Under the pieces are notes generated by a model, which was not told the origin of the DNA, searched no databases, and saw only the letters and a list, made by a program, of their open reading frames with translations. DNA of 64,000 nucleotides from a bacterium. GTDB taxonomy: Bacteria > UBA8248. The stretch is taken from assembly GCA_965203325.1 (NCBI GenBank), contig OZ241875.1, positions 640,001 to 704,000 on the forward strand. Direction: 5' to 3'. Made by a program: the position numbers and the translations under genes. Shown one piece after another: positions 1 to 64,000 of this stretch (its first letter is position 1; the number at the start of each line of letters is the position of its first letter).

Positions 1-1514
1 GCGGAGCGTGGATTAACGATCAGGAACTCGCCTGGACGCTCGTGAGCCGCGCCCCCGGCTGCGTGGAGCGGCTCGAAACCGTGTGCGGGTGCTTTTTCGA
101 CCGCAACGAGGACGGCACGATCCACCAGAAAGCCTTTGCGGGCCAGAGCTTCGACAGAACGGTGCACAAGGGCGACCTGACGGGCATCGAGATCACCAAC
201 CGCGTGGCCGAGCAACTCGTAAGACGCGGGGTGGACGTACTGGAAGAAACCAGAGCCGTGGCCCTCCTGCCCGCAAGAAGGGAGCCTGAGCGCGTCGCAG
301 GCGCGCTACTGCTCGACATCCAGAGCGGCGAATTCATCGCCGTGAACGCCAAATGCACGCTCCTCGCCACGGGCGGCGGCCCCACGCTCTATAAGATCTC
401 CGCCTGTGCGCAGGAACTCGCCACCGACGGCATGGCAATCGCCTGGGAGGCGGGCGCATCGTTCTGCGACATGGAGATGGTGCAGTTCCACCCCACGGGC
501 ATCCTCACGGGAGACGGACTCCAGATAACCGGCACGCTTCTGGAGGAAGGCCTGCGCGGCGCGGGCGGGCATCTGAAAAACGCGGCGGGCGACCGCTACA
601 TGGAGCGCTACGACGCCGAGCGCATGGAGCGCGCCACGCGCGACGTCGTCTCGCGCGCGGGCTACACCGAGATCATCGAAGGCCGGGGCACGGAGCGCGG
701 CGGCGTGTTCATCGACGTGAGCCATTTGGGAAAGTCTTTCGTGCGCAAGAACTTCAAGGGCATGGTCGAGCGCTGCGCCGATCTGGGCTACGACCTCGTC
801 GGCGGCCCCGTGGAGGTCACCCCCACCGCGCACTACATGATGGGCGGCGTGAAGATAGACACCGCCTGCCGCACGAATCTGCCGGGGCTTTACGCCGCGG
901 GCGAGGACGCGGGCGGCACGCACGGCGCGAATCGCCTGGGAGGAAACGGGGTGGCGAACGCCACGGTGTTCGGCGAGATCGCGGGCGAAGCCATGGCCGA
1001 TGAGGCGGCGGACTCTCCCCTCCTCCCTTATGACGCGGAAGCGCTCGCGGTTGCGGAGGAGAAAACGCTGGATGCGCTGGGCGAAGGCGAATCCCCCTAC
1101 CCTATCCGGTCAGAACTGAAAGAAATCATGTGGAACAAGGTGGGGCTGAGACGAAACGGCGCGGACATCCAGAGCGGGGTCCGGCTCCTGCACGATCTGA
1201 AGAGACGCGCGGCAGACGCCCGCGCGGAAGGCGGGCGCGCCTATAACCTCGCCTGGCAGCACGCGCTCGACGTGAGAAACCAGGTCCTGGTCGCGGAACT
1301 GATCGCTTTTTCGGCGCTCGAGCGCGACGAGAGCCGGGGCAGCCACTACCGTGACGATTGCCCCCACACAGGGGATGAGGACCTCTACAACGTCTATATC
1401 AAGAGGGAGGGCGATGCTGCGGTCATCGAGCGAAGGCCCGTCGCGTTTCCCCGCCTGCATCCGGCGGCGGAGCCGGCTGCGCAGCTGGAGCCCGATCCCA
1501 ATTTCATCGACTGA
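1..1514 (+). CDS. Succinate dehydrogenase/fumarate reductase family flavoprotein subunit (5' partial, runs off window)
   Basis: Motifs QFHPTG, EEGLRG, RDVVSRA, HYMMGG, HGANRLGGN, ESRGSHYR; frame is open to the window edge. Confidence 0.9.
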   Translation, partial: GAWINDQELAWTLVSRAPGCVERLETVCGCFFDRNEDGTIHQKAFAGQSFDRTVHKGDLTGIEITNRVAEQLVRRGVDVLEETRAVALLPARREPERVAGALLLDIQSGEFIAVNAKCTLLATGGGPTLYKISACAQELATDGMAIAWEAGASFCDMEMVQFHPTGILTGDGLQITGTLLEEGLRGAGGHLKNAAGDRYMERYDAERMERATRDVVSRAGYTEIIEGRGTERGGVFIDVSHLGKSFVRKNFKGMVERCADLGYDLVGGPVEVTPTAHYMMGGVKIDTACRTNLPGLYAAGEDAGGTHGANRLGGNGVANATVFGEIAGEAMADEAADSPLLPYDAEALAVAEEKTLDALGEGESPYPIRSELKEIMWNKVGLRRNGADIQSGVRLLHDLKRRAADARAEGGRAYNLAWQHALDVRNQVLVAELIAFSALERDESRGSHYRDDCPHTGDEDLYNVYIKREGDAAVIERRPVAFPRLHPAAEPAAQLEPDPNFID

Positions 1515-1539
1515 CATTTGAGCGGAGCGAAGATTAACG

Positions 1540-1890
1540 ATGACGAGCGTGAAAGACCCCGTGACCAACAAACCCCCCGTCTGGAAAATCAGCGCATGGC
1601 GCTCGATGTATCCGGGCATGTGGTCCTGGGTGCTGCAAAGGCTCTCCGCCCTCGCGCTCATCGTCCTGTTCCCGATTCACGTGATGAACCCCTACATCGA
1701 TTCGGTGCGGATCACGATGCTCCTGCTCGTCGTCTGGCACGCCATGCACGGGATAAAAGTGATCCTGACCGATTTCGGCTTTCCGGATCGCCACCAGCGG
1801 AAACTCTTCTGGGTGCTGTGCGTCTTGGGCGTGGCCGCGTTCTTCTGGCTGGCCTACATGCACACCGAATACTGGAGGTTCATGGCGTGA
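1540..1890 (+). CDS. Sdh/Frd membrane anchor subunit (SdhC/D-like, about 3 TM)
   Basis: Hydrophobic 116 aa with W-x-L-Q-R-L-S and H-x-x-H-G motifs, between the flavoprotein and FeS genes. Confidence 0.8.
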   Translation: MTSVKDPVTNKPPVWKISAWRSMYPGMWSWVLQRLSALALIVLFPIHVMNPYIDSVRITMLLLVVWHAMHGIKVILTDFGFPDRHQRKLFWVLCVLGVAAFFWLAYMHTEYWRFMA

Positions 1891-2756
1891 ACGAAGACGC
1901 CCGAGTGAGCGAAGACGCGCGGTTGAGCGAAGGAGCGCAGGGACAAGAAACGCAGGAAGAGCCGGCTCCGGAAAAAGAAGAGCCGGAAGAAAAGGCGGAA
2001 AAACGCCCCACTGTGCGCGTCAGAATCCGTCGGGGCGGCGCTGCGGACGACCCCGAAGAACGCTTCGACGAGTTCCAGGTCGAGATCGGCCCGCGCATGA
2101 CGGTGCTCGACGCCCTGGTCGCCGTTCAGAGCGCACAGGAGCCCGCGCTTTCGTTTCGCTACTCCTGCCGGGTGGGCATGTGCGGCACGTGCGCCTTGAA
2201 AGTCAACGGACGCCCCGCCTGGGCCTGCAGAACAAGGCTCGAAGGACTTGGCGATGAAATCACGCTCGAGCCGCTCACCAATTTCCCGGTGCTCCGCGAT
2301 CTGGCCGTCGACATGTCGCCATTCTTCGAAAAAATGAAACGCGCGCGCGGCTGGCTCGAACCCACGAGCGCGGCGGAGAAGACTCCTGCGCTCATCGCGC
2401 CGGGTTCGCGCGAGCGCAAGCGCATCGAGCCGCACATCGAGTGCATCACGTGCGGAATCTGCTATGCTTCTTGCTCTATTGTAGGGCATGATAGTGATTA
2501 CCTGGGGCCCGCGGCGCTGAACCGCGCCTACACGCTCGTGAACGACAGCCGTGACGCCTTAGGATTAGAGAGGCTTCAGGAGGTTTGTACCGAGGACGGC
2601 GCCTGGCGGTGCCACTCACAATACAACTGCACGGAGAGCTGCCCCAAGGGCATCAGCCCCACGGGCGCCATCAAGGGACTCAAGCGCCGCGCCGTAACCG
2701 GCGGCGTCAGACAATTCGCCGCATCCATCTTCCGGGGCCGCGCGCCCGGCGGATGA
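1887..2756 (+). CDS. Sdh/Frd iron-sulfur subunit with acidic N-terminal extension
   Basis: SCRVGMCGTC, CITCGICYASC and CHSQYNCTESCP motifs; GTG start overlaps the upstream TGA, GGAGG RBS. Confidence 0.9.
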   Translation: MNEDARVSEDARLSEGAQGQETQEEPAPEKEEPEEKAEKRPTVRVRIRRGGAADDPEERFDEFQVEIGPRMTVLDALVAVQSAQEPALSFRYSCRVGMCGTCALKVNGRPAWACRTRLEGLGDEITLEPLTNFPVLRDLAVDMSPFFEKMKRARGWLEPTSAAEKTPALIAPGSRERKRIEPHIECITCGICYASCSIVGHDSDYLGPAALNRAYTLVNDSRDALGLERLQEVCTEDGAWRCHSQYNCTESCPKGISPTGAIKGLKRRAVTGGVRQFAASIFRGRAPGG

Positions 2757-2775
2757 GAGCGGGGAGGATACCGAC

Positions 2776-3726
2776 ATGCCGACCGTCGAAACGCACGCCA
2801 TCAGCAGCGAACTCATCAGAGAGGTTGCCTTCGAGCTCAACCGCCGCGCCGCCATCGGCATCCCCAAGGACGTGGGCGATTCCATCGCCGACATGGCCGA
2901 GCGCGAGACCCAGAAGCTCTCGAAGTTCGTCCTGCTCGAAATCGTCAACAACTACAAGGTCGCCGTGGACGAGCAGCGCCCGATGTGCGCCGACACGGGC
3001 CTTCCGCGCTTCTACGCGAAGATCGGGAACGACGCGGCCATAGAGGGCGGCTTCGTGGCGCTGGAGCGCTCGGTCCGCCAGGGAACGGCGGACGCCACCG
3101 AGCGCGTGCCCCTGCGCCCGAACCGCGTGCACCCCATCACCCGGCACGACTACAACAACAACGTCGGCATCCACGCCCCCACGGTGGACTACTCCTGGGA
3201 ACCGGACGTCGACTGGATAGAGCTCACGAGCTTCCACAAGGGAGGCCTGTTCGGCGGTGACTACCGGATGCTCTTCCCCACCGACGGCATCGACGGCATC
3301 AAGCGCTTCTTTCTCGACGTGATCAGCGAGTTCTTCAAGCGCGGCCTCTCGTGCCAGCCCGCCATCGTGGGAATCGGCATCGGCGGAACGAAAGACACCT
3401 GCGTGCGCCTCGCCAAGGAGGCGGCCTGCCTCCGCGTGGTGGGGGACAGGAACCCGGACCCCCAGATCGCGAAACTCGAAGAAGACCTGAACGATCTGGG
3501 CCGGAGAACGAGCCTCGGCCCCATGGGCTTCAAGGGCGAGGGCGCGGTGATGGACACCCACATCGAGGTGGCCTACACCCACACCGGCGGGATGCCCATC
3601 TCGATCCACCACCAGTGCTTCGCGCTCAGGCGCGCCACCGCACGCATCCACCCCGACGGCCAGGTGGAATACCGCGAAAACCCCCTCTGGTTCACCGACT
3701 ACTACCGCCGCGACGGCGTCGCATAA
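2776..3726 (+). CDS. Fe-S hydro-lyase alpha subunit (fumarate hydratase/L-tartrate dehydratase family)
   Basis: RPMCADTG, SCQPAIVGIGIGG, LGPMGFKG, HQCFALRR. Confidence 0.88.
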   Translation: MPTVETHAISSELIREVAFELNRRAAIGIPKDVGDSIADMAERETQKLSKFVLLEIVNNYKVAVDEQRPMCADTGLPRFYAKIGNDAAIEGGFVALERSVRQGTADATERVPLRPNRVHPITRHDYNNNVGIHAPTVDYSWEPDVDWIELTSFHKGGLFGGDYRMLFPTDGIDGIKRFFLDVISEFFKRGLSCQPAIVGIGIGGTKDTCVRLAKEAACLRVVGDRNPDPQIAKLEEDLNDLGRRTSLGPMGFKGEGAVMDTHIEVAYTHTGGMPISIHHQCFALRRATARIHPDGQVEYRENPLWFTDYYRRDGVA

Positions 3727-3748
3727 GCGGCTTGGGAGACTTTTGGAT

Positions 3749-4432
3749 ATGAGCGGCACCGCAGATCTGGAAATGAAGGAACACCACCTGACCACGCCCG
3801 CCACGCCCGAGGACCTGGCGAAACTGGAACTCGGCGACATCGTATATTTCGACGGCCTGGTCTTCACGGGCAGGATCGGCCTCTACAAGAAACTGTTCGA
3901 TGAAAAAGCGCCCCCGCCGGTGGACATCGCCTCGCTCACGAACGTGACGTTCCACTGCTCGCCCGCCGTGGGTCAGAACGATTCGGGCGAGTGGGAGGTG
4001 GCCGCCGTCACGGCCACGGCGAGCTTTCGATTCGAGAAGCACCTGCCCCTCCTGCTGGACGGGCACGGGGTGCGCTGCGTCATCGGCAAGGGCGGCATGG
4101 CGCAGGAATTTTATGAGAAACACTTCAAGCGGCTGGGCGCGGTGTTCCTGAACACGGTGGGCTACGGCATCGGCGCGCAGTACGGGCGCGGCATCACGGG
4201 CGTCAAGGACGTCTACTGGCTCGACGAACTCGGCATCGCTCAGGCGATGTGGGTGTTCGAGGTGAAGAACTTCGGGCCCTTTCTCGTGGAATGCGACGCC
4301 CGCGGCAACAGCCTCTACCAGATGGCGCTCGCCGAGACGAACGTGGAACTGGGCAAGCTCTACGAGGGACTGCCCCTTCCAACGCTCAAGCGCATGGGCG
4401 AGGTGCACAACCCCGAAGACGAGGTTTTCTAG
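3749..4432 (+). CDS. Fe-S hydro-lyase beta subunit (FumB/TtdB C-terminal family)
   Basis: HCSPAV, TATASFRF, IGKGGM, LGIAQAMW..V.NFGP. Confidence 0.88.
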   Translation: MSGTADLEMKEHHLTTPATPEDLAKLELGDIVYFDGLVFTGRIGLYKKLFDEKAPPPVDIASLTNVTFHCSPAVGQNDSGEWEVAAVTATASFRFEKHLPLLLDGHGVRCVIGKGGMAQEFYEKHFKRLGAVFLNTVGYGIGAQYGRGITGVKDVYWLDELGIAQAMWVFEVKNFGPFLVECDARGNSLYQMALAETNVELGKLYEGLPLPTLKRMGEVHNPEDEVF

Positions 4433-4472
4433 CAAAACCCCCGGAAATTCGAACCGAACCGCCGACGAGAGG

Positions 4473-5486
4473 ATGAAAATGTCGAAAGGAATCGCCTGGG
4501 TCACCACGAGCTGGCTGAGCGGCCTCGAAGACCCGATGCGCCACTTCAAACGGCTCGAAACCGAGGCGGGTCTTGAAGTCAGAATCGAATCGAACGGCGT
4601 GGACAAGACAGAAGAAGAGCTCATCGCCTCGCTTCCCGGCGTGGTCGTCACCTTCCCGAGCAACGACCCCTACAACGAGCGCACCCTGTCGGCGGGTACG
4701 CATCTCAAGCACATCGCCAGGACGGGGGTGGGCTTCAACTCCGTCGACCTCGACGCCGCCACGCGCCGCGGGGTGGTCGTCACCAACGCGCCGGGACAGA
4801 ACTCCGATTCCGTGGCCGAGCACGCGGTCGGCCTCATGCTGTGCATCGCGCGGAATATCGCCTTATCCGATAAAAAAATGCGCGCGGGCGAATGGGCGGA
4901 CTTAAGAGTCCCCATATCGCCGCTCCGGGACAAGACGCTGGGGGTCATCGGGCTCGGCAACATCGGCAAGCGCGTGGCGAGGCGCGCCGCCGCCTTCGGC
5001 ATGGAGGTCATCGCCCATGACATCGTGCGCGACGAGCGCTTCGCAGCCGAGGTCGGCGTATTCTTCGAGACGCGCGAGGAGGTGACGCGCCGGGCCGATT
5101 TCATCACCTGCCACGTGCCCCTGAACGACGGAACACGCGGCATGGTGGACGAGAAATTCCTAGCCTCCATGAAGCCGGGCGCCTATCTCATCAACACCTC
5201 GCGCGGCCCCGTGGTGGATCTCGACGCCGCGGCCACGGCCCTGGAGCGCGGGATCATCCAGGGCGCTGCGCTCGACGTTTTCCCGAACGAGCCGGCCGAT
5301 CACCGCCACCGCATCTTCTCGCTCGACAACGTCGTCCTCACCCCGCACATCGCGGGTCTGGGCGAGGATGCGTGCGAGCAGTCGCTCGAGTTCGCCGTCG
5401 ATGCCGCACTCGACGTTATCGCCGGTAAACGCCCTGCCGGCCTTCTGAACCCCGAGGTGCTGGAAAAAGCGGGCATCAAGGACTAG
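4473..5486 (+). CDS. D-isomer-specific 2-hydroxyacid dehydrogenase (SerA-like)
   Basis: RTGVGFNSVD, GLGNIGKRVA, INTSRG, DVFPNEP, TPHIAG. Confidence 0.9.
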   Translation: MKMSKGIAWVTTSWLSGLEDPMRHFKRLETEAGLEVRIESNGVDKTEEELIASLPGVVVTFPSNDPYNERTLSAGTHLKHIARTGVGFNSVDLDAATRRGVVVTNAPGQNSDSVAEHAVGLMLCIARNIALSDKKMRAGEWADLRVPISPLRDKTLGVIGLGNIGKRVARRAAAFGMEVIAHDIVRDERFAAEVGVFFETREEVTRRADFITCHVPLNDGTRGMVDEKFLASMKPGAYLINTSRGPVVDLDAAATALERGIIQGAALDVFPNEPADHRHRIFSLDNVVLTPHIAGLGEDACEQSLEFAVDAALDVIAGKRPAGLLNPEVLEKAGIKD

Positions 5487-5560
5487 AGTAGGTCGTCGCC
5501 TTATCGCCGGGCCTCACCCCCGGATCGTTCATCACAAGCCGCCGCCACGAGGATGGATTC

Positions 5561-6958
5561 ATGCGGAAAACATACAGACTGCGCGCACTCATGGCCGTCG
5601 CCTGCCTCCTCCTTCTATTGGCCGCGCCGCCCCCCGGAGCACGAGCCAAAACCGGGGCGCCCCTGCGGGTTCCCTGGAAGGTGACCGAGCACAGGATGAA
5701 GAACGGGATGCGCGCCCTGCTCCTGCCCGACCACAGCGCGCCCATGGTGGTCATGAAGGTCTGGTACGCCGTCGGCAGCCGCGACGAGCAGCCCGGCCTC
5801 ACGGGCATCGCTCACTATCTCGAGCACATGATGTTTCGCGGCACCAAGAAATACGGCCCCAGGAAATTCAGCGAGATCATCAAGAAAAACGGCGGCTCGC
5901 ACAACGCGTTCACAGGCTTCGACTACACCGCGTACTACGAGCGCATCGCCTCGGACAGGCTCGAACTGATTATCGAACTCGAGGCCGACCGCATGGTGAA
6001 CATGGTGCTCGAAAAGACGGCCTTCGACGCGGAGAAGAACGTGGTGCACGAGGAAAGACGCACCCGATATGACAGGCCGGTGGGCAAGTTCTGGGAACAA
6101 TTCCAGGCCGTCGCCTACACGAACCATCCCTACAAGAACCCGATCATCGGCTGGCCCGAAGATATAGACGCCATCACCATCAAGGACATGGAAGCATTCT
6201 ACAGGCGCTACTACAGCCCCGAGAACGCCGTCGCCGTCCTGGTGGGCGATTTCAAGGTAGAAGAGGCCATCGCGCTTCTCGAAAAACACTTCGGGAGAAT
6301 CCCCAAATCCCCCACCTTCCGGAAAAGGCCCGCGCTCGCCGAGTTCCCCCAGAAGTCGGAGCGCAGGGTGTACGTTCGCGCGGACGCCCAGCTCCCCTAC
6401 GTTGCTATCGGCTATCACGCGCCCAACTGGAAGAGCGAGGACGCGCCCGCTCTCGTGATGCTCGAGGCCATCCTGGGCGGCGGAGAGACCTCGCGCCTCC
6501 ACCAGAGGCTCGTGCGCAAGGACACGCTCGCGCTCGGCGCGGGTTCTGATTACACCTACATCTCGGTGGACCCGATGATCTTCTATCTCTACGCGCGGGT
6601 GGCGCCCGGCAAAAAGGCTGCCGATGCGGAGAAAGCCCTGCTCGAGGAGGTGGAAAAACTCATCGAAAAAGGCGTTACGGACGAAGAGTTCCGCCGCGCG
6701 CTCAGGAACATCGAGGCGAACACGGTTTTCGCCATGGACTCGCACTACTACCGGGCGAGGCTCCTCGGCTCGGCGGCGGTCGCGGGCGACTGGCGGCTGC
6801 TCGAAGGCTACCTGCCCACCCTCAGGAAGGTGACGCCCGCCGACGTGGTCCGCGTCGCCAGGAAATACCTGCGCCACAAGAACAAGACCACCGCCGAACT
6901 CATACCGACAAAGAAAAGCCGCCGCGCGAACACCGCCAAAAGCCGGGGAGGACGCTAG
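5561..6958 (+). CDS. M16 family zinc metallopeptidase, catalytic subunit, with signal peptide
   Basis: Inverted zinc motif HYLEH, downstream EERR. Confidence 0.92.
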   Translation: MRKTYRLRALMAVACLLLLLAAPPPGARAKTGAPLRVPWKVTEHRMKNGMRALLLPDHSAPMVVMKVWYAVGSRDEQPGLTGIAHYLEHMMFRGTKKYGPRKFSEIIKKNGGSHNAFTGFDYTAYYERIASDRLELIIELEADRMVNMVLEKTAFDAEKNVVHEERRTRYDRPVGKFWEQFQAVAYTNHPYKNPIIGWPEDIDAITIKDMEAFYRRYYSPENAVAVLVGDFKVEEAIALLEKHFGRIPKSPTFRKRPALAEFPQKSERRVYVRADAQLPYVAIGYHAPNWKSEDAPALVMLEAILGGGETSRLHQRLVRKDTLALGAGSDYTYISVDPMIFYLYARVAPGKKAADAEKALLEEVEKLIEKGVTDEEFRRALRNIEANTVFAMDSHYYRARLLGSAAVAGDWRLLEGYLPTLRKVTPADVVRVARKYLRHKNKTTAELIPTKKSRRANTAKSRGGR

Positions 6959-6959
6959 C

Positions 6960-8288
6960 ATGAGGCCCCACCGCATTCTCTGGACACTGGCCGCTGCATT
7001 CCTTCTGCCCGCCCTGGCATGGGCGGACGTCATCACCTACGAGCGCGAAGAACTGCCGGGCGGCGGCGTATTGCTCGTCAAGCAAAGCAGGCAACTGCCC
7101 ATGGTGCGCATCGCCGTCTCGATTCCAGCGGGCGCGCGCCACGAGGCGCCCGAACAGGCGGGACTCGCGAACCTGACCGCCGCCCTGCTCACCCGGGGAA
7201 CGAAAACGAGAAGCGCTTCGGAGGTCGAGAAGCTGAACGATGCCTTGGGCGGCGGCGTGGGCTTGGAGGCAGGCCGCGCGCGCGCAGAAGCCTCCATGCG
7301 CGTGCTCACGCGGGATCTGGAAGAAGGCCTCTCCCTGCTGGGCGACGTGCTCAGAAACCCCGTCTTCCCGGCGGAGGAGATCGAGAAGACGAAAAGGCGC
7401 ATCGTGGGCGGCCTGCGCAGGCAGCGCGAGCGTCCCGGCCATCTTGCGAACAAGGCGCTCCGGAAGAGTCTTTTCGGCGAAACACCCTACGGCCGCCTGG
7501 TCGAGGGGGCGGAGGCGTCGATCAAGAAACTCGGCAGAGAAGACCTCGTCCGCTTCCACAAACAATGGTACGGCATGAAGGGAACGATCTTCGTCTTCGT
7601 GGGCGACGTATCGCTCAAGCGCGCCCGAGAACTCGTTCTGGCCCGCTTCCAGGGCTGGCGGGCGGAGGGAGGTGAAATTCCCGAATCGACGCCCCCTGTG
7701 ATTCCGAAAAAGATGCAGGTGGTCAAGATCGACCGCCCCCTCTCCCAGGCCACGGTGATTCTTGGCAACCGCTCGCTCAAGCGCACGCATCCGGATTTTT
7801 ACGCCGCGCGCGTGATGAACTACATCCTGGGCGGCGGCGGGTTTTCCAGCAGGATCATGGACAACCTGAGAGAGGACAAGGGCCTCGTCTATAGTGTCTA
7901 CAGCTATTTCGCCGCAGGCCGCTTTGCCGGCCACTGGCGGCTCATGCTCCAGACGAAGAACAAGACGGCGAACGAGGCCATCCGGGAAGCGATCGGGGAG
8001 GTGGAGCGCATCCAGGAAAAAGGGGTGAGCGAGGAGGAACTTCAAGACGCCAAGGATTTCATCACCGGGAACTTCGCCACGCGCTTCGGCTCGTCGGGCC
8101 GCATCGCAAACTACATCCTCGCGGTGGAGCTTCTGGGCTTCTCGCCGGGATATGCGGATGAATACCTGAAAAAAATCCGCGCCGTCACGAAAGAACAAAT
8201 TCTCGCGGCGGCGAGGAAACACATCCGGCTCGACCAATCCACCCTCGCCGTGGTGGGAAATCTGAGCGAGGCGAAACTCGCCTTTTGA
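6960..8288 (+). CDS. M16 family peptidase, non-catalytic partner subunit
   Basis: M16 fold without HxxEH; LGGGGFSSRI..LREDKGLVY (R/Y pair). Confidence 0.9.
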   Translation: MRPHRILWTLAAAFLLPALAWADVITYEREELPGGGVLLVKQSRQLPMVRIAVSIPAGARHEAPEQAGLANLTAALLTRGTKTRSASEVEKLNDALGGGVGLEAGRARAEASMRVLTRDLEEGLSLLGDVLRNPVFPAEEIEKTKRRIVGGLRRQRERPGHLANKALRKSLFGETPYGRLVEGAEASIKKLGREDLVRFHKQWYGMKGTIFVFVGDVSLKRARELVLARFQGWRAEGGEIPESTPPVIPKKMQVVKIDRPLSQATVILGNRSLKRTHPDFYAARVMNYILGGGGFSSRIMDNLREDKGLVYSVYSYFAAGRFAGHWRLMLQTKNKTANEAIREAIGEVERIQEKGVSEEELQDAKDFITGNFATRFGSSGRIANYILAVELLGFSPGYADEYLKKIRAVTKEQILAAARKHIRLDQSTLAVVGNLSEAKLAF

Positions 8289-8317
8289 GGCGCGCGAGCG
8301 TTCGAGGAGGAAAGAAG

Positions 8318-8713
8318 GTGAAGCGCGAAACGGTAACGCCCGATTCGCTGGCCGCACCGGCCGGTCATTTCTCGCACGGGGTCATCGCCGAGGGCGAGCG
8401 CACGCTCTACGTGGCGGGCCAGACGCCGCTCGATGAGGACGGCAACATCGTCTGCCCGGGCGACCCGGAGGGACAGGCGCGCCAGTGCTACCGGAACATC
8501 CAGAGGGTGGTCGAGGCGGCGGGCGGGCGCATGGCGGATACGGCCAAGATCCAAGTGTTCGTGACGAGTCTCGACTACAGGGCCGCCGTCGGCAAGGTAC
8601 GGGCCGAGTTCTTTCCCGATAATCCGCCGGTGAGCACGTTTCTGGTGATCTCCAGTCTGGCCGAGCCCGATTTTCTGGTCGAGGTCGAGGCGATCGTCCC
8701 CCTGCCCGGATAA
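8318..8713 (+). CDS. RidA/YjgF family protein
   Basis: YVAGQ, Q...NI, P.ST, LVEVEAI; GTG start after GAGGAGG. Confidence 0.88.
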   Translation: MKRETVTPDSLAAPAGHFSHGVIAEGERTLYVAGQTPLDEDGNIVCPGDPEGQARQCYRNIQRVVEAAGGRMADTAKIQVFVTSLDYRAAVGKVRAEFFPDNPPVSTFLVISSLAEPDFLVEVEAIVPLPG

Positions 8714-8725
8714 GGGAACGAGGCG

Positions 8726-9118
8726 GTGAGCGGAAAAACCACCCTGCGCTGGGCGTTCGCGCTCGCCTATATGGCGGGGATTCACGTCTGGACGGCGACG
8801 GGCGGGCGGAATCCCTCCTCGCCCATGCCGTTCGGGGTGGACAAAATCGTGCACCTCTGCGAGTTTGGAATCCTCGCCTGGCTGCTCTGGCGGCCCTGGC
8901 GGGAAACGCTCCCCCGCTGGGCCGAGGGGAAGACCGCCGCTTTCGTCTTGATCCTCACCGTCCTGAACGGCCTGGGCGACGAGTTGCACCAGCTGTTTCT
9001 GCCCCACCGGAACGCGACGTGGGGAGACCTGGCGGCGGACGCCGCGGGCGGCGGGGTTGCCGTTTTGTGGTGTATTCACCGGGAGAAGACAAGGCCCCGC
9101 AAGACGACGCAGGGATAG
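8726..9118 (+). CDS. VanZ family membrane protein
   Basis: DKIVHLCEFG...DELHQLFLPHR...DL.AD. Confidence 0.88.
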   Translation: MSGKTTLRWAFALAYMAGIHVWTATGGRNPSSPMPFGVDKIVHLCEFGILAWLLWRPWRETLPRWAEGKTAAFVLILTVLNGLGDELHQLFLPHRNATWGDLAADAAGGGVAVLWCIHREKTRPRKTTQG

Positions 9119-9129
9119 GAGAATACACG

Positions 9130-9579
9130 TTGTCCAGTATCCGGGATGCCCTCACCGAAGACATGAAGGCCGCCATGCGCGCCAGGGAGGCGCTCAGGCT
9201 CTCGACCATCCGCATGGTGCGCGCCGAGATTTTGAACAAGGACAAGGAAGGCGGTGAAGAAACATCGCAAAAAGATATTCTCAAACTGCTCCAAAGTATG
9301 GTAAAGAAACGAGAGGAAGCCGCCGAGCAGTACGCAGCCGCCGGCCGCGAGGATATGGCCCAGAAGGAACGCGATGAGATCCGGATCATCGAGGGCTATC
9401 TCCCCGCGCAGATGGAGGATGCGGAAATCGAATCCGCCGCCCAAGCGGTCATCGAGGAAACCGGGGCCTCCTCGATGAAAGACATGGGCAAGGTAATGGG
9501 AATTTTGTCACGAGAACTGGCCGGGCGCGCTACGGGCGCCCGGATTTCCCAGGCGGTCCGGAAACTCCTGGGCACTTAG
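9130..9579 (+). CDS. GatB/YqeY domain protein
   Basis: DMKAAMRA, KKREEAAEQY, YLP.Q, MKDMGKVMG; TTG start after AGGAG. Confidence 0.92.
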   Translation: MSSIRDALTEDMKAAMRAREALRLSTIRMVRAEILNKDKEGGEETSQKDILKLLQSMVKKREEAAEQYAAAGREDMAQKERDEIRIIEGYLPAQMEDAEIESAAQAVIEETGASSMKDMGKVMGILSRELAGRATGARISQAVRKLLGT

Positions 9580-9598
9580 GGAAGAAGGAGGTCTCCAA

Positions 9599-9994
9599 AT
9601 GAAGAAGCCGGCCTACCGCTTAGAAGACGTCGCCACAGCGTACCAATGCGAACCCGAGCAGGAGGAGATCATCTCCGCTCTGGCCGAGCGCGACTACCGT
9701 GTATTCGAAGTCGAGCAGCCCGCGGGAGCCTTCGTGCCCTACCACACGCACGATGAAGAAGAAGCCGTGATCGTCATCGAGGGACAGATGCAGTTCAACG
9801 TAGAAGAAGAACTCGTCCTCGTCCAACAGGGCGAGGTGATCACCATCCGGGAAGAAGCCATCCACAGCGCAGCCCAGATTGGAGAGGAGAAGGCCAGACT
9901 CCTGCTCGCCTTCCCGAACGACGGCGACGATCCGCCGGTCATCGACCTAGACTGGGAGGGCGATGAGGAGGACGACAACCTCGGCTACGCCTGA
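9599..9994 (+). CDS. Cupin domain protein with acidic tail
   Basis: HTHDEEE...G...IH cupin motifs. Confidence 0.8.
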   Translation: MKKPAYRLEDVATAYQCEPEQEEIISALAERDYRVFEVEQPAGAFVPYHTHDEEEAVIVIEGQMQFNVEEELVLVQQGEVITIREEAIHSAAQIGEEKARLLLAFPNDGDDPPVIDLDWEGDEEDDNLGYA

Positions 9995-10439
9995 TTCGAA
10001 CTACTTCGCCTACGGGGCGAACCTGCACCTCGCGCAAATGAAATCTCTCTGCCCCAGGAGCGCGCCCGTATGTCCCGCGCGCCTGGTGGACTACCGCCTC
10101 ACCATCGCCCTGCCCGCCGCGTCATCCGGCAACCAGCCCGGCTGGGCGACCGTGACGCCCGAAGCGGGCGCGCAGGTACCGGGCGCGTTGTTTCGCCTCC
10201 ACGAAGACGACCTGCCCGCGCTGGATCATTTCGAGGACTACCCGGCGCTCTACGACCGGAAGGATGTGGAGATCGTCACGGCGGAAGGCCCGCTCCGGGC
10301 CATGATCTACATCATGCGGCATCCGCTGAAACCTGCGCGCCCGGCGGCGCACTACGTCGAGACGCTCCGGCAGGGATACCGCGACTTCGATTTACCGATG
10401 GAGGTTCTGGAGGGCGTTCTGGGGGAGACTGATTCTTGA
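9963..10439 (+). CDS. Gamma-glutamylcyclotransferase family protein (start uncertain)
   Basis: YFAYGANL, LDHFE..P.LY. Confidence 0.85.
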   Translation: MRRTTTSATPDSNYFAYGANLHLAQMKSLCPRSAPVCPARLVDYRLTIALPAASSGNQPGWATVTPEAGAQVPGALFRLHEDDLPALDHFEDYPALYDRKDVEIVTAEGPLRAMIYIMRHPLKPARPAAHYVETLRQGYRDFDLPMEVLEGVLGETDS

Positions 10440-10468
10440 TTATCGAGTAGAAGGCTTGTTGCCTGACG

Positions 10469-10897
10469 TCAGTCGGCGGTTCGCTCGAGCAGACGGCGCA
10501 AGGCCAGCATCGCCGTCTCGCTTTGCTTCATGGTCATTTCACTCTGCTTCATTGTCATTTCGCTCTGCTTGAGCAGCACTTCCGTTCGTTTCGAAGTATC
10601 TTCCTGCAACTTGATCAGCACTTCCGTCTGCTTCATGGATTCTTCCTGCAATCCAATCAGCGCGTCCGTGCGTTTCATGGATTCTTCGTGCTGCTTGCTA
10701 AAGGCGTCAGCCATGACCTCGATCTGCTTCATCATGGCGTCGATCTGCCTGTCCGTCTGTTGCGCGCGCCTTTCTGAGGCATCGCTCATCCGCTTGATGC
10801 CGTAAAAGAACAAGCCCGATTGCACCATGCCCACGAACAGGGCCACGCCGGCCTGAACCCATCCCACGAGCAAGGTCGCCTGCTGGAATTCCGTCAT
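10469..10897 (-). CDS. Hypothetical single-TM protein with heptad-repeat coiled coil
   Basis: MTEFQQATL start with RBS; TM segment, then (K/Q)x E(E/T)SMK-type heptads; paralog of 13057..13494. Confidence 0.7.
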   Translation of the reverse strand: MTEFQQATLLVGWVQAGVALFVGMVQSGLFFYGIKRMSDASERRAQQTDRQIDAMMKQIEVMADAFSKQHEESMKRTDALIGLQEESMKQTEVLIKLQEDTSKRTEVLLKQSEMTMKQSEMTMKQSETAMLALRRLLERTAD

Positions 10898-11074
10898 TTC
10901 CCACTCTCCCACGCCTGAGAATAAATCAACATACGAGACGCCATCAACTCGTCCCGTCTCGGGTGGGTCCTCATTTCTCGTGGAGGTCGTAAAGAAGCAT
11001 AGCATAAAACGAATAAATTACGAAATCAAAGTGCAAAAAATTTTCAGCCTGAAGATAAGTAGAATAAGCGCGTC

Positions 11075-11560
11075 CTAGAAATCGCCCTTCTCTTGTAAAT
11101 ACGGAATGAGGCCGCCCGCCTCGATCATCGCCCAGAGGCCGTCGGGGAACGGGGGGAAAGTAATCGTCTCATCGCCTACGCGGGCCTCGCCCTTCATCGG
11201 GTCGACCTCTATCTCATCGCCCGCTCTTATCGCGTCGGTATCGCACGCGATGACGGGAAGACCTGAGTTAATGGCGTTCCGGTAGAACATGTGCCCGAAG
11301 CTCCTGGCGAGCACGCAGCTCACGCCGAGTTCCCTGAGCACGACGGCGGCATCCTGCCGGCTGCTCACGAGGCCGAAGTTCTCCCCCGCCGCCACCACGT
11401 CGCCGGACTGCACGTTCTTCGAGAAACCGGGGTCCAGTTCCCTGAAGGCGTCGCGCTTGAGTTCTTCGAGCGTCGTGCCCGGCGGGCGGTATTTGACCGA
11501 CAGATGCACGTCGGTGCTGATGTCGTCCCCGAAACGGTGGACCTTGCCCCTCATCGCCAC
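11075..11560 (-). CDS. 3-isopropylmalate dehydratase-like small subunit (LeuD/HacB family)
   Basis: FGDDISTD, GENFG..SSR, ARSFG.MFYRNAINSG. Confidence 0.88.
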   Translation of the reverse strand: MAMRGKVHRFGDDISTDVHLSVKYRPPGTTLEELKRDAFRELDPGFSKNVQSGDVVAAGENFGLVSSRQDAAVVLRELGVSCVLARSFGHMFYRNAINSGLPVIACDTDAIRAGDEIEVDPMKGEARVGDETITFPPFPDGLWAMIEAGGLIPYLQEKGDF

Positions 11561-11582
11561 GATTTCATCTCCCTCATCATGC

Positions 11583-12839
11583 CTATAGAAATTCCCTGGG
11601 GTCGGTGATGCGGCCCGTCACCGCACTCGCCGCCACCGTGGCCGGGGAACCCAGATATATCTCGGCCTCCTTGCTGCCGAGCCGGCCGGGGAAGTTGCGG
11701 TTCGCGGAGGATATGGCGCGTTCGCCGTCGGCGAGGCAGCCGTTTCCCGTCATCGAGGCGCACGGCCCGCACGCGGCGGTGAGCACGGCGGCCCCCGCTT
11801 CGGCCAAGGCCCCGATGGCCCCGCTCGCGGCGGCGGCCTCGTAAATTCTCTTGCTCGTGGGCGCGACGTAGAAGCGAACGCCCGGCGCGATCTTCCTGCC
11901 GCGCACGATTCTCGCCGCGATTTCGATGTCCTCGAGCCTCCCGTTCGTGCACGTGCCCACGAACGCCTGCTGGACGGGCAGGCCCGCGTAGTCCTCTACC
12001 GGGTGCGCGTTCCCCGTGGCGGGCGGAGCGGCCACTACCGGAGTGAGAGCCGAAACATCGAGATGGATTCGCCTCGCGTATTCGGCGTCCGGGTCCGGCG
12101 ATACGGGCGTGTTGAACCGCGCCCCGTGCGCCCGCGCCCAGTCGAGCGCCTTATCGTCCACCTCCATGATCCCCGTCTTCGCCCCCATGTCGACCGACAT
12201 GTTCGCGACCGTAAAGCGTGCGTCCATCGAGAGATCGGCCAGCGCGTCACCGCCGTATTCCACCGCCATGTAGTTCGCGCCGTTCTCGCCCATCTCGCGC
12301 GCGAGGACGAGTTCCATGTCTTTCGAAAAAACGCCGTGGGCGAGCGCGCCGGTGAACTCCACGCGAACGCTCTCGGGCGTCTTGAACCAAAGCTTCCCGG
12401 TGGCGTAGGCGGAGGCGATTTCCACGCTCTCGACCGCCACGCCCATCGCGCCCAGCGCCCCGTAGGTGCATACGTGGCTGTCGCCCCCCACGGCGAGCGC
12501 GCCGGGGCCCACCCGGCCCTCCTCCGTCACGACGGTGTGGCAGACGCCCGCGCCGGGTTCAAAGACCTCGACGCCGTGCTCCTCACCGAAGATTCTCAGT
12601 TTCTTGTGATGGTTCGCCCAGAGGACGTCCTGCGCGGGCACGAAATGATCGATGACGAAATCGGTCTTCTTGGGGTCCATCCGGAACTCGAAGCCTGCGT
12701 CCCTGAAGATGTCGACCGCTTTGGGTCCCTTGGCGTCGCCCGCCATGACGTAGTCGAGTTCCGCGATTACCAGGTCGCCGGCCCTGGCCTCGCTATCTGA
12801 GTGCGCGGAGAGGATTTTCTCCGCCATCGTCTGCCCCAC
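11583..12839 (-). CDS. 3-isopropylmalate dehydratase/aconitase-like large subunit (LeuC/HacA family)
   Basis: DHFVP, GDSHVC.YGA, GTCTNGR, CGPC, NRNFPGR; GTG start after AAGGAG. Confidence 0.9.
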   Translation of the reverse strand: MGQTMAEKILSAHSDSEARAGDLVIAELDYVMAGDAKGPKAVDIFRDAGFEFRMDPKKTDFVIDHFVPAQDVLWANHHKKLRIFGEEHGVEVFEPGAGVCHTVVTEEGRVGPGALAVGGDSHVCTYGALGAMGVAVESVEIASAYATGKLWFKTPESVRVEFTGALAHGVFSKDMELVLAREMGENGANYMAVEYGGDALADLSMDARFTVANMSVDMGAKTGIMEVDDKALDWARAHGARFNTPVSPDPDAEYARRIHLDVSALTPVVAAPPATGNAHPVEDYAGLPVQQAFVGTCTNGRLEDIEIAARIVRGRKIAPGVRFYVAPTSKRIYEAAAASGAIGALAEAGAAVLTAACGPCASMTGNGCLADGERAISSANRNFPGRLGSKEAEIYLGSPATVAASAVTGRITDPREFL

Positions 12840-13056
12840 GGTGTTCTCCTTGCTGAATCTTTCATATCGGGAACGCAAAGCCTTTGTATACACCAAAAAC
12901 CGGGCGCGCGGAATTGTGAGGAGGCGTGCGCCTCGCGGTGGATTTAGAGGAACAAGGCGACGAGGAGCCGAACGCACCTTCGTTTTGACTTATCCCCCTC
13001 TCTGGGCGAAACTGGCCGGACTGGCTGCTCCACGAGGACAGACAGGAGAGAACCGA

Positions 13057-13494
13057 ATGACGGAATACGAAGCCGCAAACCTCACCGTGCAGCAAGCCGC
13101 CCTTGCGCTGCAAAAAGACACGCTCGCACTGCAGCAGGCCACTCTAGCCCTTCAACAAGCATCGCTCGCCGTGCAGCGAGCTTCCGTATGGGTCGCCGCC
13201 CTCGTCGGGGCCGCGCAGTGCAGCCTCATCGGAGTCGGGCTCTACATCATGCGACAGGCCTCGAAGCAACGCGACGCCCAGCACCGGGAAAACATGGCGC
13301 AGCATCGGGAAACCATGGCGGCGATTAACGCCCAGCGAGAGGCGCAAAAAGAACAACACCAGGAAACCATGGCGGCGCATCAAGAAACCATGAAGGTGCT
13401 GGAAGGCCAGAACAAGGCCCTGGACAATCAACAAACGGCGATGATGGAACTCATCCGCCGCACCTCGGGGGCACCCGCTCAAGAGGACGGCTGA
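13057..13494 (+). CDS. Hypothetical single-TM protein with heptad-repeat coiled coil
   Basis: ATG after AGGAG; LALQQAT heptads, TM segment, QHRETMA repeats; terminator follows. Confidence 0.72.
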   Translation: MTEYEAANLTVQQAALALQKDTLALQQATLALQQASLAVQRASVWVAALVGAAQCSLIGVGLYIMRQASKQRDAQHRENMAQHRETMAAINAQREAQKEQHQETMAAHQETMKVLEGQNKALDNQQTAMMELIRRTSGAPAQEDG

Positions 13495-13527
13495 GGGGGC
13501 GGGGGCTTCGCCTCCCCTTCTCTTTTT
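13493..13527 (+). terminator. Probable intrinsic terminator
   Basis: G-rich/C-rich hairpin followed by TCTTTTT between convergent genes. Confidence 0.55.
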
Positions 13528-13572
13528 CCTCCTTGACCTCACTTGGAGCAGCGCATTTGCGAGTTTTACCCC

Positions 13573-14121
13573 TCACTCGCCGGGGCGGTGGCACGCTAGG
13601 GCGCGGGAGAGGATGTCGCGCGCGGGCTGCGAGCCGTCGAGCGGGCGCAGCTTCCGGCTCTTAATCTTCCAGCCCTCCGGCGTGCGCACGAGCTCCCAGC
13701 GGTTGGCGAGGACGCGGTGGATGCGGTAGCCGGTCGAGACGCCGTGGTTGGGGAGTTCGCGCTCGGCGCCCTGGTGGTCCGGGTGGATGAGTTGCAAATA
13801 GGAGGTGACGAAGGCCGAATCGCCGTCGAGCTCGACGTGCGGCAGCCCGGCGAAGTGGGCGAGGCCGCCGTGGATGGCCTCTTGATGCGCGGACCTTTGG
13901 GTGATGGCGGCGATGGCCTCGTTTCCGAGCGTGTAGTCTAAGCTCTCGCCCCGGTCGAAGACGCCGTCTTCGGTGAAGACGGCGCGGGTGTAATAATCCG
14001 CGCCCGTGTCGGCGCTCGGCGGGTGCGAAGCGATCAAGTTGTAGATTTCGAGCCTGTCCTCGATATCGCGCAGCCGCGCCTCGAGCGACACAGGCCCCGG
14101 CGTCCTTTCGGTTTCCGTCAT
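13573..14121 (-). CDS. SnoaL/NTF2-like domain protein
   Basis: RL..IEDR..I..L, FTEDGVF, WKIKSR. Confidence 0.82.
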   Translation of the reverse strand: MTETERTPGPVSLEARLRDIEDRLEIYNLIASHPPSADTGADYYTRAVFTEDGVFDRGESLDYTLGNEAIAAITQRSAHQEAIHGGLAHFAGLPHVELDGDSAFVTSYLQLIHPDHQGAERELPNHGVSTGYRIHRVLANRWELVRTPEGWKIKSRKLRPLDGSQPARDILSRALACHRPGE

Positions 14122-14538
14122 GTCGGCTTCTCCTCGGAGGTGGGATGAGAAATGGGAATATCTCACATCCGGGGGCGTGGTTCCTATCGCTTCGGTCGAG
14201 TTTCATCATGTTAGAATCACCCCCCCTTGAGGGGAGTGATTTCCATCCTTTCTCGGTCTGCAAAGCCTTTTTCCTCAATCGCAATAAATCCTCTCTCCTC
14301 ACTCGGGATCGACACTTAACGCATTTATCCGTATTTGAGTCTATGGCGCGTGGGACGAGATTCGCCGTCCGGGACGGGCCGCTTCCCGATGCTTGCGGGC
14401 GGAGGCGTTTTCGGGAGAGCATCGGGATGGGAGCAGAAAGAAGGACGATGAGGCGAAGCGGGGATGATTGCAGGACTTCGAACAGGGCTTCCCGGGCGAA
14501 GTTCGCAGGCGCAAAGATCCCGCCCGGAATTTCCGAAA

Positions 14539-14581
14539 AATTCGATAAAATCAGATAAATTCACGGGGTTATTCGATAAAT
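14539..14581 (+). repeat. Dispersed 43-bp AT-rich repeat, copy 1
   Basis: AATTCGATAAAATCAGATAAATTCACGGGGTTATTCGATAAAT, identical to 33938-33980. Confidence 0.9.
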
Positions 14582-14881
14582 CAAGTTGATTGGATATTCC
14601 AGGCCGTTCTCATCGGCGATGGAATCCGTATAACTTATTGATATCATGTCGAATATATGGCTCGTCCATGCCTGCCGGAATTCGCCTTCCTCAACCCGTA
14701 ATCAAGCCGAAAGCGGATTCGTTTAAACTCCCGCGCACCCCAGCGAGCGCGCGTCGGTATCAACGTTCGTCCCTACGACACGGTTGTGTAAAATTGGTTC
14801 CCGTTCGATCCTTATACCGAAAAACATACCAAAAACGTATGGTTTCGCAGGAACGATTTTTTGGGATGAACGCAATGCTGC

Positions 14882-16057
14882 TCAAGGCTTTTTCGAGGAA
14901 GAATAGCGTCTCAGTTCTTCCGCGACTTCCGGGTAGGTGAACCACTCGGGGATTTCTTCGCCCTTTTCCATCATTTTGCGAAGCCTCGTGCCGGATATCC
15001 TGAGGATTCGGGTGTTTTCGGGGATCCGGTCCACCGGCAGGTAGCGTCCCTCATCCGGGGCGTAGACCATCTCCTGAAACGGGACCATCGCGATCCCGCA
15101 TTCGGCCTGGTGGTTTTTCAGTAGATCCTGGGCGGCGTACGGGTCGTAGAAAGGCTCACCCCGGCCGTCGACGCCGGGGCCGGCGTGATCCCTGCCCACG
15201 ATGAAGTGGGTGCAGCCGTAGTTTTTTCTTATGAGCGCGTGCCAGAGCGCCTCTCTGGGGCCGGCCATCCGCATCGCCAGGGGCAGCAGCGCCAGGGTGA
15301 CGGAACCGGACGCGTAATGCTTGAGAACATGCTCGTAGCAGCGCACCCGGCATATATGGTCGATGTCTCCCGGCTTCGTCATCCCTGCCACCGGGTGGAT
15401 GAGTATGTTGGCTCCATTCTCGGAAGCGGCGCTCTTCGTCAGCTCGACGTGCGCCCTGTGCAGCGGGTTGCGCGTCTGAAAGGCGACGACCCGCTTCCAT
15501 CCCATCGCCCGGAATTTCTCCCGCAATTCTCCCGGCGTGCGGCGATATTGCGGGAAATCGGCGTGCCGGGGCAGGCGGATTCCGCGCAGGCGGCCGCCGA
15601 GGTAGAAGGGGCCGGTTTCCTGGAAAAGGTATCGAACCCCCGGATGCGTTTGGTCGAGGGTGTCGAAGACGCTTAATGCCTCTCGTTCGGGGTCGGCCCG
15701 CCATACGTCTTCGGCCTCCAAAATCGCCAGCGGCGTCCCGTCGCCGTCCCGCAGGGCGAGCCGGGGGCGCTTCTCAATCCTGTTCGCCTCTTTCTCGGGA
15801 ACGTCCAAGGCGATGGGGATGGGCCACAACGCCCCGTTTTGAAGGCGCATGGATTCGAGAACGCACTCGTAGTCTTTGCGGCTTGAATATCCTTGTAGCG
15901 GCGCGAAACCGCCGTTCAAGAGCAGTTCGAGATCGCATAGCCGGCGGGCGTCGAGGGAGATGTGAGGCAGATCGGCAGCCTCGCGTTCCAAAGCCGCTCT
16001 TTCCTCCTCGGGGACGAGGAGACGGGGATGCTCCAGCGGGTCGTTTTGCGGGGACAA
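14882..16057 (-). CDS. sat: Sulfate adenylyltransferase (ATP sulfurylase), no APS-kinase domain
   Basis: AFQTRNPLHRAH, MRMAGPREA, GRDHAG, ISGT; TTG start after GGGAG. Confidence 0.93.
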   Translation of the reverse strand: MSPQNDPLEHPRLLVPEEERAALEREAADLPHISLDARRLCDLELLLNGGFAPLQGYSSRKDYECVLESMRLQNGALWPIPIALDVPEKEANRIEKRPRLALRDGDGTPLAILEAEDVWRADPEREALSVFDTLDQTHPGVRYLFQETGPFYLGGRLRGIRLPRHADFPQYRRTPGELREKFRAMGWKRVVAFQTRNPLHRAHVELTKSAASENGANILIHPVAGMTKPGDIDHICRVRCYEHVLKHYASGSVTLALLPLAMRMAGPREALWHALIRKNYGCTHFIVGRDHAGPGVDGRGEPFYDPYAAQDLLKNHQAECGIAMVPFQEMVYAPDEGRYLPVDRIPENTRILRISGTRLRKMMEKGEEIPEWFTYPEVAEELRRYSSSKKP

Positions 16058-16071
16058 ACCGGACGCTCCCT

Positions 16072-17085
16072 TTAATGGAAACCCAAAAGGAGGGAATCCC
16101 GGTCCTCTGGCGCCCATACGCCCCGCTCAAGCCTTTCTCTTCTTCTTCCGTCATGCCAGCGCTTGTACTCAATGGACGCGATGTTGGTGATGGTGTCGTT
16201 CTCCATCAGTTGGCGCTTCTCGCGGGAGGATAGGTTGTCCGGCGCGCCCGTGAGCGCGTAGCCGAATTCGCCCAGCGTCTCGCCGATGAGGCTTTCGATG
16301 ACCCCCACGTCCGACTCCGGTAGGCGATGCTTGTACATTTCGACGAAATCCGTCGTGATGGGGCGGGCCGTCTTAGCGTGGATGGGCGTTTCGGCCCACT
16401 TTTTCGTCGATGCGGTTTCCTGGTGGGCGAGCATGGCGGGCGAGAATTCTTCGCCCAGGAATTCACACAGTTTCTCCAGAACGGGTTCCGGTTCGGCGCA
16501 GAGATCCTCATATCTCACGACGTAAAAAGACTCGGGATCCAGCGTTTCCGCCGATTCGTTCACGCTCTCGACGAAGTCGCGCCACACGGCGGCGGTCGCG
16601 TAGAGGTTGTTCGGCCACAGTGCGGAATCCGCGATGTCGATGGCGACGTCCCGGCCGTCCCGGATGATGTGAACGAACTGCGCGCCGGGATACATGGATT
16701 TGAGATCCTCCATGTAGAAGCAGACGCGCGGCGTCTTCTCTCCCCAACGCTCTTTTCCGTGCGATTGCGCATACAGCCGGTGCAGGGCGGCGTACATCTC
16801 GGCAAAGCTGGGTTCTTTCATTTCAGCGCGCACTTCCTGAGCGCTCGGCGAGATCGGCCACGCGCGGATCGTCGGTGTGGCGAGGGAGTCCTCGATCATT
16901 TCGGCGAGATTGGCCTCGTTCGACAAGTCGCCGTAGCTGTAGAGATAGGAATAGATGAAATGCGTGAGCCATGCGGGCGGGGGCACCGCCAGGCGCGGGT
17001 GCGCGTCCAGGATCAATCTCAGAAGCGTGGAGCCTGAACGGGGCGAGCTGACGACGAATACGGGGCGTTCGATGTTCTCGGTCAT
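16072..17085 (-). CDS. Sulfotransferase family protein
   Basis: 5'-PSB PRSGSTLL, WGEKTP, IIRDGRDV, RYEDL. Confidence 0.9.
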   Translation of the reverse strand: MTENIERPVFVVSSPRSGSTLLRLILDAHPRLAVPPPAWLTHFIYSYLYSYGDLSNEANLAEMIEDSLATPTIRAWPISPSAQEVRAEMKEPSFAEMYAALHRLYAQSHGKERWGEKTPRVCFYMEDLKSMYPGAQFVHIIRDGRDVAIDIADSALWPNNLYATAAVWRDFVESVNESAETLDPESFYVVRYEDLCAEPEPVLEKLCEFLGEEFSPAMLAHQETASTKKWAETPIHAKTARPITTDFVEMYKHRLPESDVGVIESLIGETLGEFGYALTGAPDNLSSREKRQLMENDTITNIASIEYKRWHDGRRRERLERGVWAPEDRDSLLLGFH

Positions 17086-17166
17086 GAAAATCTTCCTCTC
17101 AGGACGGCCCCGGCGCGTTCGCGCCTCTTTCCGGGGTGTGGTTGGAACGGGTTCATTCCATCATCT

Positions 17167-18045
17167 TCATGCGGGGAAACACATCGTCTCCCAGGGGAAT
17201 CGGTCGGGATTTCCCCGCGTGAAGTGCATGGTTTTCTCAATCAGGTCGAAGATGACCGCGGTGCGCGTCGAGCATGGCTGCGCGCTGTTCGTCCGCGCTC
17301 CCGGCGCGCGCAGGTCTACCGCGCAGATCGAACCCACGCCCCCGTCCCCTCCGGGGCCTTTCCAGGCGAGCGTTCTTTTCAGGCTGTCGAGCGCTTCCGC
17401 CTTGCTCATTCCCTGCGGCACGGACTCATGGAGCCTCGCCAAGGCGTTCTGCATGTAATCGCAGCGCGTCTCCCTGTCCTCGCGCACGTGTTCGGGCAGC
17501 CGGGCCTGCTCGTCCAGCAGGATGAGGCGACCGTTGTTCCCGCGCGCGGAGAATCCTTCCGGATAGACGCGGGATTCGATTCTGTCCTCACAGTGCTCCA
17601 GTACGGCGACCTTGCCCGTGGCGTCCGCCAGAAGAAAATTTCCGCCCCGCTGCCCGGTACCTGCTCCCGTGTGTTTGGGGATAACGTCGTGCAGGTAGGG
17701 GAGCGTCTCATCGACAGTCTCGTAGATTTCCAGAAGGCTTGCCGCGATGGCGCTGCGGCGATCGACGTCGAGCGGGAAGTCTTTTTGTTCTTTCACGGGT
17801 TCGTCTTTTTCCTCGAAAGGCCCCCGGTAGTCCAAAAATGAGCGGATGACGGCCAGGCCCTTTTCGTTCATGCCGGAGTTCACGCCGGGCCGCGAGGCCG
17901 TGTTGAAGCCCATGAAGTCGTTGCCTGCTCCTCCGGTGATGCAGCCGTGCCAGTGGCCGACCTGCATGTAGTCCGAATTCTTGAGCGCAAAGGCGACGGG
18001 ATTTCCCTTGGAATCTGCCGTCGCGACGGCGCCTATGGTGCACAT
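17167..18045 (-). CDS. Ntn-hydrolase (C45/choloylglycine hydrolase-like), N-terminal Cys nucleophile
   Basis: M-C-T start after GAGGAG, KNSD, GMNEKGL, NFLLADA.G. Confidence 0.75.
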   Translation of the reverse strand: MCTIGAVATADSKGNPVAFALKNSDYMQVGHWHGCITGGAGNDFMGFNTASRPGVNSGMNEKGLAVIRSFLDYRGPFEEKDEPVKEQKDFPLDVDRRSAIAASLLEIYETVDETLPYLHDVIPKHTGAGTGQRGGNFLLADATGKVAVLEHCEDRIESRVYPEGFSARGNNGRLILLDEQARLPEHVREDRETRCDYMQNALARLHESVPQGMSKAEALDSLKRTLAWKGPGGDGGVGSICAVDLRAPGARTNSAQPCSTRTAVIFDLIEKTMHFTRGNPDRFPWETMCFPA

Positions 18046-18091
18046 TTCGCTCTCCTCACAAGAAACATACTTGAGCAAGCCTCATCTATAG

Positions 18092-20287
18092 TTACGCAAG
18101 GTTCACCCATACGGGACTGCTCCAGGCTTTTTCCTGGTCGACCTGGATCACCCGGACCCAATAGGTGTTGAGGCCCGAGGGCGCATCGTCGTCGATGTAT
18201 TCGAAACGCGCCTCCCAGGGGCCGTCCGTCGAAGGTGTTCTTCCGACTTCAATCCGCTGGCCGAGCCTTCCGGCGTCCGCCATGGCTGGGTTTTCCAGAA
18301 AATCCCGGATTTCTCCTTTAAGCTCCGCGTGTTCCGTGCTGATCTCCATCTCGCCCGCATCGCCGTCCAGTTCGAGGTTGAACCCCCGGGAATCTCCCGC
18401 TGTGTAGAGACTCCAGGAGACCCCGGATTCCGCGCCCGGGTCGAGCCGGTCGCGGTTTTCGACGAGCGCGACGGGTTCCGCCGCCAGGATTCGCGCTTCG
18501 CTTAAAGATAGCTGCCCGTCCCACAGGGTGGAGCGCCCCCGTCCGCGCACCCTGGCGCCTGAGAACAGGACGCGAAGCCAATTGCCCGCCCGATCCTGTG
18601 CGATTTTCTCGGTATGAACCCGCGTCATCCCGCGAAACACCTCGATCCGCTCTATGGGGCCCGTGCCCACGGCTTCGACCGAGATACGGGGCGCTCCCGC
18701 CGTCTCGATCTCCTCTCCCATCCAACTATCGTTCACGGTGAAGCGCAGGTAAATCCGCTCGCCGCTCGTGGCGTAGCAGCGGCGCGCCTTGATGTCGGCC
18801 CAGATGGATTCCCGCGTCAGCTCACCGGCGTAGAGCGCCGTCAGGCCGTTGCGCGCGGCGAAGTGGCTCACGTCCTCGCTCGGGTAACAGGCGCCGGGCT
18901 GGCCGTAGTGGTCGTCGCTCCCGCCGACGAAGCCCACCTTCATGTTCCGCTCGATGGATTCCTCGAGCATCCACTCGAACATGCCGTGTTTGGAGTGGAT
19001 CTCGATGACGGGTTCGAGTTCGGGGTCGTGAAACGCGAGATTCGCCGGACGCCCGCCCACGTGCGGGAGGCTCAGCGCTCCCCCGCCTCGCAGCTGCGCA
19101 TGGAGCTTGGTGATGTGATCTCGATCGGTATCGGAGTCCGAGAGATCCGTCTGCAGCCAGTGGGAGCAGCGGTGGATAGAGTTCTCCTCATCGAAGAAGA
19201 ATATGGCGTGATCCCCGCCCATCGGCGTGGTACCCGACCACTCATAGCCCAGGAAGGGGACGAAGCGGCCCGGCTCGTGGAAGGCGCGGGTCTTTTCTTT
19301 CAGCTCCTCCATGTCCTCGTTCGTCACTTCGAAGCAGTTTCCCTGGTGGGTGGTGAACTCGAGCGCGCCCGCGTCCCGCGCGAAGCGGTAGAATTCCTCG
19401 AAGCTGTTGACGCCCACCGTGCCGGCGGTCTGGCCCCCGTGAAAATCCCCCCAGTAGAGACGGGGGCCCTCTATCCGCTCTCGCACCACGACTGGGTTCG
19501 TGAGCGCCTCGCGTCCCGCACTGTCTTTCACACGGATGCGCGCCACGCCCTCGCTCCCGAATGAAATCTCCTCCGTCCTTATCAGTGCGAGCCCATCTGC
19601 GTCGAAACGCAAATTATCGGGAAGGCCCAGGTTCGCGCCTTCGGCTTCGAGCGAAATTTCTTCTGCGCAGCCTTCCGCAATGTTGCCGTGTCTGTCTTCC
19701 GCTTTCACGAGCAGCCATCCCTTTTCGCCGACGGCGGCCTCGGAGGTCATGATGGCGACGAGGCGGCGCGCCTCTCCTCCCTTGATCCGGAGCGTCGGGG
19801 AACCCGGCAGGGGCTGAAAATTCCCCGCGCCGAATGGGTCGACGAAAATCTTGAACTCGAAATTGCTCTCGCTGAAGGTCTGCGCCTTGAGACCGGGGCT
19901 TCCCTGACTCGTATCGCCCAGGACGATCTCGATGCTGTCGCCTTCCCAGAGACACCCGTCCAGAACGTCGATGGTAAGCGCCTGGCGCCAGTGGCGGATG
20001 TAGCCTCGCCTCTCGAACCTGGGTGCGAGCACCGCTTCGGAATCGGAATGGAGCCGGACCGTGGTGTAGTTCTCCCCCTTGGGGTCATCGAACTGCGGCG
20101 CGCCCCAGTTGCTCACCTGCCGGAAGGCGACCTTGATGGAGCCGCGCTCATCAATGCCCCAGCGGCCCACCGTGTAGCGGATCCGCCATGTGCCGAACTC
20201 GCCGGCCACCGCATCGGCGGCGGGGTCGACCTCGGCGAAGCCCAACTCATCCGTCCAGTCCTGTATCGTCCAATCCGGGAGACGCAC
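18092..20287 (-). CDS. DUF3604-like PHP-fold metallohydrolase
   Basis: YWGDFHG, GYEWSG, PHVGG, GGSDDH, CYATSG, AWSSPVW; GTG start downstream of the MITE. Confidence 0.8.
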   Translation of the reverse strand: MRLPDWTIQDWTDELGFAEVDPAADAVAGEFGTWRIRYTVGRWGIDERGSIKVAFRQVSNWGAPQFDDPKGENYTTVRLHSDSEAVLAPRFERRGYIRHWRQALTIDVLDGCLWEGDSIEIVLGDTSQGSPGLKAQTFSESNFEFKIFVDPFGAGNFQPLPGSPTLRIKGGEARRLVAIMTSEAAVGEKGWLLVKAEDRHGNIAEGCAEEISLEAEGANLGLPDNLRFDADGLALIRTEEISFGSEGVARIRVKDSAGREALTNPVVVRERIEGPRLYWGDFHGGQTAGTVGVNSFEEFYRFARDAGALEFTTHQGNCFEVTNEDMEELKEKTRAFHEPGRFVPFLGYEWSGTTPMGGDHAIFFFDEENSIHRCSHWLQTDLSDSDTDRDHITKLHAQLRGGGALSLPHVGGRPANLAFHDPELEPVIEIHSKHGMFEWMLEESIERNMKVGFVGGSDDHYGQPGACYPSEDVSHFAARNGLTALYAGELTRESIWADIKARRCYATSGERIYLRFTVNDSWMGEEIETAGAPRISVEAVGTGPIERIEVFRGMTRVHTEKIAQDRAGNWLRVLFSGARVRGRGRSTLWDGQLSLSEARILAAEPVALVENRDRLDPGAESGVSWSLYTAGDSRGFNLELDGDAGEMEISTEHAELKGEIRDFLENPAMADAGRLGQRIEVGRTPSTDGPWEARFEYIDDDAPSGLNTYWVRVIQVDQEKAWSSPVWVNLA

Positions 20288-20308
20288 GTTTCCTTTCCTT
20301 TCCTTTCT

Positions 20309-20640
20309 GGGGTTGTTGAAAAAGTTCCCCTCCTCAGGGGATAAAGGCACCCCCCCTACCCCCCCTTGTCAGGGAGGCAAGAAAAAACAAAAGCCCCTCT
20401 ACCGGCGGCGGACGTCGCCTTTTCATACCCCCCTGTCAAGGGGGGGGTAGGGGGGGTTGCTTTTCCAGGGGCGGCCCCCCGTGGCCGCCCTTATCGAAGA
20501 TGTCTATTCCCGTGGTTGTCCTTCGTCAGGACAGGCACGGGGGCCTCGGACAGGCGCAGGGGCCTGCCCTGCTACGGTGAACAATCCGATGATCGGGATT
20601 CCCTCCCCCCCCCCTCTCAAGGGGCTTTTTCAACAACCCC
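20309..20640. mobile_element. Non-autonomous MITE-like element with perfect 16-bp TIRs and internal palindromes
   Basis: GGGGTTGTTGAAAAAG (20309-20324) / CTTTTTCAACAACCCC (20625-20640); no transposase. Confidence 0.75.
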
Positions 20641-20656
20641 GTACCAAAACGGCTCT

Positions 20657-21664
20657 TTACTTCGCCATCATGGCCGATGCGGGCAGTTTGATTCCCTTCT
20701 CCTTGTAGTAGCGAATCGCGCCCGGGTGCACGGGGATGTTCGCCTTCGTCATCTTGTTGATGTCGAGGGCTTCCCACGACCTGTGGGCGAGCACCAGGTC
20801 CTTCTTGTTCGCGAAAGTCGCCTTCACCACCTCATACACGAGGTCGTTCGGCACGTGCGCGCCCGAGCCGAGCCAGTTCGTCTGCCCGATGGTCTTGACG
20901 GGTTTCGGGTTCCCCTTGTACATGCCGCCGACGATCGCCGTCTTCACGTAGAACGGGTATTTCGCCAGCATCATCTCCGCCCATTTCCCGTGCCCGAGCC
21001 CGAACACGCGGAAAGGAAGCTGGGAGGTGATGGAGGCGACGGCGGGATGAGGCGGCGCGCCGATCGTGGCGGCGACGTCGAGAATGCCGTCCTGCATCAT
21101 GCGGTTCGCCTGCCCGTGGCCCACGTTGGTCACCTGGCTGGGCTTTAAGCCGACCACCTTCATGAGATTGCGCCCGAAGCGGTCCACGCCGCTGCCCGGA
21201 CGGCTGATGTTGAGGCGCCTTCCCTGGATGTCCTCCGCCTTCATGATGGGGCTTTTCGCTGGCGTCCAGAACTGCACGCCCGAGCTGTCCACCGGCGACA
21301 TGATGCGAAGGTTCTTGTAGCGCTTCCCTTTGGCGAAGCCTCTGCCATGATAGGCGGCGTCGGAAATGCTCGAACTCGTGCCGAAGCCGAAATCCTGCCT
21401 GCCCTGGCTGATGAGCCTGGCGTTCACCGTGGCGCCGGCGGTGGACTCCACCGAGGAGTTGAGCTTGAGCACCTTGTTCAGCACGCTGGACCAGCCAAGC
21501 GCCTGGAACTGGATGGTTCCCTGGAGAGGTCCGCCGCCGATGGTGATGCGTTTGGGCCAGTCTTTTCTCGCCCCCTCGGCGGGAGCGGACAACGCGACTC
21601 CGAAGGCGAAGGCGGCGATGATCGCAAAAACCACGGGTTGAATCTGCTTGCGGGTGAGTTTCAT
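20657..21664 (-). CDS. TAXI family TRAP transporter solute-binding protein
   Basis: Signal peptide, VESTAGATVN, PGSG, VPNDLVY, PVHPGA.RYY. Confidence 0.9.
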   Translation of the reverse strand: MKLTRKQIQPVVFAIIAAFAFGVALSAPAEGARKDWPKRITIGGGPLQGTIQFQALGWSSVLNKVLKLNSSVESTAGATVNARLISQGRQDFGFGTSSSISDAAYHGRGFAKGKRYKNLRIMSPVDSSGVQFWTPAKSPIMKAEDIQGRRLNISRPGSGVDRFGRNLMKVVGLKPSQVTNVGHGQANRMMQDGILDVAATIGAPPHPAVASITSQLPFRVFGLGHGKWAEMMLAKYPFYVKTAIVGGMYKGNPKPVKTIGQTNWLGSGAHVPNDLVYEVVKATFANKKDLVLAHRSWEALDINKMTKANIPVHPGAIRYYKEKGIKLPASAMMAK

Positions 21665-21721
21665 GGCCTTTCTCCTCTGTGTGAGATTGACAGGCTGTCA
21701 GGTTCACGTGAAAACCTGCGT

Positions 21722-23644
21722 CTAAGTGCTCTCCTCAAGTGTTTCCTCTTTTTGCTTCCCGCTGCGAATCTTCTGGAACCAGGCGAGCAGGTCGCCCCCC
21801 AGCCCCAGGGCCAATACAACGAGGCCGATGATGTCCGTCAGGCCGCCGGTCAGGATCAGCAGCAGGGCCGCCACCCCCAGTACGCCCCTGCGCCACAGGG
21901 CGATTCCCTGGTCGATGACGCACCTCGCCAGGGCGTAGACGCCGAAAAGCGCCGTGCCGACCGCCATCGCGATGCCTCCCCAGGAGCCCTGCATCAGGAG
22001 CGAATCCCCGTAGACGAACAGGAACGGGACGATGTAGGCGGCGATACCGAGCCGCACCGCCATGAAGCCGACCTGCATGGGATGGGCGCCTGCGAGCGCG
22101 CCCGCGGCGAAGGCCGAAGCCGCCACGGGCGGTGTCATGGTGGCCAGGACGGCGTAGTAGAAAATGAACATGTGTGCGCTCAGGAGCGGAAACCCCAGTT
22201 TCACGAGAGCGGGACCGGCGGCCGCCGCGGCGACGAGGTAGGCGGCGACCGTCGGCACGCCCATCCCCAGGACGATGGAGACCAGCATGACGGCGAGGAG
22301 TCCCAGCATCTTGCTGTCGCCCACGTAGGAGAGCAACAGGTCCGTGACCTTGAGTCCCAGCCCCGTGAGAGACAGGACGCCCACGACCACGCCCGCCAGG
22401 GCGCTGGGCGTCGCGACGTGAATGGCGCCTTCCATCGTCCGGTAGAGCGCCTCGGCCACCCTTTTCGCCCCCATGCGCGTCTCCTGCCGGAGCCAGCTGG
22501 CGACCACCGCCGCGCCGATGGCGTAAAAGGCCGATTTCATCGGCGAGACGCGCACGTAGACCAGGAAGTAGATGAGGACGAAGATGGGCAGAAGCAGGTG
22601 GCCGTTCTGACGCAGGACGTCCCAGAGGCGCGGAAGCTCACTCCTGGGCAGGCCGCTCAGGCCTAAGTTTTTCGCTTCGACGCCGATCATGAAATAGACG
22701 GCCACGTAGAAGAGAATGGCCGGTATGAGGCCCGCTGCTGCGATCTTGAGATAGGGGATGCCGGTCACCTCGGCCATCACGAACGCCGTGACGCCCATGA
22801 CGGGAGGCATGAGTTGCCCGCCGGTGGAGGCGACGGTCTCGACGGCGCCCGCGAAGGCGGGACGATAGCCGATGCTCTTCATCAGGGGGATGGTGAAGGT
22901 GCCGGTCGTCACCACGTTCGTCACCGAACTGCCGGACATCGTGCCGAACAGGCTGCTGGCGAAAACCGCCACCTTGGCCGGCCCGCCTCGCGCGCCGCCC
23001 GCGATGGCCAGAGAGGTATCGATGAACAGCCTTCCTGCGCCCGAGCTCTGAAGAGCGGAGCCGAAGAGGATGAAGAGGATGATGAAGGTGGAAGAGGCCG
23101 CCAGCGGGGGCCCGAAGATTCCCTCCAGGCTGAAGAGGTACGTGATGGTGCGCGGATAGGGATAACCCCTGTGGCCCCACAGGCCCGGGAGGTAGTCGCC
23201 CCACAGCGCATAGGCCAGGCAGACGAGGGCGAGGATCGGCAGCACGTATCCCTGCAGGCGGCGTCCCATCTCCAGGATGACGAGGAACGTGATGGTGGCG
23301 AAAATGACGTCGTAGATGTTGGGGTCGACGCCGACCCGGTAGAGCATCTCGTCGAAGTCGACGATGAGGAAGATGGTCGTCGTGACGAGGAGAAAGGCGA
23401 GGGAATAATCGAGGAGGTTGGGGCCTTCGTTTTTCCTGTCGGCTCTCCAGGGGATGAGCGCGAAAACGAGGATGCCCGATGACGTCAGGTGAAAGGATCG
23501 CAATATCCAGGGCTGAATCGGCTGGACCATGAGGACGTAGAGGTGAAACGCGGTGCTCAAGGCTCCAAAGGCGAATATGATCTTCGCCAGAATATCGGGG
23601 AGGTTCCTGTGCTGGGACCCTACTCCCTCGGTTCTATCCTGCAT
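21722..23644 (-). CDS. TRAP transporter fused permease (4TM/12TM)
   Basis: GGPAKVAV.AS..GT.SGS, ASTGGQLMPPVMG, TPPVA. Confidence 0.92.
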   Translation of the reverse strand: MQDRTEGVGSQHRNLPDILAKIIFAFGALSTAFHLYVLMVQPIQPWILRSFHLTSSGILVFALIPWRADRKNEGPNLLDYSLAFLLVTTTIFLIVDFDEMLYRVGVDPNIYDVIFATITFLVILEMGRRLQGYVLPILALVCLAYALWGDYLPGLWGHRGYPYPRTITYLFSLEGIFGPPLAASSTFIILFILFGSALQSSGAGRLFIDTSLAIAGGARGGPAKVAVFASSLFGTMSGSSVTNVVTTGTFTIPLMKSIGYRPAFAGAVETVASTGGQLMPPVMGVTAFVMAEVTGIPYLKIAAAGLIPAILFYVAVYFMIGVEAKNLGLSGLPRSELPRLWDVLRQNGHLLLPIFVLIYFLVYVRVSPMKSAFYAIGAAVVASWLRQETRMGAKRVAEALYRTMEGAIHVATPSALAGVVVGVLSLTGLGLKVTDLLLSYVGDSKMLGLLAVMLVSIVLGMGVPTVAAYLVAAAAAGPALVKLGFPLLSAHMFIFYYAVLATMTPPVAASAFAAGALAGAHPMQVGFMAVRLGIAAYIVPFLFVYGDSLLMQGSWGGIAMAVGTALFGVYALARCVIDQGIALWRRGVLGVAALLLILTGGLTDIIGLVVLALGLGGDLLAWFQKIRSGKQKEETLEEST

Positions 23645-23949
23645 CGGCTTCGCCTTTGTGTGGTCTGTGTTTCAATCGAAAAGGAATCGGAAAAATTCCT
23701 TTTTCCGAATTTTCAATAGCGTCGTTGTCGGCAATCCCTCAAAAAAGTTTTTATGAGCGTTCGTCATCGGCGCGATTCGGGAGGCGTCGTTTCGGCCTTT
23801 GGTTACCTCCACGAAACGCAGAGACGCCGTGAACCCCTCGTCATCGGGAATCCGGCCTTCCTGAAATCCGGGAAGGACGCCTCACTCTGAATAAAAAGTA
23901 TGTAACTGGTATACAAACAAACATTTTCCGGGTCAATCCCGCGCCGTTC

Positions 23950-24262
23950 GGGGTTGTTGGAAAAGTCCCCTCCTCGCTCGGAATTGACCACCGCCGTCAT
24001 TCCGGCGAAAGCCGAAATCCATTTTTACGCCTTTTGCCTTTCGTCATGGTTCCCGCGCATCGGTGGGGAATGAAACGCCGCCGTTCATTCACCCGCATCC
24101 GCAAATGGATTCCGGCTTTCGCCGGAATGACGAACAAAACCGCACCGCCTCTTGTAGTGGGCCGTTCTTGTGAACGGCCCAAGGTCGCGACCTGTCCCTA
24201 CGGCCCCTTTCACGGTCGACTCCATACGCCGAATCAAAAAATCTGGATCTTTTCAACAGCCC
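23950..24262. mobile_element. Second MITE-like element (degenerate TIRs) carrying REP-like palindromes
   Basis: Left end GGGGTTGTTGGAAAAGTCCCCTCCTC resembles 20309; right end TCTTTTCAACAGCCC; internal inverted pair at 23996-24021 / 24106-24131. Confidence 0.65.
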
Positions 24263-24265
24263 GGA

Positions 24266-25792
24266 TCATTCATCCCCCAGGGCGAACTCCTCTTGTGGCT
24301 GATCCCTGTTCCTGCGGAGAAGGGCGGAGATCAGCGGATACGCGAGGACGAGGGCGGTCAATATGATGAGGGCGATGCTGATCGGCCGGGTCCACAGGAT
24401 CGACCAGTCATCCTGCGACAGGCGGAGCGCGACCCTCAGGTTGAACTCGACCTTGGGTCCCAGGATGAGGCCGAGAATGAGCGGGGCGATGGGAAACTTC
24501 AGCCGCTCCATCGCGTAGCCGAACAGGCCGAACCCCAGCATCAGGTAGACGTTGAAGATGCTGTTCTCGAACGAATAGATGCCCACCACCGTCAGCGCGA
24601 TGATGACCGGCATCAACTGCACCTGCGCCAGCCGCAGGATGTTGGCGAACAGCTTGGTCGCGATGATGCCGCCGAACACGAACAGGGAAGCCGAGGTGAA
24701 CAGCATCGCCCACATGTAGCCGTACACCACGTCGGGCGCTTCCTTGAACAGGCGCGGGCCGGGTTCGAGCCCGTGGATGAGCAGGCCCGCCAGTATCAGG
24801 GCGGCCAGCCCGCTGCCGGGAACCCCCAGCGTGAGGGCGGGGATCATCGCGGCGGCGTTGTCGGCGTTGTTGGCGCACTCGGCCACGGCGACGCCCACCG
24901 GGTTTCCCTTCCCGAAGCTCTCGGGGTCTTTCGATGAGCGCTTGGTCTCGTTGTAGGCGACGAATGCGCCGACGACGCCCCCGACGCCGGGGAGAATCCC
25001 GATGATGATCCCGATGACGTTCGCGCGGATCCAGGCGGGGAAAATCTGCATCCACGGCCAGTTCGCCATGTCGGATTTGCCTTCGAATTCGAGGTCTTTG
25101 GATTTCACGCCGGTCATGATGGCGCGTTCGGCCATCTGAAACGCAGGCGGAAGCGCGTACACCCCGACCATGATGACGATGAGCTGCAACCCGCCCGAAA
25201 GCTCAAGCGTGTCGAAGGTGAAGCGCTCATAGCCGGTCACGTGGTCGAGGCCCACCATGCCCAGGAGCAGTCCGACGCAAGAGGCCATCAGGCCCTTGAT
25301 GGGGTCGGACCCGAGCAGGACGGCGATGCTGGAGAGGCCGAACAGGCTGATCCAGAAGATCTCGGGCGGCCCGAAGGCCAGGGCGAATTCCGCAAGCGGC
25401 GGGGAGAGCGTCATCAGCGATACGGCGCTTACCATGCCGCCCACCGCCGAGGAGACGCACGCGATCTTGAGGGCGCGCTCTGCGAGGCCCTGCTGGGCCA
25501 TCGGGTAGCCGTCGAACGTGGTGGCGATGGCGCCCGGCGTGCCCGGAATGCGCAGCAGGACGGCGGGGATGGCGCCGCCGTATGAGCCGCCGTTGTGGAT
25601 GCCGGCCATCATCCCGAGCGCCATGAGCGGCGACATGCCGAAGGTGAGGGGGATCAAGAGGGCGATGCCCATCGTCGCCGTCAGGCCCGGAATGGCGCCG
25701 AAGATGATGCCGCCGATCACCCCCACGAGCATGGCGAGAATGTTCTGCCACTCGAGGATGACCCACAGGGAATTGTAGAAAGGCTCTATCAA
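24266..25792 (-). CDS. tctA: Tripartite tricarboxylate transporter permease
   Basis: GA.PGL, YGG.IPAVLL.IPGTP, E.ANNA, LTLGVPGS. Confidence 0.92.
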   Translation of the reverse strand: MIEPFYNSLWVILEWQNILAMLVGVIGGIIFGAIPGLTATMGIALLIPLTFGMSPLMALGMMAGIHNGGSYGGAIPAVLLRIPGTPGAIATTFDGYPMAQQGLAERALKIACVSSAVGGMVSAVSLMTLSPPLAEFALAFGPPEIFWISLFGLSSIAVLLGSDPIKGLMASCVGLLLGMVGLDHVTGYERFTFDTLELSGGLQLIVIMVGVYALPPAFQMAERAIMTGVKSKDLEFEGKSDMANWPWMQIFPAWIRANVIGIIIGILPGVGGVVGAFVAYNETKRSSKDPESFGKGNPVGVAVAECANNADNAAAMIPALTLGVPGSGLAALILAGLLIHGLEPGPRLFKEAPDVVYGYMWAMLFTSASLFVFGGIIATKLFANILRLAQVQLMPVIIALTVVGIYSFENSIFNVYLMLGFGLFGYAMERLKFPIAPLILGLILGPKVEFNLRVALRLSQDDWSILWTRPISIALIILTALVLAYPLISALLRRNRDQPQEEFALGDE

Positions 25793-25860
25793 GGTTTCAT
25801 CCCCGGGGCTTGGAGTTTGAGAACGAATCGGTGTCCGGGCACGATGTTACGCACTCCCCC

Positions 25861-26334
25861 TTAGTGGCGCAGGAAAAATTCCTGCGTGAGCGGGCGGTCG
25901 AAGAGCTGATCGAACACCACGAAGATGAACAGGAGATAACAGACCGTGGTGCCCGCCATGACGAACCTGTTCCGGTAGCCCAGCGCCCACGCCGCGGCGG
26001 GAATGAAAACCAGCGAGGCGCTGTAATAGCCGAGATACTGAACGCCCGCGATGTAGCCCAGCGCCATGAGGGTACTTAGGAGGAACCTTTTGTGGTGGAT
26101 GAAGAAAGGCTCGAAGGTCCTGCTCCGCCCGGATTTGAGCCACGACTTCACGAACATGAGAACGGAGAGAATGACCATCAGGCCGATGACCATCCGCGGG
26201 TAGAAGGCCGCTTCTTCGGGGAAACTCCCGGCGTGGTAGTAGAGGAAGGTCGTCGCAAAGAAAAAGATTACGGAGGCGACCCTGTCATGGTTCTGGAACA
26301 CGTGCGCTTCCCCCGCGAGTGTAGCCAGGGACAA
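25861..26334 (-). CDS. tctB: Tripartite tricarboxylate transporter small subunit
   Basis: About 4 TM, directly upstream of tctA. Confidence 0.8.
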   Translation of the reverse strand: MSLATLAGEAHVFQNHDRVASVIFFFATTFLYYHAGSFPEEAAFYPRMVIGLMVILSVLMFVKSWLKSGRSRTFEPFFIHHKRFLLSTLMALGYIAGVQYLGYYSASLVFIPAAAWALGYRNRFVMAGTTVCYLLFIFVVFDQLFDRPLTQEFFLRH

Positions 26335-26372
26335 CTCGTATGAGGCCGAAACTTCAAAGCGCCTTTTTCTTG

Positions 26373-27155
26373 CTACGGCATGGCGTCGACCTCGGCCAGG
26401 AACCCGAGCGTGTGCCGGCAGAACGCCTCGGGTCTTTCAATCGGGATCAGGTGTCCGCAGTCGGGAATCCTGACGAGCCGCGAACCCGGGATCCCCTCGT
26501 TCATGATTTCCGCATGGCCCATCACGTTGGTGACGTCCGCCTCGCCGTTCAGGATGAGCGTCGGAGCCTCGATGCCGGGGAGCTCCGCCTTGATGTCGAA
26601 CGTCCCGAGCGCGGTGACCGTGAGTTCGCGGAATTTCTGCGGCGATTGCAGGGCGATACCGTACGCCTCGACCACGTCCGCCTCATCGCTGCCCGGACGG
26701 AACCAGTGGTGGATGAGACGATCCGCAACGGCGGGCCATCCGTCCCGCTCCAGTTCGGCCAGCGTCTCGGGGACGTTGCGCCCCGTGCGGTCGGGCATCG
26801 TCCCCACGAGCACCAGCCCGTCCACACGGTCTGGGTAATCGAGGGCGAAGCACTGGGCTATCATGCCGCCCATGGAGAGCCCGCAGACGTGGGCCTTCTC
26901 GACGCCGAGCGCGTCCATGAGGCGCGCCAGTTCCCCTGCGAATCCGCGCGGCGAGAAATCGCCGCTCTCTTTTTTCTCGGAATCGCCGAACCCCTGGCGG
27001 TCGTGCGCGATGGCGCGGTAGCGTTTTTTGAACTCGGGCGTGATTTTACGCCACACGCGGCTCGAACCCGCGTTCCCGTGAAGAAAGAATACGGGTTTCC
27101 CCTCGCCCTCGTCGACGTAGTGGAGGTCGACTCCCGAGACGTTGATGTGCGGCAT
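26373..27155 (-). CDS. Alpha/beta hydrolase (PcaD-like)
   Basis: HG, D.QGFG.S, GLSMGG nucleophile elbow, D and GH triad. Confidence 0.88.
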   Translation of the reverse strand: MPHINVSGVDLHYVDEGEGKPVFFLHGNAGSSRVWRKITPEFKKRYRAIAHDRQGFGDSEKKESGDFSPRGFAGELARLMDALGVEKAHVCGLSMGGMIAQCFALDYPDRVDGLVLVGTMPDRTGRNVPETLAELERDGWPAVADRLIHHWFRPGSDEADVVEAYGIALQSPQKFRELTVTALGTFDIKAELPGIEAPTLILNGEADVTNVMGHAEIMNEGIPGSRLVRIPDCGHLIPIERPEAFCRHTLGFLAEVDAMP

Positions 27156-27248
27156 ACCTTTCACCCGACCCTGAGGCGCACCGGCTATGCACGCCTCGGG
27201 GTTGCTCGTGATTTTGCGCTCTCGCTTACGTGAAGACCCGGACCGTTC

Positions 27249-28229
27249 TTACTTCTTTTTCTTCTTCATCCAGGGATTCGTCTTCCAGAGCTGCTCGTGC
27301 GCCATGTGAGAGGCGTTTGCGACCTTCGCCATCTCCTCGCCGCTCGTGTATTCCACCGCGACTTTCTGCTTCTTCGCCACTTTCAGGAATCCCGGGTCCG
27401 CGATCGCCTTTTTGAAGGCGGCGCGCAGCTTCGCCAGAATGGGCGCCGGCACCCCCTTGGGAGCGGCCACGGGGCGGTAGACGAAGTTGGTGATGTCCAC
27501 GCCCTGTTCCTTGAACGTCGGGACCCAGGAGCCGATCGACACCCGCTCGGGCGCCGCCTGAGCGAGGATGTTGACCTTGTCCCTGAATTTGGCGATAGCC
27601 GACATCGAGATCGCCAGCACCGGAACGTGGCCGCCGAGCAGGGCGTTGCGCGCGGGGCCGCCGCCGCCGAAGGGCACCTTGTTGAATTTGAGTCCCGTCT
27701 TGACCATGAACTTGCTGGTCCCGATGCTGTGGACGCTGCTGAGGGCCGCCATGCCTATCGAGATTTTACCGGGGTTCTTCTTGACGTCGGCCATGAGGTC
27801 GGCCAGCGTTTTGTACTTGCTCGTCTTGAGCACGGCGAACGTCGTCGGTCCCCTGTTCACGTTGCCCAGGAAGTCGAAGTCCTTGATGGTGTATTTCACC
27901 TTCCCCATGATGGGGCCGACGATGGCCTGGGGGAAGTTCGTCATGCCGATGGTGTAGCCGTCGGGCTTGGCGTTCGCTATCGCGTTGAACCCGATGTTGC
28001 CGCCCGCGCCCGGCTTGTTGATGATGGCGATCTTGGCGCCAGCTCCCAAGTGTTTTTCCAGAAAGGGAACGAAGGCGCGCGACGTCCTGTCCGAACCGCC
28101 CCCGACCCTGTAGGCGACGATGTAGTTGATGGCGCGTTCGGGATAGGCCGCTTCAACCGGGACTGAATCGACGAACCCCACGGATACCAGAACACCAAAG
28201 GCGATGATGCATTTCATGATCTTGGACAT
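27249..28229 (-). CDS. tctC: Tripartite tricarboxylate transporter substrate-binding protein (Bug/TctC)
   Basis: YPER.I, GGGSD, NKPGAGG.IG, PDGYT, VPF.GGG, VPT.KEQG. Confidence 0.9.
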   Translation of the reverse strand: MSKIMKCIIAFGVLVSVGFVDSVPVEAAYPERAINYIVAYRVGGGSDRTSRAFVPFLEKHLGAGAKIAIINKPGAGGNIGFNAIANAKPDGYTIGMTNFPQAIVGPIMGKVKYTIKDFDFLGNVNRGPTTFAVLKTSKYKTLADLMADVKKNPGKISIGMAALSSVHSIGTSKFMVKTGLKFNKVPFGGGGPARNALLGGHVPVLAISMSAIAKFRDKVNILAQAAPERVSIGSWVPTFKEQGVDITNFVYRPVAAPKGVPAPILAKLRAAFKKAIADPGFLKVAKKQKVAVEYTSGEEMAKVANASHMAHEQLWKTNPWMKKKKK

Positions 28230-28460
28230 CGGGCTTCCTCCATGAGCAGTTTTCCCAGATTATGTTTCGATTCCGTGTATTCGGCTCCTATTATTCGTGG
28301 TTTCTCGCAACGAAAGAGAAAACGAATAGACCGGACTTCCTCAAGAGGCGCATGACTCGCATGAAATATGGATGTCCACCATGATAGTGAATCCAAGGAG
28401 GCGGCACAAGCGCGCCTTATCCGGCCCGGAAATACCGATGCGCCGGGAGTCGTCTACCCA

Positions 28461-29474
28461 TCAGCAAAGAGAGCGCAGGAGGGATTTTCTCTCTTCGAGC
28501 TTCCAGACGCCCCCTTCGAGCCGCTCGCGCCGCCGGTCGGCGTGCCATTTGCGGTAGGCGATCACGCGGGGGGCTGAGATCATCTCGCTCTCCATCAACT
28601 GGGCCGCGAGCTTTTCCGGGATGGGCTTCGCGCTCCCGCCCACCGGGTAGCCGAACTCGACGAGCAACTCCCCCATCACCTCCTCGAGCGTGGACACGTC
28701 GTCCGCAGGCAGGCGCGTCTTGTACATCCCGCAGTATTCCGTGGAGATGGGCCGCCCGCTCTTCACGTGGTTGGGAAGGGAGCTCCAGCTCTTCGAGGAA
28801 TCCGTTTCGTGGTGGGCCAGCATCTGCGGGTCGAAATCCTCGCCCAGAAATCCGCACAGTTTTTTAAGTTCATTCTCAGGCTCCGCACACAAGTCCTCGT
28901 AACGGATGACGTAATAATCCGATTTCCCCATGCGTTTTCCCGATTCGTGCGCGGCGCCGGTGAAATCCTTCCAGACGTGGGCGCCCGAGTATACGTTCTC
29001 GGGCAGCATCTCGGGCGAATCGGCGATGTCGATCGCCATGTCGCGCCCGTCGCGCACGATGTGGACGAACTGCGCAGCCGGGAAATCCGCCTTGATCTCC
29101 TCCATCCAGAACGAATTGCGGGGGGATTTCTCGCCCCACCGCTCCTTTCCCGTGCGCTCGGCGTAGTGGCGGTGAAGCGCGTCGTAAAGCCCCCGGAAGG
29201 TAGGCTCGGCAGCAGCGGCAACGAGGTCCTCGGGCGTGATGTCTAGCTTCATGTTCTTGATGAAGGGGCTCTCGAAGATGTCCTCGGCGAGGGCCGCGAG
29301 GTTTTCCGGGCTTGATAAGTCGCCATAGCTGTAGAGGTAGGGGTAGACCATTTCGTACAGCCAGGCGGGGGAAGGCACCGCCAGGCGCGGGTGGGCGTCC
29401 AGGATGAGGCGGAACAGGGTCGAGCCTGAACGCGGGGCGCTGACGATGAATACGGGTCTGGAAAAATCCGGCAT
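28461..29474 (-). CDS. Sulfotransferase family protein (paralog of 16072..17085)
   Basis: PRSGSTLF, WGEKSP, IVRDGRDM, RYEDL. Confidence 0.9.
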   Translation of the reverse strand: MPDFSRPVFIVSAPRSGSTLFRLILDAHPRLAVPSPAWLYEMVYPYLYSYGDLSSPENLAALAEDIFESPFIKNMKLDITPEDLVAAAAEPTFRGLYDALHRHYAERTGKERWGEKSPRNSFWMEEIKADFPAAQFVHIVRDGRDMAIDIADSPEMLPENVYSGAHVWKDFTGAAHESGKRMGKSDYYVIRYEDLCAEPENELKKLCGFLGEDFDPQMLAHHETDSSKSWSSLPNHVKSGRPISTEYCGMYKTRLPADDVSTLEEVMGELLVEFGYPVGGSAKPIPEKLAAQLMESEMISAPRVIAYRKWHADRRRERLEGGVWKLEERKSLLRSLC

Positions 29475-29718
29475 GTTTCCTCCTTCATGGATTATCGGGC
29501 GTGCCCCTATTCAGGCGGTTTCTCCCCCGCCCTCGATTGCATGGCGTGTGGGCGCATTATACGGGCGCGCCCCCCCGGAGCCTAATCAGTTGGGAAGATC
29601 GTCGAATGAAGGAGAGGTATAAACCTCTCGCTTTTCCATCCTTGCAACCGCGTGGATGATGCGATTTACTGAAAACCCTGTCCTCATCAACCAATACGAG
29701 CCTGAAAGGAGTTCTCAG

Positions 29719-30531
29719 ATGGCCGGATTCGCCTTCGATTTCGTTCCCCTCCCTGAAGAGCGGAGCATGGAAAAACCCAGAACCAGCGGGATCACCATGA
29801 TGATCGACAAGGGGGAGACCATCGAATATCTCCGGGGGCTCCTGCGGATGAGCGGCCCGTTCATTGACCTGGGCAAAATCGCGGTGGGCACCTCGCGCCT
29901 CTATCTCGAGGATTACTACCGCGAGAAGCTCGAACTCTTCAAAAGCCACGATATCAAGCCCTTCATCGGCGGGCAGTTCCTGGAGTTCATCTTCGCCACG
30001 CAGGGCTGGGGCGGGGTTCAGCCCTATTTCGAGGCGGCGGCGGAATACGGGGTCGAGGCGATAGAGATTTCCGACAACTGCGTTTCTCTTACAGACGGCG
30101 AAAGGGAGCGGATGGTGCGCTCAGCAATAGACGCAGGGCTGGAGGTGCACGGCGAGGTGGGCTCCAAGACCGGCAAGCAGGACGTGGCGGAGTTGATCTC
30201 ACAGGCGAACATCTGCATGGATGCGGGCGCCTCGGTGGTGCTGTTCGAGGCGGCGGAACTCATGCCGGGCGGCGCGGCCGACCGCGCTCTGATCGATTCG
30301 ATCCGGGAGCAGATGGACGTCCGCAAGGTGATTTTCGAGCTTCCCGGCTGGTGGATCGAAGGCACCACGAACAACGTCATCTACGAGCTACAGAAGTTCC
30401 TGCTCACCGAATTCGGCCCTGACGTGAACATCGGGAACGTGCCTCCCTGGATGACGTTCAATCTCGAAGCCCTGCGCTGCGGCCTCAGTTCGGTCGGCCC
30501 GACGGAGCGGACCTTCGAATCTGCGGGATGA
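29719..30531 (+). CDS. Phosphosulfolactate synthase-like (ComA family) TIM barrel
   Basis: KPRTSGITMM.DKG, EISD, EVG.K, FGPDVNIGNV, LE.LR.GL; ATG after AAGGAG. Confidence 0.85.
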   Translation: MAGFAFDFVPLPEERSMEKPRTSGITMMIDKGETIEYLRGLLRMSGPFIDLGKIAVGTSRLYLEDYYREKLELFKSHDIKPFIGGQFLEFIFATQGWGGVQPYFEAAAEYGVEAIEISDNCVSLTDGERERMVRSAIDAGLEVHGEVGSKTGKQDVAELISQANICMDAGASVVLFEAAELMPGGAADRALIDSIREQMDVRKVIFELPGWWIEGTTNNVIYELQKFLLTEFGPDVNIGNVPPWMTFNLEALRCGLSSVGPTERTFESAG

Positions 30532-31019
30532 GGAAGAAGTTGGGGAAATTTTTTCTGGAACAATCAAGAGACTGAACATCGACATTACAGCCTGCCCCGC
30601 GCAAAAAAACAACTTGCATCGAAAATTTTACAAGGAGCTATTTTGCTTCGCCCGTTTAGAGTCATTGGTCTTTTTCCAACGGCCAAAATATCTCAAAGGT
30701 ATCATTGAAAAAATTCAATCTTTTCAGTCTCGGTTTGAATCCAGTTTTCCCAGCAAATCATAACGAAAGTGGGTCAAGAATAACTCCTCGGCAACCTGGA
30801 GTTTCTCTGTCGGGGCGTCCTCTAAAAACTGGCGTGAGAAGGTTTACTTGTTGTCATATTCTTGAACTAGCGCCTCGACCAATGGGTCATCGGTCCCGAC
30901 CACGAGCAAGGTTCGCCCGGAAACTCTGCCATGCAAACAGTCCCAGGAAGTGTTTCCTTTTACAAGAGCAGGCCCACCTCACGGTTTGCACATCATTTGC
31001 TTCGGTCAGTGCGCTTCCC

Positions 31020-31313
31020 GGGCAATTTCCCTCATCACCGAGAAGCCACGAACTCTCCTACGGCGGCGTGATGACGCCGGAACTCATCAAAACGCGCATG
31101 CCGAGGCAGACGGCCCTCTTTGAACTCACGGTCGGTAAGGACGGGATAGCGGACCTGGGTTTCGTACCAGCCTTGATTGACGATGCCGGCAATTCCGGCC
31201 TGGTCGAAGGCGAGAGAGCCGAAGAGGTAATCGACTTGGTGGAGAGGCTCTCGGCGGAGTTCGCCACCCGGATCACCTGGAGGGACGGCATGGGGAAAAT
31301 TGTTTTGGGATAG
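31020..31313 (+). pseudogene. C-terminal remnant of a CapA/metallophosphoesterase-like gene
   Basis: Ends F.PA.ID..G.....GE....V...V.RLS..F.T; an upstream GNF lies in another frame; no credible start. Confidence 0.45.
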
Positions 31314-31346
31314 AAGGCTTTGCGCCATAAGCGATGAGGATTGGCA

Positions 31347-32135
31347 ATGGACATGGGTCTGGAGGGGAAGGTTGCTCTCGTCACCGGAGGGACAAGCGGG
31401 ATTGGAAAGGCGACGGTCTTGGCCTTGGCGGACCAAGGTGTGAAGGTCGCCTTCTGCGGCCGGAATCAAGCCCGCCTGGACGCCGCACTTAAGGCGGTGG
31501 AGGAACAAGGCGGCGTGGGGCTCTCGCTACGTGCGGACATCAGCGTGGAGGAGGAAGCCTCGGAGGTTGCGTCCCGTGTGGTCGAGTCATACGGGCGGCT
31601 GGACATCCTCGTGAACAACGCCGGCCGCGCGGCGCCGAGTACGTTTTCCTCGCTGACGTCGGCGCAGATCCGAAAGACCGTGGACACGAAGATCGTCGGT
31701 TATCTCGTGATTTCGCGCGAGGCGGCGCATTTTATGAAAAAACAAGACAGGGGACGGATCATCAACATGATCGGAGGAACCGGGAAGGAACCCCTGCCCG
31801 GCGTTTTGGGAGGAAGCACGACGAACGCAGCGCTCCTGGGCCTGAGCAAGGGTCTCTCCCAAGCCTTGGTCAAAGACAATATCCTGGTGAACACGATCTG
31901 TCTGGGGCAGATCGATACGCCCATGCAGGACTGGATGACGGAGCAACTTGCCGAAGAACGCGGGATGTCGATCGACGAGATGCGCCGGGCTCGTGAATCG
32001 CAGATTCCCCTCGGGCGATTCGGCGCTCCCGAAGAGGTGGCGGGGCTGGCGGTGTTTCTGGCGTCGGTTCACGCAGGCTACATCACGGGAGCGACGATCA
32101 ACGTCGATGGTGGAAAATTCCACTCGATTGTCTGA
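31347..32135 (+). CDS. Short-chain dehydrogenase/reductase (atypical, lacks YxxxK)
   Basis: TGGTSGIG, NNAG, PLGRFG.PEE, VDGG. Confidence 0.9.
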   Translation: MDMGLEGKVALVTGGTSGIGKATVLALADQGVKVAFCGRNQARLDAALKAVEEQGGVGLSLRADISVEEEASEVASRVVESYGRLDILVNNAGRAAPSTFSSLTSAQIRKTVDTKIVGYLVISREAAHFMKKQDRGRIINMIGGTGKEPLPGVLGGSTTNAALLGLSKGLSQALVKDNILVNTICLGQIDTPMQDWMTEQLAEERGMSIDEMRRARESQIPLGRFGAPEEVAGLAVFLASVHAGYITGATINVDGGKFHSIV

Positions 32136-32363
32136 ACATCTGCGCGCTGCCACTGGGCAAAACAATCGAAAATAGGGTGGAAAATGCCTCAAGTTTCCAG
32201 CCGATTTTTGGACGTTAGCTTTCGCGTGTTTTCAGGCAGTGGGGAGTTTCCAGCGGGGGTGAGGTCTTTGTAGTTTGTTGAAGCTTTTGGAGATATTTGT
32301 TTTTTCGAGTTTTGATTCAAAATCGTATTTTGAAAATTGCAATCAAACCGAAAGAGGATCAAT

Positions 32364-32735
32364 TCAAAGGTCGGCGCGAACCTGCGCGTCGCTATTGAGA
32401 GCGCTTGTATTCAATAGCGGGTGATAGCTCTTCGCCATCTCGTCGTTGAACACGCGGCAAAGCTCCGCGCCGAGAGCCGACTCCGCCCAATAGACCATCG
32501 GCGGCCCCAAGGAGATGACCTGCATGTCCACCGCCGAGGCGGCCATCTGCTCCAGGCGAACGTCGAGGTCGAAAAAATCGGGGGAAAAAGTGAAGAACTC
32601 ACGCCCCGCCACAAAGAGCTTGCGCTCTCCGCCCGCGCCCTCTCTCCTGACCTCTATGGGGGGTTTATCTCCTTGCCCTTCGATGAGGTCCAGGAAGCGC
32701 TCCGGGTAGAAATGCGCGTGGGCGTCGATTCTCAT
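32364..32735 (-). pseudogene. Truncated amidohydrolase_2 (ACMSD-like), N-terminal third only
   Basis: MRIDAHAH ... D.QVIS ... FNDEMA, then similarity stops at an inverted repeat; TGATG coupling to the upstream gene. Confidence 0.7.
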
Positions 32736-33664
32736 CAAGTGCTCAAAGCCCGGTAGACGTTTCTCACATTCCAGGGCATCCACTCCGGGTAGCGGGGAAG
32801 ATGTTCGTAATCGGCGAGCCGCACGCGCGCGACCGCTTCATCCTCGCTCATGCCCGTTCCAAGCGCGTCTGCGACACCGCCTCGAAGAGCAGCGAGCATG
32901 TCGCGGAAGTCGGCGATCTCCTTCAAGCCCGCAGGCTTTCCGTGGCCCGGAATCACCTGCTCTACGTTCAGCGCCAAGACGTGGTTCAGCGCCGATATCC
33001 ACCCGTCTACATCACCGTCCCCCAGCCACGGGAAGCGGCCGACGAAGAGCAGATCGCCCACGAATACGATCCCGTCCTCGGGGAGGTAGGCGATGACGTC
33101 CCCGTCGCAGTGGGCGGGACCCCCGTACTCCAGGACGATAGTGCGCCGATCCAGATGAAAAGTGAACGAATCCGCGAAGGTCTGGGTCGGCGGCGCGGCA
33201 ATGTAGGTTGCGTATTCGGGCGAGCCGAGACGGCCCCGGAACCACTCCCATGCCGGATCTTCGGCGGGAATGAGCTCCGTGATGTTGGGCCCGAACATGC
33301 ACGTGACTTTCGTTTGGAAATCGGTGAAGAAATCGCCCCTTTGTACGCCTGTGCCCAGCACCTCGCGGAATTTCTCCAGCGTAGTCTCGTGCGCGAGAAC
33401 GGGGGCGTCGGAGGCGAATACCGAACCTCCCGCCGAGTGATCGAGATGGTAGTGTGTCAGCGCGAGACAGAAAAAGGCTAGATCGCCCGTCGCCTCCAGC
33501 GCGGCGCGGAACTTTTCCGCCAGCGGAACATGCTGCTGGGCATCGAGGACTATCCAGCCCCCGGGCGTCAAGAACGCGCCCGCGTTCGAGTCTCCGCCTT
33601 CTCCGATGAACGCGTAGATGCCCTCGGCGAGGGGGATGAGTCCTGCACCCGAATCTTTCGCCAC
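32735..33664 (-). CDS. MBL-fold metallo-hydrolase (cyclase-like)
   Basis: THYHLDH, AHC.GD, GDL, PGHG. Confidence 0.88.
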   Translation of the reverse strand: MAKDSGAGLIPLAEGIYAFIGEGGDSNAGAFLTPGGWIVLDAQQHVPLAEKFRAALEATGDLAFFCLALTHYHLDHSAGGSVFASDAPVLAHETTLEKFREVLGTGVQRGDFFTDFQTKVTCMFGPNITELIPAEDPAWEWFRGRLGSPEYATYIAAPPTQTFADSFTFHLDRRTIVLEYGGPAHCDGDVIAYLPEDGIVFVGDLLFVGRFPWLGDGDVDGWISALNHVLALNVEQVIPGHGKPAGLKEIADFRDMLAALRGGVADALGTGMSEDEAVARVRLADYEHLPRYPEWMPWNVRNVYRALST

Positions 33665-33937
33665 TTTCAATCCCCCTTTCCCGCCGCGCTTTGCGGACCG
33701 GCGCGCCAAGCCCTTCTTGCGGAAAACGGCGTCTTCCGCCTCGAAGATGTCGAACCGCCATAATCGACCTTGAAATCCGTTTGCCGGGGCGATGTTAATA
33801 TGAAACGGTCGTGATTTGGAATCTCCCAGACGAAATTACATCCATATCATTCCCTCGCATTTACGATAGTGGAAAAAGAGAGAATGTATGTATGATGGTG
33901 GAACTGAGCGGGTCTGTGCGTGAATGAAATTTTGAAT

Positions 33938-33980
33938 AATTCGATAAAATCAGATAAATTCACGGGGTTATTCGATAAAT
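33938..33980 (+). repeat. Dispersed 43-bp AT-rich repeat, copy 2
   Basis: Identical to 14539-14581. Confidence 0.9.
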
Positions 33981-34150
33981 TCCTGCAAATTAATTTCCTG
34001 GGATATGACGCCGCGAAATCCGGACGCAGGGGAATTCTGCCATGGCCCGCGCCTTCTGCGATGACGGCAAATGCGGGGAGTTGCGGGGGGCGGACGCGCT
34101 TATAGTAAAACATACGATAAGCAACATAACTATTTGAAAAGGAGAGCGTT

Positions 34151-34513
34151 TTGGACTGGATAGGGGTGGGTCTTCTGGTATTGGGCGCGGTCGTGGGCAC
34201 GCTGAACGCGGCCACCGGCGTGGGCTGGGGCATCATCATGGTGCCCACGCTGTTCCTCATTCCCTCGCTCACGCCCCAACAGGCGGTGGCGGTCTCGATT
34301 CTCGCCTATCTGTTCAACTCGCTGGTCGCCTCGTTCGAGAACGTGAGAGGCGGGCTAATCGTCTGGAATTACGCGGTTTATCTGAGCATCGGGGCCATCA
34401 TCGGCGGCGTAGTGGGCGCGCATCTGCTGCAAACCTTCTCGGCGCTGACGCTCAAGAGAATCGTGGGCGTTCTGGTGATCGCCGCGGGCGCGAACCTGCT
34501 CATCAACCGCTGA
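34151..34513 (+). CDS. Half-size sulfite exporter TauE/SafE family protein
   Basis: G.G.GII.VP.L, QQAVA.S, G...GA; about 4 TM. Confidence 0.75.
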   Translation: MDWIGVGLLVLGAVVGTLNAATGVGWGIIMVPTLFLIPSLTPQQAVAVSILAYLFNSLVASFENVRGGLIVWNYAVYLSIGAIIGGVVGAHLLQTFSALTLKRIVGVLVIAAGANLLINR

Positions 34514-34516
34514 AAC

Positions 34517-34541
34517 AAAACCCCCCGGGAGCGGGGGGTTT
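34517..34541. terminator. Hairpin/terminator after the TauE-like gene
   Basis: AAAACCCCCCGGGAGCGGGGGGTTT. Confidence 0.55.
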
Positions 34542-34782
34542 CATGGTGCGCACGCTTCATCGGTTCATATCTGCCTTCAGATAGAGGCAGAAAAATCAAA
34601 GGTTTCGCCTGATTCGGCTCATGTGATTCATCGGCCCGCTATCCCAGCAGCGTCCTCTTCATCCACATGAAAACCCGCGCCACGGCGGAGAACAACCCGC
34701 CGACTCAGGTGGGGCAGGCTCCCTGCTCTGGCGGCGTTTCATGTCTTTCATCCACCGGCTTCGGCGTGCGGGTCTCCAAGGT

Positions 34783-35136
34783 TCAGCCCTCTCCTTCCTG
34801 CGAGCTCCCGGCGCGCTCGGGGGCGATATCGTAAAGATAATCAAACGAATAGATGCCGGCCCCGCATCCGCCGCGCCAGATGAAGTTGAGGGCGTAGCGC
34901 CCCACCATCTCGACGTTTTCGAGCTCAGTCGGCCCACTCGGCCCCGAGAGAACAACGAGGGGGTTTTTCTCGCGCGCCTTGCGCTCCTCCTTGCAGTTCG
35001 CGCACGGGCAAAGAGCCGCGAGGTAATCGAAGCCGTAGGCGCTCTTCTCCCCGCTCGCCCACTCGACGCGAAACTCGCGGGCGGGCTTGTCCACCGTGAG
35101 ATCGACGGGATGGGCCTTGTCGACCGGCGCGCTCAT
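34783..35136 (-). CDS. DUF971 / GBBH-like N-terminal domain protein
   Basis: CPCANC, VGRYAL.F.W, GIYSFDYL. Confidence 0.85.
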   Translation of the reverse strand: MSAPVDKAHPVDLTVDKPAREFRVEWASGEKSAYGFDYLAALCPCANCKEERKAREKNPLVVLSGPSGPTELENVEMVGRYALNFIWRGGCGAGIYSFDYLYDIAPERAGSSQEGEG

Positions 35137-35170
35137 GAGACGCCGGCCTCGTGATGGCGTTTACGGCGCA

Positions 35171-35830
35171 TTATCTCGCCTTCATCCCGTACTTCTCATA
35201 CTTCTTCGATGAGGCGGTGCTGAGCTTGGCGGATTGGGGCGTCTTGAGTTCGAGCAGCCAGGGCCGCTCAGCCGATGTGGCCCGCACGGCGTCCAAGAGG
35301 CCCTGCTCATCGCCTTCGCTCTCCCAATCGCCTTCTTCGAGCTTCACGAAAACGGGCTTGCCCTCGCCGAAATCGAGCGTGGGAACGCCGAAAATGCCCT
35401 GTTCAGCCGCATCCTCATGCTCTTGCGCGATGAGGGGGATGGTGGCGCCGCTTTTCATGTCCTCCTCCCAGCGATCGACGTCGAGGCCGACTTCCACGGC
35501 GATATCGCGCAAAACCAGTTCACTGGTGATGTCCTTGCCGTCGCGGTGCCTCGCCCGGTGGAGCGCCACGTGGTATTTGTCGAACTGGGTCTCGCCCTGC
35601 AAAGCCGCGCACTTGGCCGCTTGATGCGGGGGAAGGTCCCTGCTCGGGAAGGTTTTGTCCTCCCAGGCCTTCCAGTCCTCGCCGCGCGCCGGGCCGAAAT
35701 TCGCCTGTTCGAGCACGAAGGCCTTGTAATCCACTTTCAGATCGCTTCTTTTCTCCTGAAGACGAACGAGCCACTCCATGGCCCGGTAGGCGTAGGGTCA
35801 GACGTAGCAGTTCCACATGGTGACGTTCAT
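35171..35830 (-). CDS. DsbA/FrnE-like thioredoxin-fold protein, candidate selenoprotein (in-frame TGA at codon 11)
   Basis: AAGGAG RBS, then MNVTMWNCYV-TGA-PYAYRAMEWL... in frame with ORF 35171..35779; GIFGVPT cis-Pro loop. Confidence 0.8.
35767..35785 (-). other. Candidate bacterial SECIS hairpin
   Basis: CGGGCCAT-GGA-GTGGCTCG, 13-31 nt after the TGA. Confidence 0.55.
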
Positions 35831-35939
35831 GATTTTCTCCTTAAAAACGAGTTATCAAAGAGCATGGCGCGCTAATGATACACCACAAACTCGCAGATGA
35901 AAAAGCAGAGCAAAATCTTTTGAAAGTAGACGTTTCTCG

Positions 35940-36539
35940 CTAGTTTTCCGGCGTGAGCGCCTTGTTCAGCAATGCTTCCGCGCCCGCATTCAGGGAAAGC
36001 TCCCTGGCGGCTTCCTGCCCGCGCGCGGACATTTTCACCCAAGTTTTCCGCAAGATGCCGATGATTTTCTCCTCATCATGAAGCCGGGAGAAATCCCAGA
36101 AGTAGCTCTCCAAAAACACCAGACAGGCGACGTCCTCAAGCGTCTGGGTTTCCGGGTTTGATTTCAAGCCCTGCTTTTTCAAAAGCATACGGACTTGGGC
36201 TATCGTTTCCTCATCATAACCCACCTTTTTGAGAATCTCGGCCGCTTTCTCTCCATGATAGTCATAAAGGCGGATCCGCCATTGGTGGTATCCCTTCCGA
36301 CCCAGTGGATATTCCGAACGTGGAATCTCCCATCTGCGTATGTGTTGGCTCCGCACAGCCAGACGAAGAGCCTCTGAGGCTTGCGGCTCGATGGTTTCGA
36401 GCCATTTCGTCATTCTCATCGAATACAAAAGCTCTTTGGGATAATCTTCGCCCTCGAAACTCTCGGTGTTCGGATCCTCGGAATTTGCCTCATCGATGAG
36501 ACGCAAAGCATCTTCAAAACGTTTGGGATCTTCACTCAT
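35940..36539 (-). CDS. DUF4202 family protein
   Basis: ID.AN..DP, ELLY..RM, QHI.RW.IPR..YP, LEDVACLVFL. Confidence 0.85.
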   Translation of the reverse strand: MSEDPKRFEDALRLIDEANSEDPNTESFEGEDYPKELLYSMRMTKWLETIEPQASEALRLAVRSQHIRRWEIPRSEYPLGRKGYHQWRIRLYDYHGEKAAEILKKVGYDEETIAQVRMLLKKQGLKSNPETQTLEDVACLVFLESYFWDFSRLHDEEKIIGILRKTWVKMSARGQEAARELSLNAGAEALLNKALTPEN

Positions 36540-36716
36540 GATTTACACCTTCTCAGTTGCAATAAGCATTCACCAGAATCACTCCAGACAAGACTACTCA
36601 AGAATAAACGCCTGCTCGGGTTGACAAAAGCAAGAAAGTAAAATATTTTCCACAAAAAGTTAAGTATTTTACTTAACAATAAAAAGTAAAAACTGAATTT
36701 TATACGGGAATCTCTG

Positions 36717-37526
36717 ATGTATCAAGGAAAAGTACAGATTGTGGGAGCAGGTCCGGGGGACCCGGACTTGCTGACACTCAAGGCAGTGAAAGCTCTCTCA
36801 AACGCAGACTTGGTGGTTTATGACCGTCTCGTGAACCCTGAGATTCTTGAGCTTTGCCCGGAAAACTGCCAACTCGTCAATGCGGGAAAATCCAGTGGTC
36901 GACACACCATGAGCCAAGATGACATCAACGAAGCTCTAATCCATTTCGCCCATCACGGTTATCAAGTGGTGCGTCTAAAAGGCGGGGACCCTTTCGTTTT
37001 CGGCCGTGGCGGCGAGGAAGCGCAAGCACTGGCCAAAGCCGGTATTGATTTTGAAATCATACCAGGCGTCAGTTCCGCCCTGGCCGTGCCCGCCTATGCC
37101 GGAATACCCGTCACCCACCGAAACCTCGCCTCGTCGTTTACGGTCGTAACAGCCCATGAAGACCCCGGAAAACCAGAAACGCAAGTGGATTACGCGCATC
37201 TGGCAGAAAACAAAGGAACACTCGTTTTCCTCATGGGCGCGCGTTCCATCGGACGCATATCAGCCGCTTTGATGGAAAACGGCATGTCGAAAGACACGCC
37301 CGCCGCCATCATTGAAAATGGAACCACAAACAGGCAATTGGCCTACCGCTGCTCTTTGGGAGAAGCATCTAGCCTCGCACAACGCGAAGAAATATCCCCA
37401 CCCGCTGTTTTTCTCGTCGGACCCGTCGCCGGCCTTGAAGACCTCGTTTGGTTCGAGGCCGATGAAAGTCAAGAAATTTCCTGGCGCTGTCCCACGGAAG
37501 AATCCCTGAGCAAAGTCATTTCGTAA
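36717..37526 (+). CDS. cobA: Uroporphyrinogen-III C-methyltransferase
   Basis: GAGPGDPDLLT, VYDRLV, VRLKGGDPFVFGRGGEE. Confidence 0.95.
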   Translation: MYQGKVQIVGAGPGDPDLLTLKAVKALSNADLVVYDRLVNPEILELCPENCQLVNAGKSSGRHTMSQDDINEALIHFAHHGYQVVRLKGGDPFVFGRGGEEAQALAKAGIDFEIIPGVSSALAVPAYAGIPVTHRNLASSFTVVTAHEDPGKPETQVDYAHLAENKGTLVFLMGARSIGRISAALMENGMSKDTPAAIIENGTTNRQLAYRCSLGEASSLAQREEISPPAVFLVGPVAGLEDLVWFEADESQEISWRCPTEESLSKVIS

Positions 37527-37597
37527 ATGTCGGGCTTTGGCCCGGACCATAATTCATCATCCAATATGTGCACAGTTGTTCATGTAAGGAGTAAGTG

Positions 37598-39397
37598 ATG
37601 CATGAAGAATCACGAAAACCATTGTCTCGGGAAACAGGCGTCATTCCTGTGATCCCCGAAGAATTCGATGATTTTGAAACACAAGCCACCAGATTCCGTA
37701 ATGGAGAGCTAGATAACGGTGAGTTCCTCCCCTATCGCCTCAGGCGCGGCGTATATGGCCAGCGTCAGGCGGACGCACAGATGGTGCGCGTGAAAATCCC
37801 TTTCGGCGGTCTGAGCGCTTCCCAACTCGAAGCCCTGGGGCGCGTATCGCGCGATTACGTGCCATTGGGAAAAGGCCATGTGACGACACGGGAAAACGTG
37901 CAGTTTCATTTCGTCCCTCTCGACCAGTCCGCCGATGTCCTGAGGCTTCTGGGCGAAGTGGGACTTACCACGCGGGAAGCATGTGGAAATTGCGTAAGAA
38001 ACGTCACTGGCTGTCCCTATGCGGGCGTTTGCAAGGACCAGGTTTTCGACGCCACGCCCTACGCAGGCGCGTTTGCGCGTTACTTCGTCCGTAAGGATTT
38101 TACCCAGGACCTGCCGCGCAAATTCAAGGTGGCGTTCTCCAGTTGCGCTTCGGACTGTGTGGTCGGCGGAATTCATGACATCGGTTTCATTCCCGTTATC
38201 AAGGAGATGGAAGGAACTCCCGTACACGGCTTCAAGATGCTCGTCGGCGGCGGCCTCGCTACCTTCGCGCGTACCGCCGAAGTGCTTTACGAGTTTGTTC
38301 CGGTATCCGACTTCCTGAGGGTGAGTGAAGCCCTCATCCGGGTTTTCGACCAGGCGACTGAACTTCGCAAATCCCGTTTCAAGGCGCGCATCAAGTTCCT
38401 CGTAAGCTGGATTGGGATAGACGGGCTGCGCGAACGCGTCGAGGATGAGCTCAAGAAAGATTGGGCGAAAGAACCCGTCAGTCCCGAACCCTACCTTTGG
38501 AATGACGATGAAGAAACCGACGCCCCTCCCGTCTTGAATACCCTGAACGGGGCGGGGGCCAGCCCGAACGGCGACTCGGCGGATTATCACGCCTGGAGAA
38601 AAACGAACGTCACCGCGCAGAGACAAGAAGGTTATTTCGCTGTCGATGTAAAACTCCCATTGGGGAACATCCTTACGGATCAGTTCTTCTCTCTGGCCGA
38701 CCTCACCCGACGTTTCGCGAGAGGGCGCGCAAGAACGAGTTTCGAGCAAAACCTCGTGCTCAGATGGGTGCGCGAAGGCGAGCTTTACCCCCTCTGGAAA
38801 GAACTCCAACGCATCGGGCTCGCCGAAAAAGGCGCACGGGAGATATCCGACGTGGTTTCCTGCCCGGGAACGGATTCATGCAAACTCGGCATCACTTCCT
38901 CTATGGGCCTGGCCAACGCCATACGCGAAACACTGCGGGAAGTTGACCAAGACCCATTCACGCGGGAGATGCACATCAAGATGAGCGGTTGCCCGAATTC
39001 TTGCGGACAACACCACATCGCCAACATCGGCTTTCACGGGGGGACGCTCAAAGCGAACGGCGTGATGCTGCCCGCTTATGAAATTTTCCTAGGTGGCCAA
39101 TACGATAGTACCGATGGAGAAATCCGCATCGGCAAACGCATCCAGGTTCGGATTCCCGCAAAACGCGTTCCCGCCGCGCTCAAGAAAATGCTGTCCCACT
39201 ACCAGGAAAACAGAAGCGAGGGCGAGCGGTTCAACGAGTTTTTGGATCGTGTGGGCAATGCGTCCTTTGAAGATTTGCTGCACGAGTTTCACCTTGCCGG
39301 TCAGTTCAATGACGAGCCCGATTCTGATTTGTTCATCGACTGGAGTCAGGACAGGCAATACGTTCTGGAGAGAGGAGAAGGCGAATGCCTAGCCTAG
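37598..39397 (+). CDS. Siroheme-[4Fe-4S] nitrite/sulfite reductase
   Basis: TTRENVQ, LPRKFK, CPGTDSCKLG, SGCPNSCGQH. Confidence 0.9.
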   Translation: MHEESRKPLSRETGVIPVIPEEFDDFETQATRFRNGELDNGEFLPYRLRRGVYGQRQADAQMVRVKIPFGGLSASQLEALGRVSRDYVPLGKGHVTTRENVQFHFVPLDQSADVLRLLGEVGLTTREACGNCVRNVTGCPYAGVCKDQVFDATPYAGAFARYFVRKDFTQDLPRKFKVAFSSCASDCVVGGIHDIGFIPVIKEMEGTPVHGFKMLVGGGLATFARTAEVLYEFVPVSDFLRVSEALIRVFDQATELRKSRFKARIKFLVSWIGIDGLRERVEDELKKDWAKEPVSPEPYLWNDDEETDAPPVLNTLNGAGASPNGDSADYHAWRKTNVTAQRQEGYFAVDVKLPLGNILTDQFFSLADLTRRFARGRARTSFEQNLVLRWVREGELYPLWKELQRIGLAEKGAREISDVVSCPGTDSCKLGITSSMGLANAIRETLREVDQDPFTREMHIKMSGCPNSCGQHHIANIGFHGGTLKANGVMLPAYEIFLGGQYDSTDGEIRIGKRIQVRIPAKRVPAALKKMLSHYQENRSEGERFNEFLDRVGNASFEDLLHEFHLAGQFNDEPDSDLFIDWSQDRQYVLERGEGECLA

Positions 39398-39837
39398 AAG
39401 AACAATTGGAATTTCTGGACGAGGCGTCCGAGGATCAGGTGAAAATCGCTGTTTTGCTCGTCGGTCACGGCAGCCGAGCCCAAAACGCCAACGAAGCGCT
39501 TTTCCGCGTCGTGGACCATTTTCAAAAAGCATGGCCGCATCGCATATTGAAGGCCGCATTCCTGGAGATCAGTCACCCCTCCATTCCTGAGGGAATCGAC
39601 TTGTGCGTAGCGAAAGGAGCTGAAAGAATCATCGTCATCCCTTATTTTCTTTTCAGGGGCAATCACGTTAAAGAAGATTTGCCCGTCTTCATCAAAGAAT
39701 GCCGGAGGAAATACCCGGATATCGACGTCATTTTGGGCCCGCATCTCGGCTTCCATCCCAAGATGATCGAGATCGTCGACGAGCGAATCCAGCAAGTGCT
39801 CGATACCCTAAAATTCGAGGAGAATGCGCTCCCATGA
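39385..39837 (+). CDS. Sirohydrochlorin chelatase (SirB/CbiX-S)
   Basis: VGHGSR, AFLE, PYFL..G.H...D.P. Confidence 0.88.
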   Translation: MPSLEEQLEFLDEASEDQVKIAVLLVGHGSRAQNANEALFRVVDHFQKAWPHRILKAAFLEISHPSIPEGIDLCVAKGAERIIVIPYFLFRGNHVKEDLPVFIKECRRKYPDIDVILGPHLGFHPKMIEIVDERIQQVLDTLKFEENALP

Positions 39838-40808
39838 CCGACCAAAACGGATCCGCCCGCCCCATCGCCATTTATTATGAACATCCCGAGTGGTTCAAAA
39901 AGCTTTTTGAGGAACTCGACAGAAGGGATGTGGCATATGAAAAAATAGAAGCCTACAACCATCGCTTCGATCCAACCGAAACCGAATCGCCTTATACGCT
40001 GATTGTAAACAGGATGAGTCCATCTGCATGGGCGCGCGGGCATACCCATGCGATTCCCTACACGCTCGAGTATTGCGCGCACCTCAAGGCGATTGGCGCC
40101 AATGTGATCAACGGCTACAAGGCCTATCTCCATGAATTCTCAAAAGTGCGTCAAACCCGCCTGCTTAACAGTCTGGGCGCCAACCACCCGAGGTCACGGG
40201 TGATCAACCACCCCTCCCAGGCCCCGGCGGCGGCCGAGGGGTTCAGTTTTCCCATCATCACGAAAGCGAATATCGGCGGGAGCGGAGCCGGTATACAAAA
40301 ATACGACACGCCTGAAGAACTCCAACGAGCGGCGGATGAAGCGAGCATCGATTTCGGCATCGACAATGTGGCGCTCGTTCAGGAATACATCCCGCCGCGT
40401 GGAGATCAAATCGTCCGGGTCGAAGTTTTGAACAGCAAGTTCCTTTATGCGATTCAACTGGCGTTGGTGGACCCGAATTCCTTTAATCTCTGCCCGGGCA
40501 GTTACTGCCGCCGCAACGAGGAGGTCGCATGCGGGGTGAACGGCAGAAACGCTTTGATTGAGAAGGTCACACCACCAAGAGAGGTAATCGATACAGTCGA
40601 GAAAATCATGCAAACAGCCGGGATAGAGGTCGGCGGCGTAGAATATCTGGTCAGCGACAAGGATGGAGAAATATATTATTACGACATCAATGCGCTCTCC
40701 AATTTCGTGGACGATGCGCAAAATCTCATCGGTTTCGACCCTTGGCCGCTGATGGCCGACTTCATTCTCGATCGCGTGCAGCACCCTGCTCCGGCTCTAA
40801 GTATTTAG
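39834..40808 (+). CDS. ATP-grasp (RimK/GshB-like) ligase
   Basis: K.NIGGSGAG, QEYIP, YDINALSNF; ATGA coupling to the chelatase gene. Confidence 0.8.
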   Translation: MTDQNGSARPIAIYYEHPEWFKKLFEELDRRDVAYEKIEAYNHRFDPTETESPYTLIVNRMSPSAWARGHTHAIPYTLEYCAHLKAIGANVINGYKAYLHEFSKVRQTRLLNSLGANHPRSRVINHPSQAPAAAEGFSFPIITKANIGGSGAGIQKYDTPEELQRAADEASIDFGIDNVALVQEYIPPRGDQIVRVEVLNSKFLYAIQLALVDPNSFNLCPGSYCRRNEEVACGVNGRNALIEKVTPPREVIDTVEKIMQTAGIEVGGVEYLVSDKDGEIYYYDINALSNFVDDAQNLIGFDPWPLMADFILDRVQHPAPALSI

Positions 40809-40860
40809 TGCTCAGGCCAAAGCGCTTTGATGGGCCTACATACTTTTCTATAATGGGGGC

Positions 40861-41757
40861 GTGTTTGAGACAGCCGCCGTATATGCCCTCATATCAGCAA
40901 TTTTGCTTGCGCTAAGGGATATCTTCGGGCGCTTTGCAGTTCGTGGCATAGACCCCATCACCGGAACGGCCTTTACCGCCATCATCGGCCTGCCCGTTCT
41001 CTGGATTGTCTCCGTTTTGAGGGGAGATTTTTCAGACCCCTGGCCGGGCTTGGGCTGGCCTCTTCTATTCATCGCCATCGCGGGAATTTTCAGGGTCTGC
41101 TTTGCGCGCACCATGCTCTTCGCCGCCACGCAGCACATCGGGTCCGCGCGCACGAGCACTATCGTCGCGACGAATATGATATTCGCCGTATTCTTCGGCG
41201 TCGCCTTGCTGGGAGAGGCACTCACGGTCACTATCGGGCTGGGCGCCCTGCTCGTGTTTGTCGGCTACCTCTTCATCGCCAGGAGTCATCCCAATCACCA
41301 GGGGGGTGAATCCCCTAAAAACCCGTATATCGGAATGGGATTGGCGCTCGGCTGCGCGCTGGCCTTCGGAGCAGCCGCAGTGCTTGTGCGACCAGCGGTG
41401 GGGTTCTTCACCTCAGCCAACGAGGCGAACTTCTATTCCAACATTTTCGCGGTAGCGGCCTTTTTGCCTTTTCTCTTTCGCAAAGGAAAAATTGGCGAAA
41501 TCAAAAACTGGACTCCGAGCAACTGGGGGTTCCTCGCTCTGGCCGGTCTATCCGCTAGCCTCGGCGTTACGTTTCTCTATCTCGCGCTGGCGAATGCTCC
41601 CGTCGTCTACGCCTTCCCCATCGCGCAATCAAGGCCTTTGTTCGCCATCGCTATTTCATGGGCTTTTCTTCAATCGGAAGAGAGAATGAACTGGCGCGTC
41701 GTGGCGGGCGCGCTCGCCATTTTTTCGGGCACGGTTACCCTGATTTTCAACGAATAA
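40861..41757 (+). CDS. DMT/EamA family transporter
   Basis: About 10 TM, two EamA repeats. Confidence 0.85.
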   Translation: MFETAAVYALISAILLALRDIFGRFAVRGIDPITGTAFTAIIGLPVLWIVSVLRGDFSDPWPGLGWPLLFIAIAGIFRVCFARTMLFAATQHIGSARTSTIVATNMIFAVFFGVALLGEALTVTIGLGALLVFVGYLFIARSHPNHQGGESPKNPYIGMGLALGCALAFGAAAVLVRPAVGFFTSANEANFYSNIFAVAAFLPFLFRKGKIGEIKNWTPSNWGFLALAGLSASLGVTFLYLALANAPVVYAFPIAQSRPLFAIAISWAFLQSEERMNWRVVAGALAIFSGTVTLIFNE

Positions 41758-41926
41758 GGCATTTGGGCAGTTCCACGAAAAACCTCTGGAATCAACCCTT
41801 CATTTCCATGCAAAAAATTGCGCACGAGGCTGGCAGGAGGAAAAAACCAGTTGCGGAAGGTCAGGCCTTGGGCTAAAGTTGTATCAAAATATTGGATATT
41901 CACTCCATCAAGGAGAATTCCACGAC

Positions 41927-42265
41927 ATGATGAACATCGGGGAAGAAAAGCTAGATTCTGTTGTCATCGTTGCGATTGAGGGGCGTGTAGACGGTACCAC
42001 CGCCCCGGAGTTGGAAAACCGGATTTCGGAAATCGTCAATCGTGGTGATGCGCATGTCTTGTTCGATTGCGCAGGAATGACATATGTCAGCAGCGCCGGG
42101 CTGCGCATATTTCTCACGAGCGCCAGAAAATGCCAGCAAAACGGGGGCAAGTTGATGATCTGCGCGCTACAGCCCGATTGCAAGTCAGTGATAGAAACCA
42201 GCGGTTTTCATACTGTCATCGATTGCCACGATACTCGTGAGGCAGCCCTTGCGGCGGCTTCATAA
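41927..42265 (+). CDS. STAS-domain anti-sigma factor antagonist
   Basis: G..D, YVSSAGLR phospho-Ser motif. Confidence 0.9.
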   Translation: MMNIGEEKLDSVVIVAIEGRVDGTTAPELENRISEIVNRGDAHVLFDCAGMTYVSSAGLRIFLTSARKCQQNGGKLMICALQPDCKSVIETSGFHTVIDCHDTREAALAAAS

Positions 42266-42276
42266 AGGAGCGCTCC

Positions 42277-42930
42277 ATGCTGACATTTGTCGATGAAATC
42301 TTATTGCTGATGCTCGATGACGAGAAAGGTTCGTTTCTTCCCATTCGCGAAAGCACGATGGGGTATGTGCTAGCGGGCGCCGTTCTCATGGACTTGGCGT
42401 TTGCAAACCGCATCGACACCGATCCCAGCCAGTTGATGGTTCTGGACAAAACCCCGATCGGCCACTCGCCGCATGATCGGATTCTCGAAAACATAGCGGC
42501 TTCCGACGAAACCAGGGATGCCAAGGCCTGGATTGAAACGATTTCCCGAGAGGCCACAGAAATCCGCGAGCAATCCCTGTCCGGTCTGGTCGATAACGGT
42601 ATTTTGGAATCCCAGGAAGAAAAGTTCTTATGGGTCTTCCGGGCGCGGAGATACCCGACGATCGATGGTCGCGCCGAGCGCGAAGTGAAGCTGCGCATCA
42701 CCGGCGTGCTGCTATCGGATGAAACTCCGGATCCCAAAGATGTCGCTTTAATCTGTCTTGCCGATGCATGCAACATTCTGCGTGACGTATTTTCCGACAG
42801 GGAGATTAGTCGGATACGTCCCCGTATCGATCAGATCCGTAAGCTGGATCTCATCGGACGTGAAGTCAGTGGAGCGATTCAGGAAATCGAACAGGCGATC
42901 ATGGCGGCGATGACGCATGCCCATCACTAA
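42277..42930 (+). CDS. GPP34/GOLPH3 family protein
   Basis: LT..DE.LL..LDD..G, LAGA.L.DL, LV..GIL, F...RYP. Confidence 0.82.
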   Translation: MLTFVDEILLLMLDDEKGSFLPIRESTMGYVLAGAVLMDLAFANRIDTDPSQLMVLDKTPIGHSPHDRILENIAASDETRDAKAWIETISREATEIREQSLSGLVDNGILESQEEKFLWVFRARRYPTIDGRAEREVKLRITGVLLSDETPDPKDVALICLADACNILRDVFSDREISRIRPRIDQIRKLDLIGREVSGAIQEIEQAIMAAMTHAHH

Positions 42931-43061
42931 TCATCGGGAATTTTGACCAACTTACTGGAGCGAAGGTCCAGTAACTTCCGTTTATTGATAGTCGACGAGA
43001 AAAAGGCTTCTTTTTTGCTTAACCACTAGCGTCATGTGCGAACATGGCACCAGCCTTTTGC

Positions 43062-43520
43062 CTATATATTTTCGCTATTTCTCCTGCGCACCAAATTCAC
43101 GGATCGCATCGAAAGCACCAGGTCGTTTTCCTGGTTGTATGTCCTGAATTCCATGAGGACAATCCCGCGTCTAGCCTCCGAGCGGGACGCTCTTGTCTCA
43201 ATGACTTCCGCTTCGACCCGCAACGTGTCTCCGGGACGAACGGGCTTTAGCCAGCGGATGGAATCCATCCCGGGCGAACCCATGCCCGTGGTCCCGATAA
43301 CGCCTGTATCGATAAACAGACGAAAAGAGGTTCCGATAGTATGGAATCCACTAGCGATAATACCGCCGTATGGAGACTCAGCCGCAGCTTTCTCATCAAT
43401 ATGGAACGGCTGGGGATCGTACAACTCGGCGAATTCTATGATTTCTTCCGTGGAAAGCGTCTTCTCTTTCGTATGAAACTTCTCGCCAGTCTTGAAATCC
43501 TCAAAATATTTTTCTCTCAT
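43062..43520 (-). CDS. MaoC family dehydratase
   Basis: YFEDF, DPQPFH.D, IASG.HT, PVRPGD.L. Confidence 0.9.
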   Translation of the reverse strand: MREKYFEDFKTGEKFHTKEKTLSTEEIIEFAELYDPQPFHIDEKAAAESPYGGIIASGFHTIGTSFRLFIDTGVIGTTGMGSPGMDSIRWLKPVRPGDTLRVEAEVIETRASRSEARRGIVLMEFRTYNQENDLVLSMRSVNLVRRRNSENI

Positions 43521-43543
43521 CGAAACAATTATCCAATCTCATG

Positions 43544-43942
43544 TTATGCCGAGGCACCGGGATATTTCTTTTCTGCTTCCTCGGCCCCTTGCGCCAAATT
43601 GCAATCCTCATCCAGTTCTCCCGTTCCAGCCGGAAACTTCACGGTGAAGAAAGTGGCTTCCCCATCAACGGCTCGGCTTCTGTGGTTCGTAAACCTGGGA
43701 ATGTGGATCAAATCGCCACGCTCAACAATCTTGTCTTCTTCATCAAGTATATAGTGCAGCTTGCCATCCAGAATAAGCGTGAACTGCTCTTCGTTCGGGT
43801 GCATGTGGAGCGGAGGGCCCTCCCCTTCCGGCTTTGTCACAATACCCACCTTCATGAATTCACCCACAACGCTTTTCGCCCTGACTTTGGGATTCGTCTT
43901 GCTGTTGCTCTCCTTCATCCCTTCAATTTCATAAAAAGGCAT
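43544..43942 (-). CDS. Cupin domain protein
   Basis: HMHPNEEQ...GD.IHIP...H. Confidence 0.85.
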   Translation of the reverse strand: MPFYEIEGMKESNSKTNPKVRAKSVVGEFMKVGIVTKPEGEGPPLHMHPNEEQFTLILDGKLHYILDEEDKIVERGDLIHIPRFTNHRSRAVDGEATFFTVKFPAGTGELDEDCNLAQGAEEAEKKYPGASA

Positions 43943-43970
43943 GTGCAATCCTCTCCGTTCGTCATAAAAC

Positions 43971-45092
43971 CTATAATTCCTCGTACTCATTGATAGACAT
44001 GGGTAATGAGACCGGCTCTTTTCGTTGCGCGGAAACGTCCATTGCCATTGTGAGCAGGAGGTTTCTGTGACCATCCTGCACAGTGGCGTGCGGCGTTTCC
44101 AATCCTGTGAAGATGCGCCCGAACCAGGCGTTGGTTTCTTCGCGCATCGGGCCCCAGAGTTGTTCGAATACAACGTCTCCAGGCGGATAACTCGTCAGAA
44201 AATCCACGTTTCGCTTCACATCGGGCGTATAGCCTGCCGGTTGCGCATTTTCACTGGCAAGAACCAAGTCTCTATGGGTGTCGTCGATGGTGAGAACGCC
44301 CTCTGTGCCCACGATGCCGATTTCCAGACTATAGACGGAGCCTGGCCAGACCGTCGGAAGCGCCCATGAGATATTCATGCTCCATATCGTGCCGTCATCG
44401 AAGGTGAAGATTCCCAGGGTCGCGTCCTTGGTTCCATAGGACGCGCCGAGCGCCTTATCCATCGAGCGCGCATAGATTTCTACGGGCGTTTTCCCGTCCA
44501 TCAGCCACATGCAGATATCGAGGCTGTGCGTCCCCGAGACGACCATCGGCGTGAGGATGCCGCGGTATTCCGTTTTCTCCACCGTAGCGATGGGCACCAG
44601 CCGGTTCATGAAGGCTCTCGTAACGACCGTGGTGACATCGCCGAGTTGACCGGTGCGAATTTTTTCCTTGGCGACCAGAAACCGCCTCCTGAAACGCTGG
44701 GTATAGCCAATAACCGCATCCAGACCTGCGTCTTCGATGGCTTTGAGAACCCGGGCCGAATCGGCTGCGTTCGTCGCCAGCGGCTTTTCAATGAACATAT
44801 CGTGGCCCCCATCTACAGAGGCCAGTATGGGACCTACGTGCTCGTTTTCCTCTGTGGCGATAATGGAAGCGGTCACCTCCGGTCGGGCCAACAGCTCTTT
44901 GTAGTCCGTAGTGAAAAAATCGGCATTCGTTTCATCGGCGAGTTTTTTCCCCACTTTCTCGTTGATGTCACAAAGGCCCAGCCACTCGACGCCCGGATAA
45001 TCGCGGGCGAATTCAGCACGGATTTTGCCGATAGTCCCGCAACCGATGATGGCCAGACCGATGGGTGTTCTTTTTCCATTTTCAGTGTTCAT
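43971..45092 (-). CDS. Gfo/Idh/MocA family oxidoreductase
   Basis: IIGCGTIG, EKP, GY..RF, H.LD. Confidence 0.9.
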   Translation of the reverse strand: MNTENGKRTPIGLAIIGCGTIGKIRAEFARDYPGVEWLGLCDINEKVGKKLADETNADFFTTDYKELLARPEVTASIIATEENEHVGPILASVDGGHDMFIEKPLATNAADSARVLKAIEDAGLDAVIGYTQRFRRRFLVAKEKIRTGQLGDVTTVVTRAFMNRLVPIATVEKTEYRGILTPMVVSGTHSLDICMWLMDGKTPVEIYARSMDKALGASYGTKDATLGIFTFDDGTIWSMNISWALPTVWPGSVYSLEIGIVGTEGVLTIDDTHRDLVLASENAQPAGYTPDVKRNVDFLTSYPPGDVVFEQLWGPMREETNAWFGRIFTGLETPHATVQDGHRNLLLTMAMDVSAQRKEPVSLPMSINEYEEL

Positions 45093-45202
45093 TCATTACT
45101 CCCTGATAAGTACGATGAAATGCTCATAAAACACGCATCGGGCTAACTACCCTTTACAACGAGGTGTTAGGCCAGGCGCCTAAAATCGCCAAATGCGCAA
45201 AA

Positions 45203-45565
45203 CTAGTCTTTGATCTCGACGCGAATTGCTTCCAAGGGTTTGTCTCCATGGTTCTCTACGGCATGCAGACCCTCCCTCCCCAGCCAGAAAGGGACGCCTT
45301 CTTTGCGATCTTCGCTGATGGCGCAAGCCTCGCCCTTTTCATTGTAATAGGTGAGTTTCGGAAAACTCATGATAGTGAACACGCTCTCCCATTTATGCGT
45401 GTGCTCTTTTTCAAGCTCGCCCGGCTGAATCGTCACCCGCAAAACGCGGACTCTTTCGTTTTCAAAAATTATTTCATGGTTGTTAGGGGCCGCGATTACG
45501 GCATCCAACTCCTCAGGCGTTCCGGGAATGTATGGCGGCCTACTTCCAGTCGCATTTTCGCTCAT
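45203..45565 (-). CDS. Cupin-like protein
   Basis: ENERVRV....PG....HTH, H.VEN. Confidence 0.75.
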   Translation of the reverse strand: MSENATGSRPPYIPGTPEELDAVIAAPNNHEIIFENERVRVLRVTIQPGELEKEHTHKWESVFTIMSFPKLTYYNEKGEACAISEDRKEGVPFWLGREGLHAVENHGDKPLEAIRVEIKD

Positions 45566-45600
45566 CTTCTAACCCTCCCATGAGAAAACAAGCACGTGAA

Positions 45601-46536
45601 TCATGTAAACAATGATTTCGGCAACATGGCGTGAACTCCCTTCACACCGTTTACAATTTGCGTGACCCGCAAGTCCACGGCAAGACTGCAAAGTGTATAT
45701 GCGTCATCTCTGCTCATGCCGCGCAACTCTCCCAGAAATTTAATCGTCTCACGCAGCGCCATTTTGGCCGCGTTATCGAGAATAGGGTCAAAGCCCATCA
45801 GGATATAATGCGTGTCGGTTTCCGCCCGGGGATTATCGAGTTGCATATCCTTTCTGACGATGATTTCCATCGTCCCCGAGAGACCCGTTTCGATAGCCGT
45901 CAAACAGGCTTCCCCGTCTCCCTGACAGCCGTGCCCATCGCCTACGGAAAACAGAGCACCCTCGTTAAAAATCGGGAAATAGACGACAGAACCCGAGATG
46001 AGTTCTTTGTTGTCCAAATTCCCGCCCCACGCACTTGGAGGATAGCTTCCCACGCGGCCTACGGCAGGCGGGGGCGCCACGCCGAAGTTGCCGAAATAAG
46101 GCCTCAATGGCACCCTGACGCCCGCGCCCCAGTCCCCCGTTTGCGCTTCCAGATCGAGGTCCACGATGACGGTGCGCGTATACGGAAAATCCTCCGGCAA
46201 TCCCCCCATCATCGGCCGGATGGTGTTATATCCCCAGTCATAGCGCGTCTTGACCTCGTGGATGCGGACTTCCAGCACGTCTCCGGGCTGCGCGCTTTCT
46301 ACAGTCACAGGACCCGTCATGATATGGGGGCCAAGCTCCTGGGGAACCTGCGCGATGATGTTTCTCAAATTTTGGGACGCCCGGTCCCCGAGTTCCGCCA
46401 GATATTCCTCGCGTCCCGATTCCGTATGAACCTCCAGCGTGTCGCCCGAGCGAATGCGCATCACAGGCTCCAGGGAGGCGTCATAATAGCCCCAATGGAC
46501 GGTATCCGGGTTTGCAATCAATTCATGAGTCGCCAT
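45601..46536 (-). CDS. Acetamidase/formamidase family protein (copy 3)
   Basis: H.MTGP, GGNLD, GDGH..QGDGE, AIE. Confidence 0.9.
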   Translation of the reverse strand: MATHELIANPDTVHWGYYDASLEPVMRIRSGDTLEVHTESGREEYLAELGDRASQNLRNIIAQVPQELGPHIMTGPVTVESAQPGDVLEVRIHEVKTRYDWGYNTIRPMMGGLPEDFPYTRTVIVDLDLEAQTGDWGAGVRVPLRPYFGNFGVAPPPAVGRVGSYPPSAWGGNLDNKELISGSVVYFPIFNEGALFSVGDGHGCQGDGEACLTAIETGLSGTMEIIVRKDMQLDNPRAETDTHYILMGFDPILDNAAKMALRETIKFLGELRGMSRDDAYTLCSLAVDLRVTQIVNGVKGVHAMLPKSLFT

Positions 46537-47492
46537 CAACACACTCCTTCATCAAGAATACTCTTCGGCAACATCGCGTGAACGCCTTTGACCCCGTTCA
46601 CAATCTGCGTGATACGCAAATCCACCGCCAGACTGCACAGTGTATACGCATCATCTTTGCTCATGCCGCGCAATTCCCCTAAAAACCGAATCGTTTCCCT
46701 GAGCGCCATTTTGGCTGCATTATCGAGAATTGGATCGAACCCCATGAGGATATGATGAGTCGGTGTCTCGGCACGGGGCATTTTCAAACTCAAATCCTTT
46801 CGGACGATGAGTTCAATTTTCGCGGACATGCCGCATTCCAAGGCGGAGAGACAGCTTTCCCCGTCCCCCTGACATCCGTGTCCGTCACCTATGGCGAACA
46901 AAACGCCATCGTGAAATACGGGAAGATAGACGCGAGAACCTGCGATAAATTCCTTGTTGTCCATGTTTCCGCCCCAGATTCCCGGCGGGGTGGACGGAAC
47001 ACGACCAAAATCGCTCGGTGGAGCTACGCCGAAGTTGCCGAAATAAGGCCTGAGCGGCACTTTCACGCCTGCACCCCAATCCCCCGTATTCGCTTCTTTG
47101 TCTAGTTCCACGATTACCGTTTTCGAATACGGAAAATCCTCGGGCAAGCCACCCGCCAGGGGCCGGATGACGTTAAAACCCCAATCATAGCGCGGCCAGA
47201 TTTCCAGAAATCTCACTTCCAGGACATCTCCCGCCACAGCTCCTTCGACAGCGATGGGTCCGGTGAGGATATGGCCGCCCAGGTCCCTCTTACCGCGCTC
47301 GGCGATTTCTCGCAGATTTTCAGAAGCTCTTTCCCGAATCGGAGATTCAAGAGTCCTGATCCCCGGTTCGGTGTGAATTTCGAGCACATCGCCCGAAGCG
47401 ACGGTGAGAACCGGCGAAAGGTCGGCGTCATAATAACCCCACTGGATGTTGTCGGGGATTTGCGCAATCACATGTTCGGCCAAGGATGACAC
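46536..47492 (-). CDS. Acetamidase/formamidase family protein (copy 2)
   Basis: HILTGP, GGNMD, GDGH..QGDGE. Confidence 0.9.
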   Translation of the reverse strand: MSSLAEHVIAQIPDNIQWGYYDADLSPVLTVASGDVLEIHTEPGIRTLESPIRERASENLREIAERGKRDLGGHILTGPIAVEGAVAGDVLEVRFLEIWPRYDWGFNVIRPLAGGLPEDFPYSKTVIVELDKEANTGDWGAGVKVPLRPYFGNFGVAPPSDFGRVPSTPPGIWGGNMDNKEFIAGSRVYLPVFHDGVLFAIGDGHGCQGDGESCLSALECGMSAKIELIVRKDLSLKMPRAETPTHHILMGFDPILDNAAKMALRETIRFLGELRGMSKDDAYTLCSLAVDLRITQIVNGVKGVHAMLPKSILDEGVC

Positions 47493-47508
47493 CTTATAAA
47501 TATGAAAC

Positions 47509-48444
47509 TTATTCGAATAAAGATTTGGGCACCATCGCGTGAACGCCCTTGGTGCCGTTCACGATTTGGGTCACGCGCAGGTCGACCGCCAGGCTGCACA
47601 ACCTGTACGCATCATCACGGCTCATGCCCCGAAGCTCACCCAGAAACTGAATCGTCTCGCGCAAGGCCATCTTCGCCGCATTGTCGAGAATCGGGTCAAA
47701 CCCCATCAATATGTAGTGCGATTCCGTCTCCGCGCGCGGGGTCTTGATGTCCATGTCCTTGCGGACGGTCATCTCGAAAGTGCCGATGAGGCCCATCTCG
47801 ATTCCGTTGATGTTCGCCTCCCCATCCCCTTGGCAGCCATGCCCGTCGCCTACCGAGAACAGAGCGCCTTCGGTGAAAACAGGTAAATAAATCGTCGAGC
47901 CGGCCGTGAATTCCTTACAATCCGTATTTCCTCCCCATTCTCCCGGGGGAGACGACGGCACGCGACCGAGCGCCGGAGCGGGTGCCACACCGAAATTTCC
48001 GAAAAAAGGCCCGAGCAGTACCTTGACGCCCGCGCCCCAGTCGCCCGTTCCACTCTCCTCGTCCACCTCGACAATCACAACCCTCGTATAAGGGAAATCC
48101 TCCGGCAAACCACCCATTAGGGGTCTGAAGCCGTTGTAGCCCCAATCATACCGGGGTTTGATATCACGATTCTTGATCTCCAGAACATCGCCGGGTTCGG
48201 CCCCTTCGACCGCCACCGGACCCGTCATGATGTGCGCACCGGGCCCCTGTTCCATCGTCTCCAGGATTTCTCTCAGATTCCCGGAGAGTCTCTCCGGGTA
48301 CTTTTTCAAGAAATCTTTCCGGCCCGATTCGGTTTTCACGACGAGCGTATCGCCGGAAGCGATCGTCATGACGGGAGCAAGAGCTGAGTCATAAAAACCC
48401 CAATGGCAGGTATCGACGGTGGTATCCAGTTCATGCGTGGCCAC
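47509..48444 (-). CDS. Acetamidase/formamidase family protein (copy 1)
   Basis: HIMTGP, GGNTD, GDGH..QGDGE; GTG start after GGAGGA. Confidence 0.9.
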   Translation of the reverse strand: MATHELDTTVDTCHWGFYDSALAPVMTIASGDTLVVKTESGRKDFLKKYPERLSGNLREILETMEQGPGAHIMTGPVAVEGAEPGDVLEIKNRDIKPRYDWGYNGFRPLMGGLPEDFPYTRVVIVEVDEESGTGDWGAGVKVLLGPFFGNFGVAPAPALGRVPSSPPGEWGGNTDCKEFTAGSTIYLPVFTEGALFSVGDGHGCQGDGEANINGIEMGLIGTFEMTVRKDMDIKTPRAETESHYILMGFDPILDNAAKMALRETIQFLGELRGMSRDDAYRLCSLAVDLRVTQIVNGTKGVHAMVPKSLFE

Positions 48445-48610
48445 AAGCACTCCTCCCCTTTCATCACTGTGGTACAAAAATATCCTGGAAGGATATCGTC
48501 AGGCGTCCGTTAAATCCCCGGGCTATGTCAATCCGGCGATATGTTCTGGATTCGCCGTGGACTCTATCATCCAGGGCCTTGAAGATCAAAAATCTACCCT
48601 TCAAACAAGC

Positions 48611-49384
48611 TCAAGCGAGAATCGCGTCTACGAGCGCAGGCAACACCTCGCCCGTTTTCCCTTGAATCCGCATGTCCGCTTTGGCGTCGAAACGGGTGGG
48701 GCCTTCGTTCACGATGATGAGGCGCGCCCCTGCTTTTCTGGCGCGCTCAGGCAAGCCTCCTGCCGGCCTGACCGCCAATGAGGATCCGGCCACCAGAAAA
48801 ACATCGGCCTTTCTTGATGCCTCAACGGCGCGGGATAACTTTTCTTGAGATAACCCTTCTCCAAAGAAAACGGCATCCGGTTTCAGCAAGGCCCCACAGT
48901 CCTTGCACTTTGGAATTGCCTCACCACCCCGAACCCGTACGTGGACTTCAGAACGAGGTAATTTCATCCCGCAACCCACACAAACGCACACATGACTCGT
49001 CCCGTGCAATTCCACGACCTCGTCCGGGTCATGCCCCGCTTTCTGGTGAAGCCCATCTGTATTTTGCGTCACAAGCAATTTCAGACGACCGTATCGGGAC
49101 AATTTAGCCAAGGCGAAATGCCCACCCGAAGGAGTGGCGTTCTGGACCAAATCGTACCCGTCCTGGGCGACTTCCCAGTAGCGTCTTTGTATTTCCTCTG
49201 AAGCAAGCCATCGACGAATTTCGAAATCCTTTGGGTCGAACCGATCCCAGATTCCACCTTTGGACCTGAAATCGGGGATTCCGCTCTCGGTACTTATGCC
49301 GGCACCGGTAAGGCATACGGTGGAGCGAGATTCCAAAACCCATGCCGCTGCTTGCTCGATGAGTTTTTCATGGGAATCAGCCAA
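48611..49384 (-). CDS. cobB: NAD-dependent deacylase, sirtuin family
   Basis: TGAGISTESGIPDFR, TQN.DGLH, HG, two CxxC, FGE, GSS. Confidence 0.9.
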   Translation of the reverse strand: MADSHEKLIEQAAAWVLESRSTVCLTGAGISTESGIPDFRSKGGIWDRFDPKDFEIRRWLASEEIQRRYWEVAQDGYDLVQNATPSGGHFALAKLSRYGRLKLLVTQNTDGLHQKAGHDPDEVVELHGTSHVCVCVGCGMKLPRSEVHVRVRGGEAIPKCKDCGALLKPDAVFFGEGLSQEKLSRAVEASRKADVFLVAGSSLAVRPAGGLPERARKAGARLIIVNEGPTRFDAKADMRIQGKTGEVLPALVDAILA

Positions 49385-49503
49385 TCTTCTTCCCCAGGTG
49401 AAAAATAAATAATGGCAATAACAACAATGAGATGTGAAATTCAGCCGCCAATTGATGTATGGTACGAAAGAATGGGGCGCATGCAAACAAGAAGTGATGA
49501 ATC

Positions 49504-50766
49504 GTGGGGATACGAAAATTGTCTGACACGAAAAAGCACTTTTTCAGATCTTCAACGCTCTTCACCCTGCTCGCTCTGGGAATAAGCCTGTCCGGCTGCG
49601 CCGACCCCTTTCTTCCCAAAGTGAAGGAAAGTTCCGTCAAAATCCTGAAAAACGCCATTGAAGTAGAATTCGCCCAACTGACCCGCGAATTCGACCAACT
49701 CGACCAAAAAGGCGACTTGGGACTTTGCGCTCCGCTGCTCTTCGGGGTGGCGCGTTATGCCGTTTATCAGGCAGTGGAGGAGAAAAGAACCGCCACCATG
49801 GCGCAACTGACTCGCTTCATCATGAGGGCGCGTAGGGCCATCAAGCGCGCGGAAGAGAAGATGCAAAGAAAACAATGCGTCGATACGGATGCCGACGGCC
49901 TCACCGATATAGCGGAATTCCAAAAGTACAAAACAAAACCGGACAATCCTGATACAGATGGGGACAAAGTATCCGACTCTTTGGAAATCCGCCGGTACCG
50001 GACCAATCCGCTCAAGGCGGATACGGACGGCGATCTGCTTGACGATGGGGATGAAATTTCGCGCGGCTTGAATCCGCTCCTCGCCGACAGTGATGGGGAT
50101 GGGTTCATAGACGGCATAGAAGTCGCCCATAAGTCGAATGCGCGCGATGTGTGTTCCCAGCCCCTGGACGCCCAAAATCTCGACCGTCTGCGCGGATGTG
50201 GGCAGAAAAGGATTCATACCAAGCCGGTTCAAGTTCAAACACCGCGAAAACGTACTCGGGCGCCCGCAAAGACAAAACCAATCCTGGAGGGAAAAAGAAG
50301 CCTCGAGGCCGGAAAGCCAAAAACGAGGCCCTCTCCCAAGCCGCCGGAAGAAAGAACCCGAAACGTCAAGAAAACCAATTCCGAAAAGAAAACACCGAAA
50401 CCGGCGCTAAACGGCAACGGCTCGCATCCTGCACAAAAAGCCCAGGCGATTCGAAGCCACCGGGCAAGCGTGGTCACTACTGCAGCCAAAGAGCCTCAAA
50501 AAGAAATCACCCATGGGAAAAGAAATCATCTCCCCTCGAAACCGCAGGATGCAAATCATCACATCGCGAAGCAAGCGAACCCTGAGGGAGTACAAACAAA
50601 AACGAACCCCAAAGAATCGCCAGTACAAGCGCCCGTCGCGGCTTCTCTCATGGAAAACCAGGCCACAGCTCCCTCGACACTTGAATCTCCAAGGCCAGCT
50701 AAGAAAAAATCTTTTCCCGCTGCCTCTGAGAACTTCCCCTCCGCGATTTTTCTTAGGTTGTGGTAG
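49504..50766 (+). CDS. Lipoprotein with Ca-binding TSP3-like D-x-D-G-D-G repeats and a Pro/Lys-rich tail
   Basis: LSGC lipobox; four DTD.DG...D..E repeats; low-complexity C-terminus. Confidence 0.7.
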   Translation: MGIRKLSDTKKHFFRSSTLFTLLALGISLSGCADPFLPKVKESSVKILKNAIEVEFAQLTREFDQLDQKGDLGLCAPLLFGVARYAVYQAVEEKRTATMAQLTRFIMRARRAIKRAEEKMQRKQCVDTDADGLTDIAEFQKYKTKPDNPDTDGDKVSDSLEIRRYRTNPLKADTDGDLLDDGDEISRGLNPLLADSDGDGFIDGIEVAHKSNARDVCSQPLDAQNLDRLRGCGQKRIHTKPVQVQTPRKRTRAPAKTKPILEGKRSLEAGKPKTRPSPKPPEERTRNVKKTNSEKKTPKPALNGNGSHPAQKAQAIRSHRASVVTTAAKEPQKEITHGKRNHLPSKPQDANHHIAKQANPEGVQTKTNPKESPVQAPVAASLMENQATAPSTLESPRPAKKKSFPAASENFPSAIFLRLW

Positions 50767-50912
50767 AGTCATTCATGGTGCCCCTGAATTATAGATACGC
50801 CGGAATCTTAGCGGCCATTAAATGATGCTTCCGCCATATACGCTGAAAACTATCGCACCGCGATTTGCATCGTTTTCATAAGCAGGAGAAGAAGAGAATA
50901 GGAGAAAAGAAC

Positions 50913-52604
50913 ATGACGGAGCAGAAAACAGCCCTGAACCGATTTAGCCGGCGCATCACTCAGCCGCCCTCACAGGCCGCCTCACAGGCCATGCTCTACG
51001 GCGCGGGGCTGGATGAAATCGACATGAAAAACCCCCAGGTCGGCATCGCCAGCATGTGGTGGGAGGGAAATTCCTGCAATTTTCACCTCAACCGGCTCGC
51101 CGAATACATCAAGCAAAGCGTGAACGCCGAGAAGAAAATGATCGGTCTCATTTTCAACACGATCGGCGTGAGCGACGGCATCTCCATGGGCACGGAGGGC
51201 ATGAAATACTCTTTGCAATCCCGGGACCTCATCGCCGATTCGATCGAGACCGTCGTCGGAGCGCAATGGTATGACGCCCTGGTCACGCTCCCCGGCTGCG
51301 ACAAGAACATGCCCGGCTCCATCATGGCGATGGCGCGGCTCAACCGGCCCAGCCTGATGGTTTATGGTGGCACCATCAGCCCGGGGTTTCTGAATGGAGA
51401 CAAGCTGGACGTGGTCTCCGCCTTCCAGGCGTATGGAGAGTATTTTTCGGAAAAAATCGACGAGGAACGCTTCCAAGCGGTCATCAAGCACGCCTGCCCG
51501 AGCGGTGGGGCCTGCGGGGGGATGTATACGGCGAACACGATGTCCTCATCCATCGAAACGCTGGGCATGAGCCTGCCCTACAGCTCGTCAAATCCCGCCA
51601 TGAGCGAGGATAAGAAAAACGAGTGTCTCGACGTGGGGAAAGCCGTCTATCACCTGCTCGAAAACGACATCAAGCCGAGCGACATCATGACGAGAGAAGC
51701 GTTCGAGAACGCGATCACCATCATCATGGCGCTCGGTGGCTCGACGAATGCTGTCTTACACTACATCGCCATCGCCAAGGCCGTCGGGGTCGAACTCACG
51801 ATTGACGACTTTCAGGAAATCAGCGACAGAACGCCTTACGTTGCAGATTTGAAGCCCAGCGGGAAATTCGTCATGGAAGACCTCCACGACGTGGGCGGCG
51901 TGCCAGCCGTTCAAAAACTTCTCTTGAAAGAAGGCCTTCTCCACGGCGATTGCCTCACCGTCACAGGCAATACACTCGGAGAAAACATCGAAGCCTTGCC
52001 TGACCTTCATACGGGACAGAAAGTCATCGTGCCGCTTTCTTCTCCCATCAAGAAAACAGGCCACCTCCAGATTCTCTACGGAAACCTTGCGAGCGAGGGC
52101 GCCGTCGCCAAGATCACAGGAAAAGAGGGAGAACGCTTCGAGGGTCCCGCGCGTTGTTTCGATTCCGAGGAAGACGCCCTCAAAGGACTGGAGGAAAACA
52201 GGGTTCAAAAAGGAGACGTCGTCATCATCCGCTACGAAGGCCCCAGGGGCGGTCCCGGAATGCGGGAGATGCTGACGGTTACGTCCGCAATCATGGGAGC
52301 CGGCCTCGGAAACGACCTCGCCCTTATCACGGACGGGAGGTTCTCGGGCGGCACGCATGGTTTCGTCGTCGGACATGTCACGCCTGAAGCCCAAACCGGC
52401 GGCCTGCTTGCTCTCGTTGAAGACGACGACATTGTTTTGATTGACGCCCAAAACCGCGTCATGGAACTCAAGGCACCCGAGGAGGAGATAGAGCGACGGC
52501 GGCAGAACTGGAGTGCGCCCCCGCTTAAATTCACCAAGGGCACACTCTACAAGTACGCCAAGTGCGTATCTTCGGCTTCTGAGGGATGCGTGACGGACGA
52601 ATAG
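50913..52604 (+). CDS. ilvD: Dihydroxy-acid dehydratase
   Basis: CN, SDG.SMG, CDK, GGSTN, YEGP.GGPGM.EM, TDGRFSG. Confidence 0.95.
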
Positions 52605-52615
52605 AGGTTGAACAC

Positions 52616-52650
52616 AAAAAAAGAGGGGAGAAAACGACTCCCCTTTTTAT
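52616..52650. terminator. Bidirectional intrinsic terminator
   Basis: A-run, AGGGGAG..CTCCCCT stem, T-run between convergent genes. Confidence 0.75.
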
Positions 52651-52669
52651 TTATAGCTGTGGCGCCAGT

Positions 52670-53134
52670 CTACGATGCGCCGGTATTCTTCTTGCGGTTG
52701 GCGAATTCCTCGAAATATCCTCCGATAGAGGAAGCTCTCCAGTCAAAGCCAATCTCTTGGGCTTTTTGCAGCACTTCGTCTCCGCTCAAGCCTTCTTCTT
52801 CGGCCAAGTGAACAAGCGAGCAAATCCCGGCTCGCCCCACGCCTTTTCAGTGAACGTACACCGGACCGTCTCTCTTCGCCTCATGGAGCGCTTCATGGAT
52901 TCGTCCCGATAACGCATCATTCATGTTAGCGGCATTCACGGGAATATTCACAAAGTCCATTCCCAGTTCCCTCGCCGCCTCTCGTTCTGCATCGGGTGGC
53001 AACTCCGGTTCTTCCTCATCGGCGAAACGCAAATTGACCAGGGTTTTAATCCCCTTATTCGCCAGAGATTCCATATCCTTCCGGCCCGGCTGACTCCCGA
53101 ACACCAGATTTTCCGCCAACTCGAAGTAGTCCAT
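52670..53134 (-). CDS. DUF442/TIGR01244-like sulfurtransferase/PTP-fold protein, candidate selenoprotein (TGA at codon 96)
   Basis: ORF track stops at PVYVH-TGA; the frame continues KGVGRAG...GLSGDEVLQKAQEIGFD...TGAS to TAG at 52670, giving 154 aa. Confidence 0.82.
52814..52837 (-). other. Candidate bacterial SECIS hairpin
   Basis: GGGCGAGC-CGGGATTT-GCTCGCTT, 10-33 nt after the TGA. Confidence 0.55.
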
Positions 53135-53157
53135 ACCCCTTTTCCTCGACGATAGTT

Positions 53158-54000
53158 TTAGACTCGTTGCACCAGTTCTCGACAGCGAAGCAGGCAGGTT
53201 GCCTTTTCTTCTTCTCCGTCACGTTTATAAACTCCAAGCAGATTGTTGATCATTCTCTCCACAATGCGGCGAGGGGGAGTTTCCTGTAAAAACCGCATGT
53301 CGAAATGATACCCGAAGCTCCGCACAATCGCCGCGCAATCCCCTACGCTTAAGCGTTTTCCCCTGTCGAAGGGATCCAAAAATATGGGTTGCTCATCACC
53401 TTGGTATTTCACGATAAAATGTCCCGGCATTCCGACTCCGCAAAAGGGAAGTCCCAACCGCCCGGCAAGAATCAAATACAAAGCGGAAAGTGAAATGGGG
53501 ATGCCACGCCTGCGCTCCAATACGCGATTCATGAAACTGTTCTGCGCATCATAATAATTGTCCCGCTCGCCATCGAAGCGAAGCTCCCCATGTAGATACT
53601 CCACGAATTCGTCGACAATGGCATCGGCTTTACCTATACCCTCCAATCGCCTCCGCAAATGATTTTCCATACCCAGCAGTTCGTCTTTTTTCGTCTCCAT
53701 GTTTTCGAGCGGATGGCCGAAAGACGCCAACAAGAAGCAAGCGTCTTCCAGATCCACACCATCCACCGAGGAAAGAGACCAGTCCGAAAAAGCAATCTCG
53801 ATTTGACTGTAATGAAATTCCCGAAGCGAAGGCGGCAGTATCACCTCGCTCGCCTCGCTCTTCTTCATCATGTCCAGAAGTCTTTTCTGCTCCTCAGTCG
53901 AAAATTCGGCAACCTGGCGGTCCAATGCCGCCGTCACACGCGCTGAACCATCATTCAATAAATGGCAGAACGCCTCTAATTGCGAGTCACTCAGCGACAA
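53158..54000 (-). CDS. SirB1/transglutaminase-like (Transglut_core2) protein
   Basis: F.G....YY...NS....VL.RR.GIPISL, PGHF, DPF..G, RM..NL. Confidence 0.85.
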   Translation of the reverse strand: MSLSDSQLEAFCHLLNDGSARVTAALDRQVAEFSTEEQKRLLDMMKKSEASEVILPPSLREFHYSQIEIAFSDWSLSSVDGVDLEDACFLLASFGHPLENMETKKDELLGMENHLRRRLEGIGKADAIVDEFVEYLHGELRFDGERDNYYDAQNSFMNRVLERRRGIPISLSALYLILAGRLGLPFCGVGMPGHFIVKYQGDEQPIFLDPFDRGKRLSVGDCAAIVRSFGYHFDMRFLQETPPRRIVERMINNLLGVYKRDGEEEKATCLLRCRELVQRV

Positions 54001-54104
54001 AATGCCACTCCCCGGTTAGTGAGCGTCTTCCTCTATCTCAGCCTTTGAAATATGGTATTATCATTCGAACTAATCCACAATTCGCGCTCGCCAGGAGGAA
54101 TTGC

Positions 54105-55730
54105 ATGTCTACGTATGCCGACGTTGTGGCGGAAGTCCTGCAAGACGCGGGCATCGAATTCATTTTCGGGGTTCCTGGCAGTTTGAGTTCCGTCGAACTC
54201 ATCGAAGCTGCGAGAAAACGGAACATTCGCTACATCCTATGCAGCAACGAGAGCAGCGCAGCCGTGAAGGCGGGAACGTACGGCATCATGACTGGACGAC
54301 CGGGAGTTGTGAGTACGGGTGTCGGCCCGGGGGCGGCTGCAGTCCTCCACGGCGTGGCGAACAACTATCTCGAGCGTGCCCCCTGTCTCATTTTGACCGA
54401 TCGCTTCTCCGACGAGCAGTTTCGCCGTCAAGGACGGCAAAAACTCGATCAGGATCGTTTATTTCTTCCAATTACGAAAGGTACGATTAAGCTCGCGAAA
54501 GACAACGCTGCAGTAGCCATCAGGCGGGCACTGGCTCTGGCCGCCGAAGGGAGGCCGGGTCCCGTACATGTGGACCTCCCCTACAACGTCATGCTGACAA
54601 ACGCCGAAGAAAGCGATTTTCCACCCAAGACAAACCCCAAAAAGTATGTTGGCCGCATCGGTTCCGCCCACCCGGGCATTACAGCAACTCTCAAAGCAAT
54701 CTCGGAGTCGAAAAACCCGATAGTCATAGCGGGACTCCAGGTAAACCGCTCGGGACGAGAGGCGGAAAAGGAGTTCATATCATTCGCCGAAAAAATCGGC
54801 GCACCCGTTCTCGCCGCACCATCAGCGAAGGGCGTCTTGCCGGAACACCATCCCCTTGCCATGGGCACCTTCCGAGGCGCTCCCTCAGAACGGGAATTGA
54901 TAGACAAGTCGGACTTGTTTCTTTTGGTGGGATTCGACACGGTGGAAGTGTTTGCACCCGGATACTGGGACTATCCCCAGAAAGTGATCAATCTCGATGA
55001 AGTGCCGCATCTCGATGATTTGATTCGGCCGGAAATTGAAGTCGTTGGCCACCTTGCCGACATCCTCAGGGAGTTGAGCGCTACCGTCTCCCCCAGCCAT
55101 GCCTGGAACACCGAAGAGATGGATTCCTATAAAAAAATGAGGCAATCCGAATTGTTCCCCACTGGAGAGGGCTTGATGCCCGGCGCCGTCATTCGAATCG
55201 CGCGGGAATGCCTCCCCGATAACGGCATCATGACCGCGGATGCGGGAAGCCATAAAGTCCTGGCCAATGATATTTGGGAGACGAGGCGCCCTCTGGGTTA
55301 TCTGACCTCCAGCGGGCTGGGTTCGATGGCGGTTGCCACACCCGCCGCTATGGCCGCCAAGTTAATCGAACCAGACACGCCGGTTGTCTGCCTCACCGGG
55401 GACGGGGGTTTTCTCATGCGGATTGGCGACATGGAAGTCGCCGTTCGAGAAAATATCCCCTTCGTCACCGTCGTATTTAACGACCGCTACCTGAACCTGA
55501 TCAAAATCAAACAAGACAACCGCTCTTTCCCACGCCTTGGCACCGAGTTCCGAGATTCCGACTATTCGTCGGTGGCGAAAGGGCTGGGTTGTGAGGGCGA
55601 GAGAGTTTCTACTGAAAAAGAATTGAAAGATGCGCTCGCTCGTGCATTTTCATCCGATAAACCCTGGGTCATCGACGCCGTTATCAATCCTGACGGCTAT
55701 GTGGCTTCAAAAGACGTTCGCGCAGAGTAA
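54105..55730 (+). CDS. Thiamine diphosphate-dependent enzyme (acetolactate synthase-like superfamily)
   Basis: FGVPG, NE, GPG, GRPGPVH.DLP, GDGG...ND; ATG after AGGAGG. Confidence 0.88.
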   Translation: MSTYADVVAEVLQDAGIEFIFGVPGSLSSVELIEAARKRNIRYILCSNESSAAVKAGTYGIMTGRPGVVSTGVGPGAAAVLHGVANNYLERAPCLILTDRFSDEQFRRQGRQKLDQDRLFLPITKGTIKLAKDNAAVAIRRALALAAEGRPGPVHVDLPYNVMLTNAEESDFPPKTNPKKYVGRIGSAHPGITATLKAISESKNPIVIAGLQVNRSGREAEKEFISFAEKIGAPVLAAPSAKGVLPEHHPLAMGTFRGAPSERELIDKSDLFLLVGFDTVEVFAPGYWDYPQKVINLDEVPHLDDLIRPEIEVVGHLADILRELSATVSPSHAWNTEEMDSYKKMRQSELFPTGEGLMPGAVIRIARECLPDNGIMTADAGSHKVLANDIWETRRPLGYLTSSGLGSMAVATPAAMAAKLIEPDTPVVCLTGDGGFLMRIGDMEVAVRENIPFVTVVFNDRYLNLIKIKQDNRSFPRLGTEFRDSDYSSVAKGLGCEGERVSTEKELKDALARAFSSDKPWVIDAVINPDGYVASKDVRAE

Positions 55731-55893
55731 TGGAAATTTTTTGCTTGACACAATCTTCTCAACAACGCATGTTATACTGTATCTCGTTCGCTTTGATGGG
55801 GGGAATTCGCATTCCCTTTTGAATCAGAGTCCAGGCTGGGGCTGGGCATGATATCCTCGACCTCATGAGGGGTCTCGCGCGGGAGGATTGTAA

Positions 55894-56100
55894 GTGCCAG
55901 AAGGAACAGTGAAGTGGTTTAGCGACAAAAAGGGGTATGGCTTCATTTCTCGGGAAGATGGCGACGACATCTTCGTTCACTTTTCCGCCATCGTTGCGGA
56001 TGGATTCAAATCACTGAAAGAAGGTGAAAAGGTCACATTCGAGATCACCCAAGGTCCCAAAGGACTTCAGGCGGCGAATGTAACCAAACAAGAAGAATAA
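55894..56100 (+). CDS. cspA: Cold-shock protein
   Basis: [29 protein letters not shown]. Confidence 0.93.
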
Positions 56101-56136
56101 CTTTCCTCCCTATCATCGTATCTCATCGGGTAAAAG

Positions 56137-57492
56137 CTACACGCTGGCCTCGGTATACCCTAAAACCGCCTGTGCTGCATTTTCCCCGCTTCTCACCGCA
56201 CCCTCTACGGTGGCCGGCAATCCCGTGCGAGTCCAGTCTCCAGCCAGAAAAAAACCCTCTATCGGCGTTTTCGTATCTACCCGGTATCTTTGCTCCGCTA
56301 CCCCGTTCGCCCAGGTAGCGGCGCGCTCCCGCACCACCAAAATATCTCGAATATGGTTCCGGGGAATCATTCGATTCAGGCAATCTCTCGCAGAAGACTC
56401 GATAGTCGCTCGCTCAGCAGATGCGACGGAATCTTCCGCTCCTGCCAACAGACACACCAGATTCCTCACGCCTTTTCCACTGAATTCCGGGCGAAACAGC
56501 CAGTCCCATTCCTCATCTACAATCGCTTCGAAAGGAGGTCCCTCATCCGGTTCCTCAAGCCAGCAATAGGCGCTAGCAATAGGCCCCGGGCGTAGTTTTC
56601 CCAGATTCGAGAAGGGCACCCGTTCACTGAGTTTCCCGCCCAGCAGTCTGCCAAGGGCGTCGGGCGGCACGGCGGAAATAACGGCAGCCGCATGCAAGGT
56701 CTCGCTCTCTTTCAGAATCACGCCTCTCATTATTGAATTCTTGACGTCAAACCCGACGGCGGGCTGCTGAAGCCTCAACTCTCCGCCGTGGTGCCGGATG
56801 TGTTGAGCCGCGCTGTTGGCCCAAAGCGTACCCAAAGCCTTCATCGGCACCCCCAGCGCAGCTCCCTTGGGCCCATCGGCGAAAGCCTCGCGAATTACCG
56901 TCCTAAAGAGCGCCGCACTCCCCTGTTCCAAAGGCAAGTTCAATACAGCGCGCGCAAACGGCTCCCAAAACCAACGCACCGCCTCATCCTTCTGGCCAAG
57001 GCCATCAAGCATGTCACTCATGGATTCACCTGGGTTCTCACCGCCCGATTTGGAAACAATCTTCGAAAGGCCTTTCAGAAGATTCACTTTCTCCCCAAGA
57101 CGAGGGCCACGCCATTTGAGCAAGCCCCAGAGTTGCGCCAAAACTCCTCCACCTTCCGGAAATGACAATTGCGTCCGCCTAGCCGAATCCGCTTCCCGAA
57201 TCCGGTAGCTCACCTCCAGGGAGGGTGAGAACAAAACATCATCAGTGGCGCCAACTCTTTCCAAAAACGATCGCAACGCCGGATTGGCCGCCATGAACAA
57301 ATGCGGGCCCCAGTCCAGTTCCAAACCCGTGGATGAGTGAATGAAACTGCGCGCCCGGCCGCCGAGCAACTTCCCCGCCTCGAGCACGATTACTTTGATG
57401 CCCGACTCGGCAAGGCGTAAGGCAGCGGACAGCCCGGCGGCGCCGCCGCCGACGATGACAACCGGTCGCTCGAATCCGACAGGTTCAGGCAT
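56137..57492 (-). CDS. hpnE: Hydroxysqualene dehydroxylase
   Basis: GGG.AGL, LGGRARSF, LAGDWT.TGLPAT.EGAVRSG; follows hpnCD. Confidence 0.85.
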   Translation of the reverse strand: MPEPVGFERPVVIVGGGAAGLSAALRLAESGIKVIVLEAGKLLGGRARSFIHSSTGLELDWGPHLFMAANPALRSFLERVGATDDVLFSPSLEVSYRIREADSARRTQLSFPEGGGVLAQLWGLLKWRGPRLGEKVNLLKGLSKIVSKSGGENPGESMSDMLDGLGQKDEAVRWFWEPFARAVLNLPLEQGSAALFRTVIREAFADGPKGAALGVPMKALGTLWANSAAQHIRHHGGELRLQQPAVGFDVKNSIMRGVILKESETLHAAAVISAVPPDALGRLLGGKLSERVPFSNLGKLRPGPIASAYCWLEEPDEGPPFEAIVDEEWDWLFRPEFSGKGVRNLVCLLAGAEDSVASAERATIESSARDCLNRMIPRNHIRDILVVRERAATWANGVAEQRYRVDTKTPIEGFFLAGDWTRTGLPATVEGAVRSGENAAQAVLGYTEASV

Positions 57493-59652
57493 TTATGCTT
57501 CCAGAAAACAGCGAAGCGCTTCCAGTAGTTTTTCCCTGGACTTCAAAGAGGGGCGATAATCCATATGTCGAAAATGATTCTCCTCCATCTCGCTCAGGAG
57601 TCTCCGATAAATTCGGCCCATGATTCTGGCGGGAAGAAGGTTGCCTGTCTTCTCGCAACTCAAAGCTTCGTTCGCCCCCTCATAGTATTCACGTGCCCGA
57701 TGCGCCAGGAACCGAAGAAGGCTTAAAACCTCGGAAGTATCGTTTTTGTCTCTCAAATCGGATACCGTTACTCTATACTTCTCCATTTCGCTTCGCGGAA
57801 TATAAATGCGTCCCTGTTCCGCATCTTCCCATACGTCTCTCAAAATGTTCGTCATCTGTAGCGCTCTGCCCAAACAAACGGCGTAGTCTTTCGCAAAAAC
57901 TGATTTCGCCTCAAAGATGCCCAGACACGCCAGCCCTACTGCGGAAGCCACCTTGTCACAATAATTTTCAAGGTCCGATAAATTTTCAAATCGGCTCTCT
58001 TCCAAATCCATCGCCACGCCGTCACAAATCGCCTGGAAATGCTCCGGCGGCAAGTCGTATTTTCGCGACGCCCATGCGAGTTCCCCGATTATCGGGTGGG
58101 CTGGACTCTCCCCGCCCAACTGATCCAATGCCTCTTTCCACTCGCGCAACGAGATTGTTTTGCCAGATATTTCGCCTGGCTCATCGGCGATGTCGTCGGC
58201 CATGCGACAATACGCATAAACCGCCGTGATGGCGCGCCTTTTCTCCGCAGGAAGGCTGAAAAAAGACAGATAAAAATTCGACCGGCTCGCACGAATGAAC
58301 CAGCGGCAGTATGCACGGTTCAACTCTTCTTCGGCATGCAGATCCACACTGGATTCGAGTCGATAGACCGGGCGAAACGCCGCGAGCAACGATTGGGCCT
58401 TGTCCCGGCCATTCAAAAGCGGTGAACCCGCGCAGACGTTCCATTCCACACGGGAAATTGCGTCAAGCGCCGCAACGCCGCCGCGCCAAATCGCACGAAG
58501 TTCACGGCCCAATGCGCCGCGGGTTCGGTACAAAAGGGGCAAACCCTGCCTGAAGAGTCTTTTTGTTCTCTTTATCTGGAAAACCAGGAACGCGCGCAAT
58601 TGAGGCGTCGCCACATCTGCAAGCAAATCATCCTCGGAGACGGAGAATCCTTTCATCTCATCCTGAGGCATATAGACGATGCCGCGTTCGGCGTCTTCTT
58701 TCACATCTTGTAAGTGATTCGCAATCTGCAAGGCCGTGCAAATGGCGTCCGAGGCGCGAAATGCCTCTTCATCGCGTATCCCGTGCAGCATAAGAACGAT
58801 TCGCCCGACGGGATCCGCCGAGCGGCGGCAATAATCGAGCAAGGCTTCATAGTTCGGATACCGGAGGACTGTGACGTCTTGTTTGAATGCCGAGAGCAAA
58901 TCCAGAAATGGCTGTAAGGGCAAATCGAATTGTTGAAGCGTATGGGAAAGCGCTATGAACACGTCCGTATCTGCGATTCCCTTCTGGGCCGACACGAGTT
59001 TTTCTTCCCATTCATCGAGACGGTCGAGCCGCTCTTGTGTAGGTCTTGTCGTATCCGCGATATCATCGGCGCCCCTCGCGAATGCGTATACCGCGGCGAC
59101 GTGCGGCCTTATCTTCGCCGGCAACAACTTCGAGGCGACGGGAAAATTTTCGTAGTGGCCGACGACGATTCTCATGCAGGTATCATAAGCGGCGCTTAAG
59201 CCAGCCTCTGAGACGGATTTTGCCTCTTCACGCGAATCCCCTATTTCCTCGCCATTCATGAGAGATTCTATCAATCGCGCATCCGCAGGCAGGAAATCAA
59301 AATCCCCGAGCGAAGAAGGATGGACCCACTCGTGCTCCGCCACCCCCAAATTCTGAGTCACTCCGCTTTTCCACTCACAATCATAAAAGCGTAGGTGGAC
59401 GTCTCTGTCGGGATAGCTGTGACGGGTTTCCCAATGAAGAGAGCCAACGCGCACTTCGACCCCTAGTTCCTCGCATATCTCCCTTTGCAAGGCTTCCCGG
59501 GGGCTCTCACCATCCTTTATTTTACCGCCGGGAAATTCCCAATAACCCGGCATGTGTCCACCCTCAGGGCGCTGACAAATGAGAATGCGCCCTTCATGCC
59601 GGACAATCCCGGCGACGACGTTCAACTCCAAAGCGGCGGTTTCGCTCTTCAT
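57493..59652 (-). CDS. Nudix (MutT-like)-HpnC-HpnD triple fusion
   Basis: Nudix box WEFPGG...GE...AL.RE..EE; HpnC HYENFPVAS and DDIAD; HpnD SNFY and DDIAD, NILRD..ED. Confidence 0.85.
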   Translation of the reverse strand: MKSETAALELNVVAGIVRHEGRILICQRPEGGHMPGYWEFPGGKIKDGESPREALQREICEELGVEVRVGSLHWETRHSYPDRDVHLRFYDCEWKSGVTQNLGVAEHEWVHPSSLGDFDFLPADARLIESLMNGEEIGDSREEAKSVSEAGLSAAYDTCMRIVVGHYENFPVASKLLPAKIRPHVAAVYAFARGADDIADTTRPTQERLDRLDEWEEKLVSAQKGIADTDVFIALSHTLQQFDLPLQPFLDLLSAFKQDVTVLRYPNYEALLDYCRRSADPVGRIVLMLHGIRDEEAFRASDAICTALQIANHLQDVKEDAERGIVYMPQDEMKGFSVSEDDLLADVATPQLRAFLVFQIKRTKRLFRQGLPLLYRTRGALGRELRAIWRGGVAALDAISRVEWNVCAGSPLLNGRDKAQSLLAAFRPVYRLESSVDLHAEEELNRAYCRWFIRASRSNFYLSFFSLPAEKRRAITAVYAYCRMADDIADEPGEISGKTISLREWKEALDQLGGESPAHPIIGELAWASRKYDLPPEHFQAICDGVAMDLEESRFENLSDLENYCDKVASAVGLACLGIFEAKSVFAKDYAVCLGRALQMTNILRDVWEDAEQGRIYIPRSEMEKYRVTVSDLRDKNDTSEVLSLLRFLAHRAREYYEGANEALSCEKTGNLLPARIMGRIYRRLLSEMEENHFRHMDYRPSLKSREKLLEALRCFLEA

Positions 59653-59667
59653 TCAAGCTCCAAGAGT

Positions 59668-60477
59668 TCAATCCTGAGGAGGGTCGGTTGCCGCATACTC
59701 CGGCAAGCGCCTGAGAACACTTGAAAACACGATGGGTTCCGCCAGGGGCAACGCCTCGGCCAGTTCTTTTTCATCCGCAAAATACTCACCCGGCAGGACC
59801 AATCCCGGCATCCGCAGCTTGATCGAATCCCCAGAAAACGGCCAAGGGGATATTTCCAGATCGTCCACGTTGGCCGTTTTCACTTTCAAGCCGCTTTGCT
59901 TCAAGGGGTGGACAGCGTCATCGGGTGGGGTGATTTCCGGCGCCCGGCACGCCAACAGGGATAACGTATCGCAAACCCTGAGCAAAGACACGGAATTTTC
60001 GATTGCTCCTTTGTGTACCGGCTCAATCAGGGCGTCCAACATCTTCTGCCGTTTCGATTCAGCGTGGATAAACCCGTTCAGGACTTTGGAAACTTCGCCG
60101 GGCGCACCCCTTCTGCCTCCCTCGGCGAGCGAAGAGAAGTGAATGCTGACCAGACAACCCGAAAGCGGATGAAAAGACGCGCAGGCATCAATGCCCTCCG
60201 ACCATATTTCCACCGCCTTGTCCGCCGTTATGCCGAAAAAACTGTAAGGCAGTTTCGTCATTTCATCCCATCTCGGCGTGGCATCCGGGCGGCACCATCC
60301 AACGTCATGGTTGTCGATGGCGAACAAAACTTTCTCTCTGAGTTCATCCGGCGGGGAGGGAAGCGATTCAATACCTACCCAATTTCGCGCAATCGTGCCT
60401 GCGGCCCGGGCATGGTCATGCTGACAGATGAGGCGAACATGGCTATCTCGCGGACAAACTATCATTTGAAACACCAA
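59668..60477 (-). CDS. DUF3891-like protein
   Basis: Q.DHA..AG.IA..W, AI..HD.GW, S.H, CD.LSL, PWPF. Confidence 0.75.
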   Translation of the reverse strand: MVFQMIVCPRDSHVRLICQHDHARAAGTIARNWVGIESLPSPPDELREKVLFAIDNHDVGWCRPDATPRWDEMTKLPYSFFGITADKAVEIWSEGIDACASFHPLSGCLVSIHFSSLAEGGRRGAPGEVSKVLNGFIHAESKRQKMLDALIEPVHKGAIENSVSLLRVCDTLSLLACRAPEITPPDDAVHPLKQSGLKVKTANVDDLEISPWPFSGDSIKLRMPGLVLPGEYFADEKELAEALPLAEPIVFSSVLRRLPEYAATDPPQD

Positions 60478-60694
60478 AAAACGGCGGAGAATCCATTCTC
60501 AATCCGTTGAATCTCCAAATCCATGACCCAAAAGTATTTTATTTCGCCTGTAGAAAATGTAACAACCACCATGGCGGCAAACAAGAAAAAACAAGCAAAT
60601 GTAACAACCACTTGAACAAGCGTGCCAAAACACATAATTTTGCTACAAATCAGTATATATTCTTGTCCTGGAAATAAGGAAATCGCGCTAAATC

Positions 60695-62131
60695 ATGAAT
60701 CGAAAAAATTCCCCGCAGGATCCCGGTTCAGTCGGTCTGACGAAAACACGTATCATCACCCTTCCCGATCCGTTCCGGACCGATTCCGGCGAAACATTGC
60801 CTGAAGTCCAAATTGCCTATGAAACATATGGCGAACTCTCGCCCGACGCCGACAACGCCGTTTTGGTCATCCACGCTCTAACGGGCGACGCACACGCAGC
60901 CGGCTTCCACAGCCCGGACGACCCGCGTCCGGGCTGGTGGGACCCGATGATCGGCCCCGGCAAAGCAATCGATACCCGAAAATACTTCGTCGTCTCCTCG
61001 AACAACCTGGGGGGATGCTCAGGCACCACGGGGCCCGCTTCGATCAATCCCGCGACGGGCAGAGCTTACAACACCGGTTTTCCCGTCACCACGGTGGAGG
61101 ACACGGTTCGCGTCCACAAGCTGCTTCTCGACCATCTGGGCGTGAAACGCCTCAAAACGGTCATCGGCGGCTCGCTCGCCGGGATGCAGACCCTGGAATG
61201 GGGCCTGCGCTACAGCGATTTTTGCGACTCCGTCATCCCAGTCGCGGGAGCCGCGCGCCTGGACCCGATGGGCATCGCATGGGACAAAATCGCCCGCAGG
61301 GCCATCACGGCGGACGGCGACTGGAAAGACGGCGACTACGCCGCCGGCGGAGGGCCACGCAAGGGTCTGAGCGCGGCGCGCATGCTGGCCCACATCACCT
61401 ACCTGAGCCGAGGAATCATGTGGGAGAAATTCGGCCGCGAGATCAGGGACAAGGACAAAATGCTGGAGGATATCGCCTCGCGGTTCGAGGTGGAGAGCTA
61501 TCTCGATCACCAGGGGGACAAATTCGTCGATCGTTTCGACGCGAACTCGTATCTATATATCTCCCGCATGATGGACCTGTACGACGCCTCCCTGGGCTTC
61601 GAGAGCCTCGAGGCGTCGCTGTCCCGGCTGAAAACGAAATGCCTGCTCGTATGCTTCATATCCGATTGGCTCTTCCCGCCGGAGAGAAGCATGGAGATCG
61701 CCCAGATTCTCCAGAAACTCAGGCATGAAGTGGAGTTGCACACGGTGGAATCCACCTACGGGCACGATGCTTTTCTCGTGCAATACGACAAGCTCACCGA
61801 AATCGTCGGTGGCTTTCTCGAAAGGCTCGAAAGCGGCGGCCCGGTCGGCATCAACGCAACCCCCATACCCCGGGGCTGCAAGCGGCTGGTTCTCTCTGTG
61901 CCGGGTCATCTCGTGCAGAAACCTATCTTGTGGGAGATCGGCAGAAAATACTCGTTTACCATCAACATCATGAGGAGCGAGCTGGACGCCCAATCGGGGT
62001 GGCAGGTATGCGAATTCGCTGGAAACGAGGAGGAAATCGCACAGGCGATCGCTGAACTCCGGGAGATGGGGGTGTGGGTCGACCCCGGAGGGCATGACAC
62101 CATCGACCACGACCGCGCCGAAGTGGTATAA
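60695..62131 (+). CDS. metX: Homoserine O-acetyltransferase with a C-terminal NIL domain
   Basis: HALTGD, GWW, GGSLAG, RFDANSY, D.LF, GHDAFL; extra about 90 aa NIL-like. Confidence 0.88.
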   Translation: MNRKNSPQDPGSVGLTKTRIITLPDPFRTDSGETLPEVQIAYETYGELSPDADNAVLVIHALTGDAHAAGFHSPDDPRPGWWDPMIGPGKAIDTRKYFVVSSNNLGGCSGTTGPASINPATGRAYNTGFPVTTVEDTVRVHKLLLDHLGVKRLKTVIGGSLAGMQTLEWGLRYSDFCDSVIPVAGAARLDPMGIAWDKIARRAITADGDWKDGDYAAGGGPRKGLSAARMLAHITYLSRGIMWEKFGREIRDKDKMLEDIASRFEVESYLDHQGDKFVDRFDANSYLYISRMMDLYDASLGFESLEASLSRLKTKCLLVCFISDWLFPPERSMEIAQILQKLRHEVELHTVESTYGHDAFLVQYDKLTEIVGGFLERLESGGPVGINATPIPRGCKRLVLSVPGHLVQKPILWEIGRKYSFTINIMRSELDAQSGWQVCEFAGNEEEIAQAIAELREMGVWVDPGGHDTIDHDRAEVV

Positions 62132-62205
62132 ACCAGAAAATTACTGCCATTCTGATATTCACCGGATATGACAGAACTCGACAAAAACCAGACGGAGGCA
62201 ACGCC

Positions 62206-62838
62206 ATGAGTGAGTTGAAAGAGCCGATCGTAGTGGTGAAATACTCGGATTACACATGACCTTTTTGCTATGTCGCCACCGTGGGTGGCACGCCCGTCAT
62301 TGAAGAAGACCCCGACGTCGTCGTCGAGTGGGTCAGTTGGGAGGGGAGACCGCCCGGCCAGGAGTTCGCCGGCTACTCGCCCGAGCAGAAACAGGAAAGT
62401 TACGAGAATAACCACAAACCTCTCGCCGAGAAATACAACGTGCCCATCCGGGTGGCGGGAGGCGACTACCGCACGACCAACCTCCACATGGCCACCTATT
62501 ACGCCCGCGACAAGGGCAAGTTCAAGGAATTCCGGAATCGCTGCTACAAGGCCCGCTGGGAGGACGACCTGAACCTGGAGGATCTGGACGTCATCGCCGG
62601 GCTCGGTGAGGACGTCGGCCTCGACGGAGAGGAAATCAAGGCCGTCATCGCCGAGGGACGCTACATCGGCGCGCTGCACAGCCAGCGCGCCCAGGGAAAA
62701 GGGTTGGGTATTTACGGCATCCCCACGTTCGTGGTGGAGGGAAAGCTCTTTTGGGGGAAAGACGTCATCGACGACGTCAAGGCCGAGGTCGCCCGCGTGA
62801 AGCAGGAACGACTCGAAAAAGAGAAAGAGGAGAGCTAG
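62206..62838 (+). CDS. DsbA/FrnE family oxidoreductase, candidate selenoprotein (UxxC, TGA at codon 18)
   Basis: GGAGG RBS, then MSELKEPIVVVKYSDYT-TGA-PFCYVAT in frame with ORF 62281..62838; GIYGIPTF. Confidence 0.88.
62272..62291 (+). other. Candidate bacterial SECIS hairpin
   Basis: GCCACC-GTG-GGTGGC stem-loop, 16-30 nt after the TGA. Confidence 0.55.
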
Positions 62839-63070
62839 CCTTCGCCTCACCCGTATGAATCAGGCGCCCGCTCCCGCGGGGTCGCCGAACCGCCCCGTTT
62901 CCGGGCCGGGCGGGCGGGTTCGCCGCGCGGGGAAAGGCGGGCAGTTGCGCGCAAATGCGGGGCTGCGAAAAAACTTTTTAATTCGATAAATATCTGAAAA
63001 TAATTCATTGTCTGCTTTATGTTATCCAGGCAACTATTTGAATAAATACGAAATATCACTTTTCTTTCTA

Positions 63071-63116
63071 TTCGATAAATCTCTAGGAATTTATCGAAAA
63101 ACCCCGTGAATTTATC
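63071..63116 (-). repeat. Dispersed AT-rich repeat, copy 3 (inverted) with local palindrome
   Basis: Reverse complement of 63086-63116 matches copy 2 at 30/31 nt; TTCGATAAAT..ATTTATCGAA inverted repeat. Confidence 0.8.
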
Positions 63117-63949
63117 GTATTATCCAGAATATGAAAATTAAATCATTGTTTTCAAGCCAGTTATAAATTCCTTGAAATAAATGTAATCAAAACGCAAGCG
63201 GACTCATTACAACCCCGGAGCATTCCAGGGGGCGCGAGTCGTCGAAGACCGGTAAATCGTTCGTTGGCAGGGTGATAATACCACAAGGCTCAGAGGCAGT
63301 TGTTGGTATGGCACGGCGTATCCGATTCGGGTCGGCGAATTTTTGATGCTCATCACCCCATGAGAGAATGATTACCGGGGTGGCAGGCCGGGTAGGCGGA
63401 GGCATTGCTGCGCCCCGCCTGCCCGGCCGAATATTTTATGTGTCCTCCAGAATCCGGGCCGTTGGCATACAATCCACGAAGGAATGTCCGCCTATTTCGG
63501 CTTGGCCGTATTGTATTCGGCGGACGACCCGGAACGTCAGCATACGATGCGATAAAAACGAATGAAACAGAGAATCGGCGTCGTTCGACCTGCGGACGGG
63601 TAGCGCGCAGCGCCTTGCCGCGGCAGGCGCTTCTCCGGTCGAGATGCAACTCGCCGGGCGCCGCCAATCGGCGGTCATTCGCAGGGACGACTCGCGAAAC
63701 AGCCCACTGCGGCGTGAACGAAAGAGGCTTTCGAGCTCTCGCCCGGGGAGCGGCGTCCTTCCTTTTTTTCCGCAGCGCCTCGCTGCACGTTCTCCGGCGA
63801 CCCTCGTTTTCCGGAAAACCCCCTTGATTTCAGGCTGAACCGATGAGCGATCCGCGCACGGACGCAGGCGCGGACTCTTCCCGGGTGTACCTTCCGCGCT
63901 AGAAACAACGATTGAACGGGCGCTCGTCCTTTCCTTATGTTCGCGCGCC

Positions 63950-64000
63950 ATGACCGCGTTCGACGACGATACCGGCACCCCGCTGGACGAGCGAATGCGC
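63950..64000 (+). CDS. Possible start of a gene running off the window (RarA/MgsA-like N-terminus?)
   Basis: MTAFDDDTGTPLDERMR resembles the PLAERMRP motif; only 17 codons visible. Confidence 0.3.
   Translation, partial: MTAFDDDTGTPLDERMR

Follow-up and report, generated by a model that had tools for sequence, protein, structure and literature searches.

In-frame TGA codons at three active sites

Are three in-frame TGA codons that lie within 28 kb of one another, each at the position of a catalytic cysteine, the ends of broken genes or sites at which selenocysteine (Sec, U) enters the protein? The question arises from the window, a stretch of 64,000 nucleotides of contig OZ241875.1 from a UBA8248 bacterium, for which the original prediction described three recoded genes, each with a sensible start upstream, a family-typical frame downstream and, shortly after the UGA, a hairpin with a G-containing loop. 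All of these features were recovered by our analysis. The TGAs occupy active-site Cys positions (U aligns with the Cys of PDB 2f46 and PTPs, of 7dk9, and of FrnE, respectively, for P2, P1 and P3), every ORF offers an ATG with a purine-rich, Shine-Dalgarno-like stretch upstream of it, and the read-through translations score above the Pfam cut-offs for DSBA (P1, P3) and PF04273 (P2). We consider it very probable that P1, P2 and P3 are intact selenoprotein genes with SECIS-directed Sec at the active-site nucleophile.

P3 (62206..62838, plus strand) is a 210-aa read-through ORF of a DsbA-like selenoprotein with a DSBA match of 93.4 bits (gathering cut-off 25.6; 2e-26). Its Sec codon (62257..62259), an in-frame TGA kept in relatives, is part of the motif D-Y-T-U-P-F-C-Y, which contains a UxxC (U18-P-F-C21), and the U lies over the first Cys of the CPWC of FrnE (PDB 5cnw, 5cp1). 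P3 may be a classical UxxC DsbA-like thiol/selenol-disulfide oxidoreductase. P1 (35171..35830, minus strand), a 219-aa read-through ORF, is likewise DsbA-like (66.5 bits against the gathering cut-off of 25.6; 3.6e-18), with an in-frame TGA at 35798..35800 that is kept in orthologs. Its motif C-Y-V-U-P-Y-A-Y (C8-x-x-U11-P-Y-A) lacks the resolving Cys at +3, and the combination of U-P-Y-A, absent UxxC and a Cys at -3 is the same in 29 of 29 unique orthologs; a paralogue in the same genome (C1:760949-761632) has U-P-W-A and also no second Cys. The best solved relative of P1 is PDB 7dk9 (1e-13), in which a CPYA Cys lies beneath the P1 U; in the accessible part of the literature the code 7DK9 was found only with a side-chain modelling preprint. 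P1 would combine the DsbA fold with a lone nucleophile, which could be resolved by the conserved Cys at -3 (CxxU) or by an external thiol.

P2 (52670..53134, minus strand) is a 154-aa read-through ORF of a sulfur-transferase-like protein with the DUF442/PTP fold (PF04273, 35.2 bits, gathering cut-off 26.1). The TGA at 52847..52849, kept in relatives and in contigs of three runs, falls in the motif V-H-U-K-G-V-G-R-A-G and gives an active-site loop H95-U96-x4-R101. Cys-form homologues are common, with Cys in the U column of 36 of the 38 aligned homologues, among which H95 and R101 are invariant. The coding score downstream of the TGA is modest (0.11). P2 has a transglutaminase-like neighbour in 29 of 30 loci. 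A terminator-like hairpin with a T-run (52624..52644, minus strand) sits about 25 nt after the stop of full-length P2, that is, 3' of the read-through ORF and not 3' of the UGA.

In a set of 51 genomes from this small phylum, all 49 full-length ortholog rows of P1 (14 of 15 genera) carry the TGA, as do 57 of 58 rows of P2 and 57 of 64 rows of P3, counts that overstate independence because the genomes are kin. The TGA stays in place, flanked on both sides by coding sequence, down to 37–49% protein identity.

Hairpins downstream of the UGA codons

The criteria of bSECISearch are a stem-loop just 3' of the UGA and a G in the first loop positions, and P1, P2 and P3 all show both. With the U of UGA as nt 1, the P1 hairpin spans nt 16–34 (35767..35785, minus strand; CGGGCCAU-GGA-GUGGCUCG; 8 bp, loop GGA, -10.3 kcal/mol), the P2 hairpin nt 13–36 (52814..52837, minus strand; GGGCGAGC-CGGGAUUU-GCUCGCUU; 8 bp, loop CGGGAUUU, -11.1 kcal/mol) and the P3 hairpin nt 19–33 (62275..62289, plus strand; GCCACC-GUG-GGUGGC; 6 bp, loop GUG, -8.9 kcal/mol). 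The three thus differ in position and loop, and the two DsbA hairpins (P1, P3) have GCCA...GUGGC arms in common, as predicted. A GCC at nt 16–18, proposed as a further shared feature, is indeed present in all three genes, but it occurs in only 9 of 48 predicted selenoprotein genes of this genome and is not a general signal.

Support for the hairpins comes mainly from synonymous sites that are frozen inside each of them and variable in the flanks, while base-pair covariation is sparse. Mean third-position entropy of conserved four-fold codons was 0.22 in the hairpin vs 0.92 outside for P1, 0.41 vs 1.07 for P2 and 0.29 vs 1.15 for P3. In P1, the stem codons GCC and CUC are unchanged in 29 of 29 unique orthologs, and the closing pair is U-G, U-A or C-G, never C-A. 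Among 31 unique P3 sequences, the stem codons GCC, ACC and GGU are unchanged in every one and GGC in all but one, with a free third base in the loop codon (entropy 1.26). The P2 core GGGCGRGCCGGGRUYUGCUCGCU was present in all 30 loci compared, comprising orthologs and the paralogue. The hairpins overlap conserved peptide motifs, above all GRAGICSL in P2.

Whole folds of 60 nt had no extra stability relative to shuffles (z = -0.35, -0.25 and +0.21 for P1, P2 and P3), and the local hairpin pattern was therefore evaluated against three null sets. The rate at which a pattern hairpin of -8.9 kcal/mol or better followed was 3.8% for random TGAs (n = 6000), 4.2% for TGAs ending long ORFs (n = 1207) and 4.5% for in-frame Cys codons (n = 3481). 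A single hairpin on its own proves little; given this background, three out of three by chance is improbable (~1e-4). Rfam at gathering scores returned no match in the entire window.

Selenocysteine machinery and genome-wide scan

The genome encodes the Sec machinery for which a search had been proposed: tRNA-Sec (75.9 bits, with the anticodon tca according to ARAGORN), selA (571 bits), selB (393 bits) and selD (333 bits), the last itself with one in-frame TGA. SelB with Sec-tRNA(Sec) would bind a small hairpin with a G-rich loop starting 12–18 nt 3' of the UGA, and selenocysteine would be delivered at the UGA to give a full-length protein in which Sec replaces the nucleophilic active-site Cys. 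This mechanism of UGA, SECIS and SelB is textbook knowledge. The conserved TGAs and SECIS elements, the machinery, the Sec/Cys homology and the folds are direct observations, from which we infer that Sec is actually inserted and what the three proteins catalyse.

An expanded selenoproteome that standard gene callers overlook had also been predicted, and the genome bears this out. Scanning yielded at least 45 selenoprotein genes that match a Pfam or TIGRFAM family, the match spanning the TGA in 42 and abutting it in two, with one gene placed by its motif; three further CxxU genes were found beyond these 45. The scan filters (a minimum of 25 codons downstream of the TGA, coding score, hairpin; 10 candidates were hand-picked for UxxC/CxxU) make the gene count a lower bound and bias hairpin statistics among the scan matches. 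A family match was obtained for 42 of the 70 scan candidates, 39 of them across the TGA, and in 28 of the 70 Pfam recognized no domain across it. Candidates were rejected where the TGA is a true stop (L136), the real start lies downstream (L139, L172), two genes share one frame (L186) or the domain is confined to one side of the TGA (L174, L194). No match at 1e-5 was found for 22 of the 28, among which L187, L196 and L189 are probable selenoprotein genes judged by motif alone. The same genome contains two rhodanese-like selenoprotein genes.

Alternative explanations

If the TGAs were true stops, through pseudogenization or assembly or sequencing error, fragments or nothing would be made, and gene callers yield just such fragments: all 25 public P2 matches are 84–95 aa long, and the best public P1 matches have 202 aa, which is what the ORF measures when started at Met18. 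In public annotation both proteins are cut at or after the TGA. The same codon is TGA in about 50 assemblies with both flanks under purifying selection, and in three unrelated genes the stop would fall exactly on the catalytic residue, in a genome with full Sec machinery. In contigs from three runs, each of a different study and one perhaps the source of the window, 52847..52849 reads TGA and no other letter occurs there. The only RNA run (X19) contributed one 208-nt contig of 90–95% likeness that covers 52992..53136 only; it provides no evidence of expression, and such libraries can contain DNA. Loss of function or error at these codons is hardly credible. Reading of UGA as Trp, Gly or Cys, by a code change or near-cognate suppression, would also leave the frames open, and other bacteria put in Cys at Sec codons under selenium limitation. 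TGA is, however, the commonest stop of this genome, ending 1207 of 2498 long ORFs, and is therefore not reassigned; of its 125,638 TGAs, just 1257 are flanked on both sides by coding-like sequence. With the recoded sites at Cys positions, SECIS-type hairpins behind them and a tca-anticodon tRNA-Sec alongside selA, selB and selD, insertion of a residue other than Sec is very improbable. Three findings had been named that would count against selenocysteine: a genome devoid of the machinery, homologues with neither Cys nor TGA at these codons, and TGC or TGT in the underlying data. None was encountered, the homologues carrying TGA or Cys at these codons, as seen in the ortholog rows, the structures and the P2 homologues compared, and the selenoprotein interpretation is supported.

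For P2, the reaction rather than the recoding is at issue, as the protein could be a Sec-dependent protein or lipid phosphatase (PTP) and not a sulfur or selenium transferase. Besides PF04273, three sister families of the PTP clan pass their cut-offs (PF22741, 36.9 bits vs a cut-off of 27; PF22784, 34.2 bits; PF22785, 31.6 bits), and a Foldseek search with the predicted structure (pLDDT 95.7) returned Tk-PTP, TpbA and DUSPs (TM 0.65–0.76). The top structural matches, however, were the DUF442 entries 2f46 and 3gxh (TM 0.72–0.78). The P2 loop aligns with 2f46 free of gaps, with the same C/U-x4-R spacing and U over the catalytic Cys, whereas alignment with the PTP-like 2m3v requires a one-residue gap; the loop is one residue shorter than the classical PTP signature Cys-x5-Arg. 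The best NCBIfam pointers are the sulfur transferase models NF040641 (1.6e-17) and TIGR01244 (3.3e-14), both below cut-off (53.1 bits vs 85.85 for the TIGR01244 subfamily). A phosphatase is accordingly an unlikely identity for P2. As the preferred sulfur or selenium transferase, P2 would be a DUF442-type CX4R P-loop protein, the Sec form of which would bear sulfane sulfur, possibly selenium, on the selenolate.

Novelty and implications

DsbA-like selenoproteins, among which P1 and P3 fall, are a known family. The Sec form of DUF442 is possibly new, judged by Table 1 of PMC13188914, whose 119 families include no PF04273, TIGR01244, phosphatase or non-rhodanese sulfur transferase, and by literature term searches, which found no paper with both DUF442 and selenocysteine. 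A wider proposal is that P2 and its paralogue form an uncatalogued family, the first Sec enzyme of the PTP/DUF442 fold with a CX4R selenolate carrying sulfane sulfur or selenium, and that P1 adds a third form to the DsbA-like selenoproteins, a monoselenol one (CxxU-P-x-A); we give it an even chance of being correct. Elsewhere in the genome there is a CoA-transferase-like Sec gene, and if the proposal holds, this lineage would, with that gene included, have several families that the 2026 catalogue lacks. Annotation loses the active sites of dozens of redox enzymes in this one genome, including that of P2, for which none of the 25 public matches exceeds 95 aa. P2 and its Cys homologue P0026 (49% identical) are a natural Sec/Cys pair on which the benefit of selenium in a CX4R loop could be tested.

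Comparison with known systems

Very large selenoproteomes in UBA8248 MAGs labelled 'Nitrospinota' have already been published (PMC13188914, PMC13326102). Table 2 of the latter gives 48, 50 and 54 selenoprotein genes for such MAGs in BSepDB, which counts known families only, a size similar to the at least 45 genes reported here. Form 1 of the DsbA-like selenoproteins (PF01323, UxxC), whose first report came from the Sargasso Sea, is listed in Table 1 of PMC13188914; P3, with PF01323 and Sec at the first CxxC position, belongs there as an ordinary member. The missing second Cys (U-P-Y-A and U-P-W-A, without UxxC) sets P1 and its paralogue apart from form 1, and they fit form 2 (DxxUP) only loosely, with C or E at the D position. 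The C-P-Y-A of PDB 7dk9 aligns with the U-P-Y-A of P1, with Cys in 7dk9 where P1 has Sec.

P2 resembles the rhodanese-like selenoproteins (forms 1–5, Table 1 of PMC13188914) in the replacement of a sulfur-transferase active-site Cys by Sec, but these belong to PF00581, another fold and family than the PTP clan of P2. P2 agrees with DUF442/PF04273, known as the N-terminal domain of Blh in Xylella and Agrobacterium and from stand-alone proteins (PDB 2f46, 3gxh), in fold (PTP), loop (H-C-x4-R) and length (about 150 aa). PMC5823870 reports thiosulfate:cyanide and thiosulfate:GSH sulfur-transferase activity of the Blh DUF442 domain. Compared with this domain, P2 stands alone, without the dioxygenase fusion of Blh, and carries Sec at the catalytic Cys.

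Predicted selenocysteine-encoding genes in the window

The three in-frame TGA codons of the original prediction are present in the window (35798–35800 and 52847–52849 on the minus strand, 62257–62259 on the plus strand). Translated as selenocysteine (Sec, U), they yield two DsbA-like proteins, P1 (35830..35171, −; 219 aa; DSBA domain, 3.6e-18) and P3 (62206..62838, +; 210 aa; DSBA, 2e-26), and one DUF442/PTP-fold protein, P2 (53134..52670, −; 154 aa), whose matches to PTP-clan/DUF442 families (3e-9 to 2.5e-7) include four above the respective Pfam cut-offs. The starts had been judged sensible, and each is indeed an ATG preceded by a purine-rich, ribosome-binding-like stretch. A terminator-like hairpin with a T-run lies 3' of the full-length P2 stop, not of the P2 UGA. 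Standard-code gene calls would give 202 aa from Met18 for P1, a 95-aa stump for P2, and 185 aa with a GTG start for P3. That standard gene callers miss such genes was evident from public proteins, as all 25 matches to P2 are only 84–95 aa long (one is named sulfur transferase domain-containing protein); the 37 matches to P1 measure 128–204 aa, with query coverage of ≤92%.

The three genes are regarded as functionally unlinked because their neighbours are housekeeping genes (ilvD and genes for a TPP enzyme, a MetX-like hydrolase, a DUF4202 protein, a GBBH-like_N protein, and a tetrapyrrole methylase). Three selenoprotein genes lie in 28 kb (35171–62838), where a density of 48 genes per 4.39 Mb predicts ~0.3, a clustering that may be due to chance because the region was chosen post hoc. 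The same three-gene arrangement is syntenic in the related genome G026, at 699–727 kb.

Conservation of the UGA codons and selenocysteine machinery

Across a comparison set of 51 genomes of the phylum the recoded codon is conserved, with TGA in 49/49 rows for P1, 57/58 for P2, and 57/64 for P3, counts that overstate independence because the compared genomes are kin. Full-length P1 orthologs (49–100% identity) occur in 49 genomes and 14/15 genera; of the remaining two genomes, G047 yielded just a fragment at a contig end and G040 just a distantly related paralogue. P2 has matches in 35/51 genomes, the odd row being a partial match, and is present in two copies per genome in genus g1, the paralogue in the source genome lying at C1:2265222–2265674. 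The seven P3 rows lacking TGA are two C-terminal fragments at contig ends and five relatives of 26–29% identity. Overall, TGA is retained down to 37–49% protein identity. As a check on sequencing error, contigs from three runs of three studies were compared at 52847–52849 and have no other letter there, one run possibly being the source of the window itself; one read-run contig covers the P2 stretch with 30 differences, none at the TGA. Contigs of the paralogue aligned onto window positions 52815–52856/52869 in the same comparison.

The genome (4.39 Mb, single contig, 60% G+C; the window is C1:640001–704000) has selA, selB, selC, and selD. tRNA-Sec scored 75.9 bits (anticodon tca), selA (571 bits) and selB (393 bits) share a strand and are separated by ~1 kb, and selD (333 bits) contains one TGA. 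TGA is the main stop and not reassigned, since it ends 1207/2498 long ORFs.

Hairpins downstream of the UGA codons

With the U of UGA as nt 1, the hairpins span nt 16–34 in P1 (loop GGA, −10.3 kcal/mol), nt 13–36 in P2 (loop CGGGAUUU, −11.1 kcal/mol), and nt 19–33 in P3 (loop GUG, −8.9 kcal/mol). The GCCA/GUGGC arms described for the two DsbA hairpins were recovered, as was GCC at nt 16–18 in all three genes; GCC is not a general signal because only 9/48 predicted genes have it there. It is enriched at the sixth codon post-UGA, yet in some genes it just belongs to the 5' arm. The background rate of hairpins of the same pattern at ≤−8.9 kcal/mol was 3.8% after random TGAs (n = 6000), 4.2% after TGAs that are genuine stops (n = 1207), and 4.5% after in-frame Cys codons (n = 3481). 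Whole 60-nt folds post-UGA were no more stable than shuffles, and an Rfam search of the window gave no match at gathering score.

Among 30 loci per gene, nucleotide variation is almost absent from the hairpin cores, whereas adjacent synonymous sites vary. Third-position entropy of conserved four-fold codons inside vs outside the hairpin was 0.22 vs 0.92 for P1 (29 unique sequences), 0.41 vs 1.07 for P2 (23, drawn from 24 loci matching the first motif pattern), and 0.29 vs 1.15 for P3 (31). In the P3 stem the four synonymous sites, whose pairing partners are first-codon bases that do not vary, are frozen, in contrast to the free third base of the loop; the P1 closing pair varies among U-G, U-A, and C-G, C-A never being seen. 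Two-sided covariation is scarce. As the hairpins coincide with conserved peptide motifs, these patterns are strong evidence, short of proof, that predicted SECIS elements are under selection.

A predicted DUF442 selenoprotein

The AlphaFold model of P2 (pLDDT 95.7) is structurally most similar to the DUF442 structures 2f46 and 3gxh, followed by PTP-fold phosphatases. The latter, together with the PTP-clan families, would fit a phosphatase; the P2 motif H-U-x4-R aligns ungapped to the Cys-x4-Arg loop of 2f46, whereas a PTP-like loop needs a one-residue gap, and we treat this reading as a minor rival. The NCBIfam matches of P2 are sulfur transferase models, both under their cut-offs, and one study reports measured sulfur-transferase activity for a DUF442 domain (PMC5823870). 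Based on loop and fold likeness, these NCBIfam pointers, and the measured activity, P2 is read as a predicted Sec-dependent sulfur, or possibly selenium, transferase.

HMMER (all-against-library) found 1819 relatives of P2 at E ≤1e-3. In an alignment of 38 of the best 150, mostly higher-scoring stand-alone proteins of ~146–165 aa (one of 197 aa), the U column holds Cys in 36/38 and Ser in 2/38, and H95 and R101 are invariant. The closest among the matches listed, P0026, is 49% identical with Cys at the U position.

A transglutaminase-like gene is directly upstream of P2 in 29/30 loci from several genera. In the window, 24 nt separate the end of this Transglut_core2 gene (53158–54000, −) from the P2 start, and the pair also occurs in orthologs of 44–46% identity from other genera. 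The exception is the paralogue (motif H-U-K-A-T-G-R-A-G), which lies 23 nt past an OsmC-like selenoprotein gene to form tandem Sec genes (L159/L160, C1:2264639–2265674, +); the SECIS cores of the paralogue and of P2 have almost the same nucleotide sequence.

Predicted DsbA-like selenoproteins

P3 is a standard UxxC DsbA-like selenoprotein, its U aligning to the first Cys of CPWC in FrnE. The U of P1 aligns to the Cys of the CPYA motif in PDB 7dk9; Ala occupies the second-Cys place, and 29/29 unique orthologs carry Cys three positions before the U (CxxU). A P1 paralogue (C1:760949–761632) has U-P-W-A without the upstream Cys. The Sec form of P1 extends past the phylum, as some public matches are labelled Tectomicrobia or Deltaproteobacteria.

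Predicted selenoproteome of the genome

The expanded selenoproteome that had been proposed amounts to at least 45 predicted genes with a family match plus three CxxU genes. Requiring coding-like flanks reduced the 125,638 TGAs of the genome to 1257, and requiring a hairpin at ≤−6 kcal/mol as well reduced these to 129. Seventy candidates were compared with Pfam (57 from a stricter coding filter, three others from the hairpin list, ten hand-picked for UxxC/CxxU); 42 had a family match, which spans the TGA in 39 (for SelD, by TIGR00476). In two GrdB-type genes the match stops 1–4 residues before the TGA, and one two-domain rhodanese was counted by its active-site motif. The 42 comprise UGSC (8), CMD/AhpD-like (8), OsmC (5), AhpC/TSA (4), deiodinase-like (3), rhodanese (2), and GrdB-type (2) genes and single GrdA, DsrE, Rdx, Grx, Trx, DUF3179, DSBA, SelD, DUF442, and CoA-transferase genes; the three window genes bring the total to 45, and three CxxU genes without Pfam match to 48. 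These three, L187 (C1:3728770–3729558), L196 (4368981–4369721), and L189 (3808702–3809301), have SECIS-like hairpins, no Pfam match at 1e-5, and the motifs …TECNNU[IL]GHNVELGRA… and …IGGCYGUTMNHGQ…; they are probably AhpD-related selenoproteins.

The CoA-transferase-like gene (L190, C1:3929618–3930442, −; PF01144, residues 7–223) has TGA as its codon 102, in frame, with a hairpin of 9 bp (−13.9 kcal/mol) downstream. This TGA is kept in 35/35 rows (63–100% identity), and Cys takes its place in a paralogue (46% identity) that the genome also encodes. Genes for the glycine reductase selenoproteins GrdB (L132, C1:522633–523994, −) and GrdA (L133, 525322–525810, −) lie ~1.3 kb from each other in an organism with Nitrospinota-labelled relatives. 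Another GrdB-like gene, with UxxC, is at C1:2665217–2666140. One of the eight UGSC-family genes (L163, C1:2370391–2372046, +) is fused to a further C-terminal stretch of ~360 aa that matched nothing in Pfam at 1e-5. A false candidate, L139 (C1:977153–980089, −), encodes a TrwC relaxase that also has AAA_30 helicase domains, which suggests that the chromosome carries a conjugative or mobilisable element.

Comparison with known selenoproteins

A 2026 catalogue lists 119 prokaryotic selenoprotein families, DsbA-like form 1 (UxxC) and form 2 (DxxUP) among them, and has no DUF442, PF04273, TIGR01244, phosphatase, or CoA-transferase entry (PMC13188914, Table 1). In the literature library searched, no paper mentions DUF442 together with selenocysteine. 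The Sec form of DUF442 and, less so, the U-P-x-A form of DsbA are the parts for which we found no match in print. The original observation is correct and its interpretation is supported, and most of it is ordinary for the field. In the part of the BSepDB report that covers the richest genomes, three UBA8248 MAGs bearing the label Nitrospinota or Nitrospinaceae, as relatives of this genome do, are within the ten richest bacteria, with 48–54 selenoprotein genes (PMC13326102).
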